This document shows, one piece after another, positions 1 to 64,000 of a stretch of DNA of 64,000 nucleotides (positions within the stretch are counted from its first letter, which is position 1; each line of letters begins with the position of its first letter). The position numbers were made by a program, and so were the translations under genes. Source of the DNA: Mytilus californianus (Eukaryota); NCBI RefSeq assembly GCF_021869535.1, contig NW_026262581.1, positions 92,504,001 through 92,568,000 on the forward strand, given 5' to 3'. The notes under the pieces are model-generated. The model had not been told where the DNA came from. It worked only from the letters and a program-made list of their open reading frames with translations, and made no database searches.

Positions 1-540
1 CTACTATTATCAAAACATGGATATTTAAAAGTACAAGACAAATAATAAATACTCTGACTCCGTTCAAAACTGGAAACTGGAACAAATAGATTCCTTCAGA
101 GAAAATGCTATAAATAGTGAAACTGCATTTCTAACGCAATATTCAGGAACTTTAAACTTCTAAAGCGAAACTACTTTAAAATTTAATCAGACGTGTCAAT
201 ATTTATTAGCTGCGAACTGGAGATCGGGACAAATGGAACTGAGAAAAATACTATGAATCTTACACTCTTGTTTACATCGAGCGCATGAAATTCCAATAAT
301 GTTAAAATGTAGTTTAATTATTTATAGCAGTTCCTCTGAAGGAATCTATTTGTTCCAGTTTCCAGGTTTCAAACATCATAGACTTCTTGAAGTTACTGAA
401 AGTAAGTTCAAAGTTCTTATTCTGCGGATTAACAATGAAATCACGTATTCTGACATCGCACTTCAGAGTTTTAAAATACAGCAACGCCATGAACAATTTA
501 GAAACACACGATATTGTACAATGTTCAAGGTAAGAAAATG

Positions 541-975
541 TTACCAAAAAGTAAAATAACAAAAATACCCAACTCCAAGGAAATTTCAAAACGGAAAGTC
601 CCTTATCAAATGGCAAAATCAAAAGCTCGCACACCAAACAAATGGAAAACAACTGTCATATTCCTGCCTTTGACAGGCATTTCCTTATGTGGAAAATGGT
701 TTTATAGCTAGCTAAACCTCTTGTATGACTGTCGCATAAAATTCCATTATATTGACAACAATGTGAACAAAACATACGGACATAACAGGAAAAAATGTCA
801 AAAATAGGAGTACAGCAGTCAACATTGTGTTATAATCTCATCACTATAAAAACAAACCGAAATATGTCAACAAAGAAAAACAAATGGCATAAAGACAAAG
901 CACATAAGTAAAAATGAAAGACAAGAATACACAAAAATACAATGGCGGGATGTATAAGTACCAAGCCACATCAAT
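541..975 (-). mobile_element. Dispersed repeat, probably the 3' UTR/terminal region of a Penelope-like element (relic)
   Basis: Contains the CCTGCCTTTGACAGGCA block, related to the CCTG(T/A)CTT..GACAGGCA core of other repeat copies here. Family assignment is from recall of mussel repeats. Confidence 0.4.
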
Positions 976-1334
976 GACTCGCAAATTAATTTCACACCAG
1001 TGCCGTAGAATAAAATTTTTCCATCTTTAATGATTTTCCCAGCATCACAACTTTACGGGTGTACTTTAAGGTTCTACCACGAATACGGTATATTTTAGAA
1101 AATGCGAAACATTATAATGCCTTAAATTGGCTCAAACTTCAACAATCTTTGAAAAAATTTAGCATTCATAAAAAGAAAATGGATAAATGGAATTCATAGA
1201 AAAAAAAGGAAAAATCTATGCAAGATAAAAAATTTATTTTGTTATTTACGAACCCCAATGGTTGACTGAGGTATAGAAAAATGGTCATCCCTTGACTTCT
1301 CCCTTTTGGCAGTAAGATTATTGCTAAAGTAGGG

Positions 1335-1562
1335 CATCCGGTCGGTTGCGTGGGATGTTTAAATACGCAGCCACGTTCAGTCGGAATTGGGCAGTTAAAT
1401 CCGATGCATATTAAACATACCCTATTTTCCAATGACACTCTAAATTCCCCGCACTTCATCCCAGTCAACCCACCATTTGCATTAATTGTCATTTTGTCCT
1501 TGTCCTGAACAACCACGAACTATTTGCCATCGGACATTAACCGTGCATCAATCACTCATTGA
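1335..1562 (+). mobile_element. 3' half of a SINE
   Basis: Ends in TATTTGCCATCGGACATTAAC plus a (CAAT/CACT)n tail. Similar 3' ends recur near 16700, 33840 and 45170. Confidence 0.45.
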
Positions 1563-1836
1563 TTATTCGGTGCTTAAATAAATTCATCTACGATATTTAC
1601 ATCAGAAAATGCAACTCCTCTGATACCTTTGATAGAAAGCTCTCATACTGAATGAGTTGTTTGCCGTCATGTGCAGTTGGCCACATTATACCGTCATTTT
1701 GATTTGACAATTTTTATGGGACTTTCACCATTTGTACCACTACAATTACACACAATGTAATTCCCCATTTATACACCGGGAGAGACATTTCACTTCGGCG
1801 GTACAGTCCTATTGATTTTCAAATATTTCGGCCTAA

Positions 1837-1881
1837 GCCATACCTAAAGAGACATTAATTGTCGAAATGTGCATCTGGTGC
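1837..1881 (+). ncRNA. Degenerate hammerhead ribozyme, probably inactive
   Basis: CTAAAGA (CUGA box mutated), stem II GACA/TGTC, GAAA, TGTGCA, TC, TGGTGC. Confidence 0.6.
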
Positions 1882-2120
1882 AGTAAAATTGATCAATATC
1901 TCTGCTGGTTGACTGTAAGTCCTTGGGTGTATTACCAGCCAAGAACATCGGTACTATCGTAAAAATAGGGATATTGTTTTATTGAAATTAAGGAAAGTAT
2001 CTTCCTCATTCATAGGACTGATTCCTTGTCCGGCTTTGGATATACCTTTTGGTCCTTTTCGATTATATCAGCTCTTCAACGTTTGTATTAGGTGTTTTTA
2101 TTTCAAAACACTTTGACCTC

Positions 2121-2166
2121 GAGCATCGCTGAAGAGACATTAATTGTCGAAATGCCATCTAGTTCA
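2121..2166 (+). ncRNA. Type I hammerhead ribozyme motif with intact core boxes
   Basis: GAGCATCG-CTGAAGA-GACA ttaat TGTC-GAAA-TGCCA-TC-TAGTTC. One base is lost from the palindromic stem III and stem I is imperfect. Confidence 0.7.
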
Positions 2167-2477
2167 ATTAAATTGGTAACGTTTAATGTGTTAATACCAC
2201 TGGGTCGATACCACTGCTGGAAGACTGTTAGTTCACGAGTGTATCGCCAGCTCAGGATTTAGGTATTGACTTGTAAGACGCATATTGTTAGTTTTTTTTT
2301 TTAATTTTCTGTTGGAAAGCTTAGGAAATCTTATTAAAATAAGTGAGGTTCTGCCATCACGCAAAGCACTGATTCCTTGACCGCCTTTTGCTAAACGTTT
2401 TGTTCTTTTCGGTTATATCTGCTGTTCAACGTTTGATTGTTTTTTTTTTTTATTTATTTTACAATATTTTGACTTTA

Positions 2478-2522
2478 AACATTACTGAAGAAACATTAAT
2501 GGTCGAAATTCGCATATGATGC
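2478..2522 (+). ncRNA. Degenerate type I hammerhead ribozyme motif
   Basis: CTGAAGA at 2485 and GAAA at 2505. Stem II is mismatched (AACA/GGTC) and the cleavage triplet reads ATA. Confidence 0.55.
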
Positions 2523-2619
2523 TGTATAATTGATACCGTTTAATGTTATTAAATACTGTCTAGATGCCATAATTCCATTTGATTGGTTAAACTTTTCGTT
2601 TTTTCTAACATGCTTTCAG

Positions 2620-2820
2620 TTGGACCGTTTCGGAAATTTTCATCTTTAATATTCATTTTTAATTTCCTATTTTTACTAAATTGTGTTGGTCAAACAAGTA
2701 TAAATCCTTCTTCTATGAAAAAAATAAATAGGCCATAATATGAACTGGTACAAGTACTGTGATGCGATAACTGAAGCTGTAAACTTTCACATTGATAACA
2801 TCTATGTGCGTTTCCAAATA
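2620..2820 (+). pseudogene. Relic of a Penelope-like reverse transcriptase
   Basis: Translates to KFSSLIF...YKYCDAITEAVNFHIDNIYVRF, matching KFSYLIK...WKCEDMIEALNFLLDNIYVRF in the RT at 58101-59222. Confidence 0.65.
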
Positions 2821-2859
2821 CGCTATGTAATTACACTACTATCCCAGGTTATGGTACCA

Positions 2860-3240
2860 CCGCCACATTCTTCATTTGAATGTCACAAACCTGGAGCCTT
2901 TTGTCTAGTGGTTGTCGTTGGTTTGCTGTCGGCACTATTGTTTTTCGTTCATTTTTGTCATCTGTATGAGACAACTATCCATAAATGACTAAGATATGTA
3001 CAATTACAGGTTACTGCACGGCCTTCAATAATGAGCAAAATTCATACCGTATAGTAAAGCTATTAAAGAACCCTGTATAATAAAATGTGAAACAATTCAA
3101 AAGAGAAAAATAACGGTCTGCTTTAAACTAAAACAATGATCGAAAAACAAATATGACAGACATCGATCAACTACAAAATAATGAATTCCAGGCTTGGGAC
3201 AGGCCTATAAAGAATATGACGAGGTCTAACATTTTTGTCT
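2860..3240. mobile_element. Two degraded fragments of the PLE-terminal repeat in opposite orientations
   Basis: GGAGCCT...AGTGGTTGTCGTT on the plus strand, then ATGAGACAACT...ACGGCCTTCAATAATGAGC...CTTGGGACAGG (the minus-strand form). Confidence 0.55.
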
Positions 3241-5330
3241 GCGTTCAACCTTTCCCGATAAAAGACACAAGTTACTGAATGCTAGTTCAAAGCCCATTTC
3301 ACTATGTTTGCTGTAAATTATATTCTGTTCCAAATAAAATTATTTTTCTTGACAGATTATTGATTTCCGAGTAAGGACGGATTCCTCGTTTTGTTCGTTA
3401 TTAGAACAGTTTTCCTTTGCGCTCATTTCATTACCAACTTGTAAATTTAAAGACTGAGATTGTTTAATATGACAACAAATTTCCTTGAAATCTTGATTTT
3501 GATTACAACTTTCCAGTTAACGGAATTCCTTTGGTATTTGTAAAGCATAGTTCTATATTGATTGGCATCATCCGATGACCTTAACTATACTACGACTGTT
3601 CTGTATCTCCTAAGTCAGCAATAACTGATGAATTAGGAACGACATCGCTATATGTTAGACAGGATTTTCTAACTGAAGGCTTTTTGCTGTTGTAGAGGAT
3701 TGTATGTTTAGCAAAAGAGGTATGTCTTTTTTTCAGATCAGATCATTTAAAACGATATGTTTTACATATGCATCTATTTAAAAAAAAAAAGTAAAAGCAA
3801 TAATGTGTGTGAAATACGTTATTATGCGCCATGTTTTATAACTGTATGTCCGATTTATTTTCATTATTTTCTTTCCGTAACTAACCTACAATTTTAAGAG
3901 AATAGACGATTATTCTTTACTTTGGTATGACCTTTTTATGTTTGCATTATTACAGTCAATATTGATAGCCTTTTTCTTGTAGTGAAACGGCTTAATTTCT
4001 CTTGTATGGTAAAAGTCGATAAAGACAAAGATATGATCAAATCTAAAGCGTATTCTTAGTTTTCTATGTTGTGCTTTGTATACTATTGTTTGTCTTTTGG
4101 TCTATTTTTTTGCCATGGCGTTGTCAGTTTGTTTTCGAGTTTGAATGTCCATTTGGTATCTTTACCCTCTCTTAGGAACACGCATTTAAACACCAATTTA
4201 AAAAATGGAATTTAATGTTAATCCAAATAAATGTTGTCCATTTTTTTATAAATATACCAGTAAATAAATAATTCTATGCTATTGAAAATTTTATTCATAA
4301 CAATGACTTGTTTTCATTAGTCTGGCATTATCTTCTTCTTATTTTTTCTCATGAAAAATTACAAAAACAATTTATTAGAAATATGAGTTCCGACATTATA
4401 CTACATATAGGAGGCACACTAAGTTCTCTACAAAGAGGAAGATTGACAGTTTCATAAATTGTATATTGTTAGCATTTCTGTCGAGTTATGACAGGTGTCA
4501 GTGGAAATACATATCATGACTCGAGATTTTTTTACTCTCATAGGCATGATATTTTGCTTGGCCTTGAACTTTTTTTGCTCTGAACATTTACTGGCCTTTT
4601 TCTCGTTTGACGTTTCCAATAAAAAAATATTTTATTCACTTTATCTTGCAATCAGTCATCTATTGTACAAACATCAGGTTTACAATGAATGTTTGCTTTA
4701 TTTGTACAAGTACGGACCTGTTTTCCTGCTTCAGCTTTGAGCGGACGACAATGTTAACATTAACGTTTACGTAACTGTTCATTTTTATGTCCTTTCCACG
4801 TTCCGCGTTTTACCATGTCGATTTAATTTTTTTTTAAACAAAGACACTAAAAAATATGGAATTATAAAACTAAACGTAATAGTGTCCGGGTTAAATTTCA
4901 CGATAAAAAAACAATAGATTGCATTGTCGAAAATATATAATTTATTTGTACATGCTACGAATCAGGAGAAACGCTCGGCAAGCGCCTCTTTTCGTCAATT
5001 TATAAATATTTTATATGTTTGATGTGTGTTTATGTTTTCCTTTATTACGATGTGGTATGATTGCCAATGAAACAGCTATCCGGCAAAGACCAAATGGTAA
5101 GGATATAAACCACTACGGACGCATTGCATTTGAGCATATTTTTGAAAAATACAGTATTTCATTTGTGCCACAGGGTTGTGTTTCTTTTGCGCCAAAAATA
5201 AATACTGCTGTTGCGCCTATTTACAGGTAAAATATATTGGAAATGTGTTTAATGTTTTCATTTTGTTTTATTGATGAATTGGGTTTATGATAAATATGTC
5301 ATATTATGATATTACAACTATGTTGTAACA

Positions 5331-6351
5331 TTATTAGGTCTTTCCACTTTTCGTGGAAAGACCTTTTGCTTTTCTTCTGATTATTTTTTTTTTCTTCTGC
5401 CGTCTGAGATGCTTTTTTGTTTTACAACATATCGAAAGGATTTTTAAACAATGATTTTGTACAGTGATGAGAATTTCAAAACTCACCCTGTGTAACCGAA
5501 CACTTATTCTTGTAGGAGTTATCTCCCTGTGTCCCCTTTTTCTTGTTATCTTTTTTTCTCTGAAACCGTAAAAGATTTCAACAAACTGTTTTCACCAAAT
5601 TGTTTGTCTATTCTTAAGAATGGTTTGGTAAAGTTAAACTGATGTGATTGGATGACATCTTATGGGAGTAATTTCCCTTTGAAAATTTAAAATAGGTGAA
5701 ATGTTGGATAAATTCATACATTATAATTTGTAGAGGCCTAAAGTCTATCGATATGAAGTCCTTGGTCCATTTAGAGGAAATTGAGGTCAAGGTCAAAGGT
5801 CAAAGTCATGTTCTAAATTTTGAATTTTGCTTGTTATTCAAAAGAAACCATAACAGTTAATGATATGATGTGTTTGCCAAATAACTATTTACGATAGGGC
5901 GCAACTTCAACCTATTTAAGTCGAAGTGTTTCGGTCAACCCTTATAGGAGTTTTCTCCCCTTATGTATTTGAAATCAGTATTACTCCAGAACCATACAAG
6001 TGATTGACCTGGGTTCTTTCAATTTGAGATCACTGACCTTTGACGTTCTAGATTTTGACCTTTGCTAAAAATTCTTACTGGTTCATTATAAAATAATTAA
6101 GTCTTTTGCATCTGGTTGTAGACATTTCATCATTTATCAGGTCAACCGGAAATGACCGTATTTTAACCGGCAGTTGCCTATTTCAGGCTTATCCCATGAA
6201 AAAGAACCTATAAATCTTATTTTTTTTATATCAGTTTGAAGTAACAAATAACATCAACCAGGAGTGACATTTTCCAGCACTGTTTTTTTAAATTCCATTC
6301 TTATTATCGAGGTGGAAAGACCTTCAGTTGTTCTCTGAAGAATTGGTTTTT
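5331..6351 (+). mobile_element. Non-autonomous Helentron-associated (HINE/pearl-like) element
   Basis: 5' hairpin AGGTCTTTCCAC/GTGGAAAGACCT (5336-5364) followed by a TTC-rich tract, internal ~150-bp core repeats, a 3' sub-terminal GTGGAAAGACCT (6312-6323), a short palindrome and a T-run. Confidence 0.7.
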
Positions 6352-7152
6352 AATATTTATTAAAAGTCTCTTTTCAATAGAAATCTATTATTAATACTAT
6401 TTACCTGTATTATTTTGGCGCAAATGCAATATGGTTTGTGGTGCAAATGAAAGATTTTATTTTTTTTGGCGCAAAAGCAAAGAATCGAACAGCGATGTTT
6501 TTATTTCTTTTGTTTATAAATTGGAAATTGAATGATTTTTTTCATTATCTTGCTTTGCAAGTGTATTTTATATGTGTCAGTAAGGTTTACAGTCTGTAGG
6601 TCGTACGACGAATATCATTTGGTGTAATTTGAACCATATCAAATTTCAAATGATTTTTTTTTAATTCAGACTTGTTGACATAAATAGACGTCCGAGTAAA
6701 CTTTTTGAAAATATTTTATACAACTACTGCTGGTTTTGTGCTTATCTTTGAAACGAATTTTCCTTGTTATATTCGTTTTAAAGTTGTGCAAGACAATGTA
6801 GATTCGTCCTTTACGCATGAATCTTTTATCGGTATTGTTGCACAAATCTTGAAATTCCTGTTCGCGTAGCTTCGTCATTACAAGACGATCCGATAGTACC
6901 GATAAAGTTTGCTGGTTGGTTGTTTTCTTAAGACTATTATACATTAAACCATGTTTCCCATTTACAAGAAAATAATTATTGCGTGTGTAGCTAGTTTATT
7001 TTGTCCATGAACCATATTACTGTCAGATACTTTACCACATAAGCTTCACGTTTACAAACAAGTTTTTGGTCCAACAGTTTAATTGTAATACAGCACTGCA
7101 TATTCTTGTTTTAATTCACATTTCTACCTGTTTATGACAATTTATAATATTC

Positions 7153-7426
7153 TACCTGTCCTAAGTCAGGAGCCTGTTGTTCAGTGGTTGTCGTGTGGTT
7201 CATAAGTGTTTCTCGTTTCTCGTTTTTTATATAGATTAGACCGTTGGTTTTCCTGTTTGAATTGTTTTACACTAGTCTTTTTGGGGCCCCTTATAGCTTG
7301 CTGATCGGTGTGAGCCAATACTCCGTGTTGAAGGCCGTACTTTGATCTATGATTGTATACTCTTTACACATTGTGACTTGGATGGATAGTTGTTTCATTG
7401 GCACTCATACCACATATTCTTATTTA
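7153..7426 (+). mobile_element. 5'-truncated copy of the PLE 3'-terminal repeat
   Basis: Closely matches 60280-60555. Ends in CTCATACCACAT.TTCTTAT and runs into (TA)n. Confidence 0.85.
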
Positions 7427-8995
7427 TATATATATATATTAATATCAAGTTTTCAAAATTAGAAAAGGAAAATATAAAAATGGGTTAACTGGCTAACACT
7501 AAAGATCGTTTTCTTTAAATTGATCAAAGTAGTTAAATGTTTATAATACATGGCCTGATTCATCAACTATTCGCCGGTTTAATTGACTTCGTGTGTCGAT
7601 GAAAACCAGCATTGCATCTTATTAATAATTTTCTGCGAATTCTTACTGATAGCGATAAACATTACTACAATTAATGTTAACAACCTATTGTCTATTCTCT
7701 GTAAAGAGCTTCTTACTTGCATTAATATACTCAAACTAAATTAATACTGACCTGCCGCCTACAAAGATTCGCAGTAAATTTCTACATAGTTTACTTTGTA
7801 CTACAGATATATAGGACCTCATAGTAAAATTCAGGGCTGATATGAATAACCATTTTTAAGTTGAGATTTTCTACATGTACTACGATAAATTTGTACTACG
7901 ATTGGATATCTTAACTTAAGTGGTTTTATGCATATCAGCCCAACATTGTATAAGGAGTCAAATGATTGGCTAGTACTTTGGACCAATGAAGATATGAGTT
8001 GTTTTCTGTATATTTTTTTTTTCCTTTCCTATAAGATTTGTCTTCCTTTTTTGTTTTCAATTGGATTGTCAAAATGTATTAGATGTATTTTCATTATAGG
8101 CACTAGTCCAGTTTTGGACATTGGAATTATCTAAGGAATATGATTAGTTTATTTCTTAGAATAACGTATTTGACACAATCACATAATATGATCTGAATCA
8201 CCATAAAAACGATAATGTTCTTGCAGAAGTTTCCCCGCCTTCAACAGTTTCAAATAAACAGATCTTAATTTAACATCATTGTCTCAGAAAACACAATTAG
8301 CTTAAGTCTGTTCTTATGTTCTGTGGATTACAATTTTCTGTTCGTGGTTCATGCATCCGAGTTCTTTGAGTGTTTAAGAGATTGAGAAGATACAGCCTTC
8401 GATATATTATGTCGGGTTTTCTATAATTTCCACAAATTGTTCCATGTTTTTCTTTTTACCTAAATAATATTTTTGCATTGTTTATGTCATGTATTTAGGA
8501 TTTCTATCTCACCAAATAGACAATCTACATTGTTTATCTCTTAATTTGACACTTTGAAGATCGTTAAACATTGAGGCAATCTACACACGAAGAAAACATA
8601 TTCTTACTCATTAACAATAATCGATCATCTGTTTCACCGAATCGGAAAACATTCAATGCAACGTGAATACATTTGTCAGTATTTTCTGTCCAGTTATGGA
8701 AATGAATTGTGCTATTAAGTTTTTTTTTTTCGCCTCCGAGATTAAGAATAACGATATTTCATCAATGACGTCTTTTTCAATAGATAATGCATAGAATATT
8801 AAAATCATGGAAGTTATTTACAAATAAAGATGTGTACGGCCATTTGAAAAATTGTAATTCTTGGCTTTAAAAAGATGTTTGTATCTTTCATATGAAATGA
8901 ATGGGGAAATTAAATGTTAAACTGTAAGAAAAATTATCTGAAATAATAGAATTTCTAACGCAATGCGTTATATTGATTGAGTCTTGCTTAATATG

Positions 8996-9180
8996 AATAA
9001 GAAGATGTGGTATGAGTGCCAATGGGACAACTCTCCATCCAAGTCATAATGTATAAAAAGCAAACAATTATAGGTCAAAGTACGTCCTTCAACACGGCTC
9101 AAGCCTTGGCTCACACCGAACAGCAAGCTATAAAGGGCCCCAAAATGACTAGTGTAAAACAATTCAAACAGGAAACCCAA
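8996..9180 (-). mobile_element. 5'-truncated copy of the PLE 3'-terminal repeat
   Basis: Reverse complement of 60370-60550 (GATGTGGTATGAGTGCCAATG.GACAACTCTCCATCCAAGTCA...CTCACACCGAACAGCAAGCTATAAAGGGCCCC). Confidence 0.85.
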
Positions 9181-10840
9181 CCTAACATTATATTACAAAT
9201 ACTTCATGCATTTCCTGAACGAGAATTTTTTTGTTTGCCAAAATATATTTCTGGAAGTGTATTTGAGATAAACATTGAGATATAATAAAGGTTTACTAGG
9301 TAAAATGTTCAATGTATAGCCTGTAAATAAGCCAGAGGAGGTCCAAGATATCATGGTAAAATGCTTAGAATGTGAGAAGCGAATAGCATACATTCGTTAC
9401 ATTTAACAAAATGGTAAATACAATTATATTTTATAGTGCAAAAAGCAATGTAGATTACTATGAAAGGAAGTATATCAGATTTCATAAAGTCTTGATTGGA
9501 TTCGTTATAAAAATCCTTCATCTAGATTTTGATTCGGATACATAATGTAAGGTTAATATAAAAATCGGGTAATGATAACTTAATGATCTAAAGATTAAGA
9601 ACAATTTTGCCGGGCTTCCAATCAATTACAACAGAAACCCCAAACAAAGCATTAAATGAAGAAAAATTAGATTATTTACCATTTGTGGTGGTGAAATGAG
9701 TCGCAGTCTTTTCTCTTACATTAAGTGCTTGACGGAGAAGACTATTTGTAAAGGGTGCAATCAACAGTTTTTTTCTATGACGTCATATTTTAAGGGACCA
9801 TGTCTAAGTGACCCTTAGTGGTGGAATGGTTAATAAAGATACTTGTATAAAACTAGATATCACTGGAATCAGAACTGTCTCTAGTTTATATTGAAATAAA
9901 AATATAGTGTACTTTTAGTATATTAAAAAAGTTCTATCCAGAGAAAATGGGGAAAAAGTTGCCTAATCTGAACATAAAAAACCTGAAATCAGCTCATGTG
10001 CATATCCATGTAAACATGATACAGGCACATTTCCCATAATCAAAACTGTATGAAATTCATAGGTTTTTACCTGGCCTTTAATAAAAATCATGTTTCAGGG
10101 TACGGTTTCCTGCTTCGAAAAGAGCTACAGTGGCTGCAAATAAGTTTTCAATTTTCACTGCCAAAAAAACAGGATGTTTACAGTGTTGTCTCCCCTCAAA
10201 ACATGTATATTTAATCTAATTTTTAAAATTATTTTAATCATTTAACCTGTTTAAATTGAAAGCTAATTAACTAATTTATGCAATCAAAAACAAAAAACAT
10301 GATACTTTTTCACCAATTATATGAATAAAAAGGGATGATGGTCCAATTTATAATGAAAATGTAAATTTAATATTTTTATTTGATTTCATTTGTTTTTACA
10401 AGCAACGTTACGGTACTGATGCAGGCATTTTGGATTTAAGGCTCTCAAAGAAAAGTTTTATATTTGCCAAGACAAAAAAAAACCTAACAACTTGTGTATG
10501 CCACAGTGAAAAACTATTGAACCTGATAGGTAATATTTTAAACATATCAGTCAATTGAATAGCGTGTTATATTCTGAGTATCTCTTAAAACCCAGGCCTG
10601 ATTGAAACAGCCAAAGCCCGCTACTTAAGATGAATCAATTTCTATGTAGCTGTCTCCAAATCATATCATTTAGACGATGACATGTTTAACTCCTAATAAT
10701 TTTGCTTTCTCACTATTCACGCTATTTTTATGTAGATATCAAACCACAAATTCAAAATCCCTATATATTCAACACAAGTTTTTCAATTTTCACAGCTCTC
10801 TAAATAGTTTAAGTTTAACTTCATATATACCATGTTTATC

Positions 10841-11810
10841 CTAGTAAGTAAGTAAGTAAGTAAATTGTATTTAAAGTCGGCATATATATACGTAATAACA
10901 GAGAAAACATGAGCTATGATGAGCTTTTTAACCGACTATCATACCATGCAGCTTCATGCAAATACTAATAATAAAAATAAAATTTCCATGCAAATATAAT
11001 TAAAGCAAATTTTGTTTGATTTCTGAACCTCCAGGGTTAATGCTCATGCGGCTAACACCTCTTTGGGCATTGAATGAGGGAACCAGCAATCACTGAAATA
11101 TCATAAAATACTAAAAAAAAACTAAAAAGCACAAATAAATAAATAAAGCACTGGCATTTAATATCAGCTATATATAATAATGCATAAAAAAGCAGAGCAA
11201 AAGGCCAGAAATAAAAAAGAAAGAAATTTCAACTATGAGGCAGCACTGGATGGAAACGACACGAATTGCAATTGCATTTTTGACCATCACACAAGGAATT
11301 TATATAATTCCTAAATTGGTCAAAAGAGGTCATAGTTCTGGCCTCATTGGGAAGGGAATTCCATACTTGTGCTGCCTCAAATCTAAAAGATCTTTTACCC
11401 TAACTTGAGGTTCTTGGTCTAGGTACATCAGCAGTGTTCACATACTTGAAATTATATGAATTTTTTATTATAACAACTAGATCTTGAATAAATAAAGGAC
11501 ATTTTTTATTGATTATTTTAAAGGACTCCAAGTCAATTGAGAGCGCTCTACGAGTTTTTAGTGATGGAAGGTTTGAAATCTGCAGGAGTGTTTCGTACGA
11601 GTTCTGATGGTCTTCATAAATAAAACGAAGCGCTCGTTTCTTCTTTTTTTTCTGTTTTTCTTGTATTTTGTTCCCCACAGAAATGCCACGCCATGGACAG
11701 TAACTAAAGTTAGACATAACAAATGAGTAATAAATTGTAAGTTTACTAAGTTTGTTTAGGTGTTTCCAAATTCTTTTCAAAATATTTAATTGTCTTGCAG
11801 CCATTTTACA
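10841..11810 (-). mobile_element. 3' end of a CR1/L2-group LINE (decayed ORF2 C-terminus, 3' UTR and tail)
   Basis: AARQLNILKRI...SFVMSNFSYCP...KRALRFIYEDH..SYETLL...LPSLKTRR...YGKRSFRFEAAQVWNSLP. (TACT)n tail at 10843-10863. Confidence 0.8.
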
Positions 11811-14063
11811 GATATTTGATATGCAAATTGAAGTTTAATTTAAAATCAATTGTAACTCCTAGTAGTTTTACCTCATTCTCACATGATATAGAAATACCAT
11901 TCAAATCAAACACAATCTTTTTATCATGTGTGATCCTAAATCATACACGTATCAGGTATCTTCATTCCAGTTTTCAACCAATGCTTAAAGTCTTGTAGTG
12001 ATACATAATGTTCAGAAAGTCCCCTACTAATACCAATTGTACGTTGGGGTACTAAAAATCTGCCCTACATTTACGTTGCAAGCGCATGCAAAACTAAATT
12101 TTGGCTCAAAATTATCAAAATATATTTCTCAATAAAAAAAAGTTGCATTCATAAATTCATTTGCTAGTTCAAGTAAACAATGATATAAAAAGCACTATGT
12201 TTTTGTCAGAGTAGGGCTATTTTTTATGTTCTAAATTGGAGAAGGTGATTTTGTGTTCTGACACCTGTAGCGTACTTTCATTCCGGCTTGTAGAACTTAG
12301 TAAGTTCAACTTACGGTACATTGCACTAGTATATTCCTTCTCCACACTTCTTAATTTATTCCGTCGGAAATGAAACCCTAGGAAAAATACGTCATAGAAG
12401 TTTTACACTAGTGTATTTCATTCAAAGGGAAGAGAACACTGTCGGAAAAGATTCGCCGTTACTTTTACAGCTTAATATGTGTTATGAGAAAGCTGATATT
12501 GTATGACAACAAAACCTACACAATCAGAATAAGGAATGATTCCTGTATTGATATATTCTCTGTACCATATAATATAAGAAAATATGCCTAACTTAATTGG
12601 TGCAATTAAACAATGCCACCGTAGTTTAAACCTAGGTTGCGCTGTCTCATTTTTCCTGCAATATAAACTTTTACGCCTTTTAAGTTTTTTTATTATTTTA
12701 GTTGCAACTTTTGTGTTTTTTAGTTTTTTTTGTTGTTTTTTTTTTTGCTAGCCTTTTGTTATATATATTTATTTATTTTGTGTTTTTGTTGTCCAGTCGC
12801 TTTTTTTGTCACGGGCAAAAATTACTCGTTCAAGTTAAAGAAAATCAATCAGAATAAAGCTGAAAAATCTGTAATTGGCCAAATGCTACCAAGTATTGTA
12901 CATTTTGGACGTTTTTCAGAGCAATGTTTACTGCTCAAAGCATCATAAAAATGGTCGCCGCTACTAAAAAGAAAATTGAAAAAGTATAAATAGTACAATC
13001 AGAAAAATCATGTAAAGGAACACTTGATAACATTAACAGTATCTATTTTTCTGCATCAGATGTGCATTTCGACAATAGATATTGAACTTCTGCTTAATGA
13101 TAAATTTATTGTGTCATTTCTAAATTATACTTCGATTCCAACTACAACTAAAAATGGATGCTAAAATTGTATATACATAATGGATGCTAAAATTGTATAT
13201 ACATGTATATATAAAAAACGGTAAATAAAAATCAATATAAAAAATTTGAAATGTCTAAGAACTACCAACTTTGGCTAGGTGAGATCTTTGAGCAAGTTGA
13301 CCTTGAACGGTGTTTGGCTTTTCAATTTAGGGTTGTTTTTTTCTAACTTAAAAAAAGATTAATTATGGTATCTAGCGTTACTGGTGGAGGTTGTTCCAGA
13401 AACGCGCGTAGTGCGCACGAAAATCTTTATCATACAGTTTTCTTAACAAAGAAGAATCCTTGATGTCTAAATTAGCTTATTTGTAACAGCAAGGTCCTAA
13501 AATAAATAACAAACCTATTGATACATTGCAGGTAAAATAGCAACACTACAGCATTGTTAGGCATGTCTCAAGTCATTTTAGATAAAGTAATGATGGTCAA
13601 GCTGGTTAACAAAACCTTTCAATATAATATTAATTAAGAAACTGTATTCAGTTCCAACAAAAATATTTCTTTATATGTTTGTGATGTGACAAGTCGAGAT
13701 AAAGCTTTTCCTTTACTTTTCATAAAAGATCAATGTTTTGATACCCGTAAAATAAATTTGCTTTTTACCAACAACATTTTGATCCGTTACATAAGTGAAA
13801 AGATACCATGGACATCATTTATTAATAGAATTTAAAAGCGGATTCCACGAAAATTTAGGACAAACAATAAGGAAAAACGTACTTGTCAAGAAAAGTGAGT
13901 GAAAAAAAAAGACTTTTATAACTCCCTGTTATACTTGTTATGGTGTATTCTTCATGATATCTAAGCTATCTACCGAATATTGATACGAATATTTAAATAC
14001 CCACGGATGAAAACATGTTTCTTTATATGTATTTTTATTTTTCTCGTTTCAGTTACCGAAGTG

Positions 14064-15281
14064 ATGCCAGCAGGACCTGTTAAACGTAGAATACTTATTT
14101 GTGGCGGTGGTAATGGAGCACACTGTTTATCTGCTCTCGCAGCTTCTCGTGAGAATTTGGACGTCAATGTTTTAACACTGTTTCAAGACGAGGCTGAGAG
14201 ATGGACAAAACTTTTGGAAGACAATGATTTAAAAATCTCTGTGACTTACAACGATGGCAACGAATCAGAAATTCATTCCAAACCATCGATTATCACAAAA
14301 GATCCTGCAAAAGCCGTGGAAGGAGTTGACATAGTTTTCCTCGTTGTCCCTGCATTCGCTCATGCACAATATTTTACAACTATGACACCTTACCTACAGC
14401 CAAATACGTTAATAGTGGGATTACCAGGTCAGGCAGGATTCGAGTTTCAATGCAGGAGTATGTTGGGCAAAAAGGCAAGTACCTGCACTATTGCGTCGCT
14501 TGAATCCTTACCATGGGCATGCCGAATATTAGAGTTTGGAAAGCATGTACAAATTCTTGGTTTTAAGGAATCACTAGGAATGTCCTTTTTAACTGGTAGC
14601 GAATGTAATCTTTCATTTCCAGTCGTAGAAACAGTTCAGGAAATTCTTGGAGAAAAGCCAAAAATTCAAGTTATTCAAAATTATATAGCAGTTAATTTAA
14701 TGGCAAAATCTATTATTCACCCGCCATTGTTATACGGTAAATGGGGAGACTGGGACGGAACCCCAGTACCCGAAAAACCTTTATTTTATCAAGGTGTTGA
14801 CGACAGGCAGGCAGAACTATTGTCGAAAGTCAGTGACGAAGTACTAGCAACTGCAAAAGAACTTGAGAAATTAAGGAACAGATGTGATATGTCAGAAGTA
14901 ATTCACATCTTTGATTGGTACAAAATTTATTATAAAGATCAGGTTTCGGACAAAAGTTCTTTAATGATGGCAATGCGAACAAATAAAGCATATGATGGAC
15001 TTGTACACCCAATGACTTCTACTGAGGATGGGAAATTTGTTCCCGATTTTACTTACCGTTATACATCAGAAGATGTACCATTTGGTCTTGTAGTAATGAA
15101 GGGGATTGCTGAAATTGCAGGAGTTGAAACACCAACAATTGACACAATCATTGCATGGGCACAGAAAAAGCTTGACAAAGAATACATTGTTGGTTCGGAA
15201 CTTACTGGGAAAGATATCGCTTCTGCAAGAGCTCCTCAATCCTATGGCTTGCATACTATAGATGAACTTTTTAACATGTAA
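14064..15281 (+). CDS. odh: Opine dehydrogenase paralogue 1 (octopine/tauropine/strombine family), 405 aa, single coding exon
   Basis: CGGGNGAH Rossmann motif, VPAFAH, LPGQAGFEFQ, ESLPWACR, MAKSIIHPP (catalytic His), PLFYQG, DWYKIYY, YRYTSEDVP (Arg/Asp). Acceptor TTTCAG ends at 14052, so the likely start is ATG 14064 rather than the ORF-track start at 13980. Amino-acid substrate not determined. Confidence 0.95.
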   Translation: MPAGPVKRRILICGGGNGAHCLSALAASRENLDVNVLTLFQDEAERWTKLLEDNDLKISVTYNDGNESEIHSKPSIITKDPAKAVEGVDIVFLVVPAFAHAQYFTTMTPYLQPNTLIVGLPGQAGFEFQCRSMLGKKASTCTIASLESLPWACRILEFGKHVQILGFKESLGMSFLTGSECNLSFPVVETVQEILGEKPKIQVIQNYIAVNLMAKSIIHPPLLYGKWGDWDGTPVPEKPLFYQGVDDRQAELLSKVSDEVLATAKELEKLRNRCDMSEVIHIFDWYKIYYKDQVSDKSSLMMAMRTNKAYDGLVHPMTSTEDGKFVPDFTYRYTSEDVPFGLVVMKGIAEIAGVETPTIDTIIAWAQKKLDKEYIVGSELTGKDIASARAPQSYGLHTIDELFNM

Positions 15282-15427
15282 TGTTGTTAAAATTAATTCC
15301 TTTTTCAGGATATGTTTGAGCTCAGGAAAATGCTTTCTCTATGTCTATTTAAAGGCAAATGCCTAAATAAAATTTCTTAAGTTATTTTCATATTTGTATG
15401 GAATCCTATCACAATCAAAGTCTTCCA

Positions 15428-15687
15428 TGGGCCTTGGTGTCCGAGTCGTCTAAGTAGTTCAACTATGGTATCACTAGCCTGTAAAACACTGAGGCTTTGA
15501 TTTCGAACTCCGCACGCGGCAGGTTTGTTAGACCCCAATCTTAATTGACGAAGATGGTCAGATTTCTTGCCGAAGGTCGGTGGTTCTCTCTGGGCAATCC
15601 GGCTTCCTCCACCAATAAAAACTGACCGCCAAGATATAGCCAACAGTGCTGAAAGTTGCGTTAAACACCAACTATCAATCACAATCT
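15428..15687 (+). mobile_element. Full-length tRNA-derived V-SINE (RUDI/BivaV-like)
   Basis: Degenerate A box (TGGTGTCCGAGTCG) and B box (GATTTCGAACTC), V-domain GGTCGGTGGTTCTCTCTGGGCAATCCGGCTTCCTCCACCAA, (CAAT)n tail, and a 14-bp TSD ATCAAAGTCTTCCA at 15414-15427 and 15688-15701. Confidence 0.85.
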
Positions 15688-18600
15688 ATCAAAGTCTTCC
15701 AGAACTACTATAGATCCATAATCGAAACCCTTGTTCAATGGAGCATCATCCGAAATAGTAAGTTAATAGGTTTTCAATCAGAAATGCCTGTAAATAAAAC
15801 AAAAAAAGCATAAACGATATTTACAAAAGCGATAGAAATTTAAAATTTACTGTACTATTGAGAAGTTTATAAGAACAAAATATCTGATAAAAAATTAATA
15901 AATATTAAAAAAAAAAAGACTCCTGACATGTTATCGCCTTTTGTCATGTTAAAAGTGATTGGTCGTTACTCGAATTGCACCAAAAACATACCTCTACACA
16001 ACAAATAATAGAATTACACTGTTAACTTCTTAGAGAGTGAGCTTAAACATTATTCTCTCCGCGTAAATAACATCATCAGAAAGACGACAAGCTAACAAAA
16101 CCTTGATTAACCAGTGTGTTGTGAAGATATTAAAATCAATACCAACATACATGACTTTAAGAAACCTGTTAGGACTGCATTTTCTGATTTCAACTGTAAA
16201 ACTCGTTTAACCCCTACACGTGTTGTGCCTGTACCGAATCATGGACCATGTGTTGTTCGTTCTTGTGTGTGTCTTTGTTTGTATGTCTGGGTTTGGGTTT
16301 TTTTAGGAATTTTGTGTTGGTGGTTGATGTTGTCTGTTGTATTGTTCAGTATTTTCGGCGATTTATTTTATCCTTTTTTATGTATTGTAGCATATCAGCG
16401 ACAACCTCTTGCATATTGTATGTGCTATATGTTATAGGGTTATATAAGATATACCCAAGAAGAGCTTGCATCATGATGTTCATGTTAAAAATAACCCAAA
16501 ATATCTAATCTTTGTTAGAATTGGTTGCCTCGTATAGTAAGAGTTCCACGATTTCCGCACGTTCAAGAACTCTTGCAACAACTTTTTGATGGCTTGTAGC
16601 AAGGCAAAATGTCTGTGTCTTTTTTAATTGGAAGTTAGATTGTCCGCAATACATACCGGTCGATTAATTGTTAATTCGTTTTCGTCCTCAACATGCATGT
16701 AATATTTGCCGTTGGAAACGATCACGTAACAGTCAATAAAGAAATGGCAAACTGTTAAAAATATCAATATATGTGCCACAAATGACCATGGATGGGTTCC
16801 AATTAACGTAAACAAATCGCGCTACTAAAACAAATGAAAACTTGAGGGTTTATATGAGTAAAAAGGACCTAAATAGAATAGATAAATCCAGCTGAGGTCA
16901 ACTTTGCCTTTTTTAAGCTTCTTAAAATATTATTCGGAAAATTATTGGTCTTTTAGAAATATTTTGATCGAGAGATTGCTTTTAAATAAAATGTGTACAA
17001 GAAAACTACGCATGCCTTTTTCCAAAGCTCATATTAAACATCGGGTTACATTTAGAGTAAATTTTCTGTATTGTCAGATATGCAAAATTAAAAGAGGGAG
17101 TGTCGACACGTTAATCAAAACAGCATATTTCGACCAATTTGTATATTCGTTTTGCTTCTTCCAATCATATTTGTTTCTTAATATTAAGCACACGCACATA
17201 ATTTTACAAACGCGCAGATCAAGTATAATATGTGATGATCTGTGTCAAGATGACGCATATTGCAGATATAAAGCGCTATATTGTTTCCGCTTGAAGTCGG
17301 TAGCTTTGACAGCGGTATCAGTCGTACATCTTTTCCCAAAATACTGTAATCCCGTCACATGTTGATGAGCCTGTCTAAAGCCAAGAGTCTCGTCAGTGGT
17401 TGCCTTTTGTTAAATCATATTGTATTCAGCGCAACAGGACATCAAGCAACCAACAATTTACAAATCAAAGTTCTGAGTTAGAAAATTATTTAGTTTTTCA
17501 ACGCTATCACCCAAATATTTTTTTTCGAAATTAGCACTATTATATACGGTATTCGGAAAATCAGGAATCAGAACATAATTTTGTCATCTGCTTGATCACA
17601 ATATATTTTTTCTCATAAAATTGGGGATCAGAAATTTTTTTTAGGAAAAAACAATAACCCCCCTTTTGAAGTTAAATGGTCAATCCCTTAGTGTACTGAT
17701 ATGAATAGTAATACACGGGAATTGTTTGAAAAATATATATAGTTATTGATGCCAACGTAAATATTTTAATAAAAAAGACAGGAAATATGTCGGTGGAACA
17801 AAAAGTTCAAATCCAATTAAAATTTAAAGTGCCCTATAGCTCTGCTGGGGGCAAAGTCGTACAACCTTTAAAAGGTAGACATCTAGATTAGAGTTATCAT
17901 TTGTCTTGTTTCTGTTACGTAAAATGTTCAAAGAGAAGTAACTCAAACAGACACCTGTATATTCTTATTGCAGTTTTACAAAAAGACACACTTGAAAGTT
18001 TCGGGGAATCTGACAGATGATTACATAACAAATACGATCACCATTAAAAGTTATTTTTAAGTGATGATTAGGGGGCAATATTCGTTTATCTTATTTTTAG
18101 ATACATATGTAGAATTGTCTTATTATCAAAAGTTAAGAATCTGGCATTCAAAATAATCTTTCTGAATTACAGAAAAAGTCCAATTTGAAGGATAATGAAG
18201 TTAAAACGAAATAGCACATAATTATTTTGCAAACTGTCACTGATGAAAACCGTTGATAAGTCAATAAACATTGATATCTGACAAACAATGTTCACAACCT
18301 TGGTGTCCGAAAGGAACAGCTAGTCTGATATCTGATATATCGACACTTTGGCTGCTTGGTCATAGAAACAGGAGTTATACTGATTACTGTAAAGTGGTTT
18401 ATTTTCGCGGTGTATATATTTCAGTTCGCCGGGTTAAATTTTCGGCGTTTTCTTGTCCCGGGTTCGGGTCTATCAGTATCTCACTTTCTGCACAAGCAAG
18501 AAATTACACGCGGTATCGTGCTTAGTATACCCCACCACGTAATTCGACGTATCGGAAAACTGATAGTGGCTGTCTGACAGATCCTAGATCTAGTAGAAGC

Positions 18601-19964
18601 GCTCAAACGTCAAGCTGCAGACCAATATATGACGTCATTCATTCTGTTAAGCAATACATGAGAAAAGTGGAACAACAATATGTGTTTTCATTAAAAATAT
18701 TGAAAACCAAAGTATCGGCAAACATGAAGTAGATGTCTGACATTTTGCTTCTTGGTGTGACTAGCTGATGATTTACGACTTTACATACAGAAAAACACAA
18801 TACCTGACTAATTTAGTCATGGCAAATGACGAATCAAAGCAGCAATTAATAAAGAGGCGGAAGATACCAAGGGGATATGTCAAAAAAAACGAAAGACGAC
18901 AAAAAGACAAACAGATACACACACACACATAATTTTATTAACCATTACCCCATGAAGGGCAGATTAATTAAAATGTAATTATTCATAACATAATAAACAA
19001 ACTAAACAATAATGGTTTATTAGAGTAATAATTGTATTGATTGTATGAAATAAAAACACTTTTAACTCAATCTGAAAAAATAGAGAAAGAAAAATAATGT
19101 CAACATTTATGTATAATATATTTCTTTCTTTTATATTGAGGATATCCAGCTAGATTTGGACAAAGAGAGACAACTCCATTCTTCTTATATTTCATATGTG
19201 GGTTTTAGTTCACATATGATATTTGATACAACTTTTAAAACATAACTTTCTTAATTCATTAGTCATTAACCATAAAAATTTATTCTCTATTATATATATA
19301 TTATACACGAAAGGATAATGACCTGATACAACAGTTCTTATTCAATTTAAGTTCAGCAGATCTGACAATACAAAATTAGAGATGTACTGGTCATTATATT
19401 AGAATACTGAATGGAACTTCTGCGTGTCGAAGCGTTTACTTGTGATAAATGCAACAAAAAATAAAACGAAGGTATGATTCAGTCCACTTTGTTTGCCCCC
19501 TAAAATGAGAAAATCAAAAAGTATAATAAATATACCAAATAACACCCCTCTGATGTTCCATAAAGTAAATCTGACACATATTGATATTTTTATCCTTATA
19601 TACTTGCTTTAGGACTTCAAACATCTTGCTTTTTTATGCAAAACCGCCAAAATGACCTCATTTTGAGAGCTAGTCCTTCATATTTGAATATGAGCTTAGA
19701 CTTTTCCCAAAAAGATGTCTTATACAAAGATGTTAATGTTATTTGGGGTAAGGTCTTGGATCATACTTAATTTTGCCAAAAAACTACACGTAGAATAGTC
19801 ATTTTAAGTCAAAAAAGTAAATTTCTACATGTTTATAACGCCACAGTGGCATCAAAACTGACATTTTTGTACAATAGTGTAAAGATTTTAATAGGCCTTT
19901 TCCTTTATCAATGAACTAACCTAATTTTGAAAGGATGTAGGATTTTACTATTTTTGTTATTTAA

Positions 19965-20630
19965 AGGGGCATTAGCAACGGGATATAAAAAAAATTGAAA
20001 TATGATTTTTTTTTTTTTGTTCAATCATTAATGAAAATGAAATAGTGAAATAATAGCAGCCAATTTGGTTCAATTTTGTCAAAAAAAGCTAAGAAACATC
20101 GGAGATGAATTATTCACTTGCATAATTTGAATAATTCGACCTCATTGAATCCGTATTCATGTGACCTTCAATTTAACCTCTTAGCTGGAGATGGGTAACG
20201 CATGGATTCAGCTATTAAAAGGAAAAGAATGTCAACATTGAAAGTCAGTGAAACAAGGATGAACCATTTGGTTGACTGATTCGATCCACAAAAATTCATT
20301 CTTATATAGGTAAAAACGATGATAAACATACTTTTTAACCTCCAATATGAAATCAAACAGACCCAGAAAAATCCAATTGCACGTGGCCGCTATTTAATTA
20401 TTATATTTATGTTTATATCGGGTTATATGACCGTCGGCAGTCTTCGGAGGTCATCTCGATGGTCAATTAGATGACGTCTAGACAAAAATACACACGAAAT
20501 GTTGATACATATTATCGAGTCCATGCATTGTTAATTGTTTATTTTCGACTTTTTGTAATTTGGATGTTATAAATCAAATATGAGAATTTGAGTCAAATCG
20601 GTGAACATGAATTTGACAGCTAATGCCCCT
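19965..20630. mobile_element. Kolobok-type MITE
   Basis: TIR AGGGGCATTAGC/GCTAATGCCCCT with TTAA on both sides (19961-19964 and 20631-20634). Confidence 0.8.
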
Positions 20631-23594
20631 TTAAGGGCCAAATATTGGCTCTTAGCATACTTCGTCTACTAAAAGTCCAAAAATATATCATATCTGAAAG
20701 CAATGTTATTATCCGCGCAACTATGTCCTCAGTTTATGACCAAGTCTGGAAAAAGAACCCTCAAAGGTTTTTAAAGCAAAGTGCTAGTTTTTAATATAAA
20801 AGCTTTGTATTACATGAACCTTGCATTTTTTAGAAAGTAGTCTGTCTTTCATTATGTTCTTCGTTGGATAAGCGTGATTCACACTCGGGGCAATACTTGT
20901 TGTAGACAGTTTACAACTTCCGTTATCACAAATATTTTTATGTAAACACAGTTGTCACTATAAACATTGCAAACTGTCTCTCCATCTTCCTTTATGCACG
21001 AATTCCTTTTTTTTTCTCATTTGGGAAAATGTAATGCATACTATTTACTCGTTTGCGATTTTTTTTTTTTTTTGTCTTTAATACTTGTAAGAACACAAAT
21101 ATTAGTAATCAAGAGGTTGTTCTCATCATTGGAAGAACAAAGCTTGTCAATGTGAGTTAGGGGACAACCTTTTGACTTTCGGGTGGGGGAAGGGGGAGGG
21201 GCAGGAGGATTTTGAAAATGAATATTCTGGCCTGGTAAGAGCTTAATAATAATAACTTTGCCCAAGACAGGATGAAAATGAGTATTCTGCAACACCAACC
21301 GTTCCTTTATTTCTTGTATTTCTATAATAGCTGTACGTATCTATTATAATAGGCAAAAGAACAGCAATAAAAGAATTGATATAACTTTTTTTTTGTACAG
21401 TGTATGTAAAATGACCTTCCAGAACTGAAAGAATTATTCCTTTTTTGGATTTGGGAAAGAAGAAAAGCTGTTGGGTGTTATAAAAGTTTCGGAATAACTC
21501 CAGTTCGAGTAAAAATGAGTCACGGATCAACTCAAAGTAGTCCCATAACATATGACCTTGGGAGCATTTATTTTCTATTTCTATTTATTTTTGATTTATT
21601 CTTTTTACTTATTTTGCTTCTTTTTTTTTTATTATTTACTATTTTTTTATTATCAATGTGCCTTCAAAAAAATGAAAATATCAGTATAAAAACGTTAAAA
21701 ACTGAATAAGAATGTGAAGTCATATGCTTTAGGACTACAACTCAAAGGTGATAAAGAGGAATTAAGCTATTATAATGTCAACATCGCATTTTATACATGT
21801 TCGTTTATCATAAAGAGCCAGCGTAGTCGTCTGCAACTGATTGATAAATCCTCCCCAGTATCGATTGTGACTTTGACATTGCTATAAGGACGGTTGAAGG
21901 TTGAAGCAATCAGTAAGGTTTCCTAAGGTAAGTTGATGATCTTTATATTAATCTAATTTAACGTACCCGTCATACAAATATTAGATACACCTTGAGGTCG
22001 TTTTCCCGAATGGATGTATCTAACTTACACCAAGATATTATTGTCAATGTAGAATGATAGTTATCAAAGTTAGGAGAGGGTCTTTCAGCGGTCCAGATTT
22101 GATCATATGTTATTGAAAGACATGACAAATGTAGGGTATCAAATTTCATTTAACGACATCTTGGTGTAAATATACACATAGTTGAAAATCTTGTATGTGT
22201 TATAATAGATTCACACATAGTTTGTGAATATTGGTAACAATGATAAATAACTGTTTACTGCTACAAAATCGAGGCATATGTTGTTCTCACGTGTGTATGT
22301 CGGCACGTAATCTGTACAAAATATTATTTTCAGAACTTTACAAACCAAATACTATATTTTGTCAGTACGTTGTCTTGTGTATATAAGATATTAGTGTAAA
22401 CAAAGGCCCGATAAAAAAGGTACTCGTGATTAAGGTTTACACACGGGAAGAAATTTGAGGTCTGCCATTATACTCAAGGTAAACAAAAATTCCACAATAA
22501 AAAAAAGAGGAAATCCTTCATACCTAACCTTTTTCTTAAGGAAGAAACCAAACCCACACATATATATATATATGTGTATGTGTTTTTATTTGGCCTAATC
22601 ACATTACTATTTGTGTAACGAGATAAACTTTCCCCATTCAGTACTTTCTTATCAGTGCGATTTAAGGGTAGTTTTCGGGTCCTTTAAGTAAAACTGGGTC
22701 AAAACTTTTTTTATCCTGTGACATATGCTACATGGGCGCTACACCTTAAGTCGACGAGTCCCGTATCAATAAAAGTGCCCTTTGTAATTGACTTTAGACC
22801 TCAAGGTCTAATAATTATCTTTGATTAGTTTTTTTTAATTTTGTTTGTCCTACCTAAAACCGCATTCTTGCTTTCCACGGATAAAATTTTCAATGCACAA
22901 GCATAATTCCCGAGGGGGGGGGGGGGGGGGGGGGGGAGGGTAATGCACCGGCTCCTCATATTATGAATTGCTAAATATCGCAAAAATGATTAAGATACCC
23001 ACTCAAAACCATATTTTTTCCTAGTTACCATGATAAGATCGTTCTAGTGTGTCATATGCTTTGTCCCCGGAGAATATGTTCTGCATCTTTCATATCATTT
23101 ATAATAATAATTTTGAATCTTATTCCTGTCCCCTCCCTCAACCAAATATATATTATTCATGACAAAACCTTTACATTGCACCATAGGTTTTGACCTTAGC
23201 TGTCTGCCCCTAATATCGTTATTTTTTTATATAAATATAAACATGTACACAACTGGTTCCGATAATCACCTTAAACAATCATATATTTTGAATTGCAACG
23301 ATATGACCTTTCAAGTGCACCAGTCGTTTTGTTCCTGGGGGTTATGCCACGCCCCTCTTATATCTTAGATAGTTTGAATTACTATACCACTGTTCAAAGT
23401 TCCACACATAAACCATGTATATTCGAAATTGCATTACCAAGGTCTTTCTAGTGGACTTATTTACCGAGAAAGAAAAAATCTTCCCATAGGCGTAATAGAC
23501 AAAGATCAAATAATGTAAATGGATTTGTTTGTCCGAATATAAACTAGCAAACAGGAATGAATATACTGGACGTTATTGATAATTTCGAATTTCA

Positions 23595-23720
23595 TTTTTG
23601 TCTCGCCTCGACGTGGTCACGAAGGCCACTGCATGCTGTTTCCAGCTGCGGCGGCGGCCTCGTCAACAATGTAATATTTTGTGATTAGGTCAGTTAAAGC
23701 GGAGCCTCTAGTGGTATATC
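23595..23720 (+). mobile_element. Short HINE-like remnant
   Basis: TTTTTGTCTCGCCT start, (GGC)n tract and GGAGCCTCTAGT end resemble HINE termini. Confidence 0.4.
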
Positions 23721-23984
23721 AATGGTATTTGGTATACATTTGTATTACAATTTAGCATGTGCTCATCTCGTTTCCATGGAGATTATTTAGCCCCGCCCCA
23801 CAGTCATGGTCTGTTGACTTTTTTTTTGTACAGTTTAAAGGGAACCTCTAATGTTTGGTATGCAGTTGTGTTAGCATTTGCCTTCTCATATATCCATGGA
23901 GATTTCCTTGACTTTGAAACTTTTGCATTACAAGTAGTTGACATGTCAATGTTAAGATCTAAAAGTGTCTCAGTACAATGTGCT

Positions 23985-24203
23985 TAGGATTGTGTTTAGA
24001 ATCGTGTTTAGCTTAGAAATAAGTGTTTAATTTCTAAACACTTTCATTTTCAAACACATTAAAAGTGTTTAAATTCAAGACATGTTTAGATATTATGTGC
24101 TTAATAAGAAATGTGTTTAGAAATTAAACACAATCCTAAACACGTTTAGATCTAAACATGTAATACAAGTGTTTAATTTCTAAGCACGACTTTTACAGCG
24201 TAG
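23985..24203. repeat. Array of TGTTTAG/CTAAACA motifs in both orientations; probable MITE end
   Basis: More than 10 GTGTTTA/TAAACAC motifs in about 220 bp, ending in TTTTACAGCGT. Confidence 0.55.
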
Positions 24204-24613
24204 GTCCGTTCAAAATGAACCACTCGTGGCCAGTCAATGATACATAATTTTATCTATGTCTCAACAGTTTATCTAAATGATCTGAATAGAAATATCGGAT
24301 GTATGCTTAATACATATAAAAGTAGATTTATTAACAAGTAGTTTTAGGCTTGTAAAAAGATGTTAGCTTTTATGCATCGTTAAACGCCATAGAAAACGAG
24401 ATATATAAAAAGTTATGAAACATATTAAATACGACAAAAAATTGCACAAATAACAAAATCGTCCACGAAGGAAAACAATATCAACAACATTTTGTTAGAT
24501 AGCATCCTTTAGTTCTTTAGTTCAGCCATAACATATAGTAAAAACAGTTGATTAAATAAATGTTCACTAAGCATTCCTTTTTTATTTTTCTAGGTTCTTC
24601 AGCATTATACAAC

Positions 24614-25819
24614 ATGTCTGAAAAACGACGAATACTTGTGTGTGGCGGTGGAAATGGAGCACATTGTTTGTCTGCACTCGCAGCTTCTCGGGACAATTTA
24701 GACGTACATGTTCTGACATTATTCCAAGACGAGGCGGAGAGATGGGCTAAACATGTTGAAAATGAAAATATGAAGTTAACAATAACCAAACAAGATGGAA
24801 CTCAATATGAAATATTTTCGAAACCTTCACTTATAACAAAAGATGCTGCTAAGGCCATGTTTGGGGTACAGATTATTTTTCTTGTAGTTCCAGCATTTGC
24901 TCACGCTCAGTATTTTTCCGCCATTGCGCCACACTTACAGCCAAATACACTAATTGTTGGACTCCCTGGTCAAGCTGGATTTGAACTTCAATGCCGTCAC
25001 ATAATTGGTGACAAAGCAAGCAGTTGTACAATCGCAGCATCAGAATCTTTACCATTTGCATGCCGAATTGTTGAATTTGGGAGACATGCCCGGATACTCG
25101 GACTGAAAGATTCCCTTGGCATGTCATCTTTAAAGGGTAAAGCATGTCAACTATCCTTTCCTGTGGTAGAAACAATTCAAGGAATTCTTGGAGAATACCC
25201 TAAATTAGAGCTACTCAAGAACTATGTTGCAATAAATCTGATGGCGGATGCTAATGTTCATCCTCCAATGATGTACGGAAGATGGGGAAACTGGGACGAG
25301 AAACCATTGAAGGAGGAACCCTTATTTTACCAAGGTGTCGATGAAAGACAAGCAGATCTTCTATCAAGGGTCAGTGAAGAATTGCTTGCAACTGCAAAAG
25401 CAATCGAACAAAAAAGAAAAGACGTTGACATGTCAGAGGTTATCCATTTGTTCGATTGGTTTAAAATTCATTATCCAGATCAGATAACTGACAAAAGTTC
25501 CCTAATGATGGCCATGAGAACGAATAAAGCATATGACGGTCTGGTACATCCAATGACAAAAACTGATGAGGGTTATGTCCCAAATTTCAACTATCGGTAC
25601 ACATCTGAAGACGTACCTTTTGGAATGGTAGTTATGAAAGGAATTGCCGATCTAGCGGGTGTATCTACCCCAACCATGGATGAAATACTTGCATGGGGAC
25701 AACAGAAACTAGGAAAAGAATATATAGTTGGTTCAAAACTTACAGGAAAAGATATAGGATCAGCGAGGGCACCACAATCATTCGGAATGACCAGTGTAGA
25801 TGAACTTTTTGATATTTGA
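24614..25819 (+). CDS. odh: Opine dehydrogenase paralogue 2, 401 aa, single coding exon, divergent substrate pocket
   Basis: CGGGNGAH, LPGQAGFELQ, ASESLPFACR, MADANVHPP, DWFKIHY, YRYTSEDVP. Acceptor TTTCTAG ends at 24593; likely start is ATG 24614. Confidence 0.95.
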   Translation: MSEKRRILVCGGGNGAHCLSALAASRDNLDVHVLTLFQDEAERWAKHVENENMKLTITKQDGTQYEIFSKPSLITKDAAKAMFGVQIIFLVVPAFAHAQYFSAIAPHLQPNTLIVGLPGQAGFELQCRHIIGDKASSCTIAASESLPFACRIVEFGRHARILGLKDSLGMSSLKGKACQLSFPVVETIQGILGEYPKLELLKNYVAINLMADANVHPPMMYGRWGNWDEKPLKEEPLFYQGVDERQADLLSRVSEELLATAKAIEQKRKDVDMSEVIHLFDWFKIHYPDQITDKSSLMMAMRTNKAYDGLVHPMTKTDEGYVPNFNYRYTSEDVPFGMVVMKGIADLAGVSTPTMDEILAWGQQKLGKEYIVGSKLTGKDIGSARAPQSFGMTSVDELFDI

Positions 25820-25956
25820 AGAGGCTATTCTTGTATTTCAGTAAAAGTATTATAAAACTTTCTAGATTAAGCTTTAATTATGTAAACGGGTTTGTTTGTT
25901 CGTATATAATTATAAAAAATTTAATGCATTTTGTAGTATTATTGATAGGAACATTA

Positions 25957-26030
25957 CACTGAATGTTGATGTAAAGTTCGATGGTCACACTGAATGTTGA
26001 TGTAAAGTTCGAAGGTCACACTGAATGTTG
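25957..26030. repeat. Short tandem repeat, 31-bp unit, about 2.4 copies
   Basis: ACACTGAATGTTGATGTAAAGTTCGA(T/A)GGTC repeated just downstream of the paralogue 2 stop. Confidence 0.8.
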
Positions 26031-26656
26031 TTGATAAAAAAATCGATGTTCTTTGTTTAATGTTCTGTATAATAATTTGGGGTGAGTTATTAGATTGCTG
26101 AATTATCAGACAATTTGTCTAACGTACCTTCAATTTTTAGCTATTATACATTATACAAAAAAGATAACAAGCACTATCAAAAATAATTCCAAACCACAAG
26201 TAACTGCACCAATACAGACAAAAATAAGTACAACGTAAACGTTTCAGTGACACACTTAGGAAGAAACTCTAGTGAAGTTGTAAATAACAGAAAAATTATC
26301 AATAGTATAAGATCTACAAATGAATCAGCATAGCCAAAATCGTCGGTCGACTTCTTATGGGAGTTATTTTTCGTAAACGACGATTTTGGCTATCATCTTG
26401 AAAACTATAATAGATAAAAGAAATTTGTAAATAGCAAAACTGATTAGATTGACAAAATCTAAGAATAGGTCAAAAGGCAGAAACCGTCGATCGACTCTTT
26501 ATAGTAGTTATTTTGAAATGACGATGTACACCTAATTTTGAAAAAAAGCAGATAGAGAGAAACTGTAAATAGCGAAACTGATTAGACTGACAAAATCTAC
26601 AAATGAGGCCAGGACAAAATCATCCGTCGCCTCTTTATATGAGTTATTGCCCTTAA

Positions 26657-29600
26657 AGGGAAACTTCGCAAAAAAATGAAAAATTGATATTATGTTCGTT
26701 ATGTATAAAAAAGCACAAATTCATAAATATTAAAGTTTTATTCTGCTAGATAAGAGATCACCATCGATTTTAAATTTAGAGTATCAATTCTCCGCATGCG
26801 GCCATTTTGACATCCTGTCTGAATAGAAACCATGATATATCTATAAACCACAAAGTGCCAAAACAAGCAGTAACCTAACGTAGCCGTAATTGAGTGTCGA
26901 TATCTTGTCAAGCGTACGGTTGTTTTATCCGACAAGGAAAGCATAAACAGTTTCCCGGGTCACAAAAAAGATTATAATAGACATGGTTGTGCAACCTTTC
27001 CTAACTAACTTGATACGGAAAATGTAATTATATATATATTTTTTTAAATAACTAGTACTATGGTCTGTCGTTTTAAAAATTACTGTTTTTTTTTTAACTA
27101 AGTTTTTGAAACAAAAAATTTAATGGAAATTAGTTAATAGTCAAAGTTCAAAGTCATAAATAAGTGTTCCGTGTAAAATTGTTTTCGAAAATCTAGTTTG
27201 TTCATAATTCTTTTATGTAATAAACTTATTTAAATAAATTCGGACCTTCCCTTATCTGCACTAGCATGGCTTAAGAAATCCCAGAGGTATTGTGAGGTGA
27301 CACGTCCAGGTATTCAAGCGATTTCCTGTCGGGCTTTAAAACTCTTATTACACAATTACGTAAAGCAAGTTCGTGCATTACTTCACTTCTGAGGGTATTG
27401 CCGATAACTTGTAACTTTCCATTTTGAAACTATCAGGTGTAATATACATCTTTGTCTTGCGTGTCCGATAGTGATATACTAGTCATTACTAAACTCATAC
27501 GCTTGTTTATAAATAACCTTTCTGGTGTAAAGAATGATATTTATGAAAACCTAAATAATTCCAAAAAAAAAAAAAATTTGATAAAATAAAAAATCTATTT
27601 ACATATTTTCCAAGGGTAATTTGGGGAAAATGTAAGTATATACTCGTTGTCAATAAGTATGGACATCTTGAAACATACAAATATTGATTTAACAAAATGT
27701 ACGCACTTGTCGATCATTGGTTTATACGCCTAGATAGAAGGTTACGGAACTATAGATAGTCGCAATTTAGAATATATACATGTAAATTGAATATACGAGA
27801 GAAACATCCAGAACCAATCTATTTAAATACAGTTCGATATATTACTTGCTTTGGTTCATCGAAGTTATGGACATAGTAAAATCACAGATTTATTTTTCAA
27901 TAAGATTATTTTGAACAGTTTAAGAAATTCGTCATCATCACAATTGTTGGGTATAATTTATAATAATGTGAACATGGTTCTAAAAGTACCTGATGTCAAT
28001 TTTCCTGTTCCGACATGCATGTAATATATATGCCACTGGACGTACACTAATGATCCCCAAAAAGCCTATTTGAAGAAATAAAGAAACTTCACTGCGGATA
28101 GACTGATAGTAGTTGTATTAACGTCTGGTCAGCTAGAGGGTTGATTAATTTATTTAGTTAACTTGTGGTGGTAATAAACCATTCCCAATATTGCACTTAT
28201 GCATAAATATCAAATGAGAGTAATATAAGAGAAAATATAAATACGAAAAGTCGCATATCTGGTACAAAAAGTCTCACCATGAACTATAGGATTTTACGTA
28301 CGATTGTCATCGAAATAACGGACAGTCATTTAAATACATGCATGTACGCTGTGATAAAAAGGGGTGTCGCAGTTGCAAAGTATTCATCATAAATCTATTT
28401 CAAGTTTATACTTTCCTGTTATTTTTATAAGTTAACGCAGAGACATGTATACATCTCTAGCTAACGACAATCAACTATATAAATATCTGAATCTGATGTG
28501 ATTTACCGTTCATGTCTTTCTTTTTCTCCTTTTTTGTTACTTTTGGCAGGAATATATACATATAAGATAGGTAAACGGACAGAAAGTCACAGGAGAAAAA
28601 GTCACAGGACATAAAGTCACAAATTTGATAGGACAAAAAGTCACAAATAGTTTGTTGACAATTGTTTGAATATATAAGAGAAAGATCTTGAAATATTTTC
28701 TTTTTATTACATATATTCATTTTTAAGTTTAGGAAATTGTTCATAAGCCTTGATAAATGAAAATTTATTAAATTTTATTGTGCAAAGGATATATTTGTTG
28801 GCACCATGAAGCCATAAGGATCAAGTCTCTTTGACATTTTGTTTTCATAGCAATTATTTGATCATTATTAATATTTATTGCATAAATTTTAATTACAAAG
28901 TTGCTTTATAAATAATAGTTTAAGGAAAAACCAAAATATTTCTTTTTAAATTAGTTTTTTCTTGTTCAAAGAAAAATAATCTCAAAACTGAATTGTGACT
29001 TTTTGTCCGTGACTTTTTGTCCTGTGACTTTCTGTCCTACATTCGTAAGATATACTGTTCCTGGGGAGGGGGAGGGGGGTTGGAGTTCATGTCTATCGAA
29101 AGTTACAAAATAAGAACGGTGTATTTATGAATTTACAAGAAGAATTCTGTTCTTGGGCGTAGTTTTCTTCTTTTTATTAGTTCAGTGATTTAAATTGAGA
29201 AAAAAAAAATCTAGTCAGAATTTAAATTTAATCGTTCCGGCAATCCCTCACCTAAGACGCCTCTAAAATAATGAATGGTCATGCTTCACAATCATCAGAA
29301 TTTTCGTTGCATTGGTATATTCTGTATCAGTAGTGATTAACCTTGACATTTCCGGGTATAACAGAGGTACTTGTATATTACCTGTATGTGGTTAGGTGAT
29401 CTTAGGTGACGTCCCATGAGGTCTTACGTATACAGGTTCACATTTATAATGGTTTCTGATATAACAATTAGGTTTTATGACATTCACACTTCTGCATGTT
29501 CTGTATACCAAATTCTTATCTTTTTTTCAGACCGAATGAGGATGTGAATATTTTTCAGGAAAAATATTGAGTATCAAATTAATTTCGGGATTTTTTTCTT

Positions 29601-30954
29601 TCTTGGTATTTAATCACAGAAATTTAAAGAATATACTGCTTGTCCGTTTTAGGAGTTTTCTTGTAAGTTTAAACAGACGTATATATGTCTCTGGTTTAGA
29701 GTGGGTTTATGAATGAATGATAAGTCTTGCAAAGGTACAAGATATAAAGCACATTGAAAATTTATTCCGCCGGTCTTTCTCCATTCAAAAAAGGAAAGTT
29801 GACGTTAGATTGATTCTGTTAATTTTTTAAAACATCGTTGGTCAAATAGCTAAAGAATTTATACGTTGTGAGATTTAGAATATTTTAATCAGGGAATTCC
29901 CGATTAGGTAAATGTAGATCGCTTTGGACGGACCAAACTATATTAATGTAACTGATAATTTTCTCTGCACATTTAAATAAATATTCAAGATAACCGATGA
30001 TAATTTGAAATAGTACAGTTTTGATTTATACGCTCGTTTTCGTGAGCCATTTTTATCTATAAAATTATTTAATTGAAAGTAATTCAGAATTTCGATGTTA
30101 CAACAAAATGATCACTTATTTATTAAAAAAATTGAGCTAACGCAAACTATTAAAAAATATAAAACGGCGATTCAGTTATTTTGCCACCATATTCCTCCCC
30201 AAATAATAAAAAAAAATATCCTGTCTCAAACCCGCACTTCTGTTTTATCCTTTTTCCCCCCATGTTTTTCATACTTACAACGGTGAACCCTTGAGGCCAA
30301 ACAAAACTCTTGTGAAGATCAAAAGATTAAAATTACATAATGCTAATCTTTTAATAACCGTGAATTTAACCACGCCTTTACCAGGTGGTGTCAGTATAAT
30401 ACACATGCATTGTATTTACACAGTACTAGACTGAAGCAAGGATTTGTATAGTAAGACAAATCCTCGACTGAAGTAATAGGTGAGAATACAAACATGCATT
30501 TTTATTACACTATCAGTTGTATATGTTTGTTCAACATATCCGTCGGAAACAAAATCATAAAAACATTCTATTGTATGATTTACTTTTATTACTATAATCA
30601 TATCAGAAATCCTTAAAATATAAAAGGTGTATTTTAATTTTAAAAGTTGCACGGCTGATCACTTTTCTTTCTGAATTATTAGTTGGTTAATAGCTACGCC
30701 AAAAGTCGTCGATGCGCTTTAAATCGCGTTATAAGATGATTAACGAACAAGACTTAAAATGAGATTAATCCACTCCCGGCATGCAAAAAGACTTAAACTA
30801 CGTCACAGAAGTCAGGAAGTTCGAATAAATAAAATTAATAATTCCCAATTTTCTTCTTTATTAGTGTTCATATCCAGATAAAACTTGGTGAATATGTTTT
30901 TTATTGTATTATGAACATAATAAGATGATAAGTAAAAAATCGCGAATTTTCCCT
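26657..30954. mobile_element. 4.3-kb non-autonomous Kolobok-like element
   Basis: Ends AGGGAAACTTCGCA / CGCGAATTTTCCCT (14-bp TIR, 2 mismatches) with TTAA on both sides. Removing it rejoins the HINE core unit (GAGTTATTGCCC-TTAA-ATCACAATTTTT). No transposase ORF inside. Confidence 0.65.
28570..29044. mobile_element. MITE with subterminal GGACAAAAAGTCACA arrays
   Basis: Inverted arrays GGACAGAAAGTCACAGGA... and ...TCCTGTGACTTTCTGTCC; both flanks carry TAAGATA (7-8-bp TSD). Confidence 0.75.
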
Positions 30955-32034
30955 TTAAATCACAATTTTTCGGGGTTTTTTTTGGGGTTGCGGAAACTGT
31001 AGTAGATAGAGAGAAACTCTAAATTTCTAAAAAAGGATCAGCAGGGCAAGATTTACAAATGAGTCAAACGGCCAAAATCAACTGTCGACACCTTAATATA
31101 GATATTGTCCTTGAATAACGATTTTTACCCATTTTTTGGTGTTATTTTACAGAATCTAGAACATAGAGAGAAACATAAAGCAAAAAAATATCTACAAATA
31201 AATCAAATAACCGAAATCATGTTGACTGTACTAAGTTTGAAATTTTGTCCTTTGAGAATTTTTATCCATTGTTTTGGTGGATTTTTTTGTACAGAAAACT
31301 TAATAGCAAAGAGAAACACTAAAAAGCAAACACACATGATAAGCAAAATAAGATCAACAAAAAAGTAAAAATTACTAAAACGTCCAGTTGACTCCTTATA
31401 GGAATTAATTAATTTTTTCTAACTAATTTCAGTATTTTTACCTAATATCTTGAAATCGATAAAAAGAATATGATGAGCAACATACGTTTTACAAATATGG
31501 CCAAATGGATGAAATCGCCAATCGGTTCATTTTCTTTTTATCTGAAAACTATAATGGTATATAGACAGAATCTCGGTCTAGCAAAAATTATCGCTTAGAC
31601 AAGATGGCTCGCATAGTGTCCATTCAACACAAATATTCTTATTGCAGTGATGCATTTCAATGCAAAATACCAGGTGAGCAATACAAGCTCATTGGAGTCT
31701 CTAGCTTCCTCGAAATGGTCAACGTCGAAGGCACACAGCTAAAATTGAGAGCGAAGCTAATCTAAAAAACAAATTAAATTGTTATGTCTTAGTCCGTCTC
31801 CACGTACAATAGCATAAAAACATTTGATTTATCCTCCCTCTACACAAGTACTCTTCATTTCAAACTTAAAGACACATTGAAAGAATGAATAATAACAAAA
31901 GGCTAAGATCGATACAAATATCTTATTTTCGGGTGGGATAAATCATGCGTTGATAATAAAAACTATCTGATACTAACAAAATATTCTCTGAAACTGAATA
32001 AGTTTGATTTTTTTTATTTACAGCATATGGGATA

Positions 32035-32270
32035 CCTTTGGAGGACGTGTTTTTCAACAGACAGTCTGTATTGTAATGGGATTCAAATATGTCCCTTTAT
32101 CATAATGAACCAGACTTCATAAGGAGGATGAAAGGGCTATCACTGTCCTTCAACTTCAGGTTCTGTTAAAAATTCCTCTTCACTTGATAATTCAAAGCGT
32201 GGTAACTATGTGGCTGATGTCTATTGCATTCAACTCGAAATGGATAATAGATACAGATGTTTGCTTCATA
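32035..32270 (+). pseudogene. Degenerate Penelope-like RT fragment
   Basis: FGGRVFQQTVCIVMG corresponds to FGDRVYRQVVGIPMG in the 58.1-kb RT; frame broken downstream. Confidence 0.6.
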
Positions 32271-32415
32271 TCATGATATACATCAAGAGTTTGGCACTGC
32301 ATCATACACATTCTTTACGCCAGTAAGATTGTAGATTTTCAATGAATTCTAAAAATAAACTTTGTTATAATGAAAATTAAGCTCTAAATGGCTAAACTTA
32401 CTAAGAAATAAGATA

Positions 32416-33652
32416 GGAGCAAGATGAGTTGTGAGATATTCGTCAATGATATAGCAACCAAACGACACAGAAGTAAGATGAGTTGTGGTGTACATCAATG
32501 ATACAGCAACCAAACGACACAGGAGTAAGATAAGTTGTGGTGTATACACCAATGATACAGCAACCAAACGACACAGGAGTAAGATGAGTTGTGGTGTAAA
32601 CATCAATGAAACAGCAAACAAACGACACAGGAGTAAGATGAGTTGTGGTGTATACATCAATGATACAGCAACCAAACGACACAGGAGTAAGATGAGTTGT
32701 GGTGTATACATCAATGATACAACAACCAAACGACACAGGAGTAAGATGAGTTGTGGTGTATACATCAATGATACAACAACCAAACGACACAGGAGTAAGA
32801 TGAGTTGTGGTGTATACATCAATGATACAACAACCAAACGACACGGGAGTAAGATGAGTTGTGGTGTATACATCAACGAAACAGCAACAAAACGACACGG
32901 GAGTAAGATGAGTTGTGGTGTATACATCAATGATACAACAACCAAACGACACAGGAGAAAGATGAGTTGTGGTGTATGCATCAATGATACAGCAACCAAA
33001 CGACACAGGAGTAAGATGAGTTGTGGTGTATGCATCAATGAAACAGCAACAAAACGACACAGGAGTAATATGGGTTGTGGTGTATACATCAATGATACAA
33101 CAACCAAACGACACAGGAGTAAGATGAGTTGTGGTGTTTACATCAATGAAACAGCAACAAAACGACACAGGAGTAAGATGAGTTGTGGTGTATACATCAA
33201 TGATACAACAACCAAACGACACGGGAGTAAGATGAGTTGTGGTGTATACATCAATGATACAACAACCAAACGACACGGGAGTAAGATGAGTTGTGGTGTA
33301 TACACCAACGAAACAGCAACAAAACGACACAGGAGTAAGATTAGTTGTGGTGTATACATCAACGATACAACAACCAAACGACTCAGGAGAAAGATGAGTT
33401 GTGGTGTATACATCAATGATACAGCAACCAAACGACACAGGAGTAAGATGAGTTGTGGTGTATACATCAATGATACAACAACCAAACGACACAGGAGTAA
33501 GATGAGTTGTGGTGTATGCATCAATGATACAGCAACCAAACGACACAGGAGAAAGATGAGTTGTGGTGTATACATCAATGATTCAGCAACCAAACGACAC
33601 AGGAATAAGATGAGTTGTGGTGTATACATCAATGATACAGCAACAAAACGAC
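32416..33652. repeat. Minisatellite, 54-bp unit, about 23 copies
   Basis: Unit GAGTAAGATGAGTTGTGGTGTATACATCAATGATACAGCAACCAAACGACACAG. The 54-bp period explains the 18-aa periodic ORFs on both strands. Confidence 0.95.
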
Positions 33653-34227
33653 ACAAACAAACAAAAAAATATCTAGCGGGCAACACAGTCTTTATTTAAA
33701 TATACATTTGATCATGAAGCGTGGAAATTTTTAAAACCCACAAAAATAAGAAAACAACCATTGTTTATACATTTATATACTAGAATTTAGTTTTATTAAA
33801 TATTATTTCAGCTGAAATGTCTATGAAACATTTACCATTGGACGTTAACAAAAAACAAGCCTGCTTCAAATTGTCTCCTTTGATTTGTACATATTTTAGG
33901 CGAGTACAAAATCGTTACAAAACAATAAACTACGTTATAAGTTGACTTATTAGGAACTGCATTCCATCTTATGAAGCGATTCATAAATAATATTTGTGTA
34001 TTGACTTGACATAATATACGGTTGAGGCTTAGAAACTGGGGAAATACGAAGCTTTGTCGATCATTTTGTCCCGTGTTGTGCCGGGCTAGCTTTCAGTTAT
34101 CTAATATTGAGATTATTGATACACAGTAATAGCCCTGATAATTACCGGTAGTGACCACTGTCGCAAAAGAATGACCTCGTATTGTTATGACCGACTCCAT
34201 TTGAGACAAAAAGATGGTTTTCTGCAC

Positions 34228-34425
34228 CATTGTATCAGGTATAAATACTGGTATATGGTGCAATCTATCAGGTAACAACATTATAAATACTAGTATATGG
34301 TGCCATCTATCAGATAGCAACATTATAAATACTAGTATATGGTGCAATGTATCAGATAACAAAATTATAAATACTAGTATATGGTGCAATCTATCAGATA
34401 ACGAAATTATGAATACTATAGTATG
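34228..34425. repeat. Minisatellite, 42-bp unit, about 4.5 copies
   Basis: Unit TGCAATCTATCAG(G/A)TAACAACATTATAAATACTAGTATATGG. Confidence 0.85.
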
Positions 34426-35030
34426 TGGTGAAATCTAGTTTAGAATCTAAACTTAAGAATATTGTTTATCAGTATGGTCCCCAAACAATCAAAATCTTAA
34501 AACTAAAATAAAAAAAGAAAAGTAAAGAGAAGGCATAGGGCTGCATGGTAGATCACCAACAAATAACATTACATTAACCGAGGAGAAATGATGTATGAAA
34601 TTACACACAATCTTGAAGCAATAGACCAATACCTTAATCTTGTCCCTTAGTCAACCAAAAAACAAGGTACACCAGTAATCACCAGTTTCAAACACTAAGC
34701 ACTAGAACAGACTACAGCAAATACAGATATTACCAATTTACAGTTGTTTTGTAGAATTCTTTACACAAAACATCCCCAATCTCTTTATTTATCAGTTTAA
34801 ATCACTGTTCCAAATCCAGTATATTCGGGAGTAGACCTTTAGATCAGTTTACAAATATGCAAATGCGTTATATAGTTTTGGTACTTTTTTAATTTTTGCT
34901 GTAATACTCTACCGTATAGAAATAAAATTTCTTAACTTACATTAATATAGTCATATATTTAAATAAACAATTTGCAAAACTTGAAGTTGTTAGAAAAAAT
35001 TAAGGATTTTCTACCGCCATGAATAGATTA

Positions 35031-35308
35031 CATTCTGTTTGTGCCTGTCCCAAGTCAGGAGCCTGTAATTCAGTGGTTGTCGTGTGTTGCTGTATATCAT
35101 ATTTGTTTTGTACATTAATCAGGCAGTAAGTTTTCTCGTTTGAATTGTTTTACATTTGTCATTTCGGGGCCTTTTATAGCTTACTATGATGTATGAATTT
35201 TGCTCATTGTTGAAGGCCGTATGGTGACCTATAGATGTTAACTTTTACGTCATTTTGGTCGGAGAGTTGTCTCATTGGCAATCATACCACATATTCTAAT
35301 TTTTATAC
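35031..35308 (+). mobile_element. PLE-terminal repeat (related subfamily) inserted into a retrozyme-like unit
   Basis: GTGCCTGTCCCAAGTCAGGAGCCTGTAATTCAGTGGTTGTCG...GAGAGTTGTCTCATTGGCAATCATACCACAT, homologous to 60270-60550. Confidence 0.8.
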
Positions 35309-35365
35309 CTTAGGTGTATTTGGCAAAACGTTTCGGATTTTTCGGTCCTCATCCTTTTTTATTCG

Positions 35366-35410
35366 AGCGTCACTGATGAGTCTTTTATAGACGAAACGTG
35401 CGTCTGGCAT
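35366..35410 (+). ncRNA. Type I hammerhead ribozyme (minimal PLE/retrozyme type)
   Basis: GCGTCA-CTGATGA-GTCT tttat AGAC-GAAA-CGTGCG-TC-TGGCAT. Both core boxes, a 4-bp stem II, a GUC cleavage triplet and a pairing stem I are present. Confidence 0.85.
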
Positions 35411-36764
35411 ACAAAATTATAAGCCTAGTACCTTTAATAAGTTTTATTACAACGCCATGCATTATTGTGTCATTGACGTCGTCATGGCTACTTTCAATGA
35501 CACTGAATGTTCTTAGCATTTTGTCTTCTGTCGAGAAAGAACTGTAACGTAGGTTAGATTTTAGTAAAACGTGTTGAATTACGCCATATTCTTTAACAAC
35601 AGCTGCTGTGACAATCTAGGTAAGCTGAAAAGTCGATTATCTGCGAAAATAGTGATACAGTTAGTGTATTATTCGCCCGTCCGTCTATCCGGCCTTTGTC
35701 AAAATTTTCGTAATCGGTTATTATGCTTGAAAGACTATACAATGTGTACAAGTTAATATATGATATACCTAACACAAAAGTGATTACAAGCTTAAGTAGC
35801 AAATACACCATAATTGTATCATCATGGCTTAAAACATTTCATTTATATTATTAGCGATCATTTAGTGTGCCGATTGTTTTTGAAAATGATATATACCATA
35901 TCATTCTTTTCTGAAATGATCTTAGCAGTTTTCATTTTTTTAAGCAAATTGAAAACAATTTAAGCACAGATCTTTCATTGTAGCCTACTTTTTATTCACA
36001 ACTAAAATAATAATTTTTGACATCTCTAAAAGATAATTAACTATGCTGGGCTTTTTTTGTTATTTGCTTTTGTGCTTTGTATCGATCTGATGAGTTCTTT
36101 TCATAAGTTTGACTATCCGTTTGGTTTCTTCTGTCTCTCTTTTTCAACTGATTTTTACATTTTGTTCTTATGTTGAGCTGTTACACAACAAAAAGGGGCA
36201 TGAAATGTCGCATGTTCCCCAAAAATCTGGTTCAAAGTAGAATTTCAATCCCCTTGATACCTTTTCTTAAACTATTGAAATTAATCTATCACATGACCAA
36301 TAAAAATTGGGTGCCTTGAGTTTCGCCTCATTTTTTCGTAAAATGGAATCAAAAAAATCGTGAGACAAAAAGGTGGAAAAAAAACATTACCGAATAAAAT
36401 AAATTTTGGATCAATGTCTGGTATGGATATGAAAATACGGACTGTCATACAGAAAACATTAATAAAAAAAAACATAATACATACATTACACAATATTCAT
36501 ATTCATATAAACCCAATGTGAAGGCTATACTAATCTTCAGCTATCCAAAAATGAATTTTATTGCACACTACCATTTATATTTGAAAAATCTACCGTGGCC
36601 AAAAAGCGAAACCACACATCTAACTGTGGATTGCTACCTTATTGTTCTTTGGGATATTTTTTTTGCATTTGCGGACTAAATGGTACTCTATGGTCCGAAA
36701 ATGCAAAAAAAAAATCAAAAGGACCATAAGAGCTACGGTTCCGCAGCTATTTCTGTGTATGCCT

Positions 36765-37032
36765 GTCCTAAGGCAGGAAGGGGCCTGTGTTTCAGTGGAT
36801 GTCGTTTATTGATGAATATCATATTTGTTTCTCGTTTATTGTTTTGTACATAAATCCGGGTCGTCGGTTTTCTCGTCTGTTTTTTTTTTTTTTCATCATG
36901 CCTTTTTTAGCTCGCAATGCTCATTGTTCAAGGCCGTACTGTGATCTAGACTATAGTTTCTAACAACTACGTCATTGGGTGTCTGTTATATAATTGTCTC
37001 ATTGGCAATCATACCACATCTTCTTATTTTTA
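36765..37032 (+). mobile_element. Degraded PLE-terminal repeat copy
   Basis: GCCTGTCCTAAGGCAGG...CAGTGGATGTCGTTT...GTCTCATTGGCAATCATACCACATCTTCTTATTTTTAT. Confidence 0.75.
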
Positions 37033-38058
37033 TAACAAATGATCGCTTTAAAAAGTCTATCGTTTCTTTTGTCATGTAGTTCAGTTTTAAAAAAAATAAT
37101 AAAAGAATTATAATACCAAAATCTCAATCAAATCTTCATACTGACAATGAGAGTTTTTGTTTCTCCATTCAAAAAATGGATTAGAAATATTGTGAAATAT
37201 CAGCTAGCTTGGATTCCCATTTGGATATAATCAAGGAGGATATAACCTCCTTGATAGGAATTTTATTAGTCAAATTAATAGTCTAGACTGTAAAGACTCG
37301 AAGTCCTTTTGGAAATCAATAAACAGTCTTACAAATAACAATCCATAGGCATCCAGCCCCATATCAAAGTAGGAATGGATTGAACATTACAAATCTTTGT
37401 TAAACTCAGATTTAGAACTTAAATTTTCTAGTGAATTTGAAAACACAAAAACACCCATTGTTTTCTGGATTACCCATTTACTTGTAATGAAGTTAAAAAA
37501 GGTATCAATAAACTGAAAAAAAGTCTGGTGATCCTGACTTGATACTGAATGAGTTTATTAAATATATTGCCTCTTCTATGGTTCTTGTTATTGTAAAACT
37601 ATTTAATAAAATATTAAAAATTGGGAAATTTCCAAAAATATGGAATCTTTCGTATAGTTCTTCAATTTTTAAAAATCAGGTAATCTTAACTATTGTAATA
37701 ACTATAGAGGTATATGTGTTTCAAGTTGCAAAGGTGAAGTATTTACCCTTCTGCTGCAAAAGAGATTGACCATATTCATAGAGTCAAAAGATTTACTCAG
37801 TGTCAATCAGTGTTGTTTTAGAGAAGGATATAGAACAAGTGACCTCATATTCATTCTTAAAACTTTAATAAATAAATATTTGAATAAATGTAAGACAAAT
37901 CTTTACAATGTAAAGTTTACATCTGCTTTGTGGACTTCAAAAAGGCATTCGATATTGCTGTAAGGAAGGCATTACTGCATAAATTGCTCAAAAAGGGAAT
38001 AGGAAGCAAATTTTATGACTTTTAAAATAAAACATATGTATAGTAATACATTATATTG

Positions 38059-39053
38059 CTTTATTAATTAACTACACTGTTATTGGACTTAATATGATGA
38101 AAACTGCCTATGCAATATAAAGGTGTCAACTCGGCCAATACAGAATAACTCGGCCAATATAGATTTTTTTTCTGTATTGGCCGAGTTCTGATATGGCCAA
38201 TACAGGATTTCGGAACGTCTCTAGTTTTTAGATCGAAAGTCACGATAAACACAAACTGAAAGTAAACAGTTGTTTGGAGGACGCAGTTTTCATTTACTCA
38301 CCATAAACATGCTGAAACGTTCAGTATGGCATATCTTTCAGGCTTAAGACGGTCACATTCATTTAAAAAGCATTTTGAAAGCAGACGATGGAATTATTTC
38401 AGGTTTGGGAAACGAGTAGATTATCACAAAGTTCATTTCTTGTCGACCTCTGGTACAAATCGATTTACTGTTTACTTTCGCTTCTCATGTTTTGTAAACT
38501 GTCATTTATTTTATTCCCGAACCAGGCATATGCATTCTGGAAGGGTGACCTGTAATTGTGCAAATCTTCGTTCTTTGGTCAGTTGGCTTATGGATAGTTG
38601 TATCATTTTCAACTCCTACATTATTTTTTCAGTTTGTTTCTGCATAACACATGCAATGGCCGTACCTTTCCAATTACTATTTATGTGTTGTGTCTAAATT
38701 TAAATTGTAACACTTTATAGTGACTGGAAAGGGTAGAAAAATTCATCAGATGAGAAAATGCTGAAGACACCTAGAAACGACACCAGATCATTAGATAGAG
38801 CATCTTATAAAAAGAAACTGAGATTTGGATAGTTCCACTTCAAGGTAAAAATGTTTATCTCTTGTGAAATGAAATAAAAAAAATATTGTAACACTGTAGT
38901 TAATTAATAAAGATACTATTACGTGAGTATTTCTGTATTGGCCTTGTTATTGGTCCTCGGCCAGCTGTATTGGCCTTCGGCTTCGCCTCAGGCCAATACA
39001 GCAAGCCTCGGACCAATAACAAGGCCAATACAGAAATACTCACGTAATAATAT
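38059..39053. mobile_element. Composite element: TIR-bounded segment plus a terminal 141-bp palindrome
   Basis: Inverted CTTTATTAATTAACTACA(C/G)TGT at 38059-38080 and 38891-38912. Palindrome at 38913-39053 centred on GGCTTCGCC. CTCGGCCAATACAG motifs occur in both parts. It splits the LINE RT with no obvious TSD. Confidence 0.7.
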
Positions 39054-39674
39054 CATAGTAAAACAGATGATTTCATAAGTGAATCGTTCCAGGCTGATTT
39101 AGGGGTCAAACAGGGGGGTAGCCTTAGCCCTACCCTATTCAATATGTTTGTTGATGACATAGGTTTCCTATTTTAACCCCATTTTAACTGATCCATTTAA
39201 TCTGAATCAAATAAATCTTAATCATCTTCTTTAAGCAGATGATTTGGTATTAATTTCAGAGACATTAACTGCCTTGCAGGATTGTGTGGATGCCTTACAG
39301 TCCTTCTGTGTTGATTGGGGTCTTAGCGTGAACACCAAAAAAACTAAGATTATGATTTTATCTAAAAGCAAAAATAGATCTCTAATAGACAGAAATTGTT
39401 TGTTTTTTTTTGGTCCACAACCATTAGAATCAGCTACAAAATACAAGTACATAGGTATTGTCTTCAACAATATTAAAGGATAAACTAAATATAGCAGCTG
39501 AAAATCTTGCTGATAAAGCACGCAAGGCATATTTTGCCTTACAATCAAAATTATCATATTCTGATTGTTTTGCAGTGAAAAATGGATGAGACTTTTCAAC
39601 TCGTTAATTTCACCTATAATGACTTGTGGATCTGAAATTTGGATCTCAGATTTTAATATAAACCTAGGCACTGC

Positions 39675-41001
39675 TAAGGGAAGCCGTTTTACTATTTATT
39701 CTAACTTCAAGATATCTCATATAATATATAAGATATCTCAGATATCTTATATATTATATGAGATATCTTATATAATTTATAAATATATTTATGTACGGCA
39801 GGCGTATGAATTTTCGAGTATAGGAAGCGGGCTAATTGTAATAACAATAGAGTAAGAAGTTCCGTTAGTATTTAAAGTCGTGCGTGCACGAGAAAAGTTA
39901 TCGACAAGGGCGGAGACCATCTAACCAGTAATACGTAATTGTGTATAGTAAGATTAATCTTCAGTATAACAGTTCGTGCATTATATATGTAGTGTTCATA
40001 TTTTAATAATGCGCTTCTCTTTTGTAGATTGTATGTTATTTGAAATAACTGATGTCATTTGTGGTGAATACTAATGAGGACATTTGTCTTGTTGTGTTTT
40101 ATGTGTATAATAAATTTCGAAGATGGTCACCGCACATGACAGTCTCTATAATGTTTGATACAGAAATAATTTCATTGCAAATATTTGAGACATACGTTTT
40201 ATTTTTTCGTGGTTGGTATTAGGGTGTCATCAGAAAATTAGAAGCCAAGTGTACATAAATGATTTATTTTCGATTGAACAGAGTGAATTAAGAAAATAAG
40301 ATATCTTATATAATTTATAAGATATCTCATATAATTTTTTTTATAAGATATCACATATAATTTTTTTTATTAGATATCTTTTAAACTTTATAAGATAAAT
40401 CATATACTTTATAAGATAAATTATATTCTTTATAAGATATCTTATATACTTTAAAAGATATCTTATATACTTTAGAAGATATCTTATAAACTTACGAAGA
40501 TATCTAATAAAGTATATAAGATAATTCATATAACTTATACGATATGTTATAAAAATTAGATTATATATAAGATATCTTATATATTATATAAGATATCTCA
40601 TATAATATATATGATATCTCATAAAGTAAATAAGATATCTTATAAAGTTTATAAGATATCTTATAAATATTTTTTTATATAAGCTATCTTATATACTTTA
40701 TAAGATATCTCATATATTTTATAAGATATATTATATAGTTTAGAAGATATCTCATATAGTTTATAAGATATCTCATATAATTTATAAGATATCTTATAAA
40801 GAAAAGTATATGAGGTATCTTATGAATTATATTAGTATCTTATAAACTATATAAGATATCTTAAAAACTATATAAGATACCTTATAAAGTATATAAGATA
40901 TCTTATGAACTATTTAAGATATCTTATAAACTATATGAGATATCTTATAAAGTTTATTAGATATCTTGAAGTTAGAATAAATAGTAAAACGGCTTGCTAT
41001 T
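39675..41001. mobile_element. Foldback-like non-autonomous DNA transposon with a 6-bp TSD
   Basis: 37-bp inverted AAGCCGTTTTACTATTTATTCTAACTTCAAGATATCT, subterminal arrays of TAAGATATCTTA, and CACTGC duplicated at 39669-39674 and 41002-41007. Removal restores the LINE frame (NLGTADKLP). Confidence 0.85.
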
Positions 41002-42124
41002 CACTGCAGATAAACTTCCATTTGAAAAGGTTCAGAATATGATTATGAAAAATATTGTTGGTGTCCATGGTAAGGCTTCCAACCTAGCTTTACGTACAGA
41101 ACTGGAGCTTTATCCATTATATTCTATATCATATGAATTAATGTTTAAATATTATGTTAGGTTAACTGACATTGAAGTTGGTAACGACACAAAAATTGAT
41201 CTATTAAGATCTTCATTCATAGAAGATAAACATTTGTATTCGCAGAAGAGCTCTTGCTGGAATCATTATATAAACTAAAAAGGTTACTTAATTTGGATTC
41301 ACTTCAGGTATCATATATATAGCGTTTGATGATGCATTAAAAAACTTTTATAAATGCAAGATATTAAATCAACTTGAGCATATTAAATCTAATAACACAG
41401 GTTAACTCAGATTTTATAGTAAAATTTGCTGATTGTTCATTTATGACACAATGATTTGCTGATCATTTGACTTAAAAGCTTACCTAAGCCTCTAATACCA
41501 AAATATGAGCGATCACTTCTCACAAAAATTAGAATAAGAGCACATTCACTTGCCATTGAAACTGGGAGACACAGTAAACAAAACACTTTAGCAACGGAAA
41601 GATTCTGCAGATCCTGCGGAGATAAAGTAGAAGATGAAGTACACTTCCTTTTATATTGTCCCCTATATAAAAAAAATTTCGAGAGAAGTTTACTATTTTT
41701 CAAAATTTGATTAAAGATGATGATATCAAATCAGTAATCTATTTACTTAATCCAAATAATTTGGCTAAATCCAAAAACATATGCAATTATTTGAGACAAG
41801 CTTTTGAAGTTCACAATGACGTTTATCAGTTGGTCTACCATAAGTTATGTACTATACAAAATATAAAAGAGACTTTTAGTTATATATATATGATATATGT
41901 CATATCATTCATTGTCATTGATTTTCTCACGTTATGCATTATGCTTTATATTACGGATTACAAATGTGTCGAGTTTTGTGATTGGATAACAACACGGAGA
42001 TGTCAGTATATATTCTGGAAACTGCCGGGGTATATACGACGTTTTTATCCCTATTTAGAACCTCAAAAATGTCATCATAACACCTGTTACTATTAACGTA
42101 GTCAAAAGCTATATAAGTTTTTTT

Positions 42125-43597
42125 TTCTAGTTCCAAGGCAGGTCTTCAAAAACGACTTGATGGTTTATCCAAATTTTGTACTAAATGGTGTTTAGAGGTC
42201 AATCTATCTAAAACCAAAGTTATTATATTTAACAAACCTGGTAAACTTTTAAAAGAATATTTTTATTTCGAAAAAGATACAATAGAATGTGTTAACAATT
42301 ATAAGTATTTAGGTTTAAAATTTATATCTAGTGGACTTTTTAAGCAAGGAAAGGAAGAATTATACAAAAAATCACTAAAAGCTGTATTCAAATTGCAAAG
42401 ATCTTTATCATCTTCCAATCCAAGTATTTCTACTCTATTACATATATATGACCATACAATAAAACCCATTTTAATGTATGGCAGTGAAATTACAGGTATG
42501 TTTAAAACTAGCTCTGCAGCATGCCAGAAAGAAAGTGAATATTTATTACAGCACATTTATATGAATGATTTTTTAGATAAACCCAATTTAAGATATATGA
42601 AGTATATATTAGGTGTAAAAAAAAAGTCTTCTGACCTAGCTGTGCTAGGAGAGCTTGGTAGATTCCCTTTATATTTTTCAGTTGTATTATCAATGCTGAA
42701 ATATTGGTTTAGAATAAAAAAATATGAAAGATGGTTTACTGTATGATACCTATATGTGTAACAAAAACATTTTTAATAATAATATTGAAGGCTGGTATTC
42801 ATCCATACATTACATTTTTAAAAAGCTGAATATTCATAATTTGGAGGTAAAGCTCAACTTTTTTATCAAGTCAGTTAAGCAAAAACTTTGTAATAGTTTT
42901 GTAAAATTTTAGAACACAAAAAGAAAAGATACAAAGAGTAGTAAATTAGATACTTATTTCAAACTTAAAACTTGTTTTTCGAAAGAAATGTATCTATCTT
43001 TAAACAATTTTCAGTTGAGAAGTGCCATATGTAAAATCAGAATCAGTGCACATGATCTCAAAATAGATAGAGACAGTTATAAAACTTTATATATAGAAAG
43101 AGACCAAAGGCTTTGTAAGAAATGTACTCTAAATCTGGTTGAAGATGAACAACATTTTATTACTAGTTGTCCAGCATACAATAATGATAGGGAGATATTT
43201 TTCAAGGAAATAAACTGTATCTGTCCCAATTTTATATATCTTTCAAATGAGGCAAAATTTGTTTGGTTATTTACCACTGAAAATTTATCTATATTTAAAT
43301 ATTTAGGGAGCTATATTATTACATGTCTAGATGTTAGACGAAATGTTAATTAATGTATGCAATAACAATGATAATTGTAATGATTTTATAGTTCTGATCC
43401 TGCCTGGAATTAAATGTATGTGATTTTTATAGAATGAAGATAATAACATCTGTCTGAACTTTTTAATGTTTCATTTTAATATATAAAAATGTTTTTCTGT
43501 TACAAATCATGATGTATTGTTTTATGTGTACATGTTATGCTGCCCATCAAGGGCCCTTGATTGGAATAATAAATATTCTTATTCTTATTCTTATTAT
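42125..43597 (+). mobile_element. 5'-truncated LINE (RTE-X-like), second family, with intact 3' end
   Basis: KWCLEVNLSKTKV, YKYLG, KPILMYGSEI, LGELGRFPL, KIRISAHDL..CKKC...EDEQHFITSC. 3' AATAAA plus (ATTCTT)n tail at 43569-43595. Confidence 0.85.
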
Positions 43598-44055
43598 ACA
43601 CTAAGGAATGTCAGAGGCTCACAGAGGGAAAACAATGACGTGCATCCGTCAATAATACATTTTTAATACAAAATCACGCAATTTACACTTCAAATACTTA
43701 AATCTAATGTTTTAAAGTGTTATTATAAATTATTACATAAAATTATTTCTACAGCAAATTACAAAATCCTTCACGTATGCGGAACAAATCAGGTTGGGTT
43801 TTTCAATATATGTGTTGTAAATAACAAAGCCACACACACACATACAAACACAAAACATGAAATCTAAAAACTTTACTGAAAACATTTTCTTAACGGAAAA
43901 AAAAATTGTCAAGATAAAAAAGGTGCATTTAAATGGCTTACTCAAAATATTAAGAAAAAATAAACATGTAATGAATATACATGCTGCATTGTGAATGTTT
44001 AACAAATACCTGCACTGGAAAAAAAAACATTAAGACAGGGGTAATCCGTAATATA

Positions 44056-44220
44056 CAGAGGCGAATTTAGGGGGGGCAGGGGGCCCGCCCCCCCCCCCCC
44101 CCCATTTTGTGGGAAAAATTTGGTTGATTATATAGGGAATCACTGAAGCATGACTGGAGTGGGCCCCCTCTTAGGCAGTCAGTGGGCCCCCACTTGTGAA
44201 AATTTCTGGATCCGCCACTG
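44056..44220. mobile_element. Short MITE with CAGTGGCGGATCCAG-type TIR
   Basis: Left CAGAGGCGAATTTAG, right CTGGATCCGCCACTG, in a TA/AT context. A related right end lies at 63770-63884. Confidence 0.7.
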
Positions 44221-44221
44221 A

Positions 44222-44370
44222 TATATGTGTAATTCAAGTCTCAGACAGGGTATATACTGTGACATTCCCGTCTTAAGCCTTATATCCCCTTCGCCTTCGG
44301 CTCATGGGATATAAACTCTAAGTCGGGAATGTCACAGTAAATACCCTGTCTGAGACCTGAATAACATATA
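44222..44370. repeat. Long palindrome centred on GCCTTCGGC
   Basis: Arms GTCTCAGACAGGGTAT.TACTGTGACATTCCCG and CGGGAATGTCACAGTA.ATACCCTGTCTGAGAC. Confidence 0.85.
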
Positions 44371-45896
44371 ATATCTTATTTACATTATTTCTCATGTTAT
44401 ATATCATGTGTTGTACACTTGGATTACGCAATATTCAATCTTTCATATGTGCTTTATCCAATAAAGTATTTGAATATTTTAATTTGAAATTGAATTTGAT
44501 AAAAGACTGAGTCAATGGATCAAAGGAACGATATAAGGACATAACCAAAATATGTAAACGAATATTCAACAGAACCTAGCAACTTATGATTACATAAGGG
44601 AAAGAAATTTTTTTAATTTTCCAGTGTTAATTTTTTGTTGTTGTTCTCCATGTGATTTAATTTTAATAGAACTAAAAAAAATAACGAATAAACGGGGTAA
44701 ATTACAGATCAACGCCCCAAATCTCGAAGTGCGCAACTGTTAAAAGATAATTCATTATTTATTTAACATTTAGAAAATAGGAAATAAATTAGAGGTTCGA
44801 GAAGGTTAAAATATCACCCGGATGTATATAAAGACTTGCTCTTCAAACTTGCGCAATACTGAAGTGCGATAATACCTCTCATTAAGTGAAGTAAGTATTT
44901 ACTGTATATTTTGTAATTGATATGATATATAATCTATTAATTTGTACACAGTGTATATTTTTTAAACAAGAAATGCCATTTGATATGTTTTTATAGTTTA
45001 GTCCATTTAAACCAAGGCATATACACACCTTATAAAATATTTTTCATAAGGGAGAGAAAACAATGAGAATTTTAAATATCCTACTATATGATTGTGTTTT
45101 GATGTGTGTATTCATTCGATGGTGTCTATTGTGCTATAGTTTTGTAGCAGAACAATGTCGGTTATTAATTTGCCACTGGACGTTGAGCAAACAACGATTA
45201 ATCAATTAATCGGTTATCGTATTGATCACTAGAAATGGGAATCGACTATTCTATAGACATGTTATTGAAATTGTATCTACACAGAAACTTCTGAATAATA
45301 TATTAGACAAATATTCACAGTTCTATTTGGGTATATATAGAAATTGATTTTACAAACATGTTAAGGGTCGGCTGGAAGTATTTTTTATATCTTTCCTGTT
45401 TTTTCCCCCGACGTATTTTTAGATTTTTATTTAATTTATCAGAAATTGAAAAAGTTTTATGATTGTTAACAGGGACAGTCTATACTAATATAGACTGTCC
45501 CTGTTGTTAAACGACACTTTGGAAAACTTCTAGCAATCGATAGTAATCATATTTCGGCGTACATTTACAAAAATCTGTGGGATATATTACTAACCAGACG
45601 GAAATGTACTAAAGTTACGGAAATTGTGAACAATTTTAGTTCCTTGAAAACAATGTGTATGTTCATAACTGATAACACATTGATTTATTGAGGCATATTG
45701 TTGGTTTACACTGAAACGCACATATTGATTGATAATCAACTTCTGAAGATTATTGAATCACTTACACTGTTCTACTGCAGTAATAGTCCATTAGTAAGAA
45801 TAATTTAAAATGTGGAAATTGTGATATACACCTCATGAAAGTCTACAAATGAGTATTTTTGTCAACCAGTTGCATAATGAGTGTAGATGTTAGAAG

Positions 45897-46003
45897 AGAA
45901 CCGAAAGATACCAAAGGGACATTCAAACTCACAAGTCGAAAATAAACTGGCAACGCCATGGCTAAAAAAGAAACAGACCAACAGACAAACAACAGCACAC
46001 AAA
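45897..46003 (-). mobile_element. Short retroelement-end fragment; homologous copies near 4060-4152 and 18850-18915
   Basis: GAAAGATACCAAAGGGACATTCAAACTC..AAGTCGAAAATAAACTG.CAACGCCATGGC is the reverse complement of 4112-4150. Confidence 0.6.
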
Positions 46004-46918
46004 AGTAATATGATTAATAATTACCATTTACTTCCTTACTTCGGAAGATAATTTGTATGCATTTTACAATAGATTACAATAGAGATGTGTCTCCCTTATC
46101 GTGTTATAGTGCGCTCTATAGAATTTATATCTCACTCGGTAAGGGTCTGTATGAAAAAAATCATTTATGAATTTCAAAATACTTTCATATTCTATATATG
46201 AAGGATATAAAAGAAATCATATATATATGCTTTTGACCATAGAATCAAATGTTGCGGCATTCTTAAATGGTTCAGTACTTAACTTATAATAACTTCCGTT
46301 TCTCATTTAATGATTGGCCTTTTTATATTAGTGTAATAAACAGAAGTATTATATTTTTACGGTGAAATTTACAGAACTTATTATCTAATCTAAGTCATTG
46401 ACAATCTTCAAATTAAGCATATTCTCATATTCCCCCCTCCCCGGGCCTCACTATTTTCAATATTTTTTTTTATCCAGGTGGTTCTTTAACTTCAACTACC
46501 AACAAAGCAAACTGTTTTGTGGTTTTATCCTTGCCAAGTCGACATACATGTGATGTATATTTAATTTCTTTTAGGTATGAAAATTTCTATTTAATAAATG
46601 TTTGCACTTAGCTCTTACAGTTCACTTGCATATTACGACTGTTGACATTTTGGAAGCAAAAACGAAAGTAGAATTATTATATTCTCTGTTTAAACTGCTT
46701 ATCTATCTTAGACACAATGAATGTCTGACTCTCAGAAATACTGGTTTCAACAGCAGTCACAGTTATTCACCTTCTTCCTTTTTCACACAATTTAATGTAC
46801 TATAAGCTTATCGATTGTTATTTTACATATAATACAGTATTATATGGTTCTGTTATTATCCTGAAAATGTGTTAAATATTCGCAAATTACGTAAATCAAA
46901 AGATATCTTGAGGGCAAC

Positions 46919-47725
46919 ATATAGTTCAACAATAGGCTGATGTCTATATAGTTCAACAATAGGCTGATGTCTATATAGTTCAACAATAGGCTGATGTCTA
47001 TATAGTTCAACAGTAGCTATATAGGCTGATTTCTGTATAGTTCAACAATAGGCTGATGTCTATATAGTTCAACAATAGGCTGATGTCTATATAGTTCAAC
47101 AATAGGCTGATGTCTATATAGTTCAACAATAGGCTGATGTCTATATAGTTCAACAATAGGCTGATGTCTATATAGTTCAACAATAGGCTGATGTCTATAT
47201 AGTTCAACAATAGGCTGATGTCTATATAGTTCAACAATAGGCTGATGTCTATATAGTTCAACAATAGGCTGATGTCTATATAGTTCAACAGTAGCTATAT
47301 AGGCTGATTTCTGTATAGTTCAACAATAGGCTGATGTCTATATAGTTCAACAATAGGCTGATGTCTATATAGTTCAACAATAGGCTGATGTCTATATAGT
47401 TCAACAATAGGCTGATGTCTATATAGTTCAACAATAGGCTGATGTCTATATAGTTCAACAATAGGCTGATGTCTATATAGTTCAACAATAGGCTGATGTC
47501 TATATAGTTCAACAATAGGCTGATGTCTATATAGTTCAACAATAGGCTGATGTCTATATAGTTCAACAGTAGCTATATAGGCTGATTTCTGTATAGTTCA
47601 ACAATAGGCTGATGTCTATATAGTTCAACAATAGGCTGATGTCTATATAGTTCAACAATAGGCTGATGTCTATATAGTTCAACAATAGGCTGATGTCTAT
47701 ATAGTTCAACAATAGGCTGATGTCT
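46919..47725. repeat. Minisatellite, 27-bp unit, with a 278-bp higher-order repeat
   Basis: Unit ATATAGTTCAACAATAGGCTGATGTCT. A 35-bp variant (…CAACAGTAGCTATATAGGCTGATTTCTG) recurs every 278 bp (9x27+35). Confidence 0.95.
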
Positions 47726-49292
47726 AACCAATATGTCAAGCTCTAAATCGTCCCGAGTCTATACATTTGTTAATGATTAAAACAGAAACTACCAAAGATC
47801 TGCCATCAACACCCAATTCTCCAAATAACAAAAATAAAACAACAAAATAAGGACACGGCATTAAACAACCACTGATGCATGAGGTTCCTGAATTGAGACA
47901 GACACATGAATATGCGGGATTCCAGTATTTTCAGTTGTTTTAGGTATTAACCGTCTCACTTTTGATTTCGATCAGCGAAGTAGCAAAAGGTACACATATG
48001 AATGTAAAAGCCGGGTTCTTCAGGCTTTTATTAATAAATAACTGCAACAGTGTGATACCGTTTCAAAAAATTGCTCCAGGTAAAAAGAAGAAACTAAAAC
48101 AATTGAAATCGCTGTCCTACACTTGGTTTTGTGTATGTTATTATGACAACATATTTTGTTAAAATAATAGCATTCAAAGAAGATTCGCTACTCATTCGTT
48201 GATTTCAGTAGAACAAAAAGTAAACGAAAGCATCTTACGATTTGTTATACTGGAAACTACTCGATTGGTAGTAAAATTGTTATTAAAAAAAGTAAGTTAA
48301 TATTCCACTATAATTGTTGGAATTTTATTTTGTGCCATTTTCAATAATTTATGATATCAACGAAAAATTGCCCATTTATGACTAACCTTCGTAAAATTTG
48401 GTTTGTTGATTAGTCTGTTGCGAGTAACACTGACGGAATTTGTTTTCTTGGATATGCATCGGATATTAAGAGGTTTTGTCAAGTACGTGTTAGGCTCCTG
48501 TGAAATTTCAGGTATAAGCCTTTGCATTCTTAGAGCTCTCACAACACCGAAGCAAAATTTGAACCAAATTCAAGAAACCAGCTTAGTTAACTGTAAAGGT
48601 GATCCGAAAAAGTTTCACATTGTATTGTCAATTCTATAATTTAGAAATTTCTTGTAGGTCTGGGCGAGTTGTTAAAATATCACTTACTAAAACATTGGTT
48701 ACCGTGCTAGTTTTCGAGAAAATTGAGGCTGAACATGTCGGACTTTAGCATTTTTGTAAAAAGTAGTTAAGCAAAGTTATAAAATTTTTACAGTAGATAT
48801 TCTTCTCATAAATTAATAAGATTGGACTAATTTTGAAGCTGTTGTAAGTGGAAATAAGGGTAAGCATAAATCTGTATAAGAATGATTGGTTTATAATTTA
48901 AGCTATGCATAGTAGCATATGTAGAATTATAGGGACAGTTGACACCCTAAGCCTTGTTAAATTCCATTCCCGATCAGGATTCAAAATAAAACCAAAAACT
49001 ACTGTTTACTTTTCAATTTACTATGTATTCTACTGTAAATACCAGTTCAGAAGTACTGGCTACTTAGCGGGTGGTGTCTTCGGAAACTGTGTCAACCAGC
49101 AACGGCATATTCATGTTGTCTTTTAGTTTCATTCAGCAATAACAAAATAAAGTGTTTTAAAAAATAAAGCGTTATTCATTTTTTGAATCTGGGCCATTTT
49201 ATCGGACTTTCAATATTTTAAACATAAGAAATAAGAGAGAATCTGTAAAATGACAAAAGTCGACAAAATGGTATTTCTAGCTACTAATCAAT

Positions 49293-49374
49293 CTAATTAA
49301 AATATAGAACTCTGATTTCGTTATCTCTTATGGATTATGGAGATAATGAAATCAGAGTTCTATATTTTAATTAG
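49293..49374. repeat. Near-perfect hairpin, 35-bp stem and 12-nt loop
   Basis: CTAATTAAAATATAGAACTCTGATTTCGTTATCTC pairs with 49340-49374 with a single G-T mismatch. Confidence 0.9.
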
Positions 49375-49445
49375 AGTGAGTTACTCGTCGAACGAAGTTC
49401 TGGATAAACATGAAAACTTTCTCAAATTTTGATATATATATAGAT

Positions 49446-49686
49446 TGTTGATGTGGTTCATAAGTGTTTCTCGTTTCCCGTTTTTTATATAGATTAGACC
49501 GTTAGTTTTCCCGTTTGAATGGTTTTACACTAGTAATTTTTGGGGCCCTTTATAGCTTGCTGTTCGGTGTGAGCCAAGGCTCCGTGTTGAAGACCGTACT
49601 TTGACCTATAATGGTTTACTTTTATAAATTTTGACTTGGATGGAGGGTTGTCTCATTGACACTCATACCACATCTTCTTATATCTA
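49446..49686 (+). mobile_element. 5'-truncated copy of the PLE 3'-terminal repeat
   Basis: Near-identical to 60320-60555; follows a (TA)n tract. Confidence 0.9.
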
Positions 49687-50648
49687 TGTATGTAAATTGA
49701 GAATTGAAAACAAAATCTTAATGTGTATTCACTATGAATAATTATATGTTGAAAACATACATACAGACGAAGGAGGTACTTTAACGAACAAAATAAACGC
49801 CAATAAACATTAAATGGGAATTATTCACCATTTTCTATCTGATTTCATTTTTTATTTGTAATTAGTTTTACCGCTTACCCATTGTGGTTAGTGTTCAATT
49901 GGTTTATATTTAGGGCTCTTAGAAGATGTAGACCTTCTTTTTTCATCATATATGCAAACTTATATGTTTGGTGTAGAAGTTTTAAAGGCTACATGTAGTG
50001 ATTTATTAATGAACTCTGTAATACTAGTAGATAACATATCAGAAAATGAAGCCACCCGGAAAATATCAATTAAAATATAGAAAATGCCCTTCAAGAAAAC
50101 ATTGGGATTGTGTTCCTGAACAAGATGTATTTTGTGAAAGTTTTAATCAAACTATAAATCCTTAGTATTTAAACATGGTTATCCAAGTTAAGAGTTTGAC
50201 TCTCGCCGTTTGAAAGATATTCAATTTTCTCATTTCATGCATTTAAAATTCAGTTTTACAGTTTGACAATTAGGGTCGACCTCCTATTACAGAAATGGAA
50301 ATGTCATCAGTCTTGATTTGCCTTTTTTCGTATTGAATATTTTGATATTTGAAAAATTCGAACTATAAATAACTGCGACAGTTTTGACAGACATTTGCAT
50401 AACAACAAATACATTTTAAGAAACATATTTTTAATCACACTATATGGTTTTAAAATATACTGGCGAAATAACGCAGAAAGTCATACATCCCAAGTTGTTT
50501 GGTTTTAATCATTCACAAGACCCGTAACTTTTATTAAGAATTCGCCTTTCCTTATATACATTTTAGATCATAAAACACAAAATTTGTTTTTATAGGTGTT
50601 TTCACCAAATTTGATAAACAAAAAATCGTAATAGTCTTCAGCGTTATT

Positions 50649-50945
50649 TAAGGAATGACTGTAATATTTTTTCTGTCTATCATGGAAGAAATAACATAAA
50701 AAATATGGTGCACACTGAATAACCGGCGTAGCGGGTTATTTTAAAGTGTGAACCACATTTTTTATGTTATTTCGAATAGACAGAAAAAATATTAAAGACA
50801 TTTCTTATAATTTAATTCTAAAAAGGAGTAAATATGATAAAAACGTTGATGACGTCGCGGTCACATGACAAAATCATGTCTATGAGCTGATAGACAAAAC
50901 ACTTTCAGCAAATCAGAAGACGTGTTACATCCAAAATTAAAGTAT
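50649..50945. mobile_element. Palindromic element (palindrome 50649-50808 centred on GCGTAGC) with a ~140-bp flank
   Basis: Arms ACTGTAATATTTTTTCTGTCTAT..GAAATAACATAAAAAAT.TGGTGCACACT and AGTGTGAACCACATTTTTTATGTTATTTCGAATAGACAGAAAAAATATTA. Confidence 0.75.
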
Positions 50946-51441
50946 TGCCAGATGGAAAATTGAAGATATGTCATTCTCCATTTGACTGATTCTTAGATAG
51001 TATTATACCAAATTTATCATTTTGATGTGAGTTTTTAACTCCTAATAGCTGTAATCATAGTTTTATTGTTTCACTGTATTTGGAATATAAGAGCTTTATG
51101 CTTTCATTATGTGGATAGGTAAAATGTATATAATTCTGAAAATTACATTCGAATTACAATCATTGTTTTCAGTTTGACTCGCAGGAGCCGTGTTTGTTTA
51201 GAGAAAGTTAGTTAACCTTTAATTGTAAACGATCAGATCATCAATTATAATTGTGTCCCAATTGGCTAAGCATTTTATTGAAAGACAACTTACGAAGTTT
51301 ACGACAGGTGAAGACAAACGCCGAATTGGCAATTGCTCATGCTTCTTTTTACCAGATGAGCCAAAAGGAATTCCAAATTTGTTCCAGTTCTGTCAGGTAA
51401 CATTATAATTGTAAAAATTTATTTTCTTACAGGTGTAAATC

Positions 51442-52656
51442 ATGTCTTCGAACACATTAAAACAAAGAATACTTGTCTGTGGGGGAGGAAATGGTGCACA
51501 TTGTTTATCCACGTTAGCTGCCTCACAGAAAAAATCAGAGGTACATGTTCTGACTTTATTTCAAGACGAGGCTGAACGTTGGACAAAACTGTTGGAGGAT
51601 TCCGATGTAAAATTGACAATAACCGATCTAGATGGAAGCCAGCGAGAGCTATTTGCAAAGCCAACCCTGATAACGAAGGATTCAGAAATAGCGATGGCTG
51701 GTGTTCAAATCATTTTCCTTGTCGTTCCAGCTTTCGCTCATGCACAATATTTTACGGCTATAGCACCACACCTTCAACCGAATACACTGATTGTTGGGCT
51801 TCCTGGGCAAGCTGGATTTGAATTTCAATGTAGAAGTATACTAGGTAACAAAGCGAGCACGTGTACTATAGCATCATTAGAATCACTGCCGTGGGCGTGT
51901 CGTATATTAGAATTCGGTAGACACGCTCAAATCCTTGGGGCAAAAGAATCTTTAGGTATATCCTACATTAAAGGAAAGTCGTGTAAATTACCCTTTCCAG
52001 AAGTCGAGTCCATTCAGGAAATTCTTGGTAAAAAACCCATAATTGAAAAAATACAGAACTACATTGCAATCAACTTGATGGCAAAATCTATGGTCCATCC
52101 TCCCATGCTATACGGAAAATGGGGAGACTGGGATGGAAAACCTTTACAGAAAGAACCATTATTTTATCAAGGTATAGATGAAAGACAAGCAGGATTGTTA
52201 TCTAAAGTCAGTGACGAATTGTTAGCTACTGGGAAAATGTTGGAAGAACTCAAAGAAGGCATAGACATGTCACAAGTAATACATATTTTTGATTGGTATA
52301 AAACTTACTATACAGATCAAATAACTGACAAAAGTTGTCTAATGATGGCCATGAGAACGAATAGTGCGTATGATGGACTTGTTCATCCCATGATTAAAAC
52401 TGAAGAGGGCTACATTCCAAATTTCAATCACCGATACACAACCGAGGATATTCCATATGGTCTTGTTGTAATGAAGGGCATTGCTGAAATTGCCGGAGTA
52501 GATACTCCCGTCATGGATGAAATTATTGCATGGGCACAACAAAAACTAGGCCAGGAGTACATCGTGGGATCGAAGCTTTCAGGGAAAGATGTTGACACAG
52601 CCAGAGCACCTCAGTCGTATGGACTAAAAACAGTCGATGAACTTTTTGATACTTAA
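51442..52656 (+). CDS. odh: Opine dehydrogenase paralogue 3, 404 aa, single coding exon
   Basis: CGGGNGAH, LPGQAGFEFQ, ESLPWACR, MAKSMVHPP, DWYKTYY, HRYTTEDIP. Acceptor TTCTTACAG ends at 51432, 9 nt before the ATG. Confidence 0.95.
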   Translation: MSSNTLKQRILVCGGGNGAHCLSTLAASQKKSEVHVLTLFQDEAERWTKLLEDSDVKLTITDLDGSQRELFAKPTLITKDSEIAMAGVQIIFLVVPAFAHAQYFTAIAPHLQPNTLIVGLPGQAGFEFQCRSILGNKASTCTIASLESLPWACRILEFGRHAQILGAKESLGISYIKGKSCKLPFPEVESIQEILGKKPIIEKIQNYIAINLMAKSMVHPPMLYGKWGDWDGKPLQKEPLFYQGIDERQAGLLSKVSDELLATGKMLEELKEGIDMSQVIHIFDWYKTYYTDQITDKSCLMMAMRTNSAYDGLVHPMIKTEEGYIPNFNHRYTTEDIPYGLVVMKGIAEIAGVDTPVMDEIIAWAQQKLGQEYIVGSKLSGKDVDTARAPQSYGLKTVDELFDT

Positions 52657-54156
52657 TGACCATTGAATTGTTAAGTTTTCGTGTGCCATAATGTTAATTA
52701 ATTTATTTTATTTTTTTATAGGTAATATATTTTATGACCAGTATCATATTTTTTGTTTATGCTACCCTATACAAAAACATATTACATTTTTATTACAATA
52801 GATTATAGTATCTTAGCATTAACAGACTACATGTATAATTATTTATGTAAATCAGCATCAAATTCCCTCTTTCTTGAATTTAATAATTGCAAAATGTTTG
52901 TGCAATACTATGCTTATGGTAAAAGGATAAACAAGTAATTATCAGCCAATCTGCATTACTTTCTTAGTTGCAATGGTAATGGTTTAATATCCGAGCTATT
53001 TTCATATTTCCTCTATGTGCTACATGTATAAGTTGCGGATTGTTATTTGTTATACTTGGGATGTTGTAGTTATCTCCCTTGTATCAGATATTTTATTAAA
53101 GTTTGATTTTAGAATACTTTTTGCAGTCTTTGTTTTATTTCGCACTTCACTTGTTTTGAAAGAAAGATATGTCAAGATCGTTGACAAAGCGAAAGGGTAA
53201 CAACCATTGTTTGCCGGCAACAATGGTCGGATAAAATTTCAAAAATTGTCTTATTTATGTTTATTATTCTTAATTTCCAAAGACGATAACAAATTTATTT
53301 TGATGAAAATTCAATTCATAAAAATAGTCAGACTTGATATTTCTTGAATAACTAGATACCTTCAAAATGCACACAGCTATAGTTACTTGTTTTGCGGAAG
53401 AAAAACTTTTAGCACCGCTCTAAATAGATAAACTAATTTAAAATTAGATTTATAACAGAGTATTACTTTTAATCTAACCATGCAAAACCAACAGGCTAAC
53501 TGAAGGTAAGTTAGTATATATTAAATAAGCATAAACATATATACATACGGCAACATACATGCATATAAATCAATAACATTGACCAGCAAACGTGAAAAGA
53601 AGAAATACCACCATTTAATCGACTTTCGTGTACAAAGACAAAATACATCATGAAAATGAATGCCTTTTTCTAAACGCATAGTATGGAACACTTGAGTATA
53701 GTAATGCTGAATTAATAAACTTGAGAGTTTACAGATAGAGATTGAAAGGATCAAGGCTAGCTTCTATAAATGTATTGTAGAATGAAAATTTCGAAGATTC
53801 TTTTCTTGGCGTAGTTTTATAAAACAACTTACCCTATCGCAACTTTAGTTCAAATATACTACCCAAATGTCTCAATGCATTTATTCTTATAATTACAAAG
53901 AATTCCAAATCCTTTACAACCGATAATTATTAATGATAAATAATTACTATAGAAAAGCTTAAAAACATCATAATTGTATATCGTGCAATGTGTTGATAAA
54001 ATGAATAGATTTGTATAGCTTTTCATCAATAAAATAAAATTTTAAGATTGGAAACGCGTCTGATGTGTTTTCGAGTCCTCCAAGTTAAAAGAAATTGTTA
54101 TTTTTCATAAAATGTACATTTCTTTGGAAAATAATTGATGTTTTCTTCAAATTTTA

Positions 54157-54300
54157 TTTTTATACCACCGCTCCAAAAGAGGGGAAATATGGTTAACATC
54201 TATCCGTCCGTCAGTCTGTACTTAACACATTTCTGTCGAACTTTTTCTCAGCAACTACACCTTATATAGCTTCTCGATCATTTGACACCAATCTTCATCT
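54157..54300 (+). mobile_element. HINE-like 5' fragment
   Basis: TTTTATACCACCGC..AAAAGAGGGG, a (GTCC)n microsatellite, then TTTTTCTCAGCAACTAC. Confidence 0.5.
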
Positions 54301-55248
54301 GGTAATGCAATAACATGTGACACGTTATCAATTACTTCGGTGTTCTTCTTCCTGTTTGCCAAATTCGTATAACCTATAATTATCTAACCCCAAAACATGT
54401 CCGAAGGTGAGAGCTTTATATAACACTTTTCCAGAACAAAGGATAGACAAGATTGTTACCGGTAGAAACAATACAGACATTGACAAACGAAATAATACAA
54501 AGTATAACACTGAAAACTAAAGCAAAATGCAACACGACTTCCTTTTAATGCAAAACTAGCGATAAACTCCGGTGCTCCAGAAGATTAAGCAGTTCTGCAC
54601 CACTAGTTACAACCATCGCTTTGCTAGTTTAAAGTAAAAATTCAGTGTTGTTACAACCCAGGAAGAGGACGGGATTGTGGCTGCAACAAGTGGAACATGT
54701 CTATATATGTGTAGGTGTGTTTTTCTGTTGTATCATTGGTTCACTATTCGAGATTATAAGATTGGGTTGGGTACACTTTTAACTAAGCCGTATGATAACC
54801 TTGTAGTGTCAGTGTGCGAAATTGTATTATGAATTGCTGTCTCGTGTACGTTTACCTTACTTTTTCATTCTAAAAATGTCCGAAAATATAAGTGTAAATC
54901 ACCATTCACAGAAGAAAACCTGTTGCAGCTACACAGAACAGTAAGATACAAAGGTAATTAAAATTAACCCGACAAACTTTGAACCGCCATCATCACAAAT
55001 GTTGATCGGTAATCCGAATACATAACCAAAAAAAAAACATGTCAGAAAGTCAGCAACGTAACCCTTATTTGAAAACGGCAGTAAATGTTACGGGTTTAAT
55101 GAAAGTTTTATTTAAGCACTGAACAATACGATTATAAGATATTATTTTGTATAAACGTTATCAAGCATTAAATTGGTGAAATTTTAATCCAGTGAGTCGC
55201 TCATTGTTCTTCAATCATTTTCAATTTTAGGGGAAAACTAATTCCAGT

Positions 55249-57174
55249 ATGGAGAGAGTAATATCGCCTATCAACTGTATCGAGCATCCAAAATTGCTCT
55301 TGAGTTATTATTGTTCTAGTCACGATACAGTATTCTGTGATAATTGCAAAACTGAAATACATGGATCTTGTGCTGAAGTCCACACTGTTAAAAATGCATC
55401 CAAGTCAATCAGTGATGGTGACATTGTAAAAGCCCTTGTATCCCGTATAACGGAAGCAAAGGAATCACTATCAGGTACAACCGACAAACTTGAAGACAAC
55501 ATAGCTACTTTAAGCCGACAATATGACAGAATTAAGCAAAATATTTTCACTGCACGGCAATCTATCAATGAGTATTTTGATTCTCTGGAGGCAGAATTGA
55601 CCAATGTTGTGCATGAACGCTGCATTAAGGGCGTAGAAGAGAAAATAGTAGAACTGGAGAGAAGGAATTATACTTTAGACCAATGGGAAGACGATCTACA
55701 GTTAGCCATGCGCAATGATGATGAAGAAATGCTGTTTACAGTAGTAAAGATCTTAAGTAAATTACATAATGATATGGACTCATATTTAAATGACATTTTT
55801 AAAGAAATAAAAATAAAGCATGTTAGATGGACCCCAATTAGAACAGACAAGGCGTCAATAGTATCCTTTGTTGGCAAAGTGTCTTTGAGCGAAATGTCAT
55901 CCACAATACAGAGACCAAGCTCTGGTAAATTTACGAAAGCCTTGACTCGCGAATCAAGTCGGGTTTCTCCAAGGAGCATTGGAGCCGTTAATATCACACA
56001 GGAAAGTAAAACAGAGCAAGGTCTAGAGAAGGTGTCAATAAAAACTAAACAGGGATGGGATGAGATTTCTAGTAAAGTTAAGGACGAGGAAGTAGAAATC
56101 ACCGGTGTTAATGCGGGCTTAAATCGGGCAAGTACAAAAAACGACATGAAATCAACTGAAACGTCCACGGTTATTGATTTAGAAGATGGAAGTTTGAAAG
56201 GCACCAACGTGTCTAATGACACAAATAACCGAACGGAAATAAAAGTAGATGAGAAAATTTGCCAAGAAAACGATAGTGAGCAAAACCAACACATTGGGAA
56301 TTCACTTAACCAAGAGAAAGGCGATACTGTTCCTGATGGTGGCAGAAAAATGACAAGTACGAGAGGGTCTAGTCGATGTAAACCTGAGCCAACCATTTAT
56401 AGTGCAAAGTCTAAATTTGAAGCAACTAACTTAGGGCGGAAAAGTAGCACAGAGATGCAGAGAGGATTATTTTTGAGAAATGATGGTATGCTATTCATGG
56501 ACAAGACTAACAAACACATTTTTATATGCAACAAAGAAGGGCAGATGCTGCATAAAATTAGCCTCAATTATGAACCCCTGGATGTTACAATGTTGGATGA
56601 GGGTCGTGCAGTGGCAACTATAGGAGACAATGGAATTCAAATAGTCAACATACACAGCCTACGAAAAGAAAAAGCTCACGATGTCGGGGGATTCTGTGGA
56701 GGGATCACATCATATAAAGGACAAATAATTGTAAGTGTAGATAAGAAGTTGCGTTTACTCGACGCTTTGGGGTATACACTGCGTCGTTTACAACATGATG
56801 GGAGCGCCTCATTTGTCTGCTCAGATAATGCGGGTAAGATATATTATACCGACTCAATGGATCATGCCGTTCATTGCATAGCATGGTTTGGAATCCCAGT
56901 GTTTACCTACAGCAACAAGGGCTTAAAGTGTCCAATGGGAATCGTTGTTGATTCTGATTGGTTCGTCTACGTGGCTGGGTTTGAATCGTGTAATGTGCAA
57001 AAGCTGTGGCCAAATGGAAGATATCATTCTGACTTTTTGACTGAAAAGGATGAATTGCATGAACCATCATCTCTTGCATACAACGAGAATGAACATGAAA
57101 TTTTAGTTATAAGTGACAATAACCAAACTGTGGAATTGTATGATCTGAATGATGGCATTCGACATCAACAGTAG
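55249..57174 (+). CDS. RING-less TRIM-like protein (B-box, coiled coil, low-complexity linker, NHL/beta-propeller), 641 aa
   Basis: B-box2 CIEH-x7-YCSSHDTVFCDNCKTEIH, helical coiled-coil region, and C-terminal NHL-type repeats (EPLDVTML, GKIYYTD, LKCPMGIVVDSDWFVYVAG, EPSSLAY). Acceptor TTTTAG ends at 55230 with an open in-frame stretch to the ATG, so an upstream coding exon cannot be excluded. Confidence 0.85.
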   Translation: MERVISPINCIEHPKLLLSYYCSSHDTVFCDNCKTEIHGSCAEVHTVKNASKSISDGDIVKALVSRITEAKESLSGTTDKLEDNIATLSRQYDRIKQNIFTARQSINEYFDSLEAELTNVVHERCIKGVEEKIVELERRNYTLDQWEDDLQLAMRNDDEEMLFTVVKILSKLHNDMDSYLNDIFKEIKIKHVRWTPIRTDKASIVSFVGKVSLSEMSSTIQRPSSGKFTKALTRESSRVSPRSIGAVNITQESKTEQGLEKVSIKTKQGWDEISSKVKDEEVEITGVNAGLNRASTKNDMKSTETSTVIDLEDGSLKGTNVSNDTNNRTEIKVDEKICQENDSEQNQHIGNSLNQEKGDTVPDGGRKMTSTRGSSRCKPEPTIYSAKSKFEATNLGRKSSTEMQRGLFLRNDGMLFMDKTNKHIFICNKEGQMLHKISLNYEPLDVTMLDEGRAVATIGDNGIQIVNIHSLRKEKAHDVGGFCGGITSYKGQIIVSVDKKLRLLDALGYTLRRLQHDGSASFVCSDNAGKIYYTDSMDHAVHCIAWFGIPVFTYSNKGLKCPMGIVVDSDWFVYVAGFESCNVQKLWPNGRYHSDFLTEKDELHEPSSLAYNENEHEILVISDNNQTVELYDLNDGIRHQQ

Positions 57175-58100
57175 GAGTTTTCCTCATGAAAGGATTTGTA
57201 TAATTTTCAAACTTCTTTGGTCTCTTGAACTTTAACAAAAATGGCAACTCTCATTCTATGTGAAGATATTAATGTTGTTTTGTTTCCAGTATATTAAAAA
57301 GGGAAAATGTGTACATTAGCACAGACATAAATATATAACCATGATAAATGTCCCTCGTATATATATATTTTTAATCAATCTGCATACAGTATAATAGTAA
57401 CTGGAATTCTTGAATAAATATAAAAATAGTCATTCCAGGAATTTGTCTTTGCCATAATTCACTTTTTTCAAACCCAAGTCATTCCAAATGACAATCAATT
57501 ATTAGATTAATGGGAAAGGGTTAATTGATCTTAATTGTTTGACAATCTGACAAAAAACGATAACGATATATTTTTTTTTCAATTTGACAATAACCGGGAC
57601 AACTAAAGGAGTGAAAAAATGATACGGGAAAAATCGTTCTTTGGCACTAGCTAGCGAAAGCTAAATAGCCTCGTTTGACGAATGACAACAATTAATCCAG
57701 GCCCATATGAGGGTCATGATTGCAAACTAGAGATTCCAAGAATGCAGTGTCATTCAGTGGCATATGCACATGATAGTTTTTGTTTCTGAAATAAATTTTT
57801 GATGCTTTGGCAGTTGAAAGTGGATAAAAATGCAGAAAAAAAGACCCTCTTCTTGACACTTTATTCAGAAAATGTTTGGGAACGGGAGTTCCCATATCAG
57901 CTGTATCCGGAAGATTAATAAAACTGCTGAGAAGCAAACATTTAACATGCACATTTTTTTTTTGTTATTTGCATTCATTTGAGCCCCTATTTAATAGCAA
58001 TTCAACAAAATAAGTTGAAATAAACCTCCCAAGTATCACATTCAGAAAATTCAAGGATTCTCCACATACGGCAGGTTCTTAAGTTGGTGTTAGTTTTGCA

Positions 58101-59453
58101 ATGTTACCGAAAAACAGACATATGGCCTCTTCCGAACATTTGAAAGTCCCTACTATGTACTGGTTACCTAAATTGCACAAAAAACCATTTAAATTCCGTT
58201 TCATCTCCGCATCTAGTAAGTGTTCTACTACTAATCTATCCGTGCTTCTAACTACCTCCCTTACTACTATCAAAGAACTTGTTATTAACTTTTGTAATAA
58301 AGCTTATGAAAATAATGGTATTAATTATTTTTGGAGTGTTAAAAATTCTTTAGAGGTTTTAGACAAAATACATGCTTTTGATGGTCCTTTTAATTCTGTT
58401 GACAGTCATGATTTTTCTACTCTCTATACTACACTTCCACACAATCTTATCAAGAAAAAGTTTTCATATTTAATTAAATGGTCTTTTGAAAAATCTCATT
58501 ACAAATTTATTTGCTGTAACTCGTTTAAAGCCTTTTTCTGTAACGAAAAAGGAAAGTATGCTAGATACACTTACTGGAAATGTGAAGATATGATTGAAGC
58601 TTTAAATTTTCTCCTGGACAACATATATGTACGTTTCGGCGATAGAGTGTATCGACAAGTAGTAGGTATTCCTATGGGCACTAACTGCGCCCCTTTAATA
58701 GCAGATTTATTCCTGTATTGCTATGAATCTCAGTTTATGACCAAACTCAGTAAAGACACGTCATTGATACATTTGGTTGATACATTCAACAATACCTTCC
58801 GTTATCTAGATGATATTTTTTCGTTAAATAATCCAGAGTTCTCTAAATATACTACCGAAATTTACCGAATAGAACTTACTTTAACTAAATCTAACATAAA
58901 CAGCAGTAGTTGTCCTTTTCTGGATTTGGACATTTCAATCTCTAAAGGAAAACTCCATACGAAAATTTACGACAAAAGAGACGATTTTTCATTCCATATT
59001 GTTAATTTTCCTTTTTCAGACGGCGATGTTCCTTTGGCTCCATCATACGGTGTATATATATCCCAACTCGTTCGTTATGCCCGTGTGTGTAGTAATGTCA
59101 TAGATTTTAACGAACGTAATCAATGCATCACTGGTAAATTATTAAATCAAGGATTTCGTTACCATAAATTACGTAAAACATTTTCTAAGTTCTTTCATAG
59201 ATACAAAGATTTGATTAGTTAATTTGGCTGTACTTGTAGAAAACTCATTAAAAACGGTATTTCACATCCTAAATTTTACGGTAATATTGTACTTAAAGCG
59301 CGGAAATCACTATGAGATCCGTGTAAACTCATCGAACCTTTAAACAAACTTATTAGTAAAGGTTATCTTACCAATGTTGTAATTAGATCTTTGAATATAG
59401 TTTACATTGGCACTAATATCGATTTTGTCATCAGCAAATTAAAACATGACTAA
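58101..59453 (+). mobile_element. 5'-truncated Penelope-like retroelement RT (Naiad-like layout: RT is C-terminal)
   Basis: YWLPKLHK..FRFI, DFSTLYT, GIPMGTNCAPLIADLFLY, FRYLDDIF, TKIYDKRDDF, SYGVYISQLVRY. The frame continues past TAA 59220 and TGA 59313 to TAA 59451 with no GIY-YIG domain. Confidence 0.9.
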
Positions 59454-60179
59454 ATTTGTATTTTTTTCAAGTGGGATGTATAAAGACACACCCACGTTCG
59501 TTTAGATCTATAAAGAGGTTAAACTCTTAACTATCCTACTGTCTGTCGATACATTATTTTTTTTTGCATTGCACTAGTCATGTCTTCTTTGACTGTCCAT
59601 GACGTTAAAATACTAAATCCCTGGGATGTGTTTTAGTTGATTTTAGTCTCTGATGCATGATTTTTTATTATTAATTGTTTTGGCTTTTAACTAGCTGTCA
59701 GTAACTGCGAGTACTCTCAAATCGTACTTTCTTGTTTATTTGACCTGTTGATACTAATTGTATTGCTTTTTTGTTATTTAATGTTATTCAGGGTTATATC
59801 TGGTCTATATACCAGCTTTGATAAGTGTTTGGTATAACTATAAATTTTCACTTCGTACTATGAACATCAAAATTATTTATTTTGTAAAAATATTTCCTTT
59901 CTCTATTGGTACTGTACACGTATACCTAACAACAAAATTATTTTCATTTACCTGTCTTTAAAGTTATTGCAAATGGCTGATATTTTTGTTCGAGCATATT
60001 GTTTTTCTTTAATTGTTTAACATTTCTTACCGATATAATATGTTACTTTTATTATTCTTCCCTTAGTTTATTTGTTTTGTATTTACATTGTGTCATAGGT
60101 CAAATTTATTTGTTCAGTGTATGTTCAATGGTGTTAATATGTCCTTTGATTGAGTTAAGCTATTTCAGTTGATATTTTA

Positions 60180-60555
60180 TAGTGTGTCTTTCTATGTTGT
60201 GATGTTACACTATTGTTTCAGAAAAAGGGTGAAGGTTTGGTACCATTAAAACGTTTAAACCCGCTGCATTTGTTTGCACCTGTCCTAAGTCAGGAATCTG
60301 ATGTTCAGTAGTTGTCGTTTGTTGATGTGGTTCATAAGTGTTTCTCGTTTTTTATATAGATTAGACCGTTGGTTTTCCCGTTTGAATGGTTTTACACTAG
60401 TAATTTTTGGGGGCCCTTTATAGCTTACTGTTCGGTGTGAGCCAAGGCTCCGTGTTAAAGACCGTACTGTGACCTATAATGGTTTACTTTTATAAATTTT
60501 GACTTGGATGGAGAGTTGTCTCATTGGCAGTCATACCACATCTTCTTATATCTAT
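60180..60555 (+). mobile_element. Longest copy of the dispersed terminal repeat, about 0.7 kb downstream of the PLE RT
   Basis: Contains every segment seen in the shorter copies; ends CATACCACATCTTCTTATATCTAT. Confidence 0.85.
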
Positions 60556-60948
60556 ATATGAAATATAAATTCAATATGTAATTTGCTCTAATATGAACCC
60601 CTGAAAATGAAAAAAAGACGTGGAACCCAAAACAATAAAACGAAATGACCATGAGTTCCCACTGTAAAATCTTAATCTGTGATTATGTAAAGCAGGTAAG
60701 CGATATTAAGGCTTATAACGCTAATGAAGAATATTGATGTTCAAAAAACACAATTATCTGTTTAATGAAGCAGAAAAGTATCATTTCCTTGAATTTTCTT
60801 AATCCAAGGGGTGTTATTGAATCCATGGTATAGAGTATAAGTATATTTGGTATCTGCACATACTCGTTGCATAATGAAACCGAGCAGAAAATTGTCAATT
60901 TTATGATAATGTCAAAGATCAAGAAAATATTTGATATACCAGATATAT

Positions 60949-61108
60949 AGATTCCACCACTGCATCAAGTGTAATACGATATTTCTCCACTCGAGACAGT
61001 TAAATTTTAAAATTTAAAACGCGAGGTTTGCCGAGCTTTTTAAATATTTAAATTTAAGTGTTGAGAGTGGAGAATTATCGTAATGCACGAGGTATAGTGG
61101 TGGAATCT
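60949..61108. repeat. Long imperfect palindrome centred on GAGGTTTGCCGAG
   Basis: Arms AGATTCCACCACT..CGATATTTCTCCACTC and GAGTGGAGAATTATCG..AGTGGTGGAATCT. Confidence 0.8.
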
Positions 61109-61130
61109 GTTTCTCTGATGATTTTAATAG

Positions 61131-61243
61131 ATATAAAAACATGTGGTATGAGTGCCAATGAGACAACTCTCCATCCAAGTCACAATTTGTAAAAGTAAAC
61201 CATTATAGGTCAAAGTACGGCTCACACCGAACAGCAAGCTATA
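61131..61243 (-). mobile_element. Short PLE-terminal repeat copy, cut by a Tc1 insertion at TA
   Basis: ATGTGGTATGAGTGCCAATGAGACAACTCTCCATCCAAGTCACA...CTCACACCGAACAGCAAGCTATA, immediately followed by CAGTC. Confidence 0.85.
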
Positions 61244-62295
61244 CAGTCCGCCAAAAGTTAAGCACCACCTATCTTTGTTGCATCGAAAAAAAAATTCATT
61301 TAAAAAAACCAGTTAATCCTCGGAAAAGAGAAAATATTCATGTAGCAATTTTGCTAACATATGCCATAAACAAACCATAAACTTAAGTTTGGTCACTGAT
61401 GCAAGTTCTATGCATTTTAATTTTGCGTTCATAGAAATAGTGAAAATTACACAAATCAGAAACGGAATTTAAGTTTTACTTTGATTTTATTTTTTTACAA
61501 TAAGTAATCACCCAAAATCATTAAAAGTCTCTACAAATAATCTATGGTATGTTCGGCAAATTTAATGTCAATATTTAAGTCAATAGGATGTGTAACCACC
61601 TCTCTTCCGGTACAGTTCCATAACACAGCGTTTTTACTTGAGCAAATTTATTCCATTCATCAACAATTGCCCCTCTTAAATCGCCAAGATTTTGCAAAGG
61701 TGGATCTCTGCGATTGAGATTTCTGCCAATGGCATCCCAGACATGTTCGATAGGGTTCAGGTCTGGAGACATGGAAGGCCAAAAGATAGTGTCAATGGCT
61801 TCTTGATCTTTGTAATCGGTTACAATCCTTGCCCTGTGTGGTCTAGCGTTGTCGTCCATGTACGAGGGTCTTGACGCAAGTTGGGGATTCTCAAAATGTG
61901 GGATTACAATGTTTCTAAGCACCAAATCCCTGTATGTCTGTCTGTTCATGTTACCCTGCAAAATATGCATACCCAGCTTACAGCAGTATGAGAAGAAACC
62001 CCATACTGTAACACCACCATCAACGATTGCTGTTGTTGGGTAATTGTTGTTTTGGTGATAAGCAGTTTTATTTTCCCCGCCAAACTCGTATTCTGCCGTC
62101 TATTGGTCGTAACAGAAACCAACTCTCATCTGACCAATGAATATTTTGCCAGGTTCTCATGTTCCATTGTCGATGGTCATTAGACCTTTAAAACCTGATT
62201 ATACGGTGCTTGGCTGTTAGGGCACGTCTTTTGATCAGACGACGTGCTCTTAGGTAGCCTCTATGAAGTCGACGGACCAATGTTCGAACAAACAC
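61244..62295 (-). mobile_element. Defective Tc1 (DD34E) transposon: one TIR plus transposase fragment
   Basis: TA|CAGTCCGCCAAAAGTTAAGCACCACC terminus. Motifs WSDES, MDDNARPH and WPSMSPDLNPIEHVW, with 34 residues between the second D and E. Frameshifts present and 5' part missing. Confidence 0.9.
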
Positions 62296-62465
62296 GTTCT
62301 CATCTAAAATTAGAAATTCTCATTAACGGTCATTTGCCATAATTCGTACTCAAATAGGTCGAATTATCGCTCATAAGACAAACTTGTGCAAAAACGAGAA
62401 AAATAAAAGAAAAACACGTTTTTCTTTTTATCAAGCACTTGAAAATCGTGAATCTGACATATTGA

Positions 62466-62686
62466 ACACCTGGTGTATGCTGAACTGAATTGTAATAAAT
62501 TAACTTGCATTTCTCAGGCCTGTATGCCAGCATACGAACCTGGTGTATGCTAAAGTCTACATTTGATTTATACATTGTATTTCTCAGGTCTGTATGCCTG
62601 CATACGAACCTGGTGTATGCAGAACGGCAAATATTGAATCAAATGTTGTATTTCGCAGGTCTGTATGCTAGCATACGAACCTGGGT
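62466..62686. repeat. Tandem repeat, ~70-bp unit, about 3 copies
   Basis: TATTTCTCAGGTCTGTATGC..GCATACGAACCTGGTGTATGC at 62507, 62577 and 62648; each unit has a GTATGC/GCATAC hairpin. Confidence 0.8.
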
Positions 62687-62993
62687 GTTTCCAAAAAATC
62701 CTTTACTTCAGTAGTTGTGTTTTAACGCTGATTTCGATTTTTTTTTTAAACTAAAAGCCTACCACTGACCTCTATATTTTCTCCCGATAGGTAAACAGAA
62801 AAGCGTTAATTTGCAGGGCAAACCGGTAAAGCGTTTACTGTTGTAAATCTAAAAATGAAAACCGATTCTCAAGTTCCACGACTATGATCACTTTATTGAC
62901 ATGACAGTTATCTGTTTGTTTGCAAATTAAATTACGGAAAAATGAGGCGATCATAATTTGTACAAGGTTCCAAGTTGTTGACAAAATTTTAAA

Positions 62994-63230
62994 TGACGTC
63001 AGGGACCTTCTGACGTAAGGCGGAGGGAATTATAGACGGATAGCACTTGACTTACACGAGTTACTTTTTACCAGTACACTAAATTAAAATAATAGCAATT
63101 GATTACAAAACAAAATGTTTTTTTTATACTTTGTATTGGTAAATGATAAAAAGTCAAAGAACAAATGGACTATTTATCTGCGTTGAATGACCTAATAACA
63201 CCTTATGTCACGCACTCCTATATGACGTCA
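62994..63230 (+). promoter_or_regulatory. Candidate promoter with CRE/ATF sites
   Basis: TGACGTCA at 62994-63001 and 63223-63230, plus a half-site TGACGT near 63011, upstream of a candidate first exon. Confidence 0.35.
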
Positions 63231-63288
63231 TTTACAAATGTAAACAATGTGAATGATCAATGAAGGAGTTCCCGTCACGGAGAAGAAA

Positions 63289-63370
63289 ATGGACAATTCA
63301 TTGAAAAATACGCTCTATTATCTAAATTTTAATATACCAGAAGCAAAACAGAATGTCAGATACATTTACG
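63289..63370 (+). CDS. Candidate first coding exon of an unidentified downstream gene
   Basis: GAAAATGG start context, 27 open codons (MDNSLKNTLYYLNFNIPEAKQNVRYIY), then a consensus donor ACG|GTAAGT. Confidence 0.3.
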
Positions 63371-64000
63371 GTAAGTAAACCTAGCTGTTTTTGTACATTT
63401 TCCACGAATTCCATAGAACACCCTCTTTTTTTAGAAGTGACTGACTGATTTAATCCGGCTTGAAAACTATAATACAAGATTATTGATTACGCTAAGTTTG
63501 TTTTCTCAAGAGGTTTGTTCACTTCAATCAATTTCATGCTAGACATCATGTGGCGAAATTTACTGCTGTTTTACTATCAAGCTACCCCCCCCCCCCAAAA
63601 AAAAAAATAGCCTTGCAAGACGTCACAAGTATTTGGACTACCCCCCCCCCCCCCCCGCCCCCCTTGAAAGTATTTAGAGAAAAAATGAATGGGAAATACG
63701 ATTATGTGTACATCCATAGTGATGTCTCCTTGCATTAGTTACAATTTTAAGGATTTTAAGGGGTGCTTTGTGGGAAAAATTTAGTTGTTTTATTGAGGGA
63801 AACAATACTGGAGCGGTCCATTTCTAAGGAATTCAGCGCCCTCCCCAGCCCATCCCCCTTATGAAACTTCTGGATCTGCCACTGAGTTAAAGTCTCCCGG
63901 ATTTAAAAAAAAAATTGAAATTCAGCCCCTATCCAGATTTTCAAAATGCATGGCCAATGCCCTTCAGTTCTTATTCTAACAACTTTTAGGGAAACAAAAG

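What the first reader, a model, noticed from the sequence alone, without database searches (positions are those of the whole stretch)
14064..52656. Tandem cluster of three intact, well-diverged opine dehydrogenase genes
Seen: three same-strand ORFs of 401-405 aa, roughly 70% identical by eye, all uninterrupted although the surrounding DNA is full of decayed elements, which implies purifying selection on each. Established: opine dehydrogenases condense pyruvate with an amino acid to reoxidise NADH during anaerobiosis in molluscs; the His, Arg and Asp known as catalytic in scallop octopine dehydrogenase (H212, R324, D329, numbering from memory) are present in all three. Inference: a locus encoding a panel of terminal dehydrogenases with different substrates or tissues. 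None matches the scallop octopine pocket (MSYSFVH).
Basis: partly seen in the sequence, partly recalled or inferred. Interest (0 to 1): 0.75.

Follow-up and report, generated by a model that had tools for sequence, protein, structure and literature searches.

The report
Conserved mussel opine dehydrogenase gene trio
Three neighbouring, intact opine dehydrogenase genes in the California mussel genome are real, old, selectively maintained paralogues that are already annotated in public databases, so the locus is ordinary; the middle gene does carry a conserved charge reversal in its substrate pocket.

Summary
Three + strand ORFs (A 14064-15281, 405 aa; B 24614-25819, 401 aa; C 51442-52656, 404 aa) are 70.6-72.6% identical. 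All hit Pfam Octopine_DH and the solved scallop octopine dehydrogenase (E 6e-127), and all keep His212, Arg324 and Asp329.

The genome is Mytilus californianus. All three proteins are already in NCBI/UniRef at 100% identity. The A-B-C array has the same order and strand in M. galloprovincialis. Database records point to the same array in M. edulis, M. trossulus and M. coruscus.

Each paralogue has its own orthologue group, reaching a distant mytilid-like genome where synonymous sites are saturated. The triplication is therefore ancient. A careful tree gives (A,(B,C)) with 100/99 support. dN/dS against M. galloprovincialis is 0.105, 0.112 and 0.194, which shows purifying selection on each.

Each catalytic body is one exon preceded by a 5' exon and a long intron.

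Functional divergence is supported only in part. B alone has a conserved remodelled pocket (MAKS..H to MADA[NT]VH, Lys208 to Asp). RNA-like runs hold C without B, or B and C together. No run showed A, although a close orthologue of A is spliced and transcribed.

Substrates cannot be read from sequence. The scan had separately noted B's pocket (s1-274880).

The parts
3704..3719 (+). Gene A: upstream alternative coding mini-exon (ATG TTT AGC AAA AGA G), followed by a GT donor at 3720
   Evidence: The M. galloprovincialis isoform X1 (P0005, MLSKRV...) starts in the homologous exon at L009:10001. The sequence and the GTATG donor are conserved in the window. Inferred by homology; not shown by M. 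californianus RNA.
14053..15281 (+). Gene A: single main coding exon (CDS 14064-15281, 405 aa). The acceptor AG is at 14051-14052.
   Evidence: ORF. Pfam PF02317 at E 8e-33. 100% identical to database protein P0254. 95.3% identical to M. galloprovincialis P0005, with dN/dS 0.105. Transcript-like contig L019 (97.6% nt identity) joins a foreign 5' part exactly at this acceptor.
24594..25819 (+). Gene B: main coding exon (CDS 24614-25819, 401 aa). The predicted acceptor AG is at 24592-24593.
   Evidence: ORF. Pfam at E 6e-31. 100% identical to P0202 and 94.5% identical to M. galloprovincialis 'D-octopine dehydrogenase' AFP55364.1. dN/dS 0.112. Held at 0.92, 0.81 and 0.78 in small RNA-like runs. 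The acceptor is predicted from sequence only.
44783..44890 (+). Gene C: non-coding 5' exon, with a TATA-like box just inside or upstream. The donor GTAAGT is at 44891.
   Evidence: Bases 8-118 of orthologous transcript contig L011 align here at 94.6%; the rest aligns from 51438 onwards.
44891..51432 (+). Gene C: 5' UTR intron (GT...AG, 6,542 nt)
   Evidence: This stretch is skipped in L011. GTAAGT lies at 44891 and TTACAG ends at 51432.
51433..52934 (+). Gene C: main exon (CDS 51442-52656, 404 aa, plus 3' UTR as far as the orthologous transcript aligns)
   Evidence: ORF. Pfam at E 4e-33. 3c7a at E 6e-127. 100% identical to P0156. Held at 1.00 in runs X1-X4 and at 0.97 in X10. dN/dS 0.194.

Best explanation
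The locus is an ancient, conserved tandem array of three functional opine dehydrogenase paralogues in Mytilus californianus. These are NADH-dependent enzymes that condense pyruvate with an amino acid. All three belong to a mytilid-specific branch of the molluscan OpDH family.

Shown here:
- The array arose by two tandem duplications, branching as (A,(B,C)).
- The duplications predate the split between Mytilus and a mytilid-like lineage so distant that synonymous sites are saturated.
- Every copy has been kept under purifying selection since.
- Each gene has one or more 5' exons, a long intron, and a single exon that encodes the whole catalytic body.

Inferred:
- The copies persist because they have diverged in function.
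- A and C keep the widespread Lys208-Ser209 pocket found in enzymes named alanopine dehydrogenase. They most likely use small neutral amino acids, giving alanopine or strombine.
- B carries a conserved Lys208 to Asp change, plus changes at 140, 146, 209 and 282 around the amino-acid site. It probably prefers a different, possibly cationic, substrate such as arginine.
- The copies also differ in where or when they are expressed.
For: Identity and family.

Species: a sister locus is 100% identical to an M. californianus RefSeq protein, and the assembly is 1.65 Gb in 175 contigs.

One-to-one orthologues: A matches P0005 at 95.3%, B matches P0007 at 94.5%, and C matches P0001 at 92.3%. More distant counterparts of each are 77-83% identical.

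Tree (careful method): the A+B+C clade has support 100/99, B+C 100/99, the A group 100/87, the B group 99/92 and the C group 99/87. The sister clade is the C132 paralogue, at 97/94.

Synteny:
- M. galloprovincialis chromosome OZ263145.1 carries A, B and C in the same order and strand within 33 kb.
- M. edulis has consecutive accessions on one contig.
- In M. trossulus all three lie on one chromosome.
- In M. coruscus A and C have consecutive accessions.

Selection: dN/dS is 0.105, 0.112 and 0.194 at dS 0.22-0.35. Between paralogues pS is 0.72-0.81, which is saturated.

Pocket:
- The motifs are conserved within each group.
- Of 23 group-diagnostic sites, 12 are specific to B. They include sites 140, 146, 208, 209 and 282.
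- In scallop OcDH, Met206, Ser207 and Tyr208 (backbone) and Glu142 and Trp278 (side chains) hold the arginine side chain (PMC2924402).

Expression:
- C is held at 1.00 in study P1 runs, whereas B is at 0.00 in two other runs of study P1, one of them (X44) from the same sample (S3) as the C-holding run X3.
- B and C are both held in X10.
- Orthologous spliced transcripts exist for C (L011) and A (L019).
Against: - No substrate was assayed, and OpDH phylogeny is reported not to follow substrate (PMC11084901).
- Glu142 and Trp278, which hold arginine's guanidinium group in the scallop enzyme, are conserved in all three genes. They therefore do not discriminate.
- Gene A's coding exon had zero coverage in one raw RNA-seq run (6% of it read) and in three RNA-like contig sets.
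- The 'RNA?' label on most runs is a guess, and the tissues are unknown.
- The acceptor for B is predicted only. The orthologous contig L010 reads through it colinearly.
- The distant lineage carrying A-like and B-like genes has them 76 kb apart and on opposite strands. The tight array is therefore not universal.
Confidence: 0.85

Rival explanations
1. Dosage or redundancy. The three genes encode enzymes with the same substrate profile and are kept only to raise total opine dehydrogenase capacity.
For: A and C share the same pocket type, MAKS[IM][IV]H, and all catalytic and arginine-site side chains. Only 11 conserved diagnostic sites separate A from C.
Against: - Synonymous sites are saturated between the paralogues, yet each has stayed distinct, with its own orthologue group, across very distant lineages.
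- B has 12 conserved private substitutions clustered near the active site.
- Runs that fully hold C lack B.
Confidence: 0.1
2. Gene A is a silent copy on its way to becoming a pseudogene in M. californianus. Only B and C are working genes.
For: The A coding exon had zero reads or contigs in X21 (raw RNA-seq), X1, X10 and X25. Some of the same runs hold B and/or C.
Against: - The 405-codon frame is intact.
- dN/dS is 0.105 against M. galloprovincialis, and A is 98.5% identical to the M. coruscus protein.
- The upstream exon and its splice sites are conserved.
- A 97.6%-identical transcript-like contig is spliced at exactly A's acceptor.
- Only 6% of X21 was read, and the tool warns that holes in contig sets prove nothing.
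Confidence: 0.08
3. The single-exon bodies reflect a retroposed or horizontally acquired origin of these copies, not ordinary tandem duplication.
For: In all eight OpDH loci of the genome the roughly 400-aa body is one open frame without internal stops.
Against: - The single-exon body is a family-wide trait here, not special to this locus.
- The genes have 5' exons and spliceosomal introns.
- They lie head to tail on one strand, with conserved order across species.
- They nest deep inside molluscan OpDHs.
Confidence: 0.03

Closest known systems
Pecten maximus octopine dehydrogenase (PDB 3c7a/3c7c/3c7d; EC 1.5.1.11)
   Same: The alignment is full length (C: E 6e-127, residues 9-401 against 4-394). 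Shared features are the Rossmann GGGNGAH motif, the His212-Asp329 dyad, the Arg324 NADH sensor, and Glu142, Cys148 and Trp278 (PMC2924402).
   Different: Identity is only about 55%. The three genes lie outside the canonical OcDH clade. The helix-kink-helix pocket MSYSFVH is replaced by MAKSIIH, MADANVH and MAKSMVH.
Molluscan enzymes named alanopine dehydrogenase (Fusitriton oregonensis Q4R1C6; Magallana gigas 'Alanopine dehydrogenase 2')
   Same: The pocket type has Lys208: MTKSIVH and MAKFIVH, against MAKSIIH in A and MAKSMVH in C. The catalytic residues are the same. Identity to C is 52-56%.
   Different: They sit in different clades, gastropod and oyster, not mytilid. B does not share the Lys208-Ser209 pocket. 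The names are database labels, and I did not verify the assays.
Mytilus galloprovincialis 'D-octopine dehydrogenase' AFP55364.1 (UniProt M1FK93)
   Same: It is the orthologue of gene B: 401 aa, 94.5% identical, and in the same 90% cluster. It shares the B-type pocket.
   Different: It comes from another species. I could not find the paper behind the name, so the octopine label may come from similarity alone.
Chlamys farreri OpDH gene family (CfOpDH1-5; PMC11084901)
   Same: It is a multi-copy OpDH family in a bivalve. One adjacent duplicate pair lies on the same chromosome, expression is tissue-specific, and clustering is by taxon, not by substrate.
   Different: It is a scallop family with other paralogue lineages. 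No conserved three-gene array is described.

Membership tests
Opine dehydrogenase family (Pfam PF02317 Octopine_DH; animal OpDH, EC 1.5.1.-) | C-terminal octopine/nopaline dehydrogenase helical domain above Pfam's gathering score | tested here: met
   A scores 114 bits, B 108 bits and C 115 bits against a cut-off of 30.
Opine dehydrogenase family (Pfam PF02317 Octopine_DH; animal OpDH, EC 1.5.1.-) | N-terminal Rossmann GxGxxA/G NAD(H)-binding motif | tested here: met
   CGGGNGAHC is present in all three. The motif is described in PMC11084901.
Opine dehydrogenase family (Pfam PF02317 Octopine_DH; animal OpDH, EC 1.5.1.-) | His-Asp catalytic dyad (His212, Asp329) and Arg324 NADH sensor, in Pecten numbering | tested here: met
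   All are present in A, B and C and in every member of their orthologue groups. Their roles are described in PMC2924402.
Opine dehydrogenase family (Pfam PF02317 Octopine_DH; animal OpDH, EC 1.5.1.-) | NADH-dependent reductive condensation of pyruvate with an amino acid | not testable with these tools
   This needs an enzyme assay.
Canonical octopine dehydrogenase (scallop/cephalopod OcDH lineage) | Placement in the clade that holds scallop OcDH | tested here: not met
   A, B and C fall in a separate mytilid clade. Only the distant locus L008 joins the OcDH clade.
Canonical octopine dehydrogenase (scallop/cephalopod OcDH lineage) | Helix-kink-helix pocket M-S-Y-S-F-V-H (residues 206-212) | tested here: not met
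   The pockets are MAKSIIH, MADANVH and MAKSMVH.
Canonical octopine dehydrogenase (scallop/cephalopod OcDH lineage) | Glu142 and Trp278 side chains that hold the guanidinium group | tested here: met
   Both are present in all three, but also in named alanopine dehydrogenases. They are therefore not diagnostic.
Alanopine/strombine dehydrogenase (by substrate) | Preference for L-alanine or glycine with pyruvate | not testable with these tools
   There is only an indirect hint. A and C share the Lys208 pocket with proteins named AlaDH. Sequence is reported not to predict substrate.

The most novel reading that the evidence does not exclude
In mytilid mussels the orthologue of the canonical octopine dehydrogenase has become a conserved, catalytically altered protein. 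In locus L008 and five relatives, His212 is Arg or Lys, Arg324 is Glu, Ala or Asp, and Gln118 and Glu142 are lost. The well-known mussel octopine dehydrogenase activity would then be supplied by gene B of this array. B would have re-evolved arginine specificity independently, through a Lys208 to Asp charge reversal in the amino-acid pocket. A and C would be the alanopine/strombine enzymes.
Probability: 0.3. Interest if true: 0.5.

Novelty: already known. Interest (0 to 1): 0.27.

Why it matters
Opine dehydrogenases are the terminal enzymes of anaerobic glycolysis in intertidal molluscs. Mussel ODH is also a classic allozyme marker (this last point is from my own knowledge). However, the genes behind the separate octopine, strombine and alanopine activities in Mytilus have not been clearly assigned in the literature I could reach.

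This locus supplies three defined candidates with orthologues across the family. It also gives a specific testable prediction, that B differs in substrate through Lys208 to Asp.

As a genomic feature it is nonetheless an ordinary, already annotated tandem paralogue array of a known enzyme family.

Tried and rejected
- **Exact-protein look-ups.** Searching contig collections for A, B and C found nothing, because records of the window's own genome are withheld. Cluster look-ups later showed 100% matches in NCBI.
- **Other copies in the window.** I looked for extra copies or pseudogene fragments and found none.
- **The 404-aa ORF at 32485-33699 and its antisense partners.** These are artefacts of a 54-bp satellite with 23 copies.
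- **Pfam scan of ten intergenic ORFs.** It gave only a DDE_3 transposase fragment at 61578-61970; the rest were noise.
- **Reads on gene A.** My one read-laying run gave zero coverage of the exon. Only a repeat of about 50 bp at 15580-15631 was covered.
- **Distinguishing arginine-binding residues.** Glu142 and Trp278 are invariant across all paralogues, so I rejected them as discriminators.
- **Literature.** I searched for the origin of the M. galloprovincialis 'octopine dehydrogenase' names and for any description of the array. Nothing was reachable.
- **L019's 5' end.** Its first 137 bases have no match in the window or in the whole assembly. A's usual 5' non-coding exon in M. californianus therefore stays unmapped.
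- **HGT or retrogene reading of the single-exon bodies.** I considered and rejected this (see rival explanations).
Full report
**1. The observation**

- A: 14064-15281, 405 aa
- B: 24614-25819, 401 aa
- C: 51442-52656, 404 aa

They are 70.6%, 71.8% and 72.6% identical pairwise. tblastn finds no further copy or fragment in the 64 kb.

Each matches Pfam PF02317 (Octopine_DH) at 108-115 bits, against a cut-off of 30. C aligns over its whole length with the solved Pecten maximus octopine dehydrogenase 3c7a at E 6e-127.

I carried the Pecten numbering across from that alignment. All three keep His212, Arg324 and Asp329. They also keep Gln118, Glu142, Cys148 and Trp278. The 206-212 pocket reads MAKSIIH in A, MADANVH in B and MAKSMVH in C, not the scallop's MSYSFVH.

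The other long ORFs between the genes, such as 32485-33699, are reading-frame artefacts of a 54-bp satellite with 23 copies.

**2. Whose genome, and is it already annotated?**

A whole-genome search finds eight OpDH loci in a 1.65-Gb, 175-contig assembly. One of them (L006) is 100% identical to the NCBI protein 'opine dehydrogenase-like [Mytilus californianus]'. The genome is therefore the California mussel.

Cluster look-ups show database proteins identical to A, B and C: P0254, P0202 and P0156. They come from NCBI/UniRef/nr and sit on a 142,435,203-bp chromosome. Their names are hidden because they are the window's own. The three genes are thus already annotated.

**3. Gene structure**

A transcript-like Logan contig of the C orthologue (L011) aligns in two blocks. 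Bases 8-118 match window 44783-44893, and bases 121-1606 match 51438-52934.

The sequence fixes a GTAAGT donor at 44891 and a TTACAG acceptor ending at 51432. Gene C therefore has a non-coding 5' exon, a 6.5-kb intron, and one exon that carries the whole CDS.

Gene A has an acceptor at 14051-14052, 11 nt before its ATG. A contig 97.6% identical to A (L019) switches to unrelated 5' sequence exactly there.

The M. galloprovincialis isoform X1 begins in a mini-exon whose homologue is conserved at window 3704-3719, with a GT donor. Gene A therefore spans at least 3.7-15.4 kb.

Gene B has a good polypyrimidine-AG acceptor at 24592-24593, downstream of the longer ORF's ATG. This supports the 401-aa reading, but it is predicted only.

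In all eight OpDH loci of the genome the roughly 400-aa body is a single open frame. The single-exon body is therefore a family trait here, not a sign of retroposition at this locus.

**4. Evolution**

Each paralogue has a one-to-one orthologue in other Mytilus species:
- A matches P0005 (M. galloprovincialis) at 95.3%.
- B matches P0007 at 94.5%.
- C matches P0001 at 92.3%.

Each also has more distant counterparts at 77-83% identity.

A careful maximum-likelihood tree of 104 proteins (quick version) gives these supports:

| Clade | Support |
|---|---|
| A+B+C | 100/99 |
| B+C | 100/99 |
| A group | 100/87 |
| B group | 99/92 |
| C group | 99/87 |
| Sister: C132 paralogue and its M. edulis orthologue | 97/94 |

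Oyster, pearl-oyster, scallop and heterodont sequences lie outside.

In M. galloprovincialis chromosome OZ263145.1 the three coding exons lie in the same order and strand, at about 92,432,502, 92,455,798 and 92,464,410. The intergenic distances differ from the window's.

Other species show the same grouping in database records:
- M. edulis proteins CAG2256034, CAG2256035 and CAG2256036 are consecutive on one contig.
- M. trossulus has all three on one chromosome.
- M. coruscus has A and C as consecutive accessions.

A 243-kb metagenome contig of a distant mytilid-like animal carries an A-like and a B-like gene 76 kb apart on opposite strands. A C-like gene is listed for a contig of the same length. 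I could not name that species.

**5. Selection**

Nei-Gojobori estimates against M. galloprovincialis:

| Gene | dN/dS | dS |
|---|---|---|
| A | 0.105 | 0.215 |
| B | 0.112 | 0.229 |
| C | 0.194 | 0.352 |

Between paralogues, and against the distant lineage, synonymous sites are saturated (pS 0.68-0.81). All three have therefore been under purifying selection for a very long time.

C evolves faster than its neighbours at both kinds of site, and I cannot explain that.

**6. Function**

The chemistry is inferred from the family. NADH binds the Rossmann domain, Arg324 senses its pyrophosphate, the amino acid binds at the helix-kink-helix, and the His212-Asp329 dyad drives condensation with pyruvate (PMC2924402).

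Which amino acid each enzyme uses cannot be read from sequence. Published trees cluster OpDHs by taxon, not by substrate (PMC11084901). The scallop's guanidinium ligands Glu142 and Trp278 are invariant here.

There is still real, conserved divergence. Of 23 sites fixed within each orthologue group but differing among groups, 12 are private to B:
- Ser140 to Ala and Trp146 to Phe, which flank Glu142 and Cys148.
- Lys208 to Asp and Ser209 to Ala, in the segment whose backbone contacts the arginine side chain in the scallop enzyme.
- Tyr282 to His, near Trp278.

A and C keep the Lys208-Ser209 state. So do the C132 paralogue, Haliotis OpDH and the proteins named alanopine dehydrogenase in Fusitriton and Magallana.

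B's M. galloprovincialis orthologue is deposited as 'D-octopine dehydrogenase' (AFP55364.1). I could not find the basis for that name.

My reading, which is inference, is that A and C are alanopine/strombine-type enzymes and that B has a shifted, possibly cationic, substrate preference.

**7. Expression**

Gene C is fully held (share 1.00) in four small, transcriptome-sized runs of the species (X1-X4, study P1). It is held at 0.97 in X10, and at 0.53 in a run recorded as metatranscriptomic RNA.

Gene B is held at 0.92 in X10, 0.81 in X25 and 0.78 in X26. It is at 0.00 in two runs of study P1, one of them from the same sample as a C-holding run.

My single read-laying run, on 12801-16800, used one raw RNA-seq run (6% of it read) and three contig sets. 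It put nothing on A's exon.

This pattern fits expression divergence, with three caveats. Most runs are only guessed to be RNA. The tissues are coded. The tool warns that holes in contig sets prove nothing.

A's function is supported instead by its low dN/dS, its conserved splice sites and the spliced orthologous contig L019.

**8. Verdict**

This is a real, ordinary and already annotated tandem array of a well-known enzyme family. It is conserved across Mytilus and is older than the genus.

- the orthology and dating of the triplication;
- the gene structure;
- the selection estimates;
- the finding that B is the derived copy, which agrees with the scan's separate note s1-274880;
- a side observation, given in the passing notes, that the mussel orthologue of canonical OcDH has lost its catalytic residues.

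Noticed in passing
Outside the window: G000:C1:11066820-11067998 (-), locus L008:1438-2691:-: This is the M. californianus member of the canonical scallop OcDH clade (447 bits to 3c7a). It has His212 to Arg, Arg324 to Glu, Glu142 to Asn, Gln118 to Phe and GGGNG to GSGEG, plus a low-complexity N-terminal extension. The same kinds of loss occur in the M. galloprovincialis orthologue (94% identical) and in four more distant relatives (57-76% identical). It looks like a long-conserved, catalytically altered 'pseudo-OcDH' lineage.
   Followed up: partly
window 51442-52656 compared with 14064-15281 and 24614-25819: Gene C diverges much faster between species than its neighbours. Against M. galloprovincialis, C has dS 0.352 and dN 0.068, whereas A and B have dS about 0.22 and dN about 0.025. 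Against M. coruscus, protein identity is 91.8% for C and 98.5% for A. The cause is unexplained. Possibilities are deep haplotypes, gene conversion or relaxed constraint.
   Followed up: partly
G000:C132:119914942-119919132 (L004) and its M. edulis orthologue P0015: The sister paralogue of the A/B/C clade has no ATG in its open frame before the Rossmann motif. Its M. edulis orthologue carries an extra N-terminal exon that encodes a hydrophobic stretch (…FLAGLVTGAVGVSVIVGL…). This suggests a membrane-anchored or targeted OpDH.
   Followed up: no
G000:C154:8662668-8663855 (-) and C154:18726549-18727736 (+): Two further OpDH copies are 90% identical to each other, lie 10 Mb apart and have dN/dS 0.29. 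They are orthologous to M. galloprovincialis entries named 'octopine dehydrogenase, partial'. Their pocket is MAGSILH, with Glu142 to Asp.
   Followed up: no
window 32415-33655: A 54-bp satellite has 23 copies at 92% match. It creates spurious ORFs of 252-404 aa on both strands. Further satellites lie at 46919-47726 (27/278-bp units) and 40296-40967.
   Followed up: yes
window 55249-57174 (+): An intact 641-aa ORF has an N-terminal B-box zinc finger that is weak in Pfam (E 3e-4, below the gathering score). Its C-terminal part resembles NHL/beta-propeller TRIM-like bivalve proteins by eye.
   Followed up: no
window 58101-59222 (+) and 61578-61970 (-): There is a reverse-transcriptase-like ORF (YLDD motif, no Pfam hit) and a DDE_3 transposase fragment (E 2e-10). 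These are transposon remains downstream of the array.
   Followed up: no
window 15580-15631: A short element of about 50 bp just downstream of gene A is covered at high depth by many short contigs and reads, which continue into unrelated sequence in all four runs. It is probably a highly repeated, transcribed element.
   Followed up: no

Follow-up and report, generated by a model that had tools for sequence, protein, structure and literature searches.

The second of three tandem opine dehydrogenase genes of Mytilus californianus, P2, probably encodes an arginine-using octopine dehydrogenase (ODH, EC 1.5.1.11) that would have arisen from a Lys208 alanopine/strombine-type ancestor and converged on the ODHs of cephalopods (position 208 and its like are given in the numbering of the scallop enzyme). 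On its sequence, P2 is the orthologue of a Mytilus galloprovincialis protein deposited as D-octopine dehydrogenase, and its product would most likely be octopine, a well-known opine and not a new one.

The window (the whole 64-kb stretch of DNA analysed here) contains three opine dehydrogenase genes on the + strand, P1, P2, and P3, each with an uninterrupted coding sequence and 70–73% identical among themselves (Table 1). Members of this family pair a Rossmann domain with an Octopine_DH domain and join pyruvate reductively to an amino acid at the expense of NADH; the M. californianus assembly holds eight of them, with frames open across the whole match. P1 is 95% identical to the M. galloprovincialis sequence P0007, and P2 is 100% identical to the database protein P0123. 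All three genes far exceed the cut-off of Pfam PF02317 (Octopine_DH, the helical C-terminal domain), which P2 matches over residues 202–364 with a score of 108.1 bits (cut-off, 30). The N-terminal dinucleotide-binding motif GxGxxG/A is present in P2 as VCGGGNGAH (residues 9–17), and C10, G11–13, N14, and H17 are invariant in a 55-sequence alignment. P2 was matched to the scallop ODH structure (PDB 3c7a) with an E value of 2.6e-124 in HMMER, and the catalytic His–Asp dyad and Arg sensor of the scallop enzyme (His212, Asp329, and Arg324; PMC2924402) are kept as His216, Asp333, and Arg328. The AF2 model of P2 (pLDDT 94.7) superposes on the complex of the scallop enzyme with agmatine (3iqd) with a TM score of 0.94 and an rmsd of 1.8 Å.

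The coding exon of P2 is preceded by a non-coding first exon of which the 3′ end was recovered: 26 RNA reads and one contig have overhanging ends at 24592 that are identical to 21907–21927, with GT at 21928. The splice joint can be placed to within two bases, AG standing on both sides of it. An in-frame ATG at 24560 lies upstream of the intron acceptor and is therefore intronic, which rules it out as the start codon and leaves ATG 24614 in that role. The stranded RNA run X21 covers 24592–25900 at 14–41x with about 6% of the run sampled, and the second exon is also covered by contigs from three further RNA runs; its 3′ end is approximate because RNA depth drops between 25840 and 26006.

P2 looks like a functional, expressed opine dehydrogenase under purifying selection. 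Compared pairwise with its M. edulis orthologue, P2 has a dN/dS of 0.10 (P1, 0.11; P3, 0.15); dS between the paralogues has reached saturation (2.3–5.9), and the Asp/Ala/His/Phe set described below is preserved in a distant P2 orthologue, P0002, from which P2 is separated by saturated dS. The one feature that would suggest an inactive or decaying gene is the Glu that the reference places at a near-invariant Gly (residue 229), but the RNA disagrees: position 25299 is G in 29 of 29 X21 reads and in the X1–X3 contigs, so that all RNA reads give Gly. Residue 229 is Gly in every orthologue and paralogue of P2, and all orthologues read WGNWDGKP there. With the catalytic residues intact, a dN/dS of 0.10, transcription and splicing both seen, and a model pLDDT of 94.7, decay of P2 is extremely improbable.

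Table 1. Positions in the window of the three genes and of the P2 features discussed in the text.
Feature	Position	Strand	Basis
P1, 405 aa, Lys208/Ser209/Tyr282 type	14064..15281 (15278 without stop)	+	ORF, Pfam, alignment
P2 non-coding first exon, 3′ end only	21907..21927	+	RNA read ends
P2 5′-UTR intron, GT..AG	21928..24593	+	Spliced reads/contig; AG at 24592–24593
P2 transcribed second exon	24594..25900, 3′ end approximate	+	Stranded RNA run X21 and contigs
P2 coding sequence, 401 aa and stop	24614..25819 (25816 without stop)	+	ORF, one coding exon
Interval of the preliminary description, P2 residues 123–287, all pocket segments inside	24980..25475	+	Alignment
EFQ>ELQ in P2	24983–24991	+	Paralogue alignment
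Glu144 = scallop Glu142, kept in P1, P2, and P3	25043..25045	+	Alignment
Phe148 = scallop Trp146; Trp>Phe fixed in P2 lineage	25055..25057	+	Alignment
Asp212-Ala213 = scallop Tyr208-Ser209; Lys-Ser in P1/P3; charge reversal at the kink of the helix-kink-helix	25247..25252	+	Alignment, model
His216 = catalytic His212	25259..25261	+	Invariant in 55-sequence alignment
Base A in reference, giving Glu229 (GAG) in P2	25299	+	RNA disagrees
Trp282-Phe-Lys-Ile-His286 = scallop Trp278..Tyr282; Trp conserved, Tyr282>His fixed in P2 lineage	25457..25471	+	Alignment, model
P3, 404 aa, Lys208/Ser209/Tyr282 type, sister to P2 lineage	51442..52656 (52653 without stop)	+	ORF, Pfam, alignment, tree

Substitutions in the amino-acid site of P2

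The amino-acid site of the scallop enzyme lies at a helix-kink-helix motif, where the guanidinium group (of agmatine in the complex) is held by the side chains of Glu142 and Trp278 and by the backbone of Met206, Ser207, and Tyr208 (PMC2924402). A preliminary description of this DNA had assigned the segments around Glu142, Met206–Tyr208, and Trp278 to that site, in agreement with the published structure, in which Tyr208 contributes through its backbone (PMC2924402). It had also aligned the Lys/Asp position of the mussel paralogues with Tyr208, which we recovered both with HMMER against 3c7a and in a MAFFT alignment with Q9BHM6. The differences of P2 from the P1/P3 consensus that it listed are all in the sequence where it had put them: besides the EFQ>ELQ change, SLESLPW>ASESLPF is present, as are MAKS(I/M)>MADAN, with Asp212 encoded by GAT at 25247–25249, and WYK.YY>WFK.HY, with Trp282 at 25457–25459 and His286 at 25469–25471. 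No variant was reported in the RNA reads at the Asp212-Ala213 codons, at a depth of about 31x.

In the P2 model, the helix-kink-helix comprises a helix at 204–209, a kink that contains Asp212, and a helix at 216–224. A further helix spans 279–286, with Trp282 and His286 one turn apart and therefore on the same face. The pair of side chains that holds the guanidinium group in the scallop is present in P2 (Glu144 and Trp282), although it is non-discriminating, as set out below. The pocket of P2 is altered and more acidic than that of P1 and P3, Lys having been replaced by Asp at position 208, as had been claimed.

Only part of this pattern characterizes the whole P2 lineage. ELQ is missing in the more distant orthologue P0002, and the WFK of P2 is WYK in the P2 genes of M. 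edulis and M. galloprovincialis. Fixed across the lineage are S140A, W146F, K208D, S209A, I275L, and Y282H; L141S probably belongs to the same set; it was filtered out on account of the variation (L/F/V) at this position among relatives of the Lys208 type. When 12 mytilid relatives of that type served as the comparison, only 10 substitutions proved diagnostic of the P2 lineage, at positions 129, 140, 146, 191, 198, 208, 209, 275, 282, and 334. The clustering that had been noticed at the pocket goes beyond chance, with 5 of the 10 diagnostic sites in the 21 positions 140–146, 204–210, and 276–282 (Fisher p = 5e-5), the segments being post hoc, taken from the claim of the preliminary description itself.

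Position 208 and the substrate of P2

Comparison with deposited enzymes, for which the depositors' names are used throughout, reveals that position 208 is Lys in the tauropine and beta-alanopine dehydrogenases of Cellana, in the opine dehydrogenase of Haliotis, in alanopine dehydrogenases 1 and 2 of Crassostrea, and in the alanopine dehydrogenase of Fusitriton. It is Asp in the ODHs of Sepia, Loligo, and Doryteuthis and Tyr in those of Pecten and Mizuhopecten. Lys208 was found in every deposited alanopine, beta-alanopine, tauropine, or opine dehydrogenase examined; among deposited sequences the ODH name goes with the absence of Lys208, and P2, with Asp212, lacks it as do all deposited ODHs (Tyr or Asp), an empirical correlation and not an established criterion. 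When Lys208, Ser209, and Tyr282 are taken together as a type, P1 and P3 match at all three positions and P2 departs at all three (Asp, Ala, and His).

The residues that hold the guanidinium group are of less help, since Glu142 is kept in 112 and Trp278 in 115 of 120 family members, and being kept family-wide they do not discriminate ODHs. Nor is Asp at 208 needed for arginine use, as the scallop ODH has Tyr there. The Cellana tauropine and beta-alanopine dehydrogenases differ at 20 sites, half of which (10) lie at 273–290 on the Trp278 helix, and this helix therefore tunes the choice of amino acid.

Two suggestions about charge had accompanied the original observation. That Asp would favour a cationic substrate is consistent with the Asp at 208 in deposited cephalopod ODHs. 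That Lys208 would be the sign of an anionic substrate such as taurine was rejected: the residue also occurs in alanopine and beta-alanopine dehydrogenases and is common to enzymes of several small substrates. Lys208 is the default for small amino acids, neutral or anionic, and the link between Lys and taurine therefore falls.

These observations suggest how P2 may have come about. Tandem duplication within the mytilid Lys208/Ser209/Tyr282 group, the type to which the deposited alanopine dehydrogenases belong, would have given rise to P2, after which a few pocket substitutions (K208D, S209A, Y282H, W146F, S140A, and I275L) would have been fixed. In enzymes of the Lys208 type, the lysine may fill or neutralise the distal pocket by Glu142, so that only small amino acids would be accepted. 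Its replacement by Asp would open the pocket and, if Asp212 is oriented as we infer, bring a second acidic group near Glu142 and Trp278; because Tyr208 of the scallop contacts the ligand by its backbone, a role of the Asp212 side chain is hypothetical. Such an acidic pocket would favour the long cationic side chain of L-arginine, the presumed substrate, and pyruvate and arginine would then yield octopine.

The preliminary description had gone further and proposed that P2 may make an opine to which no mussel enzyme has yet been assigned, the substrate then being some other amino acid, cationic or unusual (for instance lysine, ornithine, or histidine). In favour of this, the pocket has two acidic groups (Glu144 and Asp212) and His286, and P2 is like neither the scallop ODH (Tyr208/Tyr282) nor the cephalopod ODHs (Asp208/Asn282). 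Three opine dehydrogenase activities have classically been reported from mussels, fewer than the eight paralogues in the genome, and few substitutions shift specificity in this family, as illustrated by the two Cellana enzymes, which are only 20 sites apart. However, arginine is the obvious cationic substrate, being the abundant cationic amino acid in mollusc muscle, and no feature of the sequence directs away from it; the M. galloprovincialis orthologue is already deposited as D-octopine dehydrogenase, and cephalopod ODHs carry Asp at this position too. Octopine is itself known from Mytilus (PMC11084901). An unassigned cationic opine is quite unlikely as the product of P2, and less likely than octopine. 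By sequence the gene is unexceptional among mollusc opine dehydrogenases and is already in the databases. With a near-identical orthologue under the ODH name, the claim of a new opine is unsupported; a claim of that kind for mussels should not rest on P2.

The octopine dehydrogenase reading of P2 also draws on the other paralogues in the genome. In M. californianus the scallop-type ODH clade is represented by L008 alone, which shares 48.6% identity with Pecten ODH. In L008, His212 is replaced by Arg, Arg324 by Glu, and Glu142 by Asn; having lost catalytic residues, it cannot be the active ODH. As Mytilus is known to form octopine as an end product (PMC11084901) and the genome has no intact scallop-type ODH, another paralogue must supply the activity. 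P2 is not alone in lacking Lys208, and this counts against its identification: L005–L007 (Gly208, His/Arg282), on another chromosome, lack it as well and could include the ODH. Were one of these the mussel ODH, P2 would be otherwise employed; Tyr282 is likewise absent from them, and automated annotation names them "octopine dehydrogenase(-like)". Those names, however, derive from automated similarity, and the three proteins are 40–44% identical to scallop ODH, below P2 at 47%. They have His at the Gln118 position, L006 and L007 have Asp at the Glu142 position, and Gly208 is found in no deposited ODH. We therefore hold it very unlikely that a Gly208 paralogue, and not P2, is the mussel ODH.

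Phylogeny and recurrent change at positions 208, 209, and 282

Opine dehydrogenases are reported to group by taxon and not by substrate (PMC11084901), so the substrate of P2 cannot be read from its place in a tree. Our phylogeny (120 sequences, maximum likelihood) was obtained by a quick search, and its support values should be read with this in mind. The P2 and P3 lineages come out as sisters (support 99), which bears out the sister relation proposed in the preliminary description, and the one-residue gap common to P2 and P3 (EG-Y) is real. Together with P1, both lie inside a mytilid Lys208 clade (support 99). Scallop ODHs form a separate basal clade and cephalopod ODHs another. P2 belongs to the second main clade (support 100) and not to the scallop-type ODHs; their motif MSYSF...WY.EYY has MADAN...WFKIHY as its counterpart in P2.

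A single ancient origin of the Asp-type enzymes was rejected by the tree: forcing P2 and the cephalopod ODHs together gave a tree 88.5 log-likelihood units worse (p-AU 0.00094, for a group named after the tree had been seen). With P2 placed within the Lys208 mytilid clade and the joint clade rejected, the Asp208 shared by P2 and cephalopods is convergent, and Asp208 requires at least seven changes on the 120-sequence tree. Six Asp-type lineages were compared with their Lys-type sisters for co-change. Position 209 changed in five of the six Lys-to-Asp transitions (Ser>Ala three times) and position 282 in four (Tyr>His three times, Tyr>Cys once). Six positions changed four or more times, one of them by construction, against about 0.6 under a rate-homogeneous null. 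The Asp-type sequences of Pinctada (pearl oyster) repeat 5 of the 10 changes diagnostic for P2 (K208D, S209A, I275L, Y282H, and L334M). An independent-pairs test of co-variation between 208 and 282 gave a median p of 0.06, which is only suggestive.

Five or more molluscan lineages appear to have acquired the coupled change at 208/209/282 on their own: mytilids (twice), pearl oysters, dreissenids and other heterodonts, and cephalopods. We tentatively propose that the coupled replacement of Lys208 by Asp, Ser209 by Ala/Gly/Cys, and Tyr282 by His/Asn/Cys might be a recurrent switch from alanopine/strombine-type enzymes to arginine-using ODHs. In mussels, the switch may have gone with the loss of catalysis in L008, the ancestral ODH gene of the scallop type. 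As far as could be checked, no description of this recurrent switch was found in the literature searched.

The recurrence of the change also bears on a reading in which P2 is still a strombine/alanopine-type isozyme, its substitutions tuning kinetics, tissue use, or regulation and leaving the amino-acid class unchanged. P2 is 70–73% identical to P1 and P3 and nested among Lys208 enzymes, Tyr208 works by its backbone in the scallop complex, and Glu142 and Trp278 are conserved family-wide irrespective of substrate, all of which would suit an isozyme. Yet Lys208, Ser209, and Tyr282, which hardly vary within the Lys type, have been exchanged jointly more than once and in separate lineages. Purifying selection has maintained the P2 changes from a time that predates the divergence of P0002 (dS saturated), and reversing the charge within the arginine-binding helix-kink-helix is not likely to be a neutral change. 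We consider an unchanged amino-acid class unlikely for these reasons and favour an arginine-using P2.

The recurrent switch is a moderate, testable lead. If true, positions 208/209/282 would provide a sequence rule for substrate class in a family in which specificity reportedly ignores phylogeny, and their repeated coupled replacement would be a cheap and testable marker for the arginine-using class. Such a marker would help to decide which of the eight M. californianus paralogues underlie the activities measured in mussels (octopine, strombine, and alanopine), and the convergent switches form a natural set for mutagenesis.

Closest known enzymes

The closest known counterpart of P2 is the "D-octopine dehydrogenase" of M. 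galloprovincialis (M1FK93/AFP55364.1; 401 aa, 94.5% identical; depositor's name). Both share the motifs ASESLPF, MADAN, and K-I-H-Y, and M1FK93, P2, and genes of M. edulis, M. trossulus, and M. galloprovincialis fall into one 90% cluster. M1FK93 differs in having WYK where P2 has WFK and Gly229 where the P2 reference has Glu. The closest evolutionary relatives of P2 are P1 and P3 together with Lys208-type enzymes such as alanopine dehydrogenases 1 (I7HP94) and 2 (B5D5P4) of Crassostrea gigas and the Fusitriton enzyme (Q4R1C6). These are like P2 in length, catalytic residues, and a tandem single-exon coding sequence, but differ from it at 208 (Lys, against Asp in P2), 209 (Ser against Ala), 282 (Tyr against His), and 146 (Trp against Phe).

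The cephalopod ODHs (Sepia officinalis Q9BHK4, Loligo vulgaris Q9BHU3, and Doryteuthis opalescens Q9GNX6) resemble P2 in Asp208, Ala/Ser209, Leu275, and Met334, in the absence of Tyr282, and in keeping Glu142 and Trp278; the likeness around position 208 extends to LLADANVHPP in Sepia pharaonis vs LMADANVHPP in P2. They differ in overall identity (about 52%), in belonging to a separate clade, and in having Asn and not His at 282, Trp146 kept, and Gln for Glu122. The ODH of Pecten maximus (Q9BHM6; PDB 3C7A, 3C7C, 3C7D, and 3IQD) shares with P2 the two-domain fold (TM 0.94, rmsd 1.8 Å), the catalytic His212, Asp329, and Arg324, and Glu142 and Trp278, but is 47% identical to P2, belongs to the basal clade, and has Tyr208/Ser209/Phe210/Tyr282.

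A precedent for a change of substrate by few substitutions comes from Cellana grata, in which the tauropine (A9CQJ6) and beta-alanopine (A9CQJ3) dehydrogenases are 96% identical (PMC11084901) and a few changes on the Trp278 helix (275–285) accompany the change of substrate. Unlike P2, both members of this pair keep Lys208 and use small substrates, and their switch lies outside the helix-kink-helix.

P2 residue 229 and the 5'-UTR intron

At position 25299 of the window the reference reads A, giving a GAG codon and thus Glu229 in P2, the second of the three tandem opine dehydrogenase paralogues, at a site in the WG.WDGKP motif that is almost always Gly. A G, encoding Gly, is present at this position in all 29 of 29 reads of the stranded RNA run (X21) as well as in the contigs from three other runs, and sequence comparison places Gly at P2 residue 229 in every orthologue. 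The A must be an allele private to the individual that was sequenced, unless the consensus is in error here. Within the 5'-UTR intron of P2, numerous RNA reads map to one short segment, and these show back-joints, skips and continuations that differ from one another, a pattern suggestive of a dispersed repeat that is transcribed from numerous copies at other places.

Coordinates of segments, open frames and related loci (G000, M. californianus assembly; L012, M. edulis locus)
Feature	Location	Strand	Remark
Segment in P2 5'-UTR intron	window 23669-23930
Tandem-repeat segment	window 32349-33699	both	long open frames
641-aa ORF	window 55249-57174	+	weak N-terminal B-box zinc-finger match
373-aa ORF	window 58101-59222	+	YLDD-like motif, typical of reverse transcriptases
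L004-L007, four more intact paralogues	G000 C132:119886638-119917635; C154:8.66 Mb / 18.73 Mb
M. edulis P3 orthologue	L012 18623-19832, OY782956.1		7.7 kb downstream of M. edulis P2 orthologue
L008, 490-aa open frame	1438-2907 = G000 C1:11066820-11067998 region	-

Other open frames in the window

The long frames of the tandem-repeat segment are built from a unit of about 16 codons (for example, VSLMYTPQLILLLCRL on the minus strand), and the segment is a minisatellite, not a gene. The 641-aa ORF, whose zinc-finger match has an E value of 2.9e-4 and stays under Pfam's cut-off, could represent a TRIM-like gene with its coding sequence in one exon. The 373-aa ORF, which had no Pfam match at E 0.01, is probably a retroelement relic.

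Related loci and the scallop enzyme

The M. edulis orthologue of P3 shares 86% identity with the window copy across 320 aa, and its N-terminal Rossmann part lies in a different reading frame (ORF 18623-18919); it is therefore frameshifted or mis-assembled. The 90% cluster of P3 holds no named member from M. edulis, M. galloprovincialis or M. trossulus.

Among the additional M. californianus paralogues, L004 is of the Lys208 type (scallop octopine dehydrogenase, ODH, numbering), and L005-L007 belong to the Gly208 type and have a His that aligns with Gln118. In L006 and L007, moreover, Asp stands in for Glu142 and residue 282 is Arg. The database protein P0011 and its relatives form a divergent sister lineage to that of P2, with which they have Trp146>Phe in common; their helix-kink-helix, LLGAPAIHTG, carries neither Lys nor Asp, and has Thr-Gly in place of Pro-Pro.

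The nearest relative of scallop ODH in the M. californianus genome is L008, at 48.6% identity. Its Rossmann motif reads CGSGEG, and an N-terminal extension of about 75 residues is rich in Lys, Glu and Thr. With the catalytic His212 replaced by Arg, Arg324 by Glu and Glu142 by Asn, L008 looks, from its sequence, like an ODH that is catalytically dead or re-purposed.
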